Positions 1 to 64,000 of a DNA stretch of 64,000 nucleotides are shown here, piece after piece. Source of the stretch: Heteronotia binoei (lineage: Eukaryota); NCBI RefSeq assembly GCF_032191835.1, contig NC_083237.1, forward strand, positions 38,316,001 through 38,380,000. The letters run 5' to 3'. The stretch's first letter is position 1, and each line of letters begins with the position of its first letter. Both the position numbers and the translations under genes were made by a program. The notes beneath the pieces are model-generated. The model saw only the letters and a list, made by a program, of their open reading frames with translations, was not told the origin of the DNA and did no database searches.

Positions 1-1
1 G

Positions 2-736
2 GGACTAACGATAAAAACTGTTAGAAAGCAGCAAGCTGCCTAGACATTTGTTAGTAAGGCCCAGGGGTTTAAAGAGGCTACAGGGGATTTCAGAATTTTA
101 AAAATGTTGGAGGGTTGGTCCAGGGAACGCGGGCAATGGGTGGTTGCCCAGCAGCCCATTTCCCCCTCTGTACTTAAGGGGCTGGGTCAAGTGTGGCTGG
201 AAGTGTGTTGATCCAGTTTTGAGAGCACACTTTTACACACAGCAGCACTAATAGCCTTTTTCGGGGCCCTGAGAATTAGCAAGCTGGTAGTGCAATCCCG
301 GCAGGACCAGTCCAATTGCGCTCTTCGTGCCAGGGATGTAAAATTTAATGGTGACCAGGTCATTTTGACAGTTAGACGATCCAAAACAGACCAAAAGAGC
401 AAGGGCATGGTAGTTACACTGGGCCCCTGTGGAGAAGCGGAGTTGTGCCTGATTAAGGCCCTGCAACAGTAAGTGTCAATTAGAGGGCACACCGAGGGAC
501 CACTATTTTGCCATAGCGACGGTTCTCCATTGACCAAATACCAATTTTGGGCGGTAACCACATGGGCATTAGATAAGCTGGGGCTAGAGGATGTCAAATT
601 TGGCACCCACTCATTCAGGATTGGTGTGGCTTCCACAGCGGCAGCAATGGGCTACCCTGGTCCAGTAATTCGGAGGGTGGGTTGGTGACATTCCTCGGCC
701 TTCTGGTCTTATGTGCGTCCCTTGCTCTCTGTGTGA
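2..736 (+). pseudogene. Tyrosine recombinase of the Ngaro-type element, with four in-frame stops
   Basis: One frame from nt 2 gives FFGALRISK (catalytic R), RRSKTDQ (K), THSFRIG (HxxR), GW* and SYVRP (catalytic Y); stops at about 41, 209, 470 and 686. Confidence 0.88.
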
Positions 737-818
737 GCAAGGAAAACGCAGAGTTAATTTAGTAATGGCCACGGTGGGCAAGTTACTGTTCTTGGTTTGA
801 CTGTTTGTTTCCTTATAG

Positions 819-1911
819 GTGCTGTTGCTCGCCATGAGAGGCTGAGGATCCTCATTTGTGGGCACAGCATGGTGTTGGGGCAAAGTGAATTGGGGCTCAG
901 TGAATGGGCTGTGGTGGAGTGGCAGGGGCGCCAGGGTCTACAATGGCCAGGGCTCCTGCCACTATTGTTTCAGGGGGGGACTGGTCCTCCACCTCACATA
1001 CTGGTCATCCACCTTGGTGGGAATGACCTTGGGTTTATGAAAGGGAAGGCCCATTCCCTGCAGGTGGAGGCTGATCTCCAGGTCATCGTGCAGAGGTGGC
1101 CCGGCATCCTCCTAGTTTGGTCTGCAATCCTTCCTTGCAGAGTTTGGCATGCCACCTGGGACCTGGCAGGCATTGAGAGGGCCAGAAGGAAGGCAAACCA
1201 GGCCCTTCAGAAGGTGATGGAGGGGGGCCTGGATATTTTCCTTCCCCACCCGACCATCTGGGTTGAAATGGAGGAGCTCTATCGATCCAATGGAGTTCGC
1301 TTGTATGAACAGGTATGAATGAACTTTATTACAGTCATAGACCAATATAAAAACTATAACACATCATATAAAACCCTCCTAAAATACCTAAGATAGTATA
1401 AAATACCCTCCTAAAAAAACATACAATACAATAAAATACATAAACATTTCCCCACCTATACAATCCAAGAGAACTAAAATATAATTTAACCAATTTTAAA
1501 ATTCAAGTCAGTTCCAATTTATATAAATCCTTTAAATCAGAGTATATAAAAACATTTATAAACTAAAATTCCAAGAGATCATACAAGACATGCAGTTTCT
1601 TGTTTCTTAGTATGGAACTTCACAAGATAATGGCAAAATTTGGCTATCTGTCTAGAGATAGTTGGACTTGCATCCACCAATAGTTTCTCCAAACATGCCT
1701 CGTCCGCGTCTGCCATTGGTTTAACTACAAACGGGGAAACAAACCTATCCCTCTGTACTTGGTGGAAAGGGCATTTCCCTTTCCCTGTTCATTCATACCT
1801 GTTCATACCAATGGAGTTCGCTTGTAAGACTTGGGTAACTGGGCCTTTTTAAATGACCTATGGCATGGGCTTTGGGGAGCTCTGGGCCATCCGGTGGGCA
1901 CTAATGCATAA
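819..1911 (+). pseudogene. SGNH/GDSL hydrolase ORF of the Ngaro-type element, split by a LINE insertion (1306-1807)
   Basis: Block I ILICGHS, block III HLGGND, block V decayed from DGVHL to NGVRL; the frame resumes after the insertion (*DLGNWAFLNDL...) to TAA at 1909-1911. Confidence 0.82.
1306..1807 (-). mobile_element. 5'-truncated LINE (RTE-X-like 3' end) with a 19-bp target-site duplication
   Basis: CCAATGGAGTTCGCTTGTA at 1287-1305 and 1808-1826; minus strand encodes CPFHQVQRDRF...CLEKLLVDASPTISRQIAKFC, like the LINE C-termini at 11357 and 19239; 3' end GGTCTATGACTGTAATAAAGTTCATTCA. Confidence 0.8.
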
Positions 1912-2809
1912 GCAGAGGCTTGGCATTGGCGGTGGCAGAAGGATGTAGGGGTACTGAAATTTTGGTGAGCACCCAGGGTCAGCACCAGTTGAGTGCATGT
2001 GATTTGCTTGGGTGGCAGATGGGTTATATGGCTCAATGCTGCATAATGCAGATCGTAAGTGAAGCCTCTCCACTAAAATGGCTCCATTGGGGTGATGGTG
2101 GGGGTGAGGCTGAGCTTTGACTGGGCTGGTCTGGCGATAGCCACATTAATGTGACTCAGTGGCTCACCTATCACTGGCCAGGGAAGGGTCATAGGATGAC
2201 CCTGGGGCTGGTCCAGTTCAGTTAGCCCTTGCAGTGCTAGTTATGTTATAGTTATATTTAATAAAGTGGTTTGTTTACCCAACATTTGTGTCAGCCTCTT
2301 TATTCCAACTGGGGGGGGGGCAATCTGGCCCCTCCACGGCCTTGCTGCATCAGTAGCTATAGGCTGTGGGGCCGCTTTTGCCATCCTGGAGGATCGGGGA
2401 GGCTGCCAATTCCCGGGCATCTAGGGATCTATGGAAAGGTAGGGCGTCGCAGCTATGTTAGCTCCGAGAAGGTGCATTTTTCTGCCCATTTTTTCCTGCT
2501 GTGGAATTAAGAAAAATATTAAATGGTGTTCTAGACTGGAGAAGTTAGGAATTTGGGGATGGTGAAGATCTTTAGCCTTCTATTAATGCAAGCCTGATCT
2601 GCTAGCCAAAGCACCAATGTAGATTGTAGCCCTTCTGTTTCTGGAGTTGTGAGGATGACAAACTATACATCTGGCCATTAAGTAGGGAGGGGGGGGGCGT
2701 GGCGTCGCACGCATAGGAAATGGACGCCTGAAAACAGAGCTCCGTACTTACCCCTGCCAAATCCACTTAAGCAAGCGCCCAGCGTTGTTGTTTGTTTTCT
2801 TTAATTAGT

Positions 2810-3805
2810 ATGGGAACAGTAGATGGTCAAAAACCTAGATCAAAAAGAAATTCAAGGAACTCTGTTAAAGACTATTTTCCAAAAAAGCCTAAGGCTAAGG
2901 CCTCAGGAAAAGCAAGCAGCCCTGCAAGCAAGATGGCGTCGGGAGGAGGGGAAAACACAGCAGCAGACCTAGCTTAATTTCGTTCTGAGGTAATGGAGGC
3001 TTTTCAAAAACTGGAACAAAATATGACTGACAAAATATCTGCCATGATCCAGCCCCTTTCTGCTCAAATGGAGGGTTTCAAAACGTCCTTAGAGAAGGTG
3101 GCAGAGATGGCAGATTCTGCTTTTAACATGGCAAGTGCTGTGCAGGAGGACACTCAGTATTTTTATAAAAGAGATGAATGGGCCACTGATAAAATTATTG
3201 CACTTGAGAACCAACTGAAAATGGGGAATGTTAAAATTCGTGGGCTCCCCGAGAATTCTGCCTCCCCCTCTGATCTAAAAACTCTTATAGCCTCCAGGCT
3301 ATCGAAGGCATTGGGTTTTTCTGAATCTGATCTCCATGCCCTGGAGACAGTATATAGAATTGGCCCATTGCGCAGACAGAAAACTTCGTTGCCTAGGGAC
3401 ATTTTAGTCCGTTTCTCTTCTGCCTCAGTTAAATCCAAGTTGCTGCAAAAAGCCCGGGCTATAAATCCTCTTCTGCTAGGAGATTACAATGTCCAAATTC
3501 TACAGGATTTGTCTTCTCAAACCTTGCAAAGGCAGAAAAATCTGAAGCCAATTATAGAAATCCTGAACAGGGAAAACATCAGATATCGATGGGTTGCTTC
3601 GTACAAGCTGCAAGTTACAGTACAGGATCAGTCATTTGTAGCTGCAGACCTTGACTCAGGCCTAAGCATGCTGTGCGTTATGAATCTTCCTGTTCCCACC
3701 GGCCTTATGGAAGCAGCCTCCCATACTCACTCAATAACTTCAGACACTAGATGGCGTCGTGTGCCCATGAACCGTCCTGATCGGCCTGTTTCTTCTAGAA
3801 GCTAA
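2810..3805 (+). pseudogene. L1 #1 ORF1p (coiled coil, RRM, CTD) with one premature stop at 2975-2977
   Basis: Track ORFs 2792-2977 and 2993-3805 share a frame and are separated by one TAA; motifs NVKIRGLPE, VYRIG, PRDILVRF, IRYRW. Confidence 0.85.
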
Positions 3806-5242
3806 ACGCTGGAACTGTTGCTATGCAGAAATCTTCCCCCTTTTTTTTGTTGTTGAGGATTCCTGACTTCCTTTTCCCCCCCTGACATATAAGCTTTGCC
3901 TACTGAACTGCTGACTTATAAACTTTGCCTACGTGGTGCTTATGAAGCAGTGTTTATATACGAAATTGGGGGGTTCCCCCCCCTTTTTTTCCCTTGTTAT
4001 TTATATTTTTTGAAAGCAATGTTATGAATGTGAGGGAGTTATTAATTTAAATCAACTCATTAAAGGAAATCTTCTTGGTTGATTGGGTATGCATGATTGG
4101 AAGAATGGAGTGACTTGGAATATATAGTTTAAAAAGTAAGTGGAAGTAGGTGTTTGAATGGGGAGGCTGGGTGACGAGAGAGGGTGTGGGAGTGAGAGTG
4201 AGAGAGAGAGGGGGGTGGTAGATCTGAGTGAGAAACTTGAATAGTATGATCAGGGTTTTATATCAATATATTTCTTTCTACTGTGAGTTAATGAATTGTC
4301 AGGACCTTTTCCCTTCCTTTGTGAATTCTTGAATGGAAATGAATGTGTGAGACAGAGGGTTGGTAGGGAATGTATGTGTGTGTCAGTTTGTGCCTTATGC
4401 TATTATGAAGGTTTGGAAATTTGTTTCCCTTACTATCACATCTCCCTACATAGGCTTATAAGTGGCTGAAGGATAGTTGGTGGGGAGTGTTTGGGGAGAT
4501 CAGTATTTAATAGTGTTCATAATTCTGTTTAAAGTTTCATTGTATTTTTATCATAGTGTCTTAAGTCTCACTATAACTTTGTGATCGAGATCTGATGCTG
4601 TTACACATGGTATATTAGTTTGCCTGTACTTATCTTTAATTCACTAATCTGAGTTGATAAAAGGCACAGATTTTATTATATGTGGCTTTCTAGGCATTTT
4701 AGCCTTGATTCAATCAGCTTTATGTGGCCTTTCATTATAAAACTCTCTATACATTCGGCTCTGTTATTCTGTTTATAAATTTTAATTTTGCTGGGTTGAT
4801 ATTGTTAAATATAAGCATTTTTGGCAGAGAGGGAGAATGGAGAACTTCGGTTTTTTTAAATAGCTCCATTTGGTAGTTGTTGCTAGTTGTGTGGTATCTT
4901 CAGTAACGAAGACTTCCGCTTCAAATTTAACCTTTTAAGTAAGTAGTTGTTGTTTTCCCAACTTTGGGTTAACAGAGTTGGAGGGTGAGTTAGTGGCTAG
5001 TGTCTGTTAATGCTAGACCACTGGTGTTGGTTATGTTTTTTTGTTTTTGTTATGGGCAGCATAACTGTATTCAATTATTATGGTTTTAGCTGGAAGTTTT
5101 TTAAAGCCTTTGATTTGAATTCTGTCCTCATACCTTTGAAATTTGATCTACAGGACTCATCTCGAGCTATCCTGGTGGCACCTGGGTTAAATGCTATAAA
5201 TTGTAATAATTTTGATAACCTTGGTTATTTCCTCTTTCAATT

Positions 5243-8200
5243 ATGGCAGAGTGCCACTTGAAATTTCTTTCTCTAAACTGTAACGGGCTAAATAATTTAA
5301 TTAAGAAAAAACGGGTTGCCTCTGCCATCTCTCGTCAGAAACCAGATATAATTTTTTTGCAAGAAACTCACCTTAAGGGTAACCAGCCCAGGGTCTTCCA
5401 GTCCAAATTTTTTGCTCATCAATTTCAAGCTTATGGGTCTTCCAAAGCAAGAGGTGTGGCCATCCTAATAGGTAAATCAGTCCAATTCACTTTTGAAAAT
5501 TCCTCAATTGACCCTAGGGGTCGGTATATTTTTATCAATGGGGTCTTTAATGGTAGCCCTTATACTCTGGCATCGGTGTATGCTCCAAATGATGGGCAAA
5601 TTGCATTTATTAAAGATACGTTGTCACAACTTCAAACCTTTCATACAGGGCCCATTATCTTGGGAGGAGATCTCAACTATGTTGTCAATCCTTCTTTAGA
5701 TAGATCTCAAAAAAGCCTGCTACCTCTACCTGCCAATAAACGGTCTCAATCAAAAGATTTGAAGGGCCAAAATGATTTAGCTCAAGTTTTTCAATCCTAT
5801 AATCTGTCAGACATTTGGAGAAGCAGACATCCAAAAGAAAGAGATTATACCTTTTTTTCTTCTCGTCATCAAACTTATTCCAGAATAGATTTTCTTTTAG
5901 TTTCAGATTCTATTTCTAATCTTTTTTCTAAAGTAGAAATTGGCCCAATGATTTGGTCTGATCATGCATGGTTGGAAGGGTATATGTCAGGCGTTACTGA
6001 CAGATCTTTTTCTTTTAATTGGAGATTGGATAGTAAACTTCTGTCTATGAAATCGGTTACAGATTCCACTGAAAAAGACATTAAAGAATTTTTTCAATTC
6101 AATATGGAGTGTGGAGTACCCCAGCATATAGTTTGGGATTCTTTTAAAGCTGTAATTCGTGGCAGATTTATGGCTATTGCCTCTTCGTATAAAAAAGAAA
6201 AAGAAAAAATTAAATCTGATTTGGTTGCCAACATTACCAAATTGGAAGAGAAATTTAAAAAATTTGGTAGCAAAAAAACTTATTCAAAACTTCTTATAGA
6301 AAGAAAAAAATTAGAATCTTTTGACATCTCCAAGATTAAAAAACAAATGGCTTTTATAAAACAAAAATATTGGTTTCGAACTCCTCAATCTCTTAAACTC
6401 CTATCATGGAAGGTTAAAAAGAGAGTATCCTCAATGGCTATTTCTTCCATTCGTTCTAAATCTGGTACCTTGAAACATTCCACTAAGGATATTATAGGAG
6501 TGTTTAAAAAGTACTATTCATCTCTATATTCCTCCCAGCATCCATCATCAGACCTTATTTCATCTTTCTTAGACACTCACTCAGTTATTAAGCCTGTCTC
6601 TCCTGAGGTTAAATCCTTTTTGGACAAACCTTTTACTGCACTTGAAATACAGGAGACTATCAAGTCTATGAAATCCAATAAATCTCCAGGCCGAGATGGC
6701 TTTATACCAGAATTTTATAAATTTTTTAACATTTTGTTGGCTCCCATCTTGGCAGACGCCTGTAATCAGTTTGTACAGTCTGGTTCTTTCCCTGTTACTT
6801 GGTCACAGGCAAAAATCATACTTCTTCCAAAGGACAAAGACTTACTAGACCCTAGTTCATACAGGCCGATATCGCTCCTTAATTGTGATTATAAGATTTT
6901 TACAGCAGCCCTGGTGGCTAGGCTTAATACCTTTATAGGGAACTACATTCATCCTGACCAATCGGGCTTTATCCCACACCGTGAGTTAACGGACAATACT
7001 AGAATGGTCCTTGATGTTATTCAATACTGCCGGAAATTTAATATTGAGTCTTCTTTTATCTTGTCTATTGATTTTGAAAAAGCCTTTGACTCCGTTGAAG
7101 TTCCTTATCTTACAACCTTACTGCAGAAAATGAACTTTGGCCCGAATTTTCTGAAGATAATCCATTCTTTATATAAATCGCCTTCTGCTATTCTTTCTAT
7201 TAATAATTTGGACTCTGAAGAATTTAATCTTTTCAGAGGGACGAGGCAAGGTTGCCCCTTGTCTCCTCTGCTTTTTGCGATCGCAATAGAACCTCTTGCT
7301 AATGCTATCCGTGATACCAATATTATCGCTGGTATCCCTATTAGAAAGAAACAAATTAAGGTGTCTTTGTTTGCAGATGACCTAGTGCTTTTTGTTACAA
7401 AACCTAAGTCTTCTTTACCAGCTGTCTTTGATTTATTATCTGTATTTTCTTCTATATCAGGCCTTCGAGTAAACCCATCCAAAACCATTCTTTATCCCAT
7501 CACAATTTCGGATGCTCTCCAAGACTCCATCTACTCTAATTATCACTTTAAAAAAATTGATAGATATTGGACATATTTGGGGATCAATATACCTTTGAAA
7601 TTGGGAGATATTTTTAAAGTTAATCATCATTTATTGATTAAGGACATTCTTACCCTGCAAAAGAATAAAAATTCTTCACTCATTCCCTGGAATGAAAAAA
7701 TTCAGATTATTAAATCTTTTATTTTCCCCAAATTTCTGTTTTTATTTCGAGCCATTCCTATTCTTATTCCTGAGGATTTATTTGTGGGTTGGCATCGTTC
7801 GTTCTTAAGATATATTTGGAACAAGGGCTTGTCTAGAATAGGGTATGCAACTCTTATTCGTTCTAAATCCTCAGGGGGTCTGGCTCTTCCGGATCTGCAT
7901 AAATTTTATGAAGCTGCCATTTTAGGTGGCCTTATTAGATACCATGATGCTGACTTAAATTCAGGTTGGAAGGCCCTAGAAGATACCTATCTAAATAACA
8001 AATCGTTTCACTCTATATTATGGGAATTTCCAAAGAATAGACCTCCTATTATCTCCTCCAACCTTTTTCTTAAAGCTATTTTTCAGATTTGGGACAAACG
8101 TCGCCTCTCTTTAGCCCCTCCAATATCTCCACTATCTCATTTTGTGGATGTTTCTTGGTTTCAGCCGGGGTTTTTTTACAAGTCTTTTCCAATTTGGAAA

Positions 8201-9123
8201 AAAAATATAAGCTTTATAGGTTTGTGGATATTTTGTCCAATGGAAAAATGCTCGACAAAAAATCTGTGGAAGAGAAAACTGGTGGGACAAAAATCCCATG
8301 GTTTGAATACTTGCAAACTAACAACTTGGTGACATCACTCTTAAAGAAATACAATTTCAATCGACCTCTTACTTTCTTTGAACACTTGCTATATTCTCCT
8401 TTTTTAAAGCGGAAGGGACTGATTTCATTTATTTATAAGGGTTTGCTAGACATTGATGCTGTTGATTTGTTATCCTATCAAGAAATTTGGCAAAGGAATA
8501 GTTCAATTAATTTTCAGGAGGATGTTTGGCAACAAATCTGGTCATCTCCTTCGTTTGTTTCAAAATCATTGAATATACAATTACAAACTCAAATTTTTTT
8601 GTTTCGGTGGTATTTAATACCTCAGAGATTAAGCCATATGGCAATAAATCAATCCTCCAAATGTTGGAAAAATTGTGGAGAGGTGGGCACATTTATACAC
8701 TGCTGGTGGTCTTGCCCGAGGGTGCAGTCGTTTTGGGCAGTAATTGTGGCAAAAATCAAGGATATCACGGGCTATAGTTTACCCTTAAGATTGGAACTCA
8801 TTTTGCTTGACTGTTGGAAAGATATTTCTATTACTTCTCTCAATAAATCCCTGATATCCCTTTTACTAGCTGCTGCTAAAATGGTGTTAGCCCAATTTTG
8901 GAAATCTCCCAATATTCCTCCAGTTAAAGCTTGGTATGCTAAAATCTGGGAGGTCTATGCTATGGACAAGATAGCAGATAGTTTATGCAATATAAACAAT
9001 TCAGAAAGTAATGAATCTCTGATGTACAAGTGGCTTCCATTTCTTAAATTTTCTTTTGGTCCTGTAGATCAGATGAATACATGTATACCTGGTAGATATT
9101 ATGACATTATTAATTTGATGTAA
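5243..9123 (+). pseudogene. L1 #1 ORF2p (APE endonuclease, RT, C-terminal CCHC) with one frameshift in an A8 run at 8198-8205
   Basis: SLNCNGLN, FLQETH, GGDLN, SRIDF, SDHA; PGRDG, YRPISLLNCDYK, GTRQGCPLSP, LFADD; CWKNCGEVGTFIHCWWSC; one extra A would join the two track ORFs. Confidence 0.93.
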
Positions 9124-9214
9124 TTAATATATGGACAGAGTACTTATTTTTTAATTCAGCTGCCAATTATGTATGTGTGTGTGAATGTATGTATGTGTTG
9201 TTTTGTTTGTATTT

Positions 9215-9217
<3 letters not shown>

Positions 9218-9250
<33 letters not shown>
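9218..9250. repeat. (TA)n microsatellite in the L1 #1 3' UTR
   Basis: Direct reading of the sequence. Confidence 0.9.
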
Positions 9251-9253
<3 letters not shown>

Positions 9254-11339
9254 TTCTGCTGGTATGCTATGCTTATACACAAAGAATGATTGCAGATACA
9301 GTCATTGATTGCTTTATTTGTATGTTTATTAAATTCAATAAAAAAGTTTTTGGACAAAAAAAAAGTAGGGAGGGGTGTTCCACTCCTCTTTTATAACAGC
9401 AAAGCAGATGACTTGAGGTAACATTCACAGGGCTAGTGATGTTGAGGTATGGGTTCAATTAAGATCTGAAATCTCCCTCAAAAGACTCCTGAACTTGCTG
9501 GGCCAAGATTCCAGCCCTTTTGTTCTTGGAAGGCGAAGGAAGCATTCACCATATGACACTAAAGAATGCTGTCAGCTCTTCAGGCACAACAGCAGCACAT
9601 TCAATGCACAGATTTTAAATAATTAAATTACTCTAGGAAATATGTAATGCCAGCATATTGTTCATATGCACAGTTCACAGCATAGCCTTTGACTGGTCGC
9701 AAGTGGGAAAGCTGGTAGGATGCATCCCATTGAAATTAGTGTATTGCTTAGTGTCCTGTCTGTTAAGATCCCAGAATCTTACATTTCCACAAATTCATGA
9801 GCCATGTCACTGATAATGTTTTCTTAATATCTTTACATCTAAGGAAACATAAACAGCATATCCATTTTAAAAAAAAGGAACTTCAGTTATGCATATACTT
9901 CTTAATGATGTCCCTTGTGGTCTAATAATCCCCATGTCATCAAAACCCCTTAATTTTCTTTCAACTACACGGGGACAAGAAAGTACTCTTGTGTGGCAAG
10001 GAAGAATACCACTGAAACAATTCAGATCATAGCATGCTGTTTTTACAACATGTCACTGGATTTCCTTGGGGGATTAAAAATATATTTGCTGCTAAAGAAG
10101 TGCTTATGTCTGCCTACCATGCATTTAAAGGATCAAACGATAATTCCAATGCGATCGTTATATCTTTAATCTTCCTGAATATGCATACGTGGCAAAACCA
10201 ATTATGTGTGAGTCATTTGATTAAGTAGTGGCAGGACCTGTGCAAAGGAATGCCTGAAGTCAGACAAAGGTTGGACAATTCAATATGAACAAGGATCTAG
10301 GTAAGTGTCCAGGAATTTGTTCATTATATGCCTGATTCATAATCAGGTTTCTTTTGAGGAAAATAATACAGAGCCTTAAATCTATCTCTGAAACAAAAGC
10401 AGTAATCATTTCATAACATTCTTTCCTCTATAGCTCTGAAAGAAAGAGCTTGTCGTGTTTTTTGAAAGTCTTAAACTGTTGAAAATACAGCCTAATTTTG
10501 TTACACAATCACAGGCATTCCTTCTATCTAATCTTCTCACACACTGGAAAATCACAGTGAGAACTGTTTTTAGATTCTCAGGCAGTGGCAATGGTTTTGT
10601 CAAAAAGGTTTATGAGCCTACCATGACTGGCTTGTCTCAAATATAGATTGGTCCCTGACACAATACATTGTTACCATACATTGTCTTGACTATCAAAACG
10701 TTTCCTGTTTGGTTTGGAAGCTGCAGTTGATATAGAATACTGAGTCTGAAAACTTGGTCAAGTCAACTCACAAGTAATATATGTTTCCCATTTCAGCTCA
10801 AGCCACGGTACCTTGTTTAGGGCACCCAGACCCACTTAAAAGTGCTAGTGATAGACATTAAAATCCTGAAGAGGCTGGGACCTGCATAGAGGAATTGTCT
10901 TCTGCTATATCATGAATACTCAATCAGTGGGGGAAATTCTAATCAATTTTCCATCCAAGAAGAATTGAGGAACATGAGTTTGAAGCATGTTTAATGATGT
11001 TGCCTACTCTGTGGATTGCCCTGCTAAGTGAAGCTTGTTTTGTGGTTTTGCTTCTGACTTTCCAGCTTCTTGTGGAAGTTGGAAAGCTACTGGTCTTGGA
11101 ATTGGGTTTCTGCTGCAGAGTTTCCCTTTAATTTTACTGTGACTTTAGATATTTTCTTACTTTGATTCCCACCAGCTTTCCCCCTCATTCTTGCCCAAAT
11201 CTCCTGCACACTATATTGCCCTTCCTATGTAGCTTCTTTCCTTTCATCTCTATGTTTAGACCAAGGTCTTGAACAATATTCCCTAAAAAAATCATAAAAG
11301 ACTTCCCTTTGACACTTCTCTGTAGCCTCTAGAAGTCAA

Positions 11340-13250
11340 TCAACAAAGTAAGTACATTAGGAATCTAAGTTCTCTAAGAGGATTTGAACCTTTTGCTCTA
11401 ATGTCATTAGAGGAAGTATAGGCCATTTATCAAGGCATGGAATAATCAATTTTAGCCTAAACTGGAGCACATAAGGACATTGAAGGAGAATATGTACAAG
11501 AGCGTCTACTGACTGGAGAGGGCAGGGACATAACAACACAGGACAAGAAGAGAACAAATGAGTGTAATCTCTGGCATAAATCAGCCTGGCCACATGTTTT
11601 TTGCTTTGCTTTGTTTTTTGCATTACAAAGGAAGAAAAAAAAAAGATCCTCCATCTTGAGATTTACAAGAGATAACTTCTGTTCACAAAGCTGGAGCCAG
11701 GGAGCCTTGAAAGAGTCCCTGAGGATTAGGCTTATCAAGTACCTTCAGGGGCCTCAAAATTAAAGGCTTGTACCTCAACACAGGCTTCTCTTGAGCTAAG
11801 ACCTAATTCATAACAATGGGCAGACGATGAAATGTACGTGGGGGCCCTCTGATTGTGTGAAGGAGCAAGGACTGTACTATACTTATCAAATCATCTACAG
11901 CAGAAATTCAAATAGTGACACTATACAAAAGTTGTGAAATCACCATTGAGTTAATAGACTCTAAAAGCAGCTGGAATATAATGTACCCCGTTAGAAAAAA
12001 AGAAATGCAAAATTGCTTTCATAGTAGCCATAGACTTCTGAGTGACCAACAGACATCTCCAGGACAAGCTAAAATGAATTAAGACACTCAAGTACCTAAA
12101 AGAGGAAACCTGTGAGATCTTCTGTCCATCCATGTCTCTCTTTTGGTTGAAGATCCAAGCACAAACTTAATAATTTTAGTTTGCAAACAGTAAGTATGGC
12201 TTTTCAAAGCCTAAAGAAAACCAACTTGGTTTTGGGGAAGTAACACTGAATAATCTGTGTAAAGTAAAAGAGGGACTAAACAATAGTTTAGGCAAATAAA
12301 GGAAGGGATTGAGGAAAACCCGCCCCCAAACACCTGGAAAATCAGTCAAATGCAAAATAACAAAATATGGTGCTAAAAGGCACCCCTGTCCAACCCTATG
12401 AACAATGGTAAAGGAAGTTAGGGTTGCCAGGTCTGTGTTGGAAAATACCTGGAGACTTTGGGGGTGGATCCTGGAGAGGGTGGGGTTTTGGGAGGGGAGG
12501 CCCTCAGCAGAGTGCAATGCCATAGAGTCCACCCTTCAAAGCAGCCATTTTCTCCAGAGGAGCTGATCTCTACCAGTTGGAGATCAGTTGTAAAAGTGGG
12601 AGAACTCCAAGCCCCACCTGGAGGCTGGAAATCTTAAGAAGTACTTAAGTGATCCTCACTATTACACTGCACTTGAGCAGTAGACTCAGTATAGAATTTT
12701 TAATTAACCACAACAATCTCCTGTCAGTTGTGGTTTGCTTCAGTTTAGCCCATAGATGGGTTCTAGGTATGGAATCAAATGTGTAGGAAAAATCTATGAA
12801 GGCTGCATATAGAAAACCCTTCCTTGACATGACATACATACTAATCAAATGGAATAACACATGACTGTTATCAAGTGTACTCTGTCCCTAATAAAATCCC
12901 ATCTCTTCTGGGCCAATGATCTTAGAATCAGACATCAAAGACTGAAGTCTGCTCAACAAAAATGCTGCATAAATCTTACCTACAACTGACAACAAATGAA
13001 TGGGTCAAAAGTTCCTAGAATTGTCCTTATATCCAGCTTTATTATTGGAACAATTATACTAGCACACCATCCAGGGGGAATCACACCAGTGAATCTCAAA
13101 CCATGTCCTTGTGTTTCCAAATTGACTTTTCTTCATGAAATTACATGATCTCCAGTATAATTTTTGGTGGTCATAGTGGCCAAAGGGAATACCAACCATA
13201 AAAGCTGGTCCAGCCCAGAGTTCTGTAATGATTGTACACCTGCTAAATGT
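11340..13250 (-). mobile_element. Degenerate RTE-X-like LINE fragment (RT and C-terminus), interrupted by a MITE; boundaries approximate
   Basis: Track ORFs LYAAFIDFSYTFDSIPRTHLWAKL (12645-12860), ISQVSSFRYLSV (11951-12133), HILLQCPY (11357-11623). Confidence 0.7.
12419..12636. mobile_element. Non-autonomous DNA element (MITE) with TAGGGTTGCCA-type terminal inverted repeats
   Basis: Starts TAGGGTTGCCAG, ends with decayed CTGGAAATCTTA; possible imperfect 8-bp TSD (6/8). Confidence 0.65.
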
Positions 13251-13893
13251 CACTTCTGTGGTAGAAAATATGTATTTAAAAAGACAAATAAGGCATCTGC
13301 AATATGCCCAGAGCTAATTTTATAGCTCCATAAATATTCTCTTCCAATCTATTATACTATGAATCAAATGTGCTCATAGACAGGTAAAGTTATGACAATT
13401 ATGGCGATATGATAGGTGGGATGTTTTCTAAAATGATTAACAATGCCATACCAAGCAAAGTTATAACCTTCTTAGCCCATTGACTTCAATGGGATATAGT
13501 TTGTTCAGGATTGCAGCATAAAACATAAAGTATGTTGGGTTGTTGAAGAATATTTGAAGTTGTAACACATGAAAGAGCTCACCAGAATCACCATTATGCT
13601 TGGTTTTTAGCACAGCTACTTTATTTTGCTCTGTGAAGTACCAACAATCACAGTTCAATTAATTCTGATTTCAGAGTTAAGTTTCATCTATAGCAATAAG
13701 AGCAAAATTTACATTAGGGATGATTTTGAATTTCTTGTCACTGATGCTTCAGTTCCAAAGCCTTGTTTTGCTTCTCAGCTGAAAAAGCATGAGAATCTGC
13801 AAATTGTACCATTTTCGGTTTTGTTTTCCTGTTTTTCTCTCTCAATTAAATGGACATGTTTATCAATTCTATTTTTAGCATATAAATGGTAAT

Positions 13894-14067
13894 CAGGACC
13901 TTTTTTGAGCAGGAATGCACAGGAATGCAGTTCTGGCTGGCTTGGTGTTGGGGTATGTAGCCTAATATGCAAATGAGTTCCAAGTGCACAAAAATAATGG
14001 TGACACCAGGGGTGTGGCTTAATATGCAAATGAGTTCCTGCTGGGCTTTTTCTACAAAAAAGCCCTG
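13894..14067. mobile_element. hAT-type MITE
   Basis: TIRs CAGGACCTTTTTT...AAAAAAGCCCTG; perfect 8-bp TSD ATGGTAAT at 13886-13893 and 14068-14075. Confidence 0.88.
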
Positions 14068-15545
14068 ATGGTAATTGACACATAAATCATGCACAGGACA
14101 TTTAAAAAACAACTGCCTTGGGAACGTTATCAATACAAAATAGGTAGATTGAAAAGAAAAAAACAAACAAACCCTGCCATCTCCAACAAATGAAATAAAA
14201 AGAAATGAAGATGGAAAGCTGTTCATGTGACATCACTCATGAGCATAGGGTTGCAGTTGTCCACAGGTAGGATAATATTTAGCATTAACTCATTCTTTCT
14301 TTGGCCATTATGGAGATAAGCATAGGAACCTGTGAGGTCTTTTAGCTTGAGTGGAAATTAAAAGCTAAGGACATTATGGGCTGTAACTTACAGATGTTCC
14401 TACTATGACTTGGATCCTTCACTCCTGCTCTGTCACAGAAGGCAGCTCTGTTCGTAAAAGAGGAAGGGGGTAATATTTGCAGATCTTGCTCTCTCACTGT
14501 AATTTTCCACCTTAGAAGGGTGTATAAATTGAGGAGGGTGCTATTTTTACAATAAAACACATGTTTAATATATATGTCTCATTAATATTATTTTCTCATT
14601 TTACACATTATACATATACACATTAAGGTCTGCAGTAAAAGTCCTTACAGTAAAGAACAACACGCATAACAGAACTCAGTGGTACCAACAATATCCATAC
14701 AAGATACAGAAATAGGCTGCATTCAATTAAGCAACAAACAATTCAAATACTCCAGTCACAGAAAGGTGTCAATAAATCTTCATACATAAGACCTTAATAA
14801 TGCTAAAGGAGAAAGTCACAGTAAGTGAAGTTCAGCTGGATGCATTTCCTAGGTATATTCCATATTTCAGTCTCTTCTTCCAACTTTCTGAGCAGCTGTA
14901 TATTAGGAACCAGATTTTTCAACATTTATCTTGGCAAAGTTCTGCTTCTATGCTGAATCCCAACATTTCCAAAATTTATCTTTTTAAAAAGTTTCAAATA
15001 TTTTATTAATTGATAAAAGCATTTGCAAAATAAAAGCATAAATATCATAAAGTACATGTGAAACTCAATCAGAATAAAGCTAATAAATTAAATAAGCTAA
15101 AATACTATATTAATTAGAATCTCTATTGAATATTAAACATAAAACCAGCAGTGTGCTATAACATCATAAGGTGTTGTGGTCTTTGCTTATAAACTACAGA
15201 CAAGCAAAAAGCATAATCTTGCTCCATCCCAAGCCTAGGAGATATAAACAAACAAACCAATGAATGAAAGGAAATGAAAAAGGAAGGAAGTTTATAAGAA
15301 AGCAGTGGACAGCAAATTATAAAGAGATAAAATGATGATGTGCTATATTGATTGATAATATGCTGTAGGTTGCAGTGTAATCCAAAAAGGGAAACCATTT
15401 CTCCGCAAAAGAGGTGGCTCTGGGGTAAGGAGGGTGCTAAACTGAGAGGTGTATGCATTATGTTCACACAAAGCAAGATGGGTGATCTGTTTATTAATGA
15501 ATTTCCCAAACCAGTTAAGAAAGAAGAAGCCATATTGGGGTACAT

Positions 15546-15820
15546 GAACCAGTTTGGTGTAGTGGTTGTGCGGATTCTTATCTGGAAGAACCGGGTTTGA
15601 TTCCCCACTCCTCCACTTGTGGCTGCTGGAGTGGCCTTGGGTCAGCCACAGCTCTTGCAGAGTTGCCCTTGAAAGGGCAGCTTCTGTGAGAACTCTCTCA
15701 GCCTCACCCACCTTACAGGGTGTCTGTTGTGGGGGAGGAAGGTAAAGGAGATTGTGACCACTCTGAGATTTGGAGTGGAGAATGGGATATAAATCCAATA
15801 TCATCATCATTATCATCATC
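15546..15820 (+). mobile_element. tRNA-derived SINE (Squam3-like)
   Basis: A box TGGTGTAGTGG, B box GGTTTGATTCC, L2-like tail GGGATATAAATCC plus (ATC)n; similar to copies at 22561 and 38763. Confidence 0.8.
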
Positions 15821-16368
15821 AATCAATCTTCGTAGACTAATAGTTTTATCCATTGGCTGAATATGAACACAATAACTACAGTTTAGTTAGGTTTTGTTTC
15901 TTCACACAAGAGATAGCAGTTGTATACTATGCAATTTGGACAGTAATCCAAAGCAGGCCCAGTCATTAAGGAGCTTACTCTGAGGAAAGAAGTGTTCTTA
16001 GGGTTGCAACCTACATTGCTTTGAATCTCATTCATGTTAATGTGACCAATAGCCTAACCATATGCAGGATGGCAGCATGATTTATGCTTTTGAATCATCT
16101 AATTTTGTTTTATGATTTAATTTGTTTCAGCATTGAACTTCTGGCTCCTAAAAAACTGATAAACTGAACTACACTGGTGTCTCTACTTTCTGATAAACTA
16201 TAATTGAGATTAATTATGAATGTGCTCAGCTGACCCAATGAATAAAAGTTCATTTTCACACATACTTGAGTACAAAAATTATAGACCATTTAAAATAGTG
16301 AACTAGGAAAATCTGAGTATGTAATACACAGAAATTAAGTCCTCACTATATATTTCCTAAGGGGGAAA

Positions 16369-17307
16369 ATGACAATGAATACGACAGTAACAGAATTTAT
16401 TCTCTTGGGCTTCTCTCAGAACCCAAGGGTGCAGACAATCCTTTTCCTCATTTTTCTCACCATTTACATCACAACCTGGCTGGGGAATCTGACAATCATC
16501 ATGACTGTGATTTTCATGCCTCAGTTTCACACACCCATGTACTTTCTTTTGGCCAATCTGGCTGTCATAGATATCAGTGACTCTACAGTAACTGCAATCA
16601 AAATGCTGTGGGACCTCATCACCCATAGAAATACAATCTCCTACAACTGGTGCATTGTCCAGATTTTCTTCTTCCATTTTACTGGAGGAGCTGTGGTTTT
16701 TTTTTTAATAGTAATGGCTGTTGACAGATACATAGCAATCTACAAACCACTGCAATATTTGCTTACTATGCATCAAGGAGTATGTGTAAGTTTGGTGACA
16801 GGTGCTTGGCTGGGTGGCTTTGTCCACTCCATTGTACAAGTAGCATTAATACTTCAGCTGCCTTTCTGTGGACCCAATATATTGGACAATTTTTACTGTG
16901 ATGTCCCACAGCTCATCAAACTGGCTTGTACAGATACATACATTACAGAGCTACTGATGGTTTCAAACAGTGGATTTCTTCTCACACTAATCTTTTGTGT
17001 CTTACTTGTATCATACAGTATAATTCTGATTAAGATCAGAGCACATGTGACAGAAGGGAAGCATAAAGCCCTGTCTACATGTGCTGCACAAATCATAGTT
17101 ATGAGCTTAAATTTTGTTCCAGGAATGTTCATTTATGACCGTCCTTTCCAGGTATTTCCAGGAGACAAAATAGCCTCTGTGTGCTATACTCTTATCACTC
17201 CAATGTTAAATCCAATGATCTTTACTCTGAGAAACAGAGAAATGAAAGATATCACTAGAAAATTGATTAGAAAACTGATGTCATTCACAATAAAAGAATC
17301 TAAATAA
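16369..17307 (+). CDS. Class II olfactory receptor, family 4 (OR4D-like), 312 aa, intact
   Basis: GN in TM1, FHTPMYFLL, MAVDRYIAI, LPFCGPNILDNFYCDVPQLIKLAC, KALSTC, PMLNPMIFTLRN; candidate acceptor TTTCCTAAG ending at 16361. Confidence 0.96.
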   Translation: MTMNTTVTEFILLGFSQNPRVQTILFLIFLTIYITTWLGNLTIIMTVIFMPQFHTPMYFLLANLAVIDISDSTVTAIKMLWDLITHRNTISYNWCIVQIFFFHFTGGAVVFFLIVMAVDRYIAIYKPLQYLLTMHQGVCVSLVTGAWLGGFVHSIVQVALILQLPFCGPNILDNFYCDVPQLIKLACTDTYITELLMVSNSGFLLTLIFCVLLVSYSIILIKIRAHVTEGKHKALSTCAAQIIVMSLNFVPGMFIYDRPFQVFPGDKIASVCYTLITPMLNPMIFTLRNREMKDITRKLIRKLMSFTIKESK

Positions 17308-17351
17308 TGGATTTGCTTCAGCTGGTGTTTTTGCTAAATCTTGCAAATTTC

Positions 17352-17511
17352 CAGGCCTCAGATTCAGCAGGAGTTCACAGGAGTACAGCTCCTGAACCTT
17401 TCTGAGCATTTCCCCTCCTCCTCCCTACTTTGTCCATTGAATAGTGAGTGCAGCTGTATAACAATCCCCGGATGAGCTCCTCCACCTATTTTTCCTATAA
17501 AGTGACCCCTG
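17352..17511. mobile_element. hAT-type MITE
   Basis: CAGG...CCTG ends flanked by a 7/8 matching 8-bp TSD (CAAATTTC 17344-17351, CCAATTTC 17512-17519). Confidence 0.6.
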
Positions 17512-18469
17512 CCAATTTCTCTTTTAGATTTTATTTTTATATGTCCCATGATGGCCCCACCCTCTACCCCATCCTTTTTGGTAGCCAAAGATGACTTTTT
17601 GCGACCATGGAAATGTTTAGAAAGAATGGCATGGAATCTGAACTGACAAAAAAGCTCTTGCTGAGTGCACTTCTCCCTTCTTTCAAAACCCCACATGATC
17701 TGTGGATACAATCCAAATTTTAATTGTAGGTGGTATTGGCCACACTATGATTCTTTCCCTCCTAGTCTGTGTTGTTATCATAGAGACTAACAATGGAGCA
17801 TTGGCACCATTTTTTCCTCCACTCTTGATAAATATTCTAATGGCAGTAGAAGACATCTCTACGTTGCTTTTGTAGATCTTACCTCACCTTTTGATTCCAT
17901 TGAGAGTTCAAGGCTTTGGTCTAAAGCTGCTAAAACAAATATTGATAGATGACATCTTAGAATTTTGAGGGAGTTACAGTCAGAGTTAAAGTTGATTTAT
18001 ATGGATCTCTTATGGATCCTATTCCCTTAAGAAAGGGTGTTAAGCAAGGTTGCCTTGCTGGGTCCTTTTTTGTTCAACTTCTATATTAATGATTTTGTGC
18101 AGGCTATGAATTCTCAGAATTTCTTCTTCCCTTTATTGCCTGGTTGAAAAATCTCTGAACTTCTATATGCAGATGACATGGCAATTATGTCATCTACTCA
18201 AATAGGCCTTAGAAGGATGTTAGTGCACCTGGCAGACTACTGTAAAAGAAAAGAATTAACTACAGTAAAACAAAAATATTATTTTTTTGGCAAAAACAGC
18301 CCTAAGCATAGATGGTCTGTTAATGCTCATGTAATACAGCAGTGCCCCTTTAATATATATATATATATTAGTTAATTCTTCTCTATTACAGTAGTCTGCC
18401 AGATGCATTAACATCCTTCTAAGACCTATTTGAGTAAATGACACACACACATATATGTATATATATCAA

Positions 18470-18763
18470 GAGCCTCGTGGCGCAGAGTGGTAAAGCTGCA
18501 GTACTGCAGTCAAAGCCCTCTGCTCACTACCTGTGTTCGATCCCAGCGGAAGCTGGTTCAGGTAGCTGGCTCCAAGTTGACTCAGCCTTCCATCCTTCCG
18601 AGGTCAGTAAAATGAGTACCCAGCTTGCTGGGGGGAAAGTGTAGATGACTGGGGAAGGCAATGGCAAACCACCCTGTAAAAAAGTCTGCTGTGAAAACGT
18701 TGTGAAAGCAACGTCACCCCAGAGTCGAAAATGACCGGTGCTTGCACAGGGGACTACCTTTAC

Positions 18764-18767
<4 letters not shown>
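18470..18767 (+). mobile_element. Sauria SINE
   Basis: tRNA-like head, core GTTGACTCAGCCTTCCATCCTTCCGAGGTC, tail CACAGGGGACTACCTTTACCTTT. Confidence 0.9.

Positions 18768-18807
<40 letters not shown>
18768..18807. repeat. (TA)n microsatellite
   Basis: Direct reading of the sequence. Confidence 0.9.
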
Positions 18808-18811
<4 letters not shown>

Positions 18812-21107
18812 GAACATCTTAATGCCACATTTTTAACTGGGTGCCACACTATGGGACATTATAGAATTTTTCTTTTCAAAGAGTGGACAGTTAATTCTAC
18901 CATCTCTAAAGGTCTTTATTTACAACATAAATTAGTGGTCTAAGGCACTATCTCCCATTTTGCAATTATATTCTCTGCCCTCTTTAGAGACAGTAAAACA
19001 CTAGGATCAAGTCAATTTGTGTGACTGGATCTTCAATAAAAATGCTTTATGAAATATTAATCTGGTTTGCCAATCTAAATTTTCTCTTTGGTACCTGCGG
19101 TTTTAGAAAAAAAATACATCCCCCCCCCCCCACTACTAAGCAGATTTTTCTAATGCTCCTTTAAGGAAGGCATTTACCCAAGCATGTTTTCAAACTATGC
19201 CATCTTCTTATCTTTAGGGAAGATTTCAAAAAATACCTGTGGCTCAGTGCTTTTGCTATTGTAGTCTTAATCAGGTAAAAGATAATGTTCATTGTATTTT
19301 ACATTGTCCTTACTATGAAGCTCTCCGAAATAAATTGTTGAATCAATTTCTTATAAATTTTCATGGCTCAGAGGAGAAATGTATTACATTTTTATTGGCC
19401 GATGCTATTTCTGACATGGTCTTTAAAGTGGCTACTTTTATCTTTCTATCACCAAATATAAGGGGGAAAATAACATACAAGAATTATAGCCAAATTATGT
19501 ATTCTGTTTTCTTTTCTTTTTAAGTTATTTCTGTATTCATTGCAATTATATATGTTTTAAATTTTGCCTACTGTGTGTTAAGTTGATATGTTTTAACTTT
19601 TTTGTCCAGATGCATTTTGCCAACTAAGTAGTTCTCTGTTGGTTTGTTATGGCCTAAGGCTTTAACAATAAATATTTTGACTTGGCACTCTAGATAAATC
19701 TATTTGCAAGGGAGGGCTTCTTGCACTCTTGGCTGACACCCATGCCTTGCAACTTTTTAGTTTCCATAGACATGCAAAGCTGAATTGTTTCAGCTGGTCT
19801 TTGGAGGGTAACCACATATTTGGGCTGTTTAAATAGTGGTATGCTGATAGCCATGTATTTTAATATTTTAATGGTAATATGTTCTGTTTGTAATTTGTTT
19901 TATGTTGTTTTCACCTTATTGGTTTTAATGTGTAAGTCACCATGAGACATTTGGTTGAGTGGTGACTAGAAATCTAATAAATAAGTAAACAAATAATATG
20001 GTTTAGGTCCATGCATGTCCAATGACGTTCAACATAGGATGTTTAGCAGTCATTGGGGTCCCCTCCATCTTTTTTTCACCAGCAGAAAAGCAGGTTAGCT
20101 AAATCCAGAGTCATTTGAGCCAACGAACAGTGAAGTGATTTAATTCAAATCAGTATGATTATTGTGCTTACTTTTGCAAAACGGAATCTAACATTTCACA
20201 TTAAATATATTATTTGAAACAAAGTCAGAATGAAAGGAAGACCAAATATAGCAATGGCACTTTTAGAATAGTTTTATTTTCGTGAAGTTTTTAGAAATCA
20301 GTAATCAATTACGGAATTTGTTGGTGATTAGTTGAATTTCTTTTAAAAACTGAACAACTACAGGTCCAGCCATTAAGGATGTTACCCAGCTAAATTCAAA
20401 TACCTGTAATTGGCATATAGACACAGAATTTAAATGTCTATTTTTTTTTCAGCTGACTCTGAGAAATGGTATACATAGAACTGGAGCCAGTCAAGTTTTT
20501 TTGCTCAGTCTAACCAAACTCTCCTTATCATAGTCCCATCCTACATGGCTTTTTCATCCAGGCCCTATTATTCCCATTATAGACCATTTGGTGATCAAAA
20601 AACATATCTCCTACTCTTTTTTTTCATCTTCAGAAAAACTGATCGGATCCAATCTATAGGTTTAGCATACCACCTTCATAATGGATGATACAGCACATAA
20701 AATATTACAAAAAAGTCATATTCTGGATAACACAAAGCACATTTTAAATGTAAAGCAAAACACACTGTTAGAGCCTTGAATGGTTTCTCTAAAAAGACAA
20801 ACTGCATCCCTAACAAGAACTTAGGAATTACATATATATTTTTTTCCTATTGACACAATTCACAACTTAATTAGCTCTACTAGTACATGATTCCCATTAT
20901 TTTATCTTCACAATGACTTGGAGAAGAAGCTAGAGTTAGCCCAAAATTACTTGTTATGGTCTATTGCTTAGTGGAAATTTGAACCTTTTTCATCTGTTAG
21001 TTCCATGTTTAACCCACTACACCATATTCCTATTGAAATCACACACACACACACAATCAGAAGTATAATTTTGCTCAGTATGCTGACTTATGCCCAAGGT
21101 GTGTCCT

Positions 21108-21230
21108 CTGCAGAGGAAGGTAATGGGAAACCACACCTGCTTCACACTTGCCTTAAAAGCTCCTTGCTGGGTTCACCACAATCTACCATAACTTGATGGC
21201 ACTTTGCACATGCACACATGGTCTTTTTCA
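21108..21230 (+). mobile_element. 3' fragment of a Sauria/BovB-tailed SINE
   Basis: GCAGAGGAAGGTAATGGGAAACCAC...TAACTTGATGGCACTTTGCACA resembles the 3' half of the copy at 21250-21424. Confidence 0.6.
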
Positions 21231-21249
21231 GGTATTGGATTGGTATAGT

Positions 21250-21424
21250 ATAGCCCAGTCTCATCAGTACTCTGAAGCTAAACATGGTCAATTTATGAAC
21301 TGGAGTCTATCAAGGGACATTTTGCAGAGGAAAACAATGGCAAACCACCTCTGCTTTTCACTTGCCTTGAAAACCCTACGTGGTTGTCATAATTTGGCTG
21401 TAACTTGATGGCACTTTACATACA
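21250..21424 (+). mobile_element. 5S-rRNA-derived SINE (5S-Sauria-like), antisense to and overlapping the 3' end of the OR at 21416
   Basis: Decayed 5S head (CCCAGTCTCATCAG...GAAGCTAA), body GCAGAGG...AATGGCAAACCACCTCTG, tail GGCACTTTACATACA. Confidence 0.7.
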
Positions 21425-22351
21425 GTTGGCCTTCTTGAGGATAGTTCTCAAGGAATCCTTTACTCTCTCATTTCTGAGACTATATATGAAAGGATTTAGC
21501 ATAGGAGTCATCATTGTATTCAACACAGTGCCTACTTTGTTGAAATCCAGAACATTCCCTTTGGTAGGACGGACATAGATGAAGATAGAACTCCCATAAT
21601 ACATTGTAACCACAGTCATATGAGATATGCAAGTTGAGAAGGCCTTCTTTCGCCCTGTTGCTGATGGTATCCTCAAGACAGCGATAACAATATAAATATA
21701 GGACACAACTGTTATAAGAAGTGAGCCCAAGAGCAGTACGCAAGAGGTCCCAAAATCAACCAGTTCAGCCAGTGATGTGTCAGCACAGACAAGTTTGAGC
21801 AATGGAGCACTGTCACAGAAGAAGTGATCAACGATGTTTGGGCCACAGAATGGCAGGCTAGCTGTCACAACACTGGGAACTAGAATGATCAAAAAGCCAC
21901 CAGTCCATGACCCCAAGAGGAGCTGGAAACAGACCTTGCTGCTCATGATGGATGCATAATGTAATGAGTAACATATTGCCAGATAGCGGTCAAAGGACAT
22001 AACAGCCAGGATGAAGAATTCGGTGGAACCCATAAGGAAATAGAAGAATGACTGTGTCAGGCAGCCCACAAATGAAATGGTCTTCTTCCCTGTGATAAAA
22101 TTTGCAAGCATCTTAGGCATGACAGTGGAAGTGATCATGAGTTCCAGGAATGAGAGGTTACTCAAGAAAAAATACATGGGTGATTGGAGGTGGTGGTCGG
22201 TTAGTACTAATGCAATTATTATGCCATTACCTAAGATTGTTAGCATGTATACAAAGAAGAAGGTGATGAAGAGCAGAATTTCTAGGGAGTGTGTGCTCTG
22301 AAATCCCAGAAGGATGAATTCAGTCACAATTGTTTTATTACCTTCTTCCAT
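21416..22351 (-). CDS. Class II olfactory receptor, family 6 (OR6M-like), 311 aa, intact
   Basis: LQSPMYFFLSNLS, MSFDRYLAIC, LPFCGPNIVDHFFCDSAPLLKL, KAFSTCISH, PMLNPFIYSLRN; candidate acceptor CCCCTCTCCTTTAG 20 nt upstream of the ATG. Confidence 0.96.
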   Translation of the reverse strand: MEEGNKTIVTEFILLGFQSTHSLEILLFITFFFVYMLTILGNGIIIALVLTDHHLQSPMYFFLSNLSFLELMITSTVMPKMLANFITGKKTISFVGCLTQSFFYFLMGSTEFFILAVMSFDRYLAICYSLHYASIMSSKVCFQLLLGSWTGGFLIILVPSVVTASLPFCGPNIVDHFFCDSAPLLKLVCADTSLAELVDFGTSCVLLLGSLLITVVSYIYIVIAVLRIPSATGRKKAFSTCISHMTVVTMYYGSSIFIYVRPTKGNVLDFNKVGTVLNTMMTPMLNPFIYSLRNERVKDSLRTILKKANCM

Positions 22352-22560
22352 ATTTTAGTGCATCATATTTCCTAAAGGAGAGGGGAAGGAATGGGTCTGG
22401 GAAAGGAGAATAAAAACAACTTATTCAGAAAGTGTAAAGAACCAGCATTTATTGGACATTGTCTGTATCCATTCTTCTAACATTAGACGTTCCTGTGGTG
22501 GACTGGAAGAAGGCTCCACTATTAGAAGAATGGAACTTTTGGATCCAACACCTTATTCAA

Positions 22561-22856
22561 GAGACCCAGTTTGGTGTTGTGGTTAAATGTACTGACTCTT
22601 ATCTGGGAGAACCGGGTTTGATTCCTCATGCCACTTGCAGCTGCTGGAATGGACTTGGGTTAGCCATAGCTCTTGCAGGGTTGTCCTTGAAAAGGCAGAT
22701 TCTGTGAGAGCTCTCTCAGCCCCACCTGCCTCACATGGTGTTTGTTGTGGGGGAGGAAGGTAAAGGAGATTGTGACTGCTCTAATACTCTGCGATTCAAA
22801 GTGAAGGGCAGGATATAAATCCAATGTTGTCATCGTCATCATCATCATCATCATCA
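22561..22856 (+). mobile_element. tRNA-derived SINE (Squam3-like)
   Basis: Similar to 15546-15820 along its length; (CAT)n tail. Confidence 0.8.
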
Positions 22857-22868
22857 CTGATTGGTACT

Positions 22869-23086
22869 NNNNNNNNNNNNNNNNNNNNNNNNNNNNNNNN
22901 NNNNNNNNNNNNNNNNNNNNNNNNNNNNNNNNNNNNNNNNNNNNNNNNNNNNNNNNNNNNNNNNNNNNNNNNNNNNNNNNNNNNNNNNNNNNNNNNNNNN
23001 NNNNNNNNNNNNNNNNNNNNNNNNNNNNNNNNNNNNNNNNNNNNNNNNNNNNNNNNNNNNNNNNNNNNNNNNNNNNNNNNNNNNNN
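22869..23086. other. Assembly gap (N run)
   Basis: N characters. Confidence 1.
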
Positions 23087-24215
23087 CCATGTAGAAGAAT
23101 AATGGCAATGTTTTTTTTCGTGGATTGTCTTATTTCAAGGTGAATATGAGTTTGCATCTTAGAATGCTTTCTCCAAATAAAAGTTCCCCTGCACCTGAAA
23201 ACCCCCCAGCATACTCCAGATAAAAGAGTTAGATTAATCCTTCTCTCCAAGACTCTACTATAGAAAACATCATTTGTGTATGTGTGAGTGCATGTGTTTT
23301 GCAGCAATGAAACATTCCTTCATGCAATTCTTTAGTTGTAACCTTTGTTGCAACCTCAAATATTGTCTGCCTAGTCTCAGCCAGAGCCAGGGCATTCCAG
23401 GTGTTTGTCTCAGAATAGTTAAAATCTGCAGCTCTCAGGATTAAGCCTTTAGATGCCCCTTAAATCTGACATTTAATATCATGGCCTTCTAAAAAACCAG
23501 AAAAGAGGATGTTTCTCAGTGCAAATATTTTATGTATCAAAAATGAAAACAATGATGTAGCCCACCTGAAGATGCTCTTCTTCTTTCTTGATATCCAAAG
23601 ACATATGTGGAGTCTTTAACATAATACTGGGATCAGTGATTCTTTCAGGTAGTGGGATCTTTCAGGTAGTGGAATTTATCATCTATTTCCTTTAAAAAAA
23701 ACCCAATTATTTCTTTAAAAATTGACTTTTTTGATGAAGATTATTACTGCTATACTTGAATTTAAAAAAAAAAAAGTCTGTCATGTCATTTAAAGATTTG
23801 TCCCAGGTACTGCAAGCAGGTATGGGAATACTTTTTCCTTTTTCTTCTACATAAGAAAATAAAATAAAAATAAAATAAAAAGAACTCTGTTAAAATAAAA
23901 AGAACTCTGCAGTGCTGCCACATGTCTTAATTTGAAATCAACAGTGTTGATAAATCCAAACTATTTGTGAATTATAATTTCTTAAGGGCACCCAAGGGTG
24001 TTTCCTGAAAACATCCAACCATCCTTTGAGGATCAATTAAAGTTTTACTGGCCATAATTTGGAAAATGAGAAAATTGCAAAATGTTCAATCATTATTATT
24101 ACTCTGTTCCATTGAATAAAACAACACAGAATGTTGTTATTTTGCTGTCAGTGTTTTTATTGTGGGAGAAGGTGTGGCTTAGTGGCAAAGCACATGCTGT
24201 TTATGATGGTGAACC

Positions 24216-24633
24216 TGTCAAGCATGAGATCTCAAAATAACCAGTCCTTGAATATTGAAACAAAGTTTGGTTTATTGATAATCCATGTGGCTCTTTCGAG
24301 CTGGGATTGGAAATGATACTCTGTAACACTAGAATACATGCTTTAAGATGGCACATCAAAGGTTCTATAAACAATTCTACATTCACGTGTGAAATTCACA
24401 CACTGGGTTGCTTATCAATATTGTGGCTAGCACATCCTGGGTTCAGGCCTGACTGACCTGAGAACAAGTCCCAAGAGGTCTTATCTTCAAAGAGGACATC
24501 CCTGTATTTGTTAGTAAAAGCGAAAGAAGAAAGATGGGGGTTGCTACTTTGATGTGCCTGGGTTTAATTCAGGGTTAGTAACAATTCTATATTCTGAATA
24601 CTATGACAGAGGATAGAGATACAATGCTTGACA
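24216..24633 (-). repeat. 3' LTR of Gypsy A
   Basis: 418 bp, TG...CA ends, PPT adjacent. Confidence 0.95.
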
Positions 24634-27600
24634 TACTGCCCCTCTAAGCTCTTGCTCGGGGTTTGTCTGGGTGCAGTAGGTAAAATCTTTTGAGGAGGAT
24701 CGGGGCCTTGAGGTCGGATGCTTTCACCCATTCATCACAACTGGGGGGGAATACTTCCAGCGCACTAGGAAGTACAAGACCCCCCCTCTTTTCTCTCACA
24801 TTCAATATCTGCTGCACCTCATGATGACTCTGACCCTTCACTTGAATAGGTTTGGGCTCCAGCGGGTGAGGATGCCAACTCGTAGCCCCTGGATCTCGTC
24901 GAAGTAGGCTGCAATGGAAAACAGCATGAATTTTACTAAACAGTTTTGGCAATTCTAACTCCACTGTCACTTTGTTTATTACTCTCTTTATTTTGAATGG
25001 TCCCAGGTATTTGTAAGTGAGTTTTCTGGATGTTTGTGGTAAGGGCAGGTTCTTCGTGGATAGGAACACAGTTTCTCCCACTTTAAAGTCCCATTCTGGA
25101 GTGTGCTTTTTGTCATAATGTGCTTTATAGTCTCGTTTAGCCACTTCCAGGTTTTCTTGAATTATGGCCCACCCCTTCCCCAGCCTCTCCCACCATTGCT
25201 GACAGGAGGAGGGGGTTTGTCTCCGCTGCCGCCGGGCAACAGTGGGAACGGCTTCCCCTCGTAGCCATTTACAATTTTAAAGGGGGATGCTTTAGTTGAG
25301 CTATGGAGGCTATTATTGTATCCATATTCTGCAAACGGCAGTAGCTGTACCCAATTAGTCTGTTGGTAGTTCACGTAGCACCGTAAATATTGCTCCAGAA
25401 GCGCGTTTACGCGTTCCGTCTGCCCGTCCGTCTGCGGGTGATAGGTGGAACTCAACCCCTGCTCCATGCCTGTTAGTTTGCAAAACTCCCATCAGAAGTT
25501 GGCAATGAACTGCAAGCTGTGGTCACTAATGACCTTATCGGGGAAGGAGTGGACTTTAATCATGTGTTGGAAAACAAATATGCAAGTTTCTTTGCTGTAG
25601 TCAATTTTTTGCAGGGAATGAAATGCGCTTGCTTCGAGAAAGTGTTCACCACTGCTAGTATCACGGTTCTGCCCTGAGAAGCAGGCAGTTCCACTATGAA
25701 GTCCATAGACACCACGGACCATGGCCGTTCTGCAGTTTGAGTGGGCTGAAGGAGACTGGGAGGTATTCCGCCCCGTCTTTTTGCCATTATGCACACTGGG
25801 CAAGTGGTTATAAACTCTGAAATGTCTTTTTTTCATCTGAGGCCACCAAAATTGCCTATTGACCAGATGTAATGTCTTCACGTATCCAAAGTGGCCAGAT
25901 AGCTTATTGCAATGACAATGTTGTAATATTTCCTGCCTCAGTGTTTTTGGGACATAAAGTTTCCCATCGTGGTACCAAAAACCCCTTGTCCCTTTAGTTA
26001 ACCCTTTCGGTTTTTCATCACCCTCCCGTTCTGTTTCTTCCATGAGTCTATGCCCCCCCACCCCAGCTCTGGCGCTTCCCTTTTCTTCCCTGACCGGATG
26101 GTCACGGTGCCAGCCACTGCACTGGGAGGGATCATTGAGTCCACCACTTCCTCCCTTTGACTTTTGTGTTGGGGCAGTATGGACAGTGCGTCAGCTAAGA
26201 AATTTTTTCCCTGGGTATGTGTCTCAGGGTGAAGTCGAACTTCACAAAGAACCCTGACTACCAGATCTGTTTTTTGGTTAATTTCCTATGACCATTTAGG
26301 GCTTCTAAGTTCTTATGGTCGATCCAGATTTCAAATGGTACCCTCATTCCCTCCCAACCAGGACTGCCATGTTTTTAATGCAAAAGTCACTGCAAATGCC
26401 TCTTTATCCCATACCGACCAGTTGTGCTGTTCTGGCAAGAACTTTTTAGAGATGTAAGCACATGGTTGCAATCTCCCCTCGGAGTCTTTTTGCATTAGTA
26501 TGGCTCCCACAGCTACATTGGAGATGTCGCATTGGACCACGAAGGGCTTAAGTTCATCCGGGTGGCTCAATACTGGTTCACTTGTGAACAATCACTTAAG
26601 TTTTTCAAATGCTTTTTGGCAGGCGGGGGTCCATGCCAGCTTTGCCCCCGGTTTTTTCACCTTAGGCCCCTTCCCTTTAGTCTTAAGTAAGTCTGTCAGG
26701 GGCAACATCACCTGGGTGAACCCCTGGATGAAGGTCCTATAAAAATTTGTGAACCTGAGAAAGGATTGTAGCTGTCTACGTGTTCTCGGGGGTGCCCAAT
26801 CCAATACTGCCTGTATCTTGGCGGGAACCATGGCAAGTCCCTTCCCGGACACTCTGAATCCCAGATAATCAAGCTCGGTTTGATGGAATTCACACTTGGA
26901 CTGTTTAGCATACAACTTGTGCTTGTACAAGGTGGAGAGCACCTTCCTCACTAACTGTATGTGGGAAGCCATGTCCTTTGAGTAAATAATGATGTCATCC
27001 AGGTACACCACTACCCCCTTGTACAGGTATTCTCTCAGGAACTCATTGATAAAGTTCATAAACACTTCCGGAGCCCCCTGTAATCCAAAAGGCATCACGA
27101 GGTACTACAACTGTCCCATTGGAGTGTTGAATGCGGTCTTCCATTCATCCTCCTCTTTGATTCGCACTCTAAAGTACGCGTCCCTCCAGTCCAGTTTTGT
27201 GAAAATGGATCCCTCGGACACTGTAGTCAGGAGATCTTTGATCAGGGGAATGGGGTACGCGTTAGACGTTGAAATCGGATGTATCCCATGAAAATCAGTG
27301 CAAAGCCTAAGGCTCCCGTTTTTTTTCTTCCAGAAAAGTACCGGCGTGGCATGCGGGGCAGTGGCCGTCCGGATAAAGCCTCTTTTGAGGTTTTTGTCTA
27401 TGAACTTTCTTAGTTCTGCCTTCTCAGCCCACCCCATGGAGTATAGTTTGGCTTTAGGTAGCTCCTGGCCGGGGATTAGCTCGATCGCGCAGTCAGTGCT
27501 TCGATGCGGGGGAAGCTCGTTCTCCTCTTCCTTGCTGAACACTCTGCGCAAGTCTCTCTGGGGATGGATCGCACCTCCTCCACTGACACACACATCTTTT

Positions 27601-29647
27601 CATTCCTGGGGGGGGGGATTAGGCCCCCAGGCCTCCAACCAGTGATGGTGTTTGCACCTCCGGTCTGTGAAGTCTATCGTTTGTTCTCCCCATTGTATAT
27701 CCGGTTGGTGCTTAGCTAGCCACCCGACCCCCAATACTACGTCAAAGGATGATGAGGCGGTGATCTCAAACATTTCTATGTCCCACCGGTACATTTCTAT
27801 CCCCACCGGTACTCCCTGAGCCTCCTTTACACAGGGCTCCCCCTTCATTACGGACCCGTCCATTTTTTCGAATTGCATCGGGTGGGGTAGGGGCTTCCGC
27901 ACTAGCCCCAAAGCATCCACTAATTTTGGGGTGATAATTTCCCTCATGCACCCTGAGTCAATTAGGGCTCGGGCATGAATAAAGCGCTTCAGCTTTTGAT
28001 TCAGCAATGTCAATGGTACAAAAAATAAAGATCCAGTCACTCTCACCCGCAATGGTTCCGTTAGATCCACGACCTGCCTCCTGGCACCCCTCAGTGCAGG
28101 TCGTTCTCGTTTTCCGCCGGCTCTGTTGCTCAAGACTCCTCACTCGAGTCATCCAAAATTATAGTATTCTCATCTTGCATCGTCAATGTTGTGGTGTTTC
28201 CTTGAACCGACTCCTTGGGTCTGGTCAAAGCCTTCTTTGGTCCTGCTGAGGTCGGCTTCGGAGTAAGTGGGGGGGGGCTCGAGGTTTCTCCGGGCAATTA
28301 GTCGCTAAGTGGTTTGGGTCACCACATCGAAAGCATTTGCGCACCGAGGGAGTTTTGGGGGTCCCCCCCAGGCCACACTCTTCTTCCCGTCTGTCTTAGC
28401 CCCTGACCGAGCCTCACGTCCCCCCTTTCCCCCTTGCTGCAGTTGGCATTGGAGGGCCACTCGTTTCATATTAGTCTCCACTTTGCCTGCCAGCTGTACC
28501 CATCCCACCAGTGTGGTAGGGTGGGCTTGCTCAGTCCAGCAGACTCGTGTTTAGCCCTCTCTGAAATTCTTCAATCTTCATCATCTCGCTCCAACCTTGT
28601 ACCTTGAAATAGGCCACATACTCACGCACGGATTTCATCCCTTGCTGCATCACACACAAGGCTGTGATGGTCCGGGTCTCCTGGAGGGGATCTTCATACT
28701 GAGTCAGCAGTGCCTGCAGGAATCTGGCTACGGTGTCGAGCTCAGGACCCCTCATCTCGTACAGGCTTACATACCACCTCCTTGTGGCTCCTTTCAGCTT
28801 CGAACTGAGGTAGTCCACTCGGCTGTATTCATCAGGGAACGTGTTCCCCCAAAAGTGCATGTAACTATTGGCTTGAATGGTGAAATACTCTATCTTCTCT
28901 GGGTTGCCATCGAAGGTGGCATCCAGTTCTCGACCCCTCCTGAAGTCTCAAGGTGCCGGGAGTCCCTGTGGTGGTGCAGGGGCCCCTGGTTGTCCAGGTA
29001 CCACTGGAGGCACTTGAGGTGCCAGCACGTTTGGTGGTACCTGTGGTGCTGGTGCAATTGGTGGAGCCAACGGAGACCTCCCTGGGTCCAACCTCAGCAT
29101 CCGATCGATCTGCCTCTGCATCTCTTGCGCCATGAAGGTGGCGTTAGCTTGGATTTCGTCCCGTAATTTCCTCGCCATGGTAGTCATTTCCCCTCTCACG
29201 GTCTCCAGGATATCTGGCTCTTTCGGGTTGCCCCCATCTTCCTCCTCAAACCCAGCTGAATGGCTGTCCTTTGGCCGGGTTCCACCCCACTCATCTTCAT
29301 CTCTTACGGGGCAGTCTTCCCACCTTTCTCTGGGGTTCCCACCACCTTTGCACCCTCGCGCTGGTCTCGACAGGATGATCTCATGGCGTGCTGGTGCCTC
29401 ATCCATCAGCGCTGTGGAGGTGCGTGGCTCCCACTTCTGAGGGGTAATGAACAATTGCTGTATGTGCAGAGGGGACCCGTGCCCCCCCTGACTCTCCGAG
29501 TCCCAGCGATGTGCTGGGGGGGGGGGGTTCTGCACCTCTACTGCTTTGAATGGATCAGTAGGTTCTCAGTTATCTGGTGCTCTTTCAGCCATCCATCTTA
29601 AAAGTTGCCAGGTCAGATGAACTCTTAATAAAGGATCAGTTCCAAAA

Positions 29648-30065
29648 TGTCAAGCATGAAATCTCAAAATAACCAGTCCTTGAATATTGAAACAAAGTTT
29701 GGTTTATTGATAATCCATGTGGCTCTTTCGAGCTGGGGATTGGAACTGATACTCTGTAACACTAGAATACATGCTTTAAGATGGCACATCAAAGGTTCTA
29801 TAAACAATTCTACATTCACGTGTGAAATTCACGTGCTGGGTTCCTTATCTATATTGCGGCTAGCACATCCTGGATTCAGGCCTGGCTGAGCCTGAGAACA
29901 AGTCCCAAGAGGTCTTATCTTCAAAGAGGACATTCCTGCATTTGTTAGTAAAAGCGAAAGAAGAAAGATGGGGGTTACTACTTTGATGTTCCTGGGTTTA
30001 ATTCAGGGTTAGTAACAATTCTATATTCTGAATACTATGACAGAGGATAGAGATACAATGCTTGA
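29648..30065 (-). repeat. 5' LTR of Gypsy A
   Basis: About 96% identical to 24216-24633 by manual alignment. Confidence 0.93.
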
Positions 30066-30909
30066 TTCCCTGTTAATTCCCTGACATTTCCAGTTTTAGG
30101 ATCTCTGGGGAGAGGGAACATTTTCTCTGCCCAAGATCCTAGAGAGCTGCTCCCAATGAACGTAAGCAAAGCTGAGCTAGATAAACCAATGTCTGACTGA
30201 ATACAAAACAATTTCAAAGGTAGAGAACTTAAGTCATGTTATTAAATAAATATGTAGTACTAAATATAAACTGGAAATGATGTCATCTTCGATTTTAGGG
30301 ATTGTAATCTGAAATTGTAGGAAACTGTATGTAATTATTTGAATGATTTTATTGTGACTTTATTATCAATGCTATGTTGTTTTTAACTGTTGTTAGCTGA
30401 CCTGAGCCTGTTAGGGGAGGGTGGGGTAAAAATATAATAAATAAATAAAATTACATTTGGTGTTGCGTTAAGGTTGCCTTAGATACAGGTACCAAAGGAT
30501 ACTTTTATGAAACAATAAATCAGTATATAGATGTACTTAAGTGGATATTAGAAGAATTTGTATTGGTTGACCCCGCTGTGCTATATGATTAACACCAACA
30601 TCCAGAAACATCTATGATTTGATAGGTATGAGGAATGCCATGATGTAAGCTAAGCTGTTTTATACATGAGATATACATGAAGTAGGTAAAGTGAAATATA
30701 AATGAAGAAAGTAAAGTAAAATAAATGTTTTGGTTCCAGTCAAGAGCTTTTACATTTTAGCCCCAAGTCTGAAGAAGCAAGTGGATGCCAGGAAATACAA
30801 CTACCCATGCAATCATGTAATCACATTGCTTTATTGGAGTGATTTATCTTAGGCGAGACAGAACAGCTGTTGCATACTTTAAATTTATTATATAGATAAA
30901 GATATAGAC

Positions 30910-31045
30910 CAGGGTTGGCCAACAGTAGCTCTCCAGATGTTTTTTGCCTACAACTCCCATCAACCCCAGCCATCAGCTATTCTGGCTGGTGCTTATGGGA
31001 GTTGTAGGCAAAAAACATCTGGAGAGCTACCGTTGGCCACCCCTG
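30910..31045. mobile_element. Palindromic hAT-type MITE
   Basis: TIRs CAGGGTTGGCC...GGCCACCCCTG; perfect 8-bp TSD ATATAGAC at 30902-30909 and 31046-31053. Confidence 0.9.
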
Positions 31046-31176
31046 ATATAGACTACTGGAATTGTAAATGCAGTCAAGTTAAAACAGGAGATGGTGATGC
31101 TAAAGTTACCAATTTGACGGTGAAAATTGTCCTGTGTTATATTATTACAGTACTCATCCTTGAGCTACAGAAGCAG

Positions 31177-31178
<2 letters not shown>

Positions 31179-31209
<31 letters not shown>
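31179..31209. repeat. (GT)n microsatellite
   Basis: Direct reading of the sequence. Confidence 0.9.
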
Positions 31210-31211
<2 letters not shown>

Positions 31212-31351
31212 GTGCCATCAAGTCTTCCAATGTATGGTGGCCCTATGAATTAATGACCTCCAAAATGTCTTATCATTAAGCATGAGAACAGCCCATATCC
31301 AGGGCTATATAGGCTTTTAAAATGGCATTTTCTTATTTTATGCTACTCATA

Positions 31352-31596
31352 CTAAGCTAGTATAACACTGTAATGGGTGGAAAATCCCAGGTTCTAAACA
31401 AAAAGCAGGGGAGTGGAGGTATTGGGGATTGCATGGGCCAAAATGTCCCTATTCTCTTCATTTTTGGCAGTGCAATTCCCAGTATCATTTTGAAATTGGT
31501 GGCCAATTTTGAAGTGCCTAGCTTTGTTTTCTGAGGAGTTATTCTTATAACAGAAATAAGACAGACAGAAAGACAGATGGATCTTTTTATTATAGA
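31352..31596 (-). mobile_element. Putative non-autonomous Helitron-like element
   Basis: Minus strand starts A|TCTATAATAAAAAG, has a (TGTC)n-like tract and ends ...CTAGCTTAG|T; subterminal hairpin decayed. Confidence 0.4.
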
Positions 31597-31738
31597 TAAC
31601 ACCCTGATTGCTTCTTAGATGTTAATAGATAACTCAATGTCCTATGCAATAAGAACATGACATCTTATTAACAATTGAATGCATATTGGAAACACAAGAG
31701 TTGGTGAAGAATGCACCTCTGATATTACTGGTCACTTA

Positions 31739-32680
31739 CTAGAGAGTTTTGCCCAATGTATTCCTTCCAAAGGCCCTCATGAAGGACTCCTTGACTTCAT
31801 TATTCCTGAAACTGTATATAATGGGGTTCAGCATAGGATTGATGACAGCATAAAATACAGAAATAAATTTGTCAGTCTCTGGTGAGTAACTTGATTTGGG
31901 CCTCATGTACATAAACATGCCAGTCCCATAATAAATGGTCACCACTGTTAGATGAGAAGAACAAGTGGAAAAGGCTTTGCGCCTGCCCCCCACAGTGCGG
32001 ATTCTGATCACAGCACCAATGATGTGGCCGTAAGACACAAGGATCAAGATGAAGGGCAGCATCAGTGTGCTGATACCTGACAGTAACATTAAGAGTTCAT
32101 TTAGGGAGGTATCAGAGCAGATCATATGCAGCAGAACAGGAACTTCACAGAAAATGTGGTTAATGACATATGGTCTGCAAAGAGGAGGCAAGCTTAATCT
32201 AAGCGGAACCACTGAAACTAGGAAGCTTAATGTCCAAGCTGCTGCTGCAATCCTCACACAGACATGGCGATTCATTATAATGGTGTAGCGCAGAGGGTGG
32301 CACACAGCTGCATAGCGATCCAAAGACATCACAGCCAGAATGATGCATTCTGCAGCTCCCATAAAGGCAGAGATGTATGTTTGCATCATGCACAGTAGGT
32401 AGGATATAGTTTTCTTAGCAGATATCAGGTTAGACAACATTTTTGGGACTACAGCAGTAGTGTAGCAAAGGTTCAAAAAAGCCAGATGTCTAAGGAAAAA
32501 ATACATTGGTGTTTGTAAGTGAGGATCTGCTGTGGCCAGGGCGATGATGCCAAAGTTACCAAAGAGGGTTGCCATATATATGAAAGTGAATATCACAAAA
32601 AGTAATGGTTCCAAACTGGGATGAGCAGAAAAACCCATCAGTATGAATTCCAAAACTTCAGTTTCATTTTCTTGCACCAT
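31739..32680 (-). CDS. Class II olfactory receptor, family 2/13-like, 313 aa, intact
   Basis: LQTPMYFFL, MSLDRYAAVCHPLRY, NHIFCEVP, KAFSTCSSHL, PMLNPIIYSFRN; candidate acceptor TTCTTCTTAGATTCTACAG 6 nt upstream of the ATG. Confidence 0.96.
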   Translation of the reverse strand: MVQENETEVLEFILMGFSAHPSLEPLLFVIFTFIYMATLFGNFGIIALATADPHLQTPMYFFLRHLAFLNLCYTTAVVPKMLSNLISAKKTISYLLCMMQTYISAFMGAAECIILAVMSLDRYAAVCHPLRYTIIMNRHVCVRIAAAAWTLSFLVSVVPLRLSLPPLCRPYVINHIFCEVPVLLHMICSDTSLNELLMLLSGISTLMLPFILILVSYGHIIGAVIRIRTVGGRRKAFSTCSSHLTVVTIYYGTGMFMYMRPKSSYSPETDKFISVFYAVINPMLNPIIYSFRNNEVKESFMRAFGRNTLGKTL

Positions 32681-33403
32681 TATGTCCTGTAGAATCTAAG
32701 AAGAAAAACATAAGATGCCAAATTCAGGTCCACTTTAGCATCCAAGATACAAACAAAGCATGAGAAATGATAGGGATCATATCAAGGGTTCTCCTAAAGT
32801 CTTGAACAGGAGTGAACTAGGAATTTAAAATGGCCCTGAAACAAGCCAAACTGAGCAACCCTTGTGGCACAATAATGCAGGACTGTAGGGGCCATTCAGC
32901 CCAACAGTTCCATGGACATAAACTCATCCATTGTTTCATCTTTCAAACTGATAGTGGTACAGGAGAAGATGGATGAAACATCCATTACTATTGATGATGG
33001 ATGAAACATCAATTACTATTGATGATGACCTGAGCCAAGTGACCCCTGAGGACTGGGCAGAATTGCTGGAACTTGGCTGTGCTTGCACATGGTCACAAGT
33101 GATTCTCTAGGGCAGTAGGTTCACCAGGAAATGTCTCTATAATTTAAATTTCCTGTCAGCCCTTGTTCAAAATTAAAACATGCTTGATTGGTTAATACAT
33201 TCTTTAGGAATGGAGATTTCATAAACACTCTAGCTAGATCTTTAAACATTTGCTACATAAAAATTGTAATCATAGGAGTGCTTTCTCCTGTTTTGCTGCC
33301 AGTTATTTCTGCTTTCAGTTATTTCTGTCCGGTATAAATAGTGATAATTGGTAATTATGTCCTATACTGTCTAAAAACAGAAATAGAACAGAAGTAGAAA
33401 TCA

Positions 33404-33487
<84 letters not shown>
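33404..33487. repeat. (ATCT)n microsatellite, about 21 units
   Basis: Direct reading of the sequence. Confidence 0.95.
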
Positions 33488-33488
<1 letters not shown>

Positions 33489-35395
33489 ATCAGCATTCAA
33501 AGGTATAAAGGATAATTAACCTTGGTGAACAGTCTGCAGACTATGATTTCATTTACTACTTTATATCTTCTCTTCCATAATTGTTTTATAACTGGACAGG
33601 TCCGTCATATATGGTATAGCAAGCCTCTTTCCTGATGGTATCACCAGGATTCATCAGAGACATAATGAAGATTTTTTTCCCCAAATTTAACAGGATTGCA
33701 ATATCACCTAAACATTAATTTGGGGGCATGTTCCCTAATATTGATGTAAACTCAAGTGGCTAATGTATTTTTTAATATTTTTTTTCACCATCTAGCTTCA
33801 GTAATTTCTTGCATTACACACAGCTGACATTTATGCCTGTAAAATAGTTCCTGGTAATCTAATTTCTAGAAGGACCTCATGAAGTTTTGCTAATAGTCAT
33901 TTGGACTATTACATCACGGTACATCATTAGCTTCTCAGTTACCTTTGATGGCTGGAAAATGTCTACACTTTGAGCTAAACTGGCCAAGCAGAGTACTCAT
34001 TAGGCAAGAATGGTGGTGTCAGCAATGTTATTGATTGAAATCTAAAGGGGAAAATCTGGTCATAGGTTTATTAAAATAATGTGCCAATTGTGGATTAGGG
34101 AGTTAAACCATTCAGCATAAAGTTACACTCCCCTTGAAGGTTCCTTACTTTTTTTTTTACAATTTAAATTTTATTAAAAACTTTTTATATAAAAAAACAA
34201 CTCGAAACATAATACCAAACTTTGGACAAAAGTCCCAAGTCACGAAAGCAATCACGGCATACTCTTATTCACTACACCATCAATCTTAAAAACAGATTAT
34301 ATCATTTAACAGCATAGTCTTAATAAATCATAATATTCATATATTTTATAGGAATCTTGCCAAAAACAGTATCCTTATTGTTTACATATTCCAGAAAACA
34401 GAACCATTTTTGTGGTAGATCTAAAGCTACAGATGGAGGCTCAGTCTTTTATGTGACATGAAGTGACTTCCTCAGTTTTGGATGAGGGCCTAACTACAAT
34501 GTTTCCCTGGGAGGGGGGGATGATTTGCTCAAGCTTCTCTGCACTCTGTCTACATCCAGGTGACTGGACTAGTGGGGTATGCATGGAAATTCAAATGAGT
34601 GTACATTTTGCCAGTGCTCTTGCTTTCTAACTGCATCCATGACTGTTACTTATTCTAGTTATTACCTTGAAAACCATAAATCATTTGGGACCAGGATACT
34701 TCTGTTATCTGTCAATCTAAATCTTTATCAGAATCTTTATTCTTTGTTCCTGTATCTTCAGAGATTAAGTGGATGACTACTAGAGACAGACTTCTTAGTC
34801 GTTTCACATTTATGTTACTCCTTTGCTATGTGGTTCACCTGGCACATAGGGTGATTAACTTTAGGCTACAAATGAAGACTATGTTCTGGTTAGCTTAGAT
34901 CCCCCCACACATACAGAAACACACCATATTTCTGCCAACCCTTGGTTTTGAAATTAATGCACTTTACAGGCTGGCTTACTGTGATATATTTGTGATTCTT
35001 TATACAGTAGATTTTGTTGAAAGTGTATAGGAGGCCCACAGCTGAAAATCTGGTCATTTAAAAAGAAGTAATAAATAAAAACCACACAGCATAACCCACC
35101 CTATCTACTTCTATCAGCCAAATTATTTTGGGTAGATGAAAATATAATTGATTGGCTGCAATGTTGCTGTTTCACCATTTCACTTATGAACAGATGCACC
35201 CCACACTTTGATCCACATTTCCAAAATCATACAAAATAACTCCTTGTTTCTGGTTATGAAACTTTCTTTCTCTATCCTTTCCCCCACTACCTAGACAATA
35301 AATGATACTTTCTTAAATACCCATTAGACATGTAACTTCTTTACCTGTTTTTCAAGATGTGATTGTTTATGGAAGTAGTTTATTTTTCATCATAT

Positions 35396-35536
35396 NNNNN
35401 NNNNNNNNNNNNNNNNNNNNNNNNNNNNNNNNNNNNNNNNNNNNNNNNNNNNNNNNNNNNNNNNNNNNNNNNNNNNNNNNNNNNNNNNNNNNNNNNNNNN
35501 NNNNNNNNNNNNNNNNNNNNNNNNNNNNNNNNNNNN
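35396..35536. other. Assembly gap (N run)
   Basis: N characters. Confidence 1.
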
Positions 35537-36025
35537 CACAAGCATAGAGAGAGAGAGAGAGGTCAGTATAGATAACCTTGTCTATCATCCACTTGATTCA
35601 CAGAGCAGCATCATTTAAAAAAACAAAGTGCCGAAAGTTGCTGCACAATGAGTCCATCCTTCTTCATCTATATCAGGGCATGTTGTATGGCCATAAAGAT
35701 CTGGCATAAGAAGGCTTCCTGTTGGAAGAGACTGGTGAAAGCCTTCTTGCACTGGATTGAAAGAAGGCTGATTGCATCAAGGGAAGGTTCTGTAGCGGAA
35801 CAAAACTTTTGGATCCAACCTACTGCTCATTACATTCCAGTCCTCCTGAAATATTATCCAGTACAATTGATTGATAATAACCATTTCTTGGATAAAATGA
35901 TAATCTAATTTCACCCAAAGGATCCTCACAATTAAAAGGTGTCTTTGGATCCTGGAGACTGTTTCTTTTCTTCTTTTTTTAATAGTGCAAAAATTTTGAG
36001 ACCAACTTACTCATCTCACACACAC

Positions 36026-36321
36026 AGCCCCGTGATGCAGAGAGTTAAAGCTGCAGTACTGCAGTCCTAAGCTCTGCTCATGTCCTGAGTTTGATCCTGG
36101 TGTTAGGTGGGTTTTCAGGTAGCCAGCTTGAGGTTGACTCAGCCTTCCATCCTTCTGAGGTCAGTAAAATGAGTACCCAGCTTGCTGGGGGGAAAGTGTA
36201 GATGACTGGGGAAACCAATGGCAAACCACTCCATAAAAAGTCTGCCGTGAAAATGTTGTGATAGCAACATCACCCCAGAGTTGGAAACGACTGGTGCTTG
36301 CACAGGGGACCTTTCCTTTCC
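36026..36321 (+). mobile_element. Sauria SINE
   Basis: Similar to 18470-18767; tail CACAGGGGACCTTTCCTTTCC. Confidence 0.88.
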
Positions 36322-36902
36322 TACTCATCTCATTAGTTTATGCAAACCCTTGTGTTAACCAAAGAAGTGGAAATGACCTGAATTTTGCATCCTACCTGTA
36401 TATTGTCCGCATCTGTGACAGTTGGAGTCAGAGAAAGTTAAAAAAAAATCCCGTTCAATGTGATATTTCTATTAAAGTGCTAGTGAGCAAACCTCATGTG
36501 CCCAATTAAATATACATCTCAAACTTGTGCTTTTCTTTCTTGATTCACATTGCAGTCAGTGGTCACACTGGAATGGGGGAACTGACAATCGGATTAGACC
36601 TGAAAGTGTCCCCCCACCCCAGGACCAAACTGTATCTCGATAGTCAAATAAGAATATCAGGTGGAACTGAGATCCTAGCCAGTCCAATGAGTGTTAGAAG
36701 AGACAAAGTCCAGATCATTATATTTTATTTGTGATATTACCTAGTTAAAAGTAAAAGTGGGTATGCAGAAGAGGTGAAAATATGTAATCCTGAGTATGTA
36801 GCAACGATGAAACTAATAATGTAGTTGCAAAACAGACCAGCTATGTAATTTGAAATGTAAAATTATGAACATAAATATACCCAATCAGAAGTAAATATCA
36901 TT

Positions 36903-37002
36903 GCCCTGACCTGGATAGCCAAGGCAAGGCTGATCTCATCAGATCTGAGAAGCTAAGCAGACTTCCAAGGAATATCAGGGCTTGGATGCAGAGGCAGGCA
37001 AT
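36903..37002 (+). mobile_element. Internally deleted 5S-derived SINE fragment
   Basis: TGATCTCATCAGATCTGAGAAGCTAAGCAG (5S-like) joined to GCAGAGGCAGGCAAT. Confidence 0.6.
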
Positions 37003-37204
37003 AGAGTTAACTCTCAGGATGTCCAAGCCCCAGTAACCATGACCAGGACTCCTAGGCATGCTTATGTACATGCACACACAAAAAAAAATACTCCCCCAAA
37101 AAGAGAGAGAAGTAAATATTACACACTACAGACAAAGTTCCAAGAACTTTTCAATGTAATAAAGGAGGCATTGGGGAGGAATATTTTCTGTCATTGATAT
37201 AATT

Positions 37205-37660
37205 ATGTTAGGTACCCAATTTTTCCTTTCTGTGCTGTTTAACATCTATATGTGCCCTCTCACCCAGTTGGTACAGAGTTTTGGGCTGGCTTGTCACCAG
37301 TATGCTGATAGCATCCAGCTATATCTATCGTTGGCTGTGGGATTGAAGGCCATGGCTGGTTGGCTGAAGCAGAGCTGGCTGAAGCTGAATCTTTCAAAGA
37401 CAGAGGTCCTGTAGCTGTGAGGGGCAACCTGAGATTGGGGTGTCAGCTCCTAGCCCTCAATACCGGCATCAACCCTCAAGAGCTTGAGTGTGCTCCTGGA
37501 CTCCTCTTTATCAATGGAGGCCCATGTTGTACATGTTGCCATGCTGCTGTTTTTTTCAGCTTCGCCAGGTCAGTCCCCTTTTTCTCTACCCCTGACCTTG
37601 CTACAGTGAGCCACACAATGGTCACCTCAAGGCTGGATTACTGTAATTTGTTCTATGCAA
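37205..37660 (+). mobile_element. Decayed L2/CR1-type LINE RT fragment
   Basis: LFNIYMCPL...CHQYAD...WLKLNLSKTEVL and TMVTSRLDYCN motifs. Confidence 0.7.
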
Positions 37661-37669
37661 GTAAATATT

Positions 37670-38650
37670 CTGTGAGAGTTGGTCAGGGTTAGCGGGTAAA
37701 ACAGGAACCAGCTTGATTTTTGTCACCTTTACCCAGCACCTCAGGAAAGCTAAAATAACTTTGTCAGAAATAATAAAGGCACTAATAATGTTTTAAATCC
37801 AAAACCAAATAGATTTATTATTTACAGAAATGCAATGAAGGGAGGAAATAATATGTGATGGATGCTTATAAAAATCAGTTGGCAGGCAGAAGATCAAGTA
37901 ATAAATAAACTCAAGAACATTTGAGGACACTTCTGAGGTTGGCAGGCTGATATTAGAAAATATAAAAACAACAGTGTTTCCCTCACACTGGAATAAGACT
38001 CTTGACTAGAGAAAGATTTTTAAATGTAGTTGGTTCAGGTTTCTCACATATATCTCCCACACACACTAATCTCACTCACACAGAGGACTGTCTGAATTTG
38101 TGACAGATAGTCCCTTCACAGACCCTTTCCCCTAGCAATCAGGTATTCTCTAGCCTTTAGAGCTATACCCAGGACATTAACACCCTTGAGGGCTCTTCAC
38201 ACCAGCACTTCAGTCACTTATGTTATGTCCCCTCACAGATAGGATCTCTGTCTGACTTATGGGATTTCCACACAGCCACAAGAACCTATTGTTCCTCTCT
38301 CAGTTTGTGTATTGGTATTCTAGTTTAGAACCAGGAGTCTGATTTTTGGTTTGACATAACTCCTCAGCAGAGTCTTAAAGCTTCACTCTGCCTTGCGACA
38401 CAGTATGCCACAGCCTTGAGAGTTTCCCCAGACAGAAGCTAAGGTTAGCCCCTTCTCACAATTAAACTCTCAACCAGACAAGAGTTCTAAATAAACCAGC
38501 TCTGTCTCAGGAACTGAACTGAGCTCCCACGCAGTCTGCTCTCAGCTGCAATATTCTAGCTGAACACTATCTCTGTCTGTTCTGAACTGAACACTGAGGA
38601 GATTTCTGCCTTTGGCTGCCTCCTTCCACTTGATACATTTGTTACCATGA
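37670..38650 (-). mobile_element. Possible solo LTR (unclassified); boundaries uncertain
   Basis: About 1 kb starting TGTGAGAG with short internal repeats (GAACTGAAC variants) and minus-strand AATAAA near 37815; no TSD or second copy found. Confidence 0.3.
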
Positions 38651-38762
38651 AAGTGGTTCAGCAAACAGAGTGAGTTTTTCAACTCTCACTCAGGCACATT
38701 GCTTTGAGTCCATCACAGCTACCTTTGAAATCAATCCAGAAATTACAGCTTGTCCAGAATGT

Positions 38763-39094
38763 AGAAGAAGACTGCAGATTTATACCCAACCCTCCTCTCT
38801 GAATCAGAGACTCAGAGTGGCTTACATTCTCCTTTATCTTCTTCCCCCACAACAGACACCCTGTGAGGTGGGTGGGGTGGAGAGGGATCTCACAGCAACT
38901 GCTATTTTAAGGACAACTCTCGCAAGAGCCATGGTAACCTAGGGCTGTTCCAGTAGCAGCAAGTGGAGGAAGGAAAGGTCCCCTGTGCAAACACCAGTCT
39001 TTTCCAACTCTGAGGTGATGTGGAGTGAGTGATGGAGAGGGGAATAAAACTGAGTTCCAGTCTGCACACTTAACCGCTACACCAAACTGGCTCT
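38763..39094 (-). mobile_element. Squam3-like SINE with a ~55-bp Sauria/BovB tail fragment nested at about 38971-39022
   Basis: Reverse complement of the 15546 copy; the insert is the reverse complement of the Sauria tail at about 36268-36320. Confidence 0.72.
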
Positions 39095-39189
39095 ACACCA
39101 CTAAACCAAAATGTATCAGTGCAGGTATTCATGAGTACCCCAATGACAGCATATATTCAACCTCTGTTCTGTTAACTGCACTGACTCCA

Positions 39190-39481
39190 ACTGAGTACCA
39201 GATCCACTTCAAGATTCTGGTTCTCACCTTTAAAACTCTTAATGGTCTGGGACAAACATACCTATTAGACTGCCTCTCCCTATATGTCCCCCAAAGAGCT
39301 TTACACTCAGGGGATCATAATTTACTGGCAATCCCTGGCCCAGAAGATGTTTGGCTGTCCTCAACTTGAGCCAGGGCCTTCTTAACATTGGCTTCAGGCT
39401 GGTAGAACTCTCTACCTAGCAGTATTGATGTCCTGTGGAATTTGACTCAGTTTTGTGGAGCACGTAAAACAGACATATTCC
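39190..39481 (+). mobile_element. L2-type LINE 3' fragment that was the target of L1 #2; continues at 45514-45535
   Basis: FKILVLTFKTLNGLGQTYL...; similar to the L2 3' end at 63680-63945 across the TSD. Confidence 0.7.
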
Positions 39482-39755
39482 TCTCAAATAAACAATTTTA
39501 TTAGTAACATATGGTAGTAGAACTATAACTACAACTTATAAAAAGCTTAATATATATTAAGAAAAAGACCATCATTCTACCCCACATCTTACTTTCTCCC
39601 ACCCCTCCCCCAATTACTTGACCCCCGCCAGTGTTATTTTCTTTAAAAAAACAGATATTAAAGGTACCCTTAACTATCAAGAAAAAAAACGAAACAAAAA
39701 AGAAACATAGGGAAGAAGAACCCCCTTCAAGAATTGTATTGTTATCTTAAAAATC

Positions 39756-42700
39756 TTAATCCTCAAAAATTGTCCAATGTCCTTTTATTTTCCACTCTTT
39801 CTCTACATATCTTCTGAATTTCTTCCACTCTTGGTTAAAAAGTTCTAAATCACAGTCTCTTAATTTTCTTGTTAATTTGTCCATTTCACTCCATGACATA
39901 ACTTTCATAATCCAGTCCCATTTTTCTGGTATTTTTTCTTGCTTCCACAACTGCGCATACAATGTCCTAGCAGCTGAGAGCAAGTACCATATTAACGTTC
40001 TATCTTCTTTTGGAAATTTTTCCATTTGTAATCCCAGCAGAAAAGTCTCTGCCTCTTTATTGAATTCATATCCCAGGATCTTAGATATCTCTTGTTGAAT
40101 CATTTGCCAAAACATTTTAGCTCTTTCACAAGTCCACCACATATGGTAGAAAGAACCTTCATGCTTTTTACATTTCCAGCACCTATCTGGCATCTTATTG
40201 TTCATCTTTGCTAATTTTTTTGGAGTCATATACCATCTATACATCATCTTAAAACAGTTCTCTTTAATACTATGACATGTTGCGAGTTTCATGGAATTTT
40301 TCCACAGATATTCCCAAGATTCCATCTTTATTTCTTTATTTACATTAATTGCCCATTTTATCATTTGAGATTTCACTACTTCATCTTCTGTAGCCCATTG
40401 TAAAAGTAATTTGTACACTTTTGAAATTAATTTCTCATTATCTCCAAGCAGAACTCTTTCCATTTCTGTTTGTTCTTTCCTTATTCCTTCAGCTTTGATA
40501 TCATTCTCCATCAAACTTTTTATTTGTTGCATTTGAAACCAATCATATTTATAGTTTAGTTCTTCTGCAGTTTTCAATTCTATTTTCCCGCTTTGTATTT
40601 TTAGTAACTGGTTGTATGATAGTTGTTTTTCCTTGACTGTTTTGGCCGTTAACTTTATCACTTCAGCCGGCACTATCCATAAAGGTCTCCTCTCATCACC
40701 ATATTTCTTGTACTTTATCCACACATTTAATAAGCTACTCCTTATATAATGGTGAGAGAAAAGACCGTCCATCTTCTTTTTTCCATAGTACAAATATGCA
40801 TGCCAGCCGAATTTTTTTCCATGGCCTTCTAACATTAGAAGTTTTTTATTTAATAACGTTATCCATTCTTTTAACCATACTAAACAAATTGCTTCATGAT
40901 ACAGTTTCAAATCTGGTAATTGGAATCCACCTCTCTCTTTCGCATCTATCAGGACTTTCATTTTAATTCTAGGTTTCCTCCCGGCCCACACGAATTCCGA
41001 AATTTTTCTTCGCCATTTATCAAATTGCTTAGCATCTTTCACAATGGGGATGGTTTGAAACAGATACATAATCCTTGGTAAAATATTCATTTTTACTGCA
41101 GCTATTCTACCCAACAGTGACAAATTGAGCTTGTTCCACTTTAGCATATCTTCTTCTATTTTACGCCATAGCTTTTCATAATTGTTCTTAAACAAATCAA
41201 TATTTTTCATTGTTATCTCTACCCCTAGGTATTTTACCTTAGAGGTAACTTCACAACCCGTTAGTCTTTGTAGTTCTTGTTGTCTATTTTTCTGCATATT
41301 CTTACATAAGATTTTTGATTTTTCTTTGTTTATATAAAGTCCCGCCAACTCCCCAAACTCTTGTATTCTCATTAACAACAAAGGTGTAACTTGTAAAGGA
41401 TTTTCATTTATAAACATTATATCATCTGCAAATGCTCTGTATTTATAGGTAAATCCTTTTATTTGTAGTCCTTCTAAATCTTTTTCTTCTTGAATCTGCA
41501 TTAGTAAAATTTCAAGAGTCATTATAAACAGCAATGGCGAAAGCGGGCAGCCTTGTCTGGTACCTTTACTAATTTTCATTTCATCTGTAAGATCTGCGTT
41601 GATGCACAGCCTTGCACTTTGTTCAGAATATATTGCCTTTATCATTCTTATAAAACTTTCTCCAAGCTCCATTTTTTCCATCACTGCAAACATAAAGTCC
41701 CAATTTAAATTGTCAAATGCTTTTTCTGCATCCGCAAAGAATAGCGCTACTTCCTTTTCTGGATGTCTTTCATAATATTCTACAATATTTACAACAGTTC
41801 TAATATTGTCTCTTATTTGTCTTTTGGGAAGAAAACCGGCTTGGTCCTCTTTTATAAAATTTATCAAATATTGCTTAAGACGTTCTGCCAGAATTCTTGT
41901 AAATATTTTATAATCATTGTTCAAAAGTGAAATTGGTCTGTAATTTTTCACATTTGTAACATCTCTTTCTTCTTTAGGTATCAAAGAAATAACAGCTTCT
42001 TTCCATGTATTTGGTACCTTCCCTTTGACTCTTATTGCATTCATCAGCTTCTGTAATTTTGGTATTAATTCATCTTTAAACATTTTAAAATACTTAGCTG
42101 TATAACCGTCTGGCCCGGGAGCTTTATCATTTTTCATCACGTTGATTGCTGCCTCAATTTCTATTTTTTCAATTGGGTCATTCAAAATTTTTCTCATATT
42201 CTCAGTTAATGGCTCAATTTTTATTTTCTGTAGATATTCATCTATCTTTTTTCTCTTTACTTCAGCACCTTTAAACAGCTTGGCATAATACTTAAAAAAT
42301 TCTCTTTTTATTCCCTCTTGAGTAACTACGTCTCTTTCATCTATCACAATTCTATTAATTATTTTATTTTCCCTCTTTTTTTTCAGCTGCCACGCCAAGT
42401 ATTTCCCCGTCTTATTTGCTCCTTCAAACGATTTTTGCTGGAGCCTTTTCAAGTTCCATTCTACTTCTTTGTTTAATAAATGTCTTAGTTGAGTTTGCAA
42501 TATTGAAATTTCCCTTAGAATTTTCTTTTTCCCTGGTCTTTTCCTCAGCTCTCCTTCTTTTTTCTTTATTTCATTTTGAATATCCAGTAGTTGTTTTTCT
42601 TTTTCCCTTTTATCTTTATTGTTCAAAGTAATCAGCAACCCTCTCATTACTGCTTTATAAGCATCCCAGACCGTCTGAAAATCGATATCTTCTTTATCAT

Positions 42701-43515
42701 TCACTTGGAAAAATTCTTTAGTTTCTTTTCCTAGGAAAGTCACTGTTTCTTTGTTCTGTAGCAAGTCCTCATTCAATCTCCATCTTCTCAATCTTTTGGA
42801 CAGTTTTGTAATCCACATTATTGGGTTATGGTCAGTGCCAATTTTAGGCAAAATCTCTATCTTTCTTGTTATGAGGCCTAAATCTCTGGTTCCCCATAGC
42901 ATGTCAATTCTAGAAAATGTCTTATGTCTTGCAGAAAAAAAAGTATAGTCCCGCACTTCAGGGTTAAACTTTCTCCATATGTCCTCCAAATTTTCCTGTT
43001 TTACTAATTCAAAAAAAGACTTTGGCAATTTTCCTTCTTTTCCACTATTTTTTTTTCCCTCCGGATCTATCCAATGAGTTCTCAACTGTTCCATTAAAAT
43101 CTCCCATTAAGAGTATTTGATCGTAGGTCAACTCATCTAGTTGTTGTGTAATGTCTTTAAAAAAAACATCTTTTGCACCATTAGGTGCATATAGTCCCAA
43201 TAACAGCGTTTTTTTCCCATTTGATGTTATTTCCACTGCTACAAATCTTCCATCCTTATCTTTAAATACCAATTTTGGCTCCAGGTCTTGTTTAATATAA
43301 AAAACTACTCCCCTTTTTTTCTGGTCAGCTAACGAAAAAAATTCCCTTCCCAATTGTTTGTTCCATAAAAATTTATAATCCTTTTGTTTAATGTGGACTT
43401 CTTGCAAACAAATTATATTACAATTTTGCTTTTTAATCCAATGAAAGGTTGCCCTTCTTTTTTGTGGTGAATTTAGTCCATTAACATTCCAAGACAATAG
43501 TTTGTAATCCATCAT
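39756..43515 (-). pseudogene. L1 #2 ORF2p (EN, RT, CCHC) with one frameshift in a 9-nt A run (43048-43056)
   Basis: SWNVNGLN, LQEVH, MGDFN, SRID, TDHN; PGPDG, YRPISLLNNDYK, GTRQGCPLSP, AFADD; CWKCKKHEGSFYHMWWTC; removing one A fuses the two track ORFs. Confidence 0.93.
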
Positions 43516-44267
43516 GGTGCAAATTCTTTATTTTCTTCAAAAAATCTCCTCAGTTCTCGGGCATTTGTGATCGTGACTCTCTTCCCCTGAAGTTCAAAGC
43601 TCACACCCTCGGGGATTATCCATCTATACCTTGTGCCATTGTCTTTCAATTTTTCTGTCAACTTTTTATATGTTCTCCTGTCATTTATCACTTCTTTCGG
43701 TAGCTCCTTCATAATTCTCACTCTGCTACCTCTTACTATCAATGATTGTTCAAAGTTTCTCTTCATAATCCTTCCCACCATTTCCTTTGTCATGAATCTT
43801 ACAACCACATCTCTTGGTAAGTTATTTTTTTTGGCATATAGCGAGTTGACTCTATACATGTGATCATACATGCTTTTAGTCTTATCAGGGTCTTCTTCTA
43901 AGAATTCTGCGATTATGTTTGTTATATATCCTTTCAAATCATCATTCTCTTCCTCAGGTACTCCTTTCAAACGTAGCTGATTTTCCATTAATTTGCAGTC
44001 GTGAATCGTCACTTTTTCTTGTACTTTCAGCAAGGTGGTATCATGTATTTTAACTTTCTCCTCCACCTCCTGTACTTTCTTGTCTATTTTCCCAATTTGG
44101 TTTTTGAGGTCATCCACTTCTTTTTTAATCACTGTAGTAAGTTCTTCCTTCAACTCTTCCATCATTTTCTTAACTCCTTTCATAATCCTGGCTTCCATAG
44201 CCTCCATTTGGTCTTGCATTTTATCTAATGAAAGGGCTCTTGTTCGGGGCTGCCTGGGCTCTGACAT
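43512..44267 (-). CDS. L1 #2 ORF1p, 251 aa, intact
   Basis: Heptad coiled coil, NQLRLKGVPE, YRVNS, LPRDVVVRF, RYRW. Confidence 0.88.
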   Translation of the reverse strand: MSEPRQPRTRALSLDKMQDQMEAMEARIMKGVKKMMEELKEELTTVIKKEVDDLKNQIGKIDKKVQEVEEKVKIHDTTLLKVQEKVTIHDCKLMENQLRLKGVPEEENDDLKGYITNIIAEFLEEDPDKTKSMYDHMYRVNSLYAKKNNLPRDVVVRFMTKEMVGRIMKRNFEQSLIVRGSRVRIMKELPKEVINDRRTYKKLTEKLKDNGTRYRWIIPEGVSFELQGKRVTITNARELRRFFEENKEFAP

Positions 44268-46299
44268 TTAAGCAAAGAGCAAGGGGGATGCAATTAAAAT
44301 ACCAAAAATTTCCGTCGCACAATTTGCAAGTTTGACTACCAAGTTCAGAAGGTCTAAATTTTCTCTCTCAATTAAACTTTGTTCTGTTTTCTTCTGAGCT
44401 TCCCAGGCCCAGATATAAATTTTTGAAGAATTTTTCCCCTTTAAAAAAATGACGAAATTTTTGACCTCACCAATTTAAAATCTGACAGTCAGGTTCAATA
44501 GAGCAGGGCTTGCCCTTTCCAGCAAGCCCAATTTCGCTGGTTTCTGAGCCCCCAAAGCAAAGATATTTAACAAAAAAGTCTTTAAAAAATCCAAAATGGC
44601 GGCCGCGATTTTTTCTCCTTTTAAAGATTTTTTTCCCCTTTTAAAATCACCCCAGGAGCCCACCAATAATGTAGTCAATAGTTCTTATCTTCTTACCCTT
44701 TTCCCTGTCGTTTCTGTCACTTTTTAAAGTCCCAAATCTTTTTAAAACGATGTTTTAAATTGGACCTCCCAGCAATGGCTGCCGATGTTTCTCTATGATG
44801 TAGAGTAGGCTTTTTTCTTTACTGCTTCCTGTCTCTGTCACCTTCAACCTTATAGATTGCTTGACGCACTTCCTGTCTTGCTCAGTAGAGTTAAAGGACT
44901 GTTCCAGTATATTCCTGCGCAGTATGGTTGTTTACATTCCACAAATCGTAAGTAGACACAACAATGATTTCTCTTCAATTTTTAGCAGTTTTTAACACTG
45001 TCTTTTATGTCAAAATAGTCCAAACTTCACCCTTCCCTTCTTCTACTTGCAAGTTTTATATTTTCCCCTTATTTCCACCTTTAAAACGTCTCTTTAGTCT
45101 GTAAATAGCTCCGGAGTGAAAGAAGAGTTTCTGTACCTTTTTTCCTCTGTTTATCCAAGTTCCACTGGTCTTCCAAGACTTTAGTTGTTTAAAAATGTCC
45201 CAGAAGGTTAGGATCGTGACGAGCTTATGCCAAATCCATGGCTCTGAGAGATCTTGCAGACGATAATTTTGCAAACTTCTGAGACTCCTCAAAGCCTCAA
45301 AGGACCCTTCTCCAAAGCTCCTTTTCAGCCAAGGTAAATCTCTTCTAAAGTTTTTAGTGCAAGTCTTGGACCTTTCTCTCACTGAGAAAGGTAGGCAGTG
45401 GGCTTTGGTTTGCCCTCCACTACCCCGAACAAGACCTTCAGCTTGCTCCCGTTACGAGAGACAACTCAGCTCGCCATTTTCCTCCCCGGAAGTCCGTAAA
45501 ACAGACATATTCCAACAGGACTATGGTTGTGAACAGCAATAGCTTTTGTACAATCACTCAGGTGCATTCATGCACACTTTGCAACTGAATTTTTACTGTG
45601 TAAGAATAGCAAAATCCACTTGTAAACAGTCACTGTGTGAAATCACCCCCTGTCATGGCCTCCTCCATGCCCAGTTCACAATCCACCCATGGAGGAAATG
45701 AAAATTGTCATGCCATCATTTATTGGGGGGATGTTTACTGATTTCGTCTGTTACTAATTTGCTTATATCTGTCAAGCATTGGTATTTTGAATAAACAAGC
45801 AGTTGTCTGATGCAAAGACTGGTTTTATTGACAATCCGTTGTTGGTTCAAGGTAGGATACCTTGAGAGTGATACAAAGTGTCACACAGCATAGTGTTTTA
45901 AGGGCTACTTCAAAGACAATAGAAAAGATAGCTTCAAGTCATAACATACAGATGTTAATTACTACAGATATTCAAAAATACTACCCACTGCTATCATGCG
46001 GTTATAACTTCCCTGGTTCCCAGACATTCCTGCTTCTTTTGATAAGCAGTATGAATGGGAACAATTCAGGGGAGGTGCCTCCTTTCTTTCCATCATCAAA
46101 ATTACTGGCATTCCTACGTTTTCTACCCAGAGGTGAGAAAAGAAAAGTAAAGGCAAGAAAAGCAGGAGGGGGGGGGGTTAGTTTTGAAATGCGACTATGG
46201 GAAAGAAGAGCTTCCAGGATAGATAGATAGAGAGGAATTGGAAACTAATAAATGTATTGCTCTAATACACAGAAATAGCATGCTTGACATACTGCTTCC

Positions 46300-46490
46300 C
46301 CTCAGACTTTTTCCGGGGTTTATTTGGGTTTAACTTGTAAAATTTCTTTATCAAATTTGCTGCTCTCACATTTGAAGCTTCCACCCACTCACTGTGACTT
46401 GGGGGAAAATGTTTCCATCTAATTAGAAAGTACAACACCCCTCTTTTTAATTTGGCATCTAGAATTTCTTGAACTTCATGGTGACTCTGA
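46300..46490 (-). pseudogene. Chromodomain at the C-terminus of the element D integrase
   Basis: Minus-strand translation HHEVQEILDAKLKRGVLYFLIRWKHFPPSHSEWVEASNVRAANLIKKFY. Confidence 0.85.
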
Positions 46491-48202
46491 TTCCCAGTCT
46501 GGATAGGCTGTGGAGCTTGTTGTCGAGGGTGCCAAGACGTAGCTCTAGGATCCTGGCGTAATAGGCTGCAATGAAAAACAGGTGGATTTTACTAAACATT
46601 TTTGGTAGTTCTGGTTCCACAGTAACTTTATTGATGACTCTCTTTATTTTGAATGGACCCAGCAATTTGTAAGCTAGTTTCCTTGAAGGTTGAGACACTG
46701 GTAAGTTCTTAATTGATAGGAAAATGGTCTCCCCTACTTTGAAGTCCAATACTGGAACATGATTTTTCTCATAATGTCTTTTGTAAGTGTCTTTAGCCAT
46801 TTCCAAGTTCTCTTGTATCACTTTCCACACTTTCCCTAAGTTTCCCCACCAATGTTCAAAGGATGATGGTAACTCTGGGGTATCTCCCCCTGATAGCAGG
46901 GGGAAAGGTTTTCCTTCGTAACCATTCACTACTCTGAAGGGGGAGGTTTTTGTAGAACTGTGGACACTGTTGTTATATGCATACTCCACAAAGGGCAACA
47001 AATCTACCCAATTGGATTGTTGGTAGTTTACATAGCACCGTAAATACTGTTCTAAAAGGGCATTCACTCTCTCCGTTTGACCGTCAGTCTGAGGGTGATA
47101 CGCTGAGCTCAGACCTTGTTCCATGCCTGCTAACTTACAAAACTCCCGCCAGAAGTTGGCAATGAACTGCGGTCCTCTGTCACTAATGATCTTATCAGAG
47201 AAAGAGTGTAATTTAACTATGTGTTGGAAAAATAGGTAGGCTAGCTTTTTTGCCTTAGGCAGTTGCAGGCACGGGATGAAATGGGCTTGTTTCGAGAAAG
47301 TATCTACTACCACCAATATCACGGTTTTTCCCTGGGACATTGGGAGCTCTACGATGAAGTCCATGGAGACTACTGACCAAGGTCTCCCAGCGATTTCTAA
47401 GGGTTGTAGTAATCCTGGGGGGTTTCCTCCCCTTTTTTTGCCATTATGCATACTGGGCAGGTGGCTACATAACTCGAGATGTCTTTTTTCATATGCAGCC
47501 ACCAAAATTGCCAGTTTACCAAATGCAAAGTTTTCACATAACCAAAGTGTCCTGAGATTTTACTACTGTGACAAAATTGTAGCACTTCTTTCCGGAGGCT
47601 CTCAGGCACATAGAGTTTCCCCTCTCAGTACCAGAATCCTCCTTCTCCTTTAATAACCCCATCTGGTTTATTATCTCCCTCTTTTTCCATCTCTACGATC
47701 AGTTTTTATCCTCCCCATTTCTCTTCTATATTTCCTTTTTTCACTTTAGATCTAGTAGTTGTCAAGTCGGCTGAATTCAATAACGAGTCTCTTGATAAAG
47801 TAGCAAGTTTATTGTAATCAGAACTGTGGACCATGGCAGAGATTGAAGGACTGAATCACATATGCACTAATCCAGTATTTAAAGTATGAATCTAAAGGAT
47901 TCCTACGGGGGGCAATCTATGCAACACATCTTCACACTAGGATGCTACTTCTTTCGTTCCCAGACCGAAGTCTTGACACCCCATACTCCCCACAGAGAAC
48001 AAGGCTGGGAAGGCGCCACTATCTTGTTCACAGGTTAGCATTTCAAAGCAGGTTACACAACAAAGGCATTTCTAGAGAGGGGGCAGGAGAGTGAGCTAGC
48101 AGCCCCCGGTGTACACTGTAAAGTACCCAGACTCCTTCACTTCAGAACCAACCTTAATACAGATATTGAGTAACCCATAGCAGACTTGACATACTGCCCC
48201 CC

Positions 48203-51200
48203 CTAGGATCCCCCTCCTGCCGGGCGGCCTTGCAAGGAGGGCGAGTCACATTTATGGCTCCGGAACTCGGGCCCCGAGAGGCTCCGGCACTCCCCCTTCG
48301 AGGGGAGGGTTGGTGAATCTTGTGAATGCCATTTGGACGGCCCCGGAGATCTGCGCAGTAGGCTGCAATGAAAAACAGGGTGGACTTTACCAAGAGCAGG
48401 GGGGAGGTCTAACTCTACTGTCACCGGGTTGATTACCCGCTTGATTTTGAATGGCCCTAAGAACTTAAAAGCCAATTTCCTAGACGGTTGTGCCAGAGGC
48501 AGGTTTTTTGTTGACAGGTACACGGAGTCCCCCACCTTCAAGTCCCAGACTGGCACATGGCTTTTATCGTACTGTTTCTTATACGCCTCCTTGGCCAGCT
48601 TCAGGTTTTCTTGAATGGCTGGCCAACATTGGCTGGGACCTTGCCACCATTGCTCGAAACTTGAGCCCGTCAATCCCTCCCCCCCTGGCAGCATGGGAAT
48701 CGGCTTTCCCTCATACCCGAACACTGTTGCAAAGGGAGATGCTTTTGTGGAACTGTGAGCGCTGTTGTTGTAAGCGTATTCAGCGAAGGGGAGGAGGTCC
48801 ACCCAGTCCGACTGGCGTAGGCTCACAAAGCACCGTAGGTACTGCTCTAGCACCCCGTTCACTCTCTCAGTCTGTCCGTCCGTCTGGGGGTGATAGGCAG
48901 AACTTAGCCCCTGTTCCATCCCTAGTAACTTACAAAACTCCCGCCAGAAGGTGGCAACGAACTGAGGCCCCCTGTCACTTATGACCTTGTCAGGGATGGA
49001 GTGATGTTTGGCCACGTGGTCGAAAAATAAAGTCGCTAGTTTCTTGGCCGTGGGTAATTGGCTGCAGGGGATGAAGTGGGCTTGTTTTGAAAACGTGTCC
49101 ACCACCACCAGTATGACTGTTTCCCCCCGGGGGGGGGGGGGGTAGCTCGACTATGAAGTCCATGGACACCATAGCCCATGGCCGTTTTGCTGTTTCCAGA
49201 GGCTGTAGGAGTCCCGGGGGTTTCCCCCCCCTCCTTTTTGCCATCACACACACCGGGCAACCAGCTACAAAGTCCGACACATCCTTCTTTAGGGACGGCC
49301 ACCAGAACTGCCGGTGCACCAAGTGCAAGGTTTTTACATAGCCGAAGTGCCCAGCTAATTTGGAGCAGTGACATAGTTGGAGAATTTCTTTCCTTAATAT
49401 TTCCGGGATGTACAGTTTCTCCCCCTTGTACCAAAGAGCGTCTTTTCTTTTCTGCAACCCCTCCGGCCGCCCACCTCCCTCCCGTTCGGCCTCTAGGGTG
49501 ATTCGTTCTTTGCTTAGTCCGCTCAATTCCTTTTTCCTCTGCGAGCGGGTAGTGACCATAGCCGCCACTTGTGTGGGGGGGATCAGGGAATCTACCACTT
49601 CCTCTCTCTGGCTCTCATGCTGTGGGAGCCTGGACAGGGCGTCTGCTAGGAAATTGCGGGTCCCCGGGATGTGTTTCAGGGTGAAGTCGAATCTGGAGAA
49701 GAAGCCCGCCCACCTGATTTGCTTTTCACTCAATTTTCTTTTCCCTGTTAGTGCCTCTAGATTTTTGTGGTCCGTCCATATCTCAAAGGGCACCCTGGCT
49801 CCCTCCAACCAGGACCTCCAAGTTTTCAGTGCAAACATGACAGCGAAAGCCTCTTTGTCCCACACTGACCAGTTCCTCTGCTCCTCCGAGAACTTTCGCG
49901 AAATGTAAGCGCAGGGTCTCAGCTTCCCCTCCTCATCCCTCTGCATGAGAATGGCTCCTACGGCGACGTCGGAGGCGTCGCATTGGACCACAAACCCCTT
50001 CCGCTCATCTGGGTGGCTTAAGACCGGCTCACTTGTGAACAGTTGTTTAAGCCGGTCGAAAGCCGCCTGACAAGTCGGTGTCCAATTCAGCCTGGCCCCT
50101 GGTCGCTTTGCCTCCTCCCCCTTCCCCTTCGTCTTCAGGAGGTCTGTTAGGGGCAGAGCGATCTGGGCGAACCCCTCAATGAATGTCCTATAGAAATTGG
50201 AGAATCCGAGGAAACTTTGGAGCTGTCTACGTGTCCTCGGGGGGGCCCACTCTAGAACTGCCTGAACTTTGGCTGGATCCATGGCCAGCCCGTCCCCAGA
50301 CACCCGGAAGCCCAAATAGTCTAGTTCCGTGCGGTGGAACTCGCATTTAGACAGCTTGGCGTAGAGCTGGTGCTTCAGCAGGGTGGCCAGCACTTCCCTC
50401 ACTAGTTTCACATGGGATTGTTCGTCTTGCGAATAAATAATGATGTCATCAAGGTACACCACCACCCCCTTGTACAGAAATTCCCGCAATACATCATTTA
50501 TGAAATTCATGAACACCCCCGGTGCCCCTTGCAATCCAAACGGCATGACTAAATATTCAAATTGCCCCATCGGGGTGTTGAACGCCGTTTTCCACTCATC
50601 CCCCTCCTTGATGCGCACTCGGAAGTACGCGTCCCGCAGGTCAAGCTTTGTGAAAATCTTCCCCCCCGCCACCGTGCTTAGCAAATCTTTGATGAGGGGG
50701 ATGGGGTAGGCGTTTGACATGGAAATCGCGTTAATCCCACGAAAATCCGTGCAAAGCCTAAGACTGTGGTCCTTTTTCTTTCTAAACAACACGGGGGCCG
50801 CGTGGGGGGCCGTCGCGGGTCTGATGAACCCCCTTTTCAAGTTCAAGTCTAGGAATTTTCGCAGCTCCTTCTTCTCAGCCCACCCCATTTGGTAGAGCTT
50901 GGCCCTGGGAAGGCTTTCCCCGGGGATTAGTTCTATCGCACAGTCTGTGCTCCTGTGGGGGGGTAGCTGGTTGGCCTCCCGCTCACTAAATACCTCCATC
51001 AGGTCGCGGTAGGCGTCCGGGACATGGTGCACCTCTTCCACCAGGACGCACGCCTCTCCCGAGCGGCTGGCGCTCGTGGCCCCCATGCTGCCTGCCAAAG
51101 GTGCTGGTTGCAACTTGGGTCGGGAAATCTGATGGTCTGGGCTCTCCAGCGGATGAGGGGCTCGTGCTTTTCCAACCACCCCACTCCCAGGACCACGGGG

Positions 51201-51568
51201 TAGCCGCAGGCGGGCGCGATCACAAACGTCTCTGAGTCCCAGTGATCCTCAATCCCCAGGGGGCACGGCTCAGTCTCTTGCGTGCAGGGTTCCCCCCCCA
51301 TTACTGACTCATCCATCTGTTCAAAGTGCATGGGGTGGGGCAGTTGTAAGCGTTTCAATCCCAGAGCCTCCACCACCTTGGGGGAAATCAGCTCTCTATT
51401 ACAGCCCGAGTCTATGAGGGCCCGGATCTGTAGGAACCTTTTTAGCTTTGGGTTCAACAATTTGACCACTATAAAGTACAACCTTCCCGTGGGTCTCACC
51501 GTGAGCGGTGCCTCCTCTCGGTCGACCTGCTGGTTGGCACCGTTCAAAGCAGGTCGGCGTCGTTTCCC
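48203..51568 (-). pseudogene. Pol of element C (PR-RT-RH-IN, no chromodomain) with two frameshifts (about 51055; G14 run 49129-49142)
   Basis: ALIDSGC, VYLDD, CDASD/WTDHKNL/ADALSR, HCSKLAGH...CPVC, MDFI/SDRG/TERVN, GPF module. Confidence 0.9.
51506..51568 (-). promoter_or_regulatory. Programmed -1 ribosomal frameshift signal (G GGA AAC plus pseudoknot) at the gag/pol junction of C
   Basis: Heptamer 51562-51568 in gag phase; 5-nt spacer; stem 1 CGACCTGCT/AGCAGGTCG; stem 2 CGGTGCC/GGCACCG. Confidence 0.85.
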
Positions 51569-53043
51569 GCCGGCTCCTCTTCCCACGCCAGCTCGGCCAG
51601 CTCCTCTGACAGACGCACCTCCTCCTCTTGTAGGTCGTCTTGCACCAGGAGCGCGCTGCTCTTCGCCGCGTCCTTAGGGCGGCCGGTGGTTTTCTTGGGG
51701 CCGGGGGTGCCCGGGCGGGTGGCTCCCTGCGGTGGGGCGGCCCCGGTGGCTGATTGGGGGCAGCCAGAGGCTAGATGGTTGGGGTCCCCACACCGAAAAC
51801 AACGTCGGGGCCCCCCCGGGGCAGCCACCGCCTGCTTCTTGACTTTAGGTGGCTCAGCCTTCCCGGGGCTTGCTTTCGGCGTTCCCCTGCCGGCGGCCAG
51901 TGCTTGGCGCAGCATCGCCACTCGTTTCAGGTTGGTCTCCACCTCCCCCGCCAGCGGAATCCACCCCACCAGGGTATCGGGGCGGGCTTGCGTGAGCGCT
52001 CTATCCAGGATGCTCGGGTTCAGCCCATTGGTGAAGTGCTCGATCTTCATCACCTCATTCCAGTTCCGAGCCCGGGCGGCGTTGGCCTGGAAGTCGGCCG
52101 CGTACTCCCGGATGGATCGGGCCCCTTGCTTCATGTTCCGCAGCGCCGCCAGCGCTCGGGTTTCTTGCAGGGGGTCCTCGTACTGGGTCAGCAGGGCCTG
52201 CACGAAAGTGTTTACGAAATGGAGGACCGGGCTGTTGGTTTCGCATAGGCTCACATACCACTTCTTCGCTGCGCCCCGTAGCTTCGACCCGAGGTAGTCC
52301 ACGCGGCTCATCTCATCGGGGAATGAGTCCCCCCAGTAGTGCATGTAGCTGTTTGCTTGGATCGCGAAGTAGTTCACTTCCTCCGGGTCCCCGTCGAACG
52401 TGGCGTCCAGCTCCCGGCCCCCCCCCCAGGTCTCTTTGTCTGACCGGGGCAGGGGGGGCGCCGCTGGGGCTTGCGGGGCCGCTCTGGGTGGAGGAGCGGC
52501 GGGGCCCTGTCGAGCCGGGGGTCCCCGCGGACCCGCCGGGGCTGGCTGTTGCTGGCGAGCCCCGGTCACCCCCAGCGCTCTGCCCAGCTGCGCGGTCAGG
52601 GTCTGCATCTGGTCCTTTAGGTCTCTCACCGCCCCGTCGATCTCCCTGCGGACCATCGCGCGAAACGTCTCGTACTCCTCATCGGTCTGGTCCTTGGGGC
52701 TCGCCCCTCCGTCCTCCGCTCCGCACTCGGCCCCTTCGCTTCCACTCTCGAGGTCCTGCGCCCCCGCGGCGCTGGCGCCTTCGCTCGCCTCGCCCGGGTG
52801 GACGGCGGTGGCCTCGGCCAGTTGGACCCGCTTGGTGTGGCGGGTCATGATCGCCTCCCGACGGACCGGGGCTTGATCCATCAGCGTAGTGGAGGTTCTT
52901 GGCTGGTATTGCCGTGGGGTCGCCACCAGCTGAAACTGTGGAGGGGAGGCCGCGGTCCTTCTGGCAGTATGGATGTGCCAGGGTGTCTCGGCCCCCTCCA
53001 CTCTGGTTGGGAATCCTCCATTCTCCGGAGACTGTTCGGACAT
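51544..53043 (-). CDS. Gag of element C (499 aa from MSEQ; PEG10/RTL-like capsid plus CCHC knuckle), intact
   Basis: FDGDPEEVNYF...YLGSKLRGAAKKWY...KQGARSIREY...FTNGLN; CFRCGDPNHLASGC; ATG at 53043. Confidence 0.9.
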   Translation of the reverse strand: MSEQSPENGGFPTRVEGAETPWHIHTARRTAASPPQFQLVATPRQYQPRTSTTLMDQAPVRREAIMTRHTKRVQLAEATAVHPGEASEGASAAGAQDLESGSEGAECGAEDGGASPKDQTDEEYETFRAMVRREIDGAVRDLKDQMQTLTAQLGRALGVTGARQQQPAPAGPRGPPARQGPAAPPPRAAPQAPAAPPLPRSDKETWGGGRELDATFDGDPEEVNYFAIQANSYMHYWGDSFPDEMSRVDYLGSKLRGAAKKWYVSLCETNSPVLHFVNTFVQALLTQYEDPLQETRALAALRNMKQGARSIREYAADFQANAARARNWNEVMKIEHFTNGLNPSILDRALTQARPDTLVGWIPLAGEVETNLKRVAMLRQALAAGRGTPKASPGKAEPPKVKKQAVAAPGGPRRCFRCGDPNHLASGCPQSATGAAPPQGATRPGTPGPKKTTGRPKDAAKSSALLVQDDLQEEEVRLSEELAELAWEEEPAGNDADLL

Positions 53044-53084
53044 CGCCTTTTCAGTTGCCGGAAAGGTTGAACTCCAAGATAGGG

Positions 53085-53094
53085 AGTCCTTCAA
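53085..53094 (-). promoter_or_regulatory. Self-priming PBS of element C, complementary to LTR 53180-53189
   Basis: Sense TTGAAGGACT lies 2 nt after the LTR; the sense LTR has AGTCCTTCAA at an Inr, 24-31 nt below TTTAAATA. Confidence 0.82.
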
Positions 53095-55439
53095 AATGTC
53101 AAGTCGGCTGAATTCAATAACGAGTCTCTTGATAAAGTAGCAAGTTTATTGTAATCAGAACTGTGGACCATGGCAGAGATTGAAGGACTGAATCACATAT
53201 GCACTAATCCAGTATTTAAAGTATGAATCTAAAGGATTCCTACGGGGGGCAATCTATGCAACACATCTTCACACTAGGATGCTACTTCTTTCGTTCCCAG
53301 ACCGAAGTCTTGACACCCCATACTCCCCACAGAGAACAAGGCTGGGAAGGCGCCACTATCTTGTTCACAGGTTAGCATTTCAAAGCAGGTTACACAACAA
53401 AGGCATTTCTAGAGAGGGGGCAGGAGAGTGAGCTAGCAGCCCCCGGTGTACACTGTAAAGTACCCAGACTCCTTCACTTCAGAACCAACCTTAATACAGA
53501 TATTGAGTAACCCATAGCAGACTTGACAGTAGTGACTGCCCCTACTAGATGATTGGGTGATATGATAGAGTCAATGACTTCTTCCCTTTGACTGTTGTGT
53601 TCAGGAAGTCGAGACAAAGCATCCGTTAAAAAGTTTTTGGATCCTGGAATATGTTTTAAAGTAAAATCAAATTTTGTGAAAAATCCTGCACACCGAATTT
53701 GTTTTTCAGTTTCCGGCGTCCCGTGAGTGCCTCTAAGTTTTTATGAACTGTCCAAATTTCAAACAGGACTCTGGCTCCCTCTAGCCAAGACCTCCAGGTT
53801 TTTAATGCAAATGTCATTGCAAATGCCTCTTTATCCCACATGGACCAATTTCGCTGCTCCTGAGAAAATTTTTTAGAAATGTATGCACAGGGCCTTAGTC
53901 TCTCTTCATCATCTGATTGCATTAAAATGGCTCCTAAAGTGACATCGGAGGCATCGGATTGGACCACAAAGGGTTGTAGCTCATCTGGGTGACTAAGAAT
54001 GGGTTCACTAGTGAATAATCTTTTCAGTTTATTAAACGCCTCTTGACACTTGGCTGTCCACTCTAGTTTCGCGCCTTGTCTCTTTGCTTCTGGGCCCTTC
54101 CCTTTTGTTTTAAGGAGGTCCGTCAATGGTAACATGGTATGTGCAAAGCTCTGAATGAAATTATGGTAAAAATTCGTGAAACCGAAGAATGATTGGAGCT
54201 GTCTACGTGTCCTCGGGGGTTCCCAATCTAGTACCGCTTGTATCTTGGCGGGGTCCATCGCTAACCCCTTCCTGGACACTCTGTACCCCAAGTATTCCAG
54301 TTCTGTTTTGTGGAACTCACACATAGACAATTTGGCGTATAGCTTATGTTCGTACAGAGTGTTGAGTACTTCCCGTACTAATTTCACATGAGATTGTGAG
54401 TCTTTGAAATAAATAATTATATCATCCTACAACACTACAACCCCTTTATACAAGTATTCCCTCAGTACTTCATTTATGAAATTCATAAAAACTCCAGGAG
54501 CCCCTTGTAATCCAAATGGCATGACTAAGTATTCAAACTGTCCCATAGGAGTGTTTAATGCCATTTTCCACTCATCTCCTTCCTTTACGTGCACTCTAAA
54601 GTAAACATCTCACAAATCTAATTTTGTAAAGATTTTCCCCCCAGACACTGTGCTTAATAGATCATTGATTAAAGAAAAAGGGTAGGCATTCGAGGTAGAA
54701 ATCCTATTGATCCTTCAAAAATCTGTGCAAAGTCTAAGCCCCCCGTCCTTCTTTCTAAACAATACTGGGGCAGCATGTGGGGCGGTCGCAGGTCTGATGA
54801 AACCGCTCTTTAGGATTTTATCTAAAAACTTCCATAATTCGGCCTTTTCTGCCCACCCCATAGAATACAGCTTAGCCTTATGGAGTTCTTGCCCTGGGAT
54901 CAGTTCTATAGCACAGCAGTATTCCGGTGGGGAGGAAGTTCGTTTGCTTTCTCTTCGCTAAACACCCTTTTCAAATCTTTATACTCCTTGGAGTTGGAGC
55001 ATACTTCTTCTACTGTTAAACATAGTAATTCATTCCTGGGGGTGGCTGCATGCCCCAAGTCTTGTCCCATTGGTGGTGTTTGCACTTACTATCGGTAAAG
55101 TCTATAGTTTGGTCTCCCCATTTAATGTCTGGTTCATGCTTCACCAACCAACCCACTCCCAGTACCACGTCAAAAGATGCGGAGGGGGCTATTACAAAAA
55201 CTTCGGTATCCCAGTGGTTTTCTATGCCCACTGGCACTACTTGAGTTTTATCAACGCATGGTTCCCCTTTCATTACTGTCCCATCCATCTGCTCAAATTG
55301 TATGGGTTATGGTAATGGGATCTTGGGGAGACCCAAAGCTTCCACTAATTAGGGTGTAATTATTTCTCAGGTGCATCCTGAATCAATCAGGGCCCGCACA
55401 TGTACAAATCTCTTTACTTTCGAGTTTAGCAAAGTCAAT

Positions 55440-55586
55440 GGGACAAAAAATAAAGATCCGGTTATTCTCACACTTAATGGTGCCGTTAGGGACAAAAAAT
55501 AAAGATCCGGTTATTCTCACCCTTAATGGTGCCGTTAGGGACAAAAAATAAAGATCCGGTTATTCTCACCCTTAATGGTGCCGTTA
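55440..55586. repeat. 49-bp tandem triplication in the element D pol leader
   Basis: GGGACAAAAAATAAAGATCCGGTTATTCTCAC(A/C)CTTAATGGTGCCGTTA x3 starting at 55440, 55489 and 55538. Confidence 0.95.
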
Positions 55587-55759
55587 GTTCCACGATCTGC
55601 TGCTCGGCACCTCTCAGTGCAGGTCATTCCTGTTTCCCGCTGGCTTGTCTTCCCAGGACATCTCGCTCAGCTCATCGATGATGATGGTTTCTTCATCTAG
55701 TGAAGTGGTGGCCACGGTGCTCCCTTTTTCTGGTTCTTTAGAATGACTGGTAGTCTTCA

Positions 55760-55840
55760 GGAGCCACCCTGAGCCCGCTTCAGTGGGGTAGGGCGGGATA
55801 TAAATCAAATGAAATAAAATAATAAATAAAATAAATAAAT
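55760..55840 (+). mobile_element. Short L2-type 3' tail inserted into the D gag
   Basis: GAGCCACCCTGAGCCCGCTTC...GGGCGGGATATAAATCAAAT(GAAAT/AAAT)n interrupts sequence that is contiguous in element A. Confidence 0.75.
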
Positions 55841-57695
55841 TCTTTGGTGCTGATGCACTGGGCTTCAAAGTAAGGGGGGGGCCTCGAGGTCATTCCGGGC
55901 AGTTAGCAGCTAGGTGATTTAGATCCCCACACCGGAAACATTGTGGGTTAGCCAGTTTGCTGGTTCCCCCGGGGGGATTCACTTGCTTCCCTTCAGGTTT
56001 TGCCCTAGACCAAGTTTCACGTCCCCCCTTTCCCCCTTGCTGCTGTTGGTGTTGCAGGGCCACTCTTTTCATGTTGGTTTCTACTTTGCCTGCTAATTGC
56101 ACCCATCCCACCAGTGTGGTGGGGCGAGCTTGCTGTAGAGCTCTATCCAGCACGCTTGCATTCAGGCCCTCTGGAACTGCTCTATTTTCTTCAGTTCGTT
56201 CCAACCCCAGACTTTGGCCGTGTTTGCGCGAAACTTGGCCGCATACTCACACACTGATTTTGACCCTCGCTGCATGTCTCGTAGTGCTGTCAATGCCCAA
56301 GTCTCCTGAAGTGAGTCTTCGTACTGTGTGAGTAAAGCTTGGAGGAAAGCAGCCACTGTGTCTAATTCAGGGCTTCTGGTCTCGTACAGTCTCACATACC
56401 ATTGTTTGGAGGTCCCTTTCAGCTTCAACCGCAGGTAGTCTACTCGACTAAATTCATAAAGAAATGTATTCCCCCAATAGTGCATGTAACTATTGGCTTG
56501 GATAGAGAAGTATTCCACTTCTTCGGGGTCGCCGTCAAATGTCATGTCTAGCTCTCGTCCTCGACCATAGTCTTGAGGGACCTGCAGTGGTGCCATCGTT
56601 GGTGGCAGCGGGGCCGGCAGAGGTGGTGTGGCAGGTTGTCTCTCCAGGGGAGGTATTGGTGCTCCCCTTGGGTCGGCTGGTCTTAGTACCTGATCGAGCT
56701 GTCTTCTAATTTCTTGTGCCATGAAGGTGGCATTGGCTTGAATCTCGTCCCCAAGCCCCTCGCCAGATTGTCCATCTCATTTCTCAGTATCTGGAGTATT
56801 CCTCGCTCATCGGGTTCAACCTCCTTCTCCTCTCCATCAGGGCCAGGTTGTTCTGGAGCTTCACCGTCTTTGCCCTCATCAGGTTGTGGTTCTTCTCGCT
56901 CCCCTCTGCTGATGGGTTGGGTGCTTTTGCACACTCCCCCCAATCATTACTCTTACTCTCTGGGAATGTCATGCCAGGATAGCTTCCCTCCAGGCTGGTG
57001 CCTCCTCCATCAAGGTGGTGGAGGTTTGCGGTTCCCAATTTCAGGGTGTAATGAGAAGTTGCTGCACATGCAGAGGGGATCCTCCCCCCACAGCCCGCCG
57101 AGTGTCTAGTATGTGCCATGGGGGGGTCCGCACCTCGATCTCTTCCTCTCGGTCACCTTGTCCTCTCTCCAGAGGGTTTGGGAGTTTACTGTTATCTGGA
57201 GCTCTCTCCGCCATTCAGTCAGAAAGTTGCCAGTTCAGTTGAATTCCAAAAAGATCACTCTCAAAATGTCAAGCATCGGTATTTCGAATAAACAAGCAGT
57301 TGTTTGATACAAAGACTTGTTCATTCTATACCAGTTATGCTCACATTGAGTACACTCTAATTTCCAGAAAAATAAATCAGTTTACTGAAAATATTGTTTT
57401 ATATTTATGCTTTATCTAGTTAACATTCCATGTTTTCATATGATGCTTTTTAAAAAGGGATTGGATTCAATGACATGTTTTCACTAAATGAAGAAAACTG
57501 CACTGCATGGGAGGAAGATTTCTCACTTGCAAAATAAGTCATTGGATCCATCCCAAATATTAAAGACATCATTTTTATTTGAGTATTATTTCATCATGCT
57601 TGTATTTCACTGTACTTTTATACAAGTTTTACTTGTCAAGACAACTTTAAAATATCATGCCACTCATAAATCTTTATAACAATATTACAGTTGAG

Positions 57696-57809
57696 CAAGA
57701 CTTTCTTTGTAGCAGACATTCCTTTGCATATCAGGCCACACACCCCTGATGTAGCCAATATTCCTGGAGCGTACAGTAGGCCCTCTACTAAGAGCCCTGT
57801 AAGCTCTTG
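57696..57809. mobile_element. Half copy of a palindromic hAT MITE family related to 13894
   Basis: CTTTGCATATCAGGCCACACACCCCTGATGTAGCC; reverse complement of part of 58375-58525. Confidence 0.7.
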
Positions 57810-58203
57810 CATATTTGTATATGCAAAACTTCTGTGGAGGACATCTTCCATTTGCCCACTGTATTCAGAACCTAAACACAAGTTTCTGACTGAATAACAG
57901 ATTAATTGTATATGGCTTCTGATATGGATAAGCTAATATTTATGCTGTCAGATATTGATTTAACAGTTTCTTATATGGTAGCACTTTTTGCTTTGGCTGC
58001 TAGCAAAATCAGGGCAAAAGCAGCACCCAGTAGACAGTAAAATGATGTTGTTAACTGGACAATTATAGCCTGATTATGGAATCATGGGGATGCTGTATGT
58101 AACTAAGGTTGTGAATACTCTAAATTTGAATGTGCCAATTTTAGAATCCTTGACTGCTTTTAACTTGTAAGTTGCTTTAATTTTAATGGCCAATGGCTTA
58201 AGC

Positions 58204-58339
58204 CAGGGGTGGCCTACAGTAGCTCTCCAGATGTTTTTTGCCTACAACTCGCATCAGCTCCAGCCATCAGCCATGCTGGCTGGGGCTGATGGGAGTTGTA
58301 GGCAAAAAGCATCTGGAGAGCTACCGTTGGCCACCCCTG
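58204..58339. mobile_element. Palindromic hAT-type MITE, same family as 30910
   Basis: TIRs CAGGGGTGGCC...GGCCACCCCTG; 7/8 TSD GCTTAAGC/GCTTAAGA. Confidence 0.88.
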
Positions 58340-58374
58340 GCTTAAGAAATAAATTTTACTACTACCACTATTAC

Positions 58375-58525
58375 TATATTAGGCCACATACCCTTGGTGT
58401 AGTCAATCGTCCAAGAGCTTACAGGGCTTTTAGTATAGGGCCTACTGTACGCTCCAGGAAGATAGGCTACATCAGGGTTGTGTGGCCTGATATGCAAAGG
58501 GATTCCTGCTACAAAAAAAGCCTTG
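58375..58525. mobile_element. Truncated palindromic hAT MITE
   Basis: Ends GCTACAAAAAAAGCCTTG; internally palindromic. Confidence 0.7.
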
Positions 58526-59077
58526 CAGTTGAGATGGAGGATACTGCTTGGTACAATTTGGAATTCTTGGAAATTCCAAAATCTTTGTCTTGAATAAGAA
58601 CAGATCAATTACTTCACAAAAAAATGTCACATATCAAGGCTGGTACTTAGTCAGAGTCCAAAACTAAATTTATGTGTGTTTGCTATACTAATGTTGCTGA
58701 ATACCAACAGGGGCACAATCCTTATCTTAGAACTGAATATCTGAGAACCTGGAAAATCTAGAATTTAAATTGATGCTGGTGATACAGCAAGTAGCCCAGG
58801 CTCCTAGAATATAATTCAGATCTGGTTATTGCAGAAAACTAACGATGCTCAACATGCATAAAAACAAGTATTGCATACTAGATTTTCTTTGTTCCTGAAG
58901 TTCATTGTTGAGAATAGAAAATACGAAATAGCTCACTTTATTATAAACACCTCATATGAATTTCTCAGATCAAGCCCTTAAATCACAAGAAGGTTGTTTA
59001 AGTGTGCATTCCACAGCAGTACATTATCATTGTGCAGTTCACAGTAAGGAATGTAATCTGAAAGCATAGTTAGGGAA

Positions 59078-60025
59078 TTAGACATGTTTTATTTTTGAAG
59101 CTATTTGACTGAGAACATATTTCAGTGCTTCTTTCATCTGTTCATTTCTCAGACTGAAGATAAAAGGGTTTAATAAGGGTGTCAGGATGCCAGAGAAAAT
59201 GGCTAATGCTTTGTTCATGCTCATGGTGTCAGTCTGGGATGGCCGGACATACACAAAAATGGAGATTCCATAGCCCATGGAGACAACTGTGAAGTGAGAG
59301 GCACAAGTGGCAAAGGCCTTCTTCCTACCCTGAGCTGAAGGAATCTTGAGAATGGTGGAAATTATGTAGACATAAGAAGTAGCAGTGAATGAAAGGGAAC
59401 CAAGTAACAGAAGTAAAGAACCAATGAAGTCAATCAATTCAATAAGTCTTATGTCCGTACAGGCAAGATGTAGCAAAGGGGCACTGTCACAGAAGTAGTG
59501 GTTGATGACATTAGGTCCACAGTAAGGCAACCTCACTTTCAGCACTGTTGACAAGAATATAGACAGGAAACCACCAATCCAAGAGCCAATCAGCATCTTG
59601 ACACAAACAGGCCCAGTCATGAGGGTAGGGTACCTAAGTGGGTAACAGATGGCCAAGTAACGGTCAAAGGACATAGCAGCAAACAGGATGAACTCAGTAG
59701 AACCCATGAAGAAATAGAAGTATGACTGAGCAAAACAACCACCAAATGAAATGGTTTTCCTCTTAGTCAAGAAATTGCCCAGCATTTTTGGCATTACAGA
59801 GGTTGTCATGAATATCTCAATGAAGGACAAATTGCTGAGGAAGAAATACATAGGGGAGTGGAGGCGAGAATCAATGACAATGAGTGCAATGATGAGAGCA
59901 TTTCCAAGCACTGTCACTATATACACAAGAAGGAAAACCAGAAAAAGGACAATCTCCACAGAAGGGTCATATACAAACCCAAGCAAAAGGATTTCAGTGA
60001 TAGAAGTCATGTTGCCAGTTTCCAT
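59078..60025 (-). CDS. Class II olfactory receptor, family 6 (OR6M-like), 315 aa, intact
   Basis: LHSPMYFFLSNLS, MSFDRYLAICYPLRY, LPYCGPNVINHYFCDSAPLL, KAFATCASH, PLLNPFIFSLRN; candidate acceptor TTCCCTGTACGTTCCAG 10 nt upstream of the ATG. Confidence 0.96.
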   Translation of the reverse strand: METGNMTSITEILLLGFVYDPSVEIVLFLVFLLVYIVTVLGNALIIALIVIDSRLHSPMYFFLSNLSFIEIFMTTSVMPKMLGNFLTKRKTISFGGCFAQSYFYFFMGSTEFILFAAMSFDRYLAICYPLRYPTLMTGPVCVKMLIGSWIGGFLSIFLSTVLKVRLPYCGPNVINHYFCDSAPLLHLACTDIRLIELIDFIGSLLLLLGSLSFTATSYVYIISTILKIPSAQGRKKAFATCASHFTVVSMGYGISIFVYVRPSQTDTMSMNKALAIFSGILTPLLNPFIFSLRNEQMKEALKYVLSQIASKIKHV

Positions 60026-60518
60026 GTTGTTGCATCTGGAACGTACAGGGAAAAAATTTAAAATTTATTAAAGGGGATGTGGGAAAGTTACTGAAACCTA
60101 CAATTTTAAATATTTTTCTTCATATTGGGGTAAATAGCTACTTCTTGGTAGTAAACTGTAACTATAACATTCAGCCAAACCAGGCAACTCAGTAAGGAAC
60201 AGTATTTGTTTCAATATACTATTATGGAGTAATGAACGCTAGTGTCTCAAAAATATAATAACAAAATCTCTTGTTAACTGTGTTGAATAAATGCATTTTT
60301 TACCTTGGGGTTTTGGTTGGATCTAGTCAGATTTTCTGTTCATGAAAAATGAAGGACAGATTGCCTTTTAGTACACAGAGTATACTGGTAAATACAGGAT
60401 AAGTGTGGCAGACAAAAATATATGGGATTGGGGTTGCAGTAAGGAGACCTATTGGGGAAGATGGAGTGAAGAAGCTGGCTGGATCCTAATTTTTTGTATT
60501 GGGAATGGCTACATATTT

Positions 60519-63500
60519 CACCCCTCTCATGGACTTCTGCCTTGACATGGTGAGAGGGCTTGTGCGATTCAGTGAGGCTGTGAGGTATGCCATGCAGGGC
60601 CACCCAAGATGGACAGGCCACAGCTGAGAATCCAGACAAAATGTGATCCACTGGAGAAGGAAATGGCAATCTGCTCTAGTATCCTTGCCAAGAAAACCCC
60701 ATGGAGAGTAACAAAAGGCTAAAAGATATGGCACTGGAGGATGAGCCCCTCAGGTTTGAAGATGCCCAATATGTTAATGGGGAAGAGTGAAAGGCAAGTC
60801 CAAGTAACCACAGAAAGAGTGAAGCAGCAGGGCCAAAGCCGAAAGGATGCTCAGCTGTGGATGCGTCTGATGGTGAAAGGATAGTCTGATGCTGCAAAGA
60901 ACAGTACTGCATTGGAACATGGAATGTAAGATCTATGAATCAAATTAAGCTGGATGTAGTCAAACAAGAGATGGTAAGACTGAACATCGACATCTTGGGA
61001 ATCAGTGAACTAAAATGGACGGGAATAGGTGAATTTAACTCAGAGGACCACTACATCTATTATTGTGGGCAAGAATCTCATAAAAGAAATGGTGTGGCCT
61101 TTATCATTAACAAGAGAGTGAGGAAGGCAGTAATGGGAGAATTACTTCACAAAAAATGTCACATATCAAGGCTAGTATTGAGTCAGAGTCCAAAACTAAA
61201 TTTATCCTAGCGTGTGTGTTTGCTATCCTAATGTTGCTGGATATCGACAGAGGCAGGATCCTTATCTTAGAATTGAATATTTGAGAACCTGGAAAATCTA
61301 GAATTTACCTTGGGGTTTTGGTTGGATCTAGTCACAGCCTCACTGAACCACGGAAATTGCCAACATTCACTGGATTATGGAGAAAGCACTGGAGTATCAT
61401 TAACAAGAGAGTGAGGAAGGCAGTAAGGGGATACAATCTCAAAAATGATGGAATGACCTCAGTCCATATCCAAGGCAAACCATTCAATATCACAGTAATC
61501 CAAGTCTATGCCCCAACCACTGATGCAGAAGAGGCTGAAGTGGACCAGTTATATGAAGATTTACAACACTTTCTAGAATTAACACCAAAAAAAAAGATGT
61601 CCTCCTCATCATAGGGAACTGGAATTCCAAAGTAGGAAGTCAAAAGGTAACCGGAATAACTGACAAGTTTGGCCTTGGAAAACAAAATGAAGCCAGGTAG
61701 TTTTGTCAAGAGAACAAACTGGTCATAGCGAACACCCTCTTCCAACAACCTAAAAGGCGACTCTACACATGGACATCACCTGATGGACAACACAGAAATC
61801 AGATTGATGTTATACTCTGCAGTCAAAGATGCAGAAGCTCCTTACAGCCAGCAAAAACAAGACCTGGAGCTGACTGTGGCTCAGATCATGAGTCACTCAT
61901 TGCAAAATTCAGGCTTAAACTGAAGAAAACTGGGGAAGCCATTAGGCCATTCAGGTTTGACCTTGATCACATCCCTTATGAATATACAGTGGAGGTGAAA
62001 AATAGCTTTAAGGAACTAGAGTTGATAGACAGAGTGTCTGAAGAACTATGGACAGAGGTTCGTGACATTGTACAGAAGGCAGCAATCAGCACCATCCCAA
62101 AGAAAAAGAAATGCAAGAAAGCAAAGTGGCTGTCTGATGAGGCTTTACAAATAGCTGAGGAAAGAAGGAAAGCGAAAGGCAAAGGTGAAAAGGAAAGATT
62201 CACCCAACTGAATTCAGATTTCCAGAGAACAGCAAGGAGAGATAAGGAGACCTTCCTGCAGGAACAATGCAAAGCAATAGAGGAAAATAATAGAATGGGA
62301 AGGACAAGAGATCTCTTCAAGGAAATTGGAGAAATCAAGGGAATGTTTCGTGCAAAGATGGCCATGATAAAGGACAAAAATGGTAAGGACCTAACAGAAG
62401 CAGAAGAGATCAGGAAGAGGTGGCAAGAATACACAGAAGAATTATATAAGAAGGATCTCAATGTTCTTGACAACCATGACAGTGAAATCACTGACCTTGA
62501 GCCAGACATCCTGGAGTGTGAAGTCAAATGGGCCTTAGAAAGCATTACTAACAACAAAGCGAGCGGAGATGACAATATCCCAGTTGAGCTATTCAAAGTC
62601 CTAAAAGATGATGCTGTTAAAGTGATGCACACATTATGTCAACAAATTTGGAAAACGCAACAGTGGCCACAGGATTAGAAAAGGTCAGTTTATATTCCAA
62701 TCCCAAAGAAGGGTAATGCCAAAGAATGTTCAAACTATTGAATCATTGCACTCATTTCACATGCCAGCAAGGTCATGTTAAAGATCCAACAAGCAAGGCT
62801 TCAACAGTATGTAGATCGGAAACTACCAGAAGTTCAAACTGGGTTTCGGAGAGGTCGAGGAACTAGAGATCAAATTGCCAACATTAGCTGGATTATGGAG
62901 AAAGCACTGGAGTATCAGAAAAATGTCTATTTCTGTTTCATTGACTATGCTAAAGCCTTTGATTGTGTGGATCACAACAAACTGTGGCAAGTCCTTAAAG
63001 AGATGGGAGTACCTGACCACCTCACATGTCTCCTGAGAAACCTGTATAAGGGTCAAGAAGCAACTGTCAGAATGGGATATGGAGCAACTGATTGGTTTAG
63101 AATAGGAAAGGGGGTTCGACAAGGATGTATATTGTCACCCTGTTTATTTAATTTATATGCAGAGTACATCATGCGGAGCACTGGCCTGGATGAAGCAGAA
63201 GTCGGAATTAAGATTGCTGGGAAAAACATCAACAACCTCAGATATGCAGATGATACCACTCTACTGGCAGAAAGTGAGGAAGACCTAAAGAACCTCTTGT
63301 TGAGGGTGAAAGGAGAGCACAAAAGTAGGGTTGAATCTCAACATCAAAAAAACTAAGATCATGGCATCCAGCCCCATCACACCTTGACAAATAAAAGAGG
63401 AAGACATGGTAGTAGTGACAGACTTCACATTTCTGGGATACAAGATCACTGCAGATGGTGACTGTAGTCATGAAATTAAAAGACGTTTGCTCCTCTGGGA

Positions 63501-63679
63501 GGACAGCTACGGCGAACCTGGGCAGTATAATAAAAAGTAGAGACATCACCCTGCCAATAAAAGTCCGTATAGTTAAAGCGATGGTATTCCCAGAAGTAAT
63601 GTATGGCTGTGAGAGTTGGACCATAAGGAAGGCTGAGGGCAGAAGAATAGATGCTTTCGAGCTGTGGTGCTGGAGAAGA
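60519..63679 (+). mobile_element. RTE-BovB LINE, near full length at the 5' end, decayed, 3' end cut by an L2 insertion
   Basis: 5' region GATCCACTGGAGAAGGAAATGGCAA; EN IGTWNVRSMN, GISELKW, QVYAPT; RT FIDYAKAFDCV, GVRQGCILSP, LRYADD; CESWTIRKAE. Confidence 0.93.
61139..61394. repeat. Templated mosaic insertion from four nearby loci inside the BovB EN, flanked by a 37-bp duplication
   Basis: Pieces match 58607-58767, 60299-60329, the reverse complement of 60568-60583, and 62872-62917; flanks 61102-61138 and 61395-61431. Confidence 0.88.
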
Positions 63680-64000
63680 AGCCCTATATGGCCTGGGACC
63701 TGCCTACCTGAAGGACCGTCTCTCCCCACATGTTCCCCAGAGAGTACTGAGGTCGGGAACACAAAATCTCCTCACTATCCCTGGGCCAAAAGAAGCCCGC
63801 TTGAAATCCACCAGAGAAAGGGCTTTCTCTGTTATGGCCCCTACATGGTGGAATCAGCTGCCAGAAGAGGTGAGGGCCCTGCGGGACCTTGTTCAGTTCC
63901 GCAGGGCCTGTAAGACGACCCTCTTCCAGCTAGCCTACACCTAGCTAAGATGAGAACTCAATGTAGCTTGGCCAGATGTCTGTTCTACATGTAATTGGAA
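63680..64000 (+). mobile_element. L2-type LINE 3' fragment
   Basis: ALYGLGPAYLKDRL...TRERAFSVMAPTWWNQLPEEVRAL...FRRACKTTLF. Confidence 0.85.

What the first reader, a model, noticed from the sequence alone, without database searches (positions are those of the whole stretch)
29635..57264. Three Gypsy families have no tRNA PBS; each has a co-varying self-priming site complementary to its own transcript 5' end
On the sense strand every 5' LTR is followed by TT and then a family-specific sequence rather than the TGG of a tRNA PBS. A: TTGGAACTGAT (29635-29645) is complementary to LTR 29740-29750 (11 bp). C: TTGAAGGACT (53085-53094) is complementary to LTR 53180-53189 (10 bp). D: TTGAGAGTGAT (57254-57264) is complementary to LTR 45862-45872 (11 bp; only the 3' LTR retains the site). 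Each LTR partner overlaps an Inr match (TCAGTTC, TCAGTCC, TCACTCT), lies about 24-32 nt below a TATA-like box (CTTAAAG, TTTAAATA, TTAAAA) and sits upstream of AATAAA, where the cap site is expected. The three duplexes differ in sequence but keep pairing and a common CAA primer end, which amounts to a natural compensatory-mutation series. Self-priming is established for fission yeast Tf1 and was proposed for vertebrate Tf1/sushi-group elements; this is sequence evidence for it in reptile elements.
Basis: partly seen in the sequence, partly recalled or inferred. Interest (0 to 1): 0.85.

Follow-up and report, generated by a model that had tools for sequence, protein, structure and literature searches.

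The report
Self-priming site in gecko Gypsy retrotransposons
Three related jumping genes in this reptile genome carry, where a tRNA primer site normally sits, a 10-11 base match to the predicted start of their own RNA; this is real, but it is the tRNA-free priming already regarded as typical of their group (Tf1/sushi), so it is an expected new example.

Summary
All three Ty3/Gypsy elements lie on the minus strand. In each, the LTR ends in CTTGACA. Next come TT and a 10-11 nt segment that is the perfect complement of an LTR segment starting 93-103 nt before the LTR end.

- **Chance:** shuffled LTRs reach these match lengths in only 0.1-0.5% of trials per element. Cross-family pairings give at most 8 nt.
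- **Position:** each LTR partner starts 29-31 nt below a conserved TATA-like box and 29-32 nt above AATAAA, where a transcript start is expected.
- **Relatives:** six related loci fetched here show the same layout with different sequences. They come from Paroedura, Sphaerodactylus, Crotalus and Sceloporus, plus two run-assembly contigs. That gives 9 of 9 families, all pairs Watson-Crick.
- **Group:** element D has a Pfam chromodomain, and the nearest homologues are vertebrate chromoviruses. Self-priming is already described in the literature as a common feature of this Tf1/sushi group (V-clade), vertebrates included.
- **Not shown:** RNA reads were too sparse to map the transcript start. Tf1's two extra "pretzel" duplexes are not supported in A and C.
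- **Assembly gap:** 35396-35536 lies outside all three elements.
- **Earlier notes:** this scan has noted the same layout many times elsewhere in this genome.

Verdict: real, well supported, a new member of a known kind.

The parts
29648..30067 (-). Element A 5' LTR (about 420 nt; 96% identical to its 3' LTR)
29740..29750 (-). A: putative self-primer ATCAGTTCCAA, at the predicted transcript start
29635..29645 (-). A: PBS TTGGAACTGAT, preceded by spacer TT (29646-29647)
29774..29780 (-). A: TATA-like CTTAAAG, at -29 from the first complementary base
29703..29708 (-). A: AATAAA, 31 nt after the primer segment
24216..24633 (-). A 3' LTR; its copy of the primer segment carries one change (ATCATTTCCAA)
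53097..53528 (-). Element C 5' LTR (432 nt, 100% identical to its 3' LTR)
53180..53189 (-). C: putative self-primer AGTCCTTCAA; its first base is the A of the Inr-like TCAGTCC
53085..53094 (-). C: PBS TTGAAGGACT, preceded by spacer TT (53095-53096)
53213..53220 (-). C: TATA-like TTTAAATA, at -31
53145..53150 (-). C: AATAAA, 29 nt after the primer segment
47760..48191 (-). C 3' LTR. C is inserted into D with target-site duplication ACTAC
45770..46289 (-). Element D 3' LTR (520 nt; termini TGTCAAGCAT...ATGCTTGACA)
45862..45872 (-). D: putative self-primer ATCACTCTCAA (3' LTR copy)
45896..45901 (-). D: TATA-like TTAAAA, at -29
45824..45829 (-). D: AATAAA, 32 nt after the primer segment
57267..57321 (-). 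D 5' LTR remnant (last 55 nt of U5 only)
57254..57264 (-). D: PBS TTGAGAGTGAT, preceded by spacer TT (57265-57266)
46316..46582 (-). D integrase C-terminal chromodomain (Pfam Chromo, E 7.6e-10)
51547..53043 (-). C gag (499 aa: DUF4939/PEG10-type capsid, Retrotrans_gag, CCHC); its ATG is 53 nt after the LTR

Best explanation
A, C and D are three families of one clade of vertebrate chromovirus-type Ty3/Gypsy retrotransposons (Tf1/sushi group, V-clade). They start reverse transcription without a tRNA.

Proposed mechanism:
1. Transcription begins about 30 nt below the LTR TATA-like box, so the first 10-11 nt of the RNA are the LTR segment found here.
2. This 5' end folds back about 100 nt onto the complementary PBS, which lies 2 nt after U5.
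3. As in Tf1, the element's RNase H cuts the RNA at the end of the duplex.
4. The freed 3'-OH (…CAA in these families) primes minus-strand DNA synthesis through U5 and R.
5. Because the primer is then copied back into the PBS during plus-strand synthesis, primer and PBS stay complementary while drifting between families. This would produce the observed two-sided changes.

Shown here: the complementarity, its position, its non-random nature, its co-variation in nine families, and the clade assignment. Inferred, not shown: the transcript start, the RNase H cut and the priming itself.
For: - Exact 10-11 nt complements at offset +2 from the LTR end in all three elements. Shuffles reach them in 0.1-0.5% of trials, and cross-family matches are at most 8 nt.
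- The partner starts 93-103 nt from the LTR end in all three. A TATA-like box conserved in the alignment lies at -29/-31, and AATAAA lies 29-32 nt downstream.
- Minimum-energy folds of the natural A and C leader RNAs close the 5' end onto the PBS (z = -3.8 for A). The same holds for the Paroedura and Crotalus relatives.
- Six of six related loci fetched show the layout with other sequences: L005 Paroedura, L001 Sphaerodactylus, L002 Crotalus, L003 Sceloporus, L004 and L006 run assemblies.
- All 9 duplexes are fully Watson-Crick, with 3-9 of 10 positions differing between families.
- No TGG at the PBS in C or D. No tRNA gene in the window.
- Domain order is gag(DUF4939)-PR-RT-RH-IN. D has a chromodomain. 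The nearest pol homologues are squamate and fish chromoviruses.
[quoted passage not shown] It has been described for yeast and vertebrate members (PMC6317226). The survey criterion there is a complement of 10 bp or more starting 0-5 bp after the 5' LTR, which is met here.
Against: - No measured transcript 5' end. RNA reads of the same species label cover element C at depth below 2, on both strands, with no pile of starts.
- In A and D the Inr-like A lies 3 nt inside the match, so part of the duplex might not be transcribed.
- Tf1's two flanking 'pretzel' duplexes are not better than shuffled controls in A and C.
- D's partner is known only from the 3' LTR.
- A's 3' LTR copy has one mismatch.
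- A and D are degraded and C has a frame break in the integrase, so the mechanism applies to the families rather than to these copies.
- A has TGG at offset 3, so a tRNA match cannot be formally excluded for A without the species' tRNA set.
Confidence: 0.8

Rival explanations
1. The LTR-leader complementarity is a long-range closing stem of the 5' UTR with another role, such as packaging, dimerisation or translation control. Reverse transcription would then be primed by a host RNA not identified here, for example a tRNA fragment.
For: The duplex closes a roughly 100-nt domain in the predicted folds, as regulatory stems do. The species' tRNA set could not be searched. A has TGG at offset 3.
Against: The downstream arm begins 1-2 nt after the LTR end in every family with a defined LTR end, exactly where a PBS must be. 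Its length of 10-12 nt matches Tf1's. The sequence differs in every family, which no shared host primer could match. C and D have no TGG.
Confidence: 0.1
2. Self-priming occurs in trans: the 5' end of a second co-packaged RNA molecule, or a short abortive transcript, anneals to the PBS instead of the same molecule folding back.
For: Sequence complementarity cannot tell cis from trans. The flanking intramolecular 'pretzel' duplexes are not supported in A and C.
Against: Folds of single molecules already favour the intramolecular duplex. Tf1, the only tested case, is described as forming an intramolecular three-duplex structure (PMC10085805).
Confidence: 0.07
3. The matches are chance, or shared ancestry without function.
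For: 10-11 nt matches occur in 0.1-0.5% of shuffles per element. The three elements are relatives.
Against: All three elements share the same offset and the same LTR position. The sequences differ at 3-6 of 10 positions between the window families, each change compensated. Six further loci repeat the layout.
Confidence: 0.02

Closest known systems
Tf1 / Tf2 (Schizosaccharomyces pombe), and Tj1 and Tosmo elements of other fission yeasts
   Same: The PBS is complementary to the first ~11 nt of the element's own mRNA rather than to a tRNA and lies just after the 5' LTR. They are chromodomain-bearing Ty3/Gypsy elements (PMC10085805, PMC4600332).
   Different: Self-priming and the RNase H cut are shown by experiment only for Tf1. 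Here the two flanking 'pretzel' duplexes are not supported in A and C. The host is a reptile, and the gag is of the PEG10/RTL (DUF4939) type.
sushi-ichi and other vertebrate Tf1/sushi elements (Butler et al. 2001, J Mol Evol 52:260; cited in PMC6317226, PMC4600332, PMC10085805)
   Same: They are vertebrate chromoviruses for which self-priming was proposed from the same kind of LTR-PBS complementarity. A Takifugu homologue (P0197) shares the DUF4939 gag domain. The run-assembly contig L004 (host not identified), with a chromodomain, shows the same layout.
   Different: Pol identity to the fish elements is only 43-47%. I could not read Butler et al., so which vertebrate classes they covered is not checked here.
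Amn-ichi (Anolis carolinensis) and the GyDB 'V-clade' (Piskurek et al. 2008, Gene 441:111; PMC2774666)
   Same: It is a full-length chromodomain-containing Gypsy element of a squamate. The V-clade is recorded in fish, amphibians and sauropsids. Anolis proteins are among the nearest homologues, at 52-59% identity.
   Different: I could not check whether that paper discussed the PBS. The window's families are gecko-type (65-69% to Paroedura), and family C has lost the chromodomain.
tRNA-primed Ty3/Gypsy elements and retroviruses
   Same: Same overall LTR-PBS-gag-pol-PPT-LTR architecture, a 2-nt spacer between U5 and the PBS, and TG...CA termini. The best solved relative is Ty3 Gag-Pol (7q5b, E 1e-91).
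   Different: C and D have no TGG-initiated match of about 18 nt to a tRNA 3' end. The PBS is short, family-specific and matches the element's own LTR.

Membership tests
Ty3/Gypsy (Metaviridae) LTR retrotransposon | LTRs with TG...CA termini, a PPT before the 3' LTR, and domain order gag-PR-RT-RNaseH-IN | tested here: met
   LTR pairs and PPTs. Pfam domains in order. Best solved relative is Ty3 Gag-Pol, E 1e-91.
Chromovirus, Tf1/sushi group (V-clade) | Chromodomain at the integrase C-terminus | tested here: met
   D has Pfam Chromo, E 7.6e-10, above the cut-off. A has a recognisable but degraded copy. C lacks it, which reads as a secondary loss.
Chromovirus, Tf1/sushi group (V-clade) | Phylogenetic placement with sushi-ichi, Amn and Tf1 reference elements | tested here: inconclusive
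   The nearest homologues are squamate and fish Gypsy proteins carrying Chromo. Fungal (Ustilago) and amoebozoan (Planoprotostelium) hits also appear among the listed hits. The gag DUF4939/PEG10-type domain is shared with a Takifugu homologue.
Tf1-type self-priming elements | PBS directly after the 5' LTR, complementary to a 5' LTR segment rather than to a tRNA (survey criterion: 10 bp or more, starting 0-5 bp after the LTR; PMC6317226) | tested here: met
   Matches of 11, 10 and 11 bp at offset 2. 9 of 9 families including relatives.
Tf1-type self-priming elements | The complementary LTR segment is the very 5' end of the transcript | tested here: inconclusive
   A TATA-like box at -29/-31 and an Inr-like motif fit. 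RNA reads were too sparse to show starts.
Tf1-type self-priming elements | Three-duplex 'pretzel' RNA structure: the primer-PBS duplex plus two duplexes between PBS-adjacent and LTR sequences | tested here: inconclusive
   The central duplex is present in the minimum-energy folds. The flanking duplexes are no better than shuffles in A and C. Only the Crotalus relative has a strong U5-IR-type stem (0 of 500 shuffles).
Tf1-type self-priming elements | RNase H cleavage of the RNA duplex releasing an ~11-nt primer that starts minus-strand cDNA | not testable with these tools
   Needs biochemical mapping of cDNA intermediates.
tRNA-primed LTR elements | PBS beginning TGG, complementary to about 12-18 nt of a tRNA 3' end | tested here: not met
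   C (TTTTGAAGGACT) and D (TTTTGAGAGTGAT) have no TGG within 5 nt of the LTR end. A has TGG at offset 3. No tRNA gene lies in the window. The species' full tRNA set could not be searched.

The most novel reading that the evidence does not exclude
Primer and PBS are rewritten from each other at every replication cycle. This would let squamate chromoviruses drift freely in PBS sequence. A family-specific, tRNA-independent PBS would then escape host defences that recognise conserved tRNA-type PBS sequences, such as 3' tRNA fragments and PBS-binding zinc-finger repressors. That could help explain why this clade stays young and diverse in squamates: C has identical LTRs and the Paroedura copy has 99.8% identical LTRs.
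Probability: 0.12. Interest if true: 0.6.

Novelty: new member of a known kind. Interest (0 to 1): 0.25.

Why it matters
It adds clean sequence-level support, with two-sided changes across nine squamate and other vertebrate families, for tRNA-independent self-priming in amniote chromoviruses. This mechanism has been proven by experiment only in fission yeast. It points to very young gecko families as places where the transcript start and cDNA intermediates could be measured in a vertebrate. It does not change the current picture, because the literature already treats self-priming as typical of the Tf1/sushi group. For annotation, PBS finders based on tRNAs will miss these elements, so a self-complement rule should be used for this clade.

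Tried and rejected
- **RNA evidence for the transcript start:** two run searches and one read laying on element C with three raw-read RNA runs of the same species label and one contig run. Depth was below 2 on both strands and no start pile was seen, so there is no verdict on the start.
- **gag-based homologue search:** it returned only one protein, from Heteronotia binoei, in both attempts. I switched to pol.
- **Look-ups that gave no DNA:** P0003 is not on record, P0017's file is too large, and one look-up was not sent.
- **Flanking 'pretzel' duplexes:** helix search and duplex energies against shuffles gave no support in A or C.
- **PDB search with gag:** no hit.
- **tRNA genes in the window:** none.
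- **Folding a D leader RNA:** not done.
- **Papers not held:** Lin & Levin 1997, Levin 1995, Lin & Levin 1998 and Atwood-Moore 2006. Butler 2001 and Piskurek 2008 are cited only through papers that cite them.
Full report
**Layout of the region**

All relevant elements lie on the minus strand.

- **Element A:** LTRs at 24216-24633 and 29648-30067, 96% identical.
- **Element C:** LTRs at 47760-48191 and 53097-53528, 432 nt and 100% identical. It has the target-site duplication ACTAC and is inserted into element D.
- **Element D:** 3' LTR at 45770-46289. Its interior is split into 46290-47759 and 53529-57266. Its 5' LTR is reduced to the last 55 nt (57267-57321).
- **'B' (39756-44267):** an L1-like LINE, unrelated to the finding.
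- **Assembly gap 35396-35536:** it lies between A and this LINE. No element or pairing partner spans it, so it does not affect the finding.

On the sense strand each LTR ends in CTTGACA. It is followed by TT and then a family-specific segment. That segment is the exact complement of an LTR segment that starts 93-103 nt before the LTR end.

| Element | PBS-like segment | LTR partner | Length |
|---|---|---|---|
| A | TTGGAACTGAT | ATCAGTTCCAA | 11 bp |
| C | TTGAAGGACT | AGTCCTTCAA | 10 bp |
| D | TTGAGAGTGAT | ATCACTCTCAA (3' LTR copy) | 11 bp |

- Dinucleotide-preserving shuffles of each LTR reach the observed length in 11, 23 and 7 of 5000 trials, and in 5, 10 and 5 of 3000.
- Used as pseudo-PBS, only 0-3 of about 5000 interior positions per element have a complement of 10 nt or more in their own LTR.
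- A leader tested against another family's LTR gives at most 8 nt.
- The same offset (+2) and the same LTR position recur in all three.

Chance is therefore excluded.

**Position of the LTR partner**

- A TATA-like box lies at -29 to -31 from the first complementary base: CTTAAAG in A, TTTAAATA in C, TTAAAA in D. The three boxes fall in aligned, conserved columns.
- AATAAA follows 29-32 nt after the segment.
- In C the first complementary base is the A of an Inr-like TCAGTCC.
- In A and D the Inr-like A lies 3 nt inside the match, so the exact start is open by about 3 nt.
- Folds of the natural A and C RNAs, from the predicted start to beyond the PBS, close the 5' end onto the PBS in the minimum-energy structure. 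For A, z = -3.8 and 0 of 200 shuffles fold as well.

**What the elements are**

- C encodes a gag with DUF4939 (PEG10/RTL type), Retrotrans_gag and a CCHC knuckle. It also encodes PR, RT, RNase H, integrase H2C2, rve and the Tf2-1-type SH3 domain.
- A and D have the same order.
- The three share 39-41% (gag) to 64-79% (pol) amino-acid identity, so they are distinct families of one clade.
- D carries a Pfam chromodomain (E 7.6e-10). A has a degraded one. C has none.
- The nearest pol homologues are from the gecko Paroedura picta (65-69%) and other squamates (52-63%). Fish Gypsy proteins with chromodomains follow at 43-47%, and fungal (Ustilago, 40%) and amoebozoan (Planoprotostelium, 44%) relatives appear in the same list.
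- The best solved relative is Ty3 Gag-Pol.

This fits the 'Fungi/Vertebrates' chromovirus cluster, that is the Tf1/sushi group or V-clade. I did not build a tree with named references.

**Co-variation beyond the window**

I fetched six related loci through pol homologues. Every one shows the layout with a different sequence.

| Locus | Source | Spacer | PBS | LTR partner | Notes |
|---|---|---|---|---|---|
| L005 | Paroedura | AA | TTGATAATAAC | GTTATTATCAA | LTRs 99.8% identical; partner 160 nt from the LTR end |
| L001 | Sphaerodactylus | TT | ATGCTGAATCT | AGATTCAGCAT | partner starts 95 nt upstream of the PBS; TAAAAG at -30 |
| L002 | Crotalus | G | AAAGTCAGCACT | AGTGCTGACTTT | partner 103 nt from the LTR end |
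| L004 | run-assembly contig, chromodomain present | G | AACGAACTGGC | GCCAGTTCGTT | |
| L003 | Sceloporus | (5' LTR not in contig) | TTTGCCAAAACT | match in the 3' LTR | |
| L006 | run-assembly contig | (LTR end not defined) | AAGTCAGTGCT | AGCACTGACTT | partner 31 nt below TATAAAA |

- Shuffle tests on the three relatives with defined LTR ends that were tested (L002, L004, L005) give 1 of 3000 each.
- All nine duplexes are fully Watson-Crick.
- When the PBS sequences are lined up from their 5' ends, families differ at 3-9 of 10 positions.

**Mechanism**

The best reading is Tf1-type self-priming:

1. The first 10-12 nt of the RNA fold back on the PBS.
2. RNase H cuts at the end of the duplex.
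3. The freed 3' end primes minus-strand synthesis.

The perfect two-sided changes may owe as much to the mechanism as to selection. If the primer is copied back into the PBS during plus-strand synthesis, each cycle renews the match. This is my inference from the general retroviral scheme and from the title of Atwood-Moore et al. 2006, a paper I could not read.

The following are not shown here:

- **The transcript start.** RNA reads of the same species label covered C at depth below 2 on both strands, and no start pile was seen.
- **The cut and the priming.**
- **Tf1's two flanking 'pretzel' duplexes.** They are no better than shuffled controls in A and C. Only the Crotalus relative has a strong U5-IR-type stem.

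**Comparison with what is known**

- PMC6317226 says self-primers were described in the Tf1/sushi group from yeast and vertebrates (Butler et al. 2001; Lin & Levin 1997). Its survey uses the criterion of a complement of 10 bp or more starting 0-5 bp after the 5' LTR, which is met here.
- PMC4600332 says the mechanism has been implicated 'from fungi to vertebrates'.
- PMC2774666 records the V-clade in fish, amphibians and sauropsids, and cites a full-length Anolis chromovirus (Piskurek et al. 2008).

The finding is therefore a well-supported new member of a known kind.

This scan's own index lists 84 notes on self-priming elsewhere in this genome. Two follow-up reports reached the same verdict. 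I reached mine from my own tests before reading them.

**Verdict**

Novelty is modest and interest is low to moderate.

Noticed in passing
window 47760-53528 within 45770-57321: Element C (identical LTRs, TSD ACTAC) is nested inside the older element D of a related family. D's 5' LTR is cut down to 55 nt at 57321, and the rest is not found in the window.
   Followed up: partly
window 48192-48391: The youngest family, C, lacks the integrase chromodomain that D has and A retains in degraded form. Similarity to chromodomain-bearing relatives stops right after the HPVFH..LL motif.
   Followed up: yes
window about 48990-49130: Despite identical LTRs, C changes reading frame inside the integrase. 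The 729-aa pol ORF ends at 48990, while the rve/SH3 part continues in another frame from about 49108. This copy is probably not autonomous.
   Followed up: partly
window 51544-51570 (minus strand): A GGGAAAC heptamer lies 21 nt before the gag stop of C, where the PR frame overlaps. This is the same slippery site as in PEG10-type -1 frameshifting.
   Followed up: partly
window 29590-29625, 53040-53075, 57210-57245 (minus strand): A leader motif between the PBS and the gag ATG is conserved among A, C and D but absent from the Paroedura relative: GAGTTCA(A/T)C ... C(T/C)GGCAACT. It could be a packaging or dimerisation signal.
   Followed up: no
window 30066-30072 and 24206-24215: Element A's 5' LTR begins AA instead of the TG seen in its 3' LTR and in C and D. 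No target-site duplication is evident (CAGGG against GGTTC). This suggests a damaged end or a recombinant copy.
   Followed up: partly
window 39756-44267: An L1-like LINE on the minus strand has long open frames: ORF1-like 251 aa, endonuclease 156 aa, and an RT-bearing ORF of 1112 aa.
   Followed up: partly
window 30909-31045 and 58197-58346: Two copies of a self-complementary repeat of about 137-150 bp (86-93% identity in both orientations), which look like miniature inverted-repeat elements.
   Followed up: no
L002 5251-6291, 11699-12320, 15130-17985: In the Crotalus tigris locus a tandem satellite of about 164 bp flanks the Gypsy element on both sides.
   Followed up: no
L001, L004, L006: Several short contigs carry pol end-LTR-gag start, or a 6281-bp tandem period. 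This is as expected from tandem elements sharing one LTR, or from circular or collapsed assemblies of young families.
   Followed up: no
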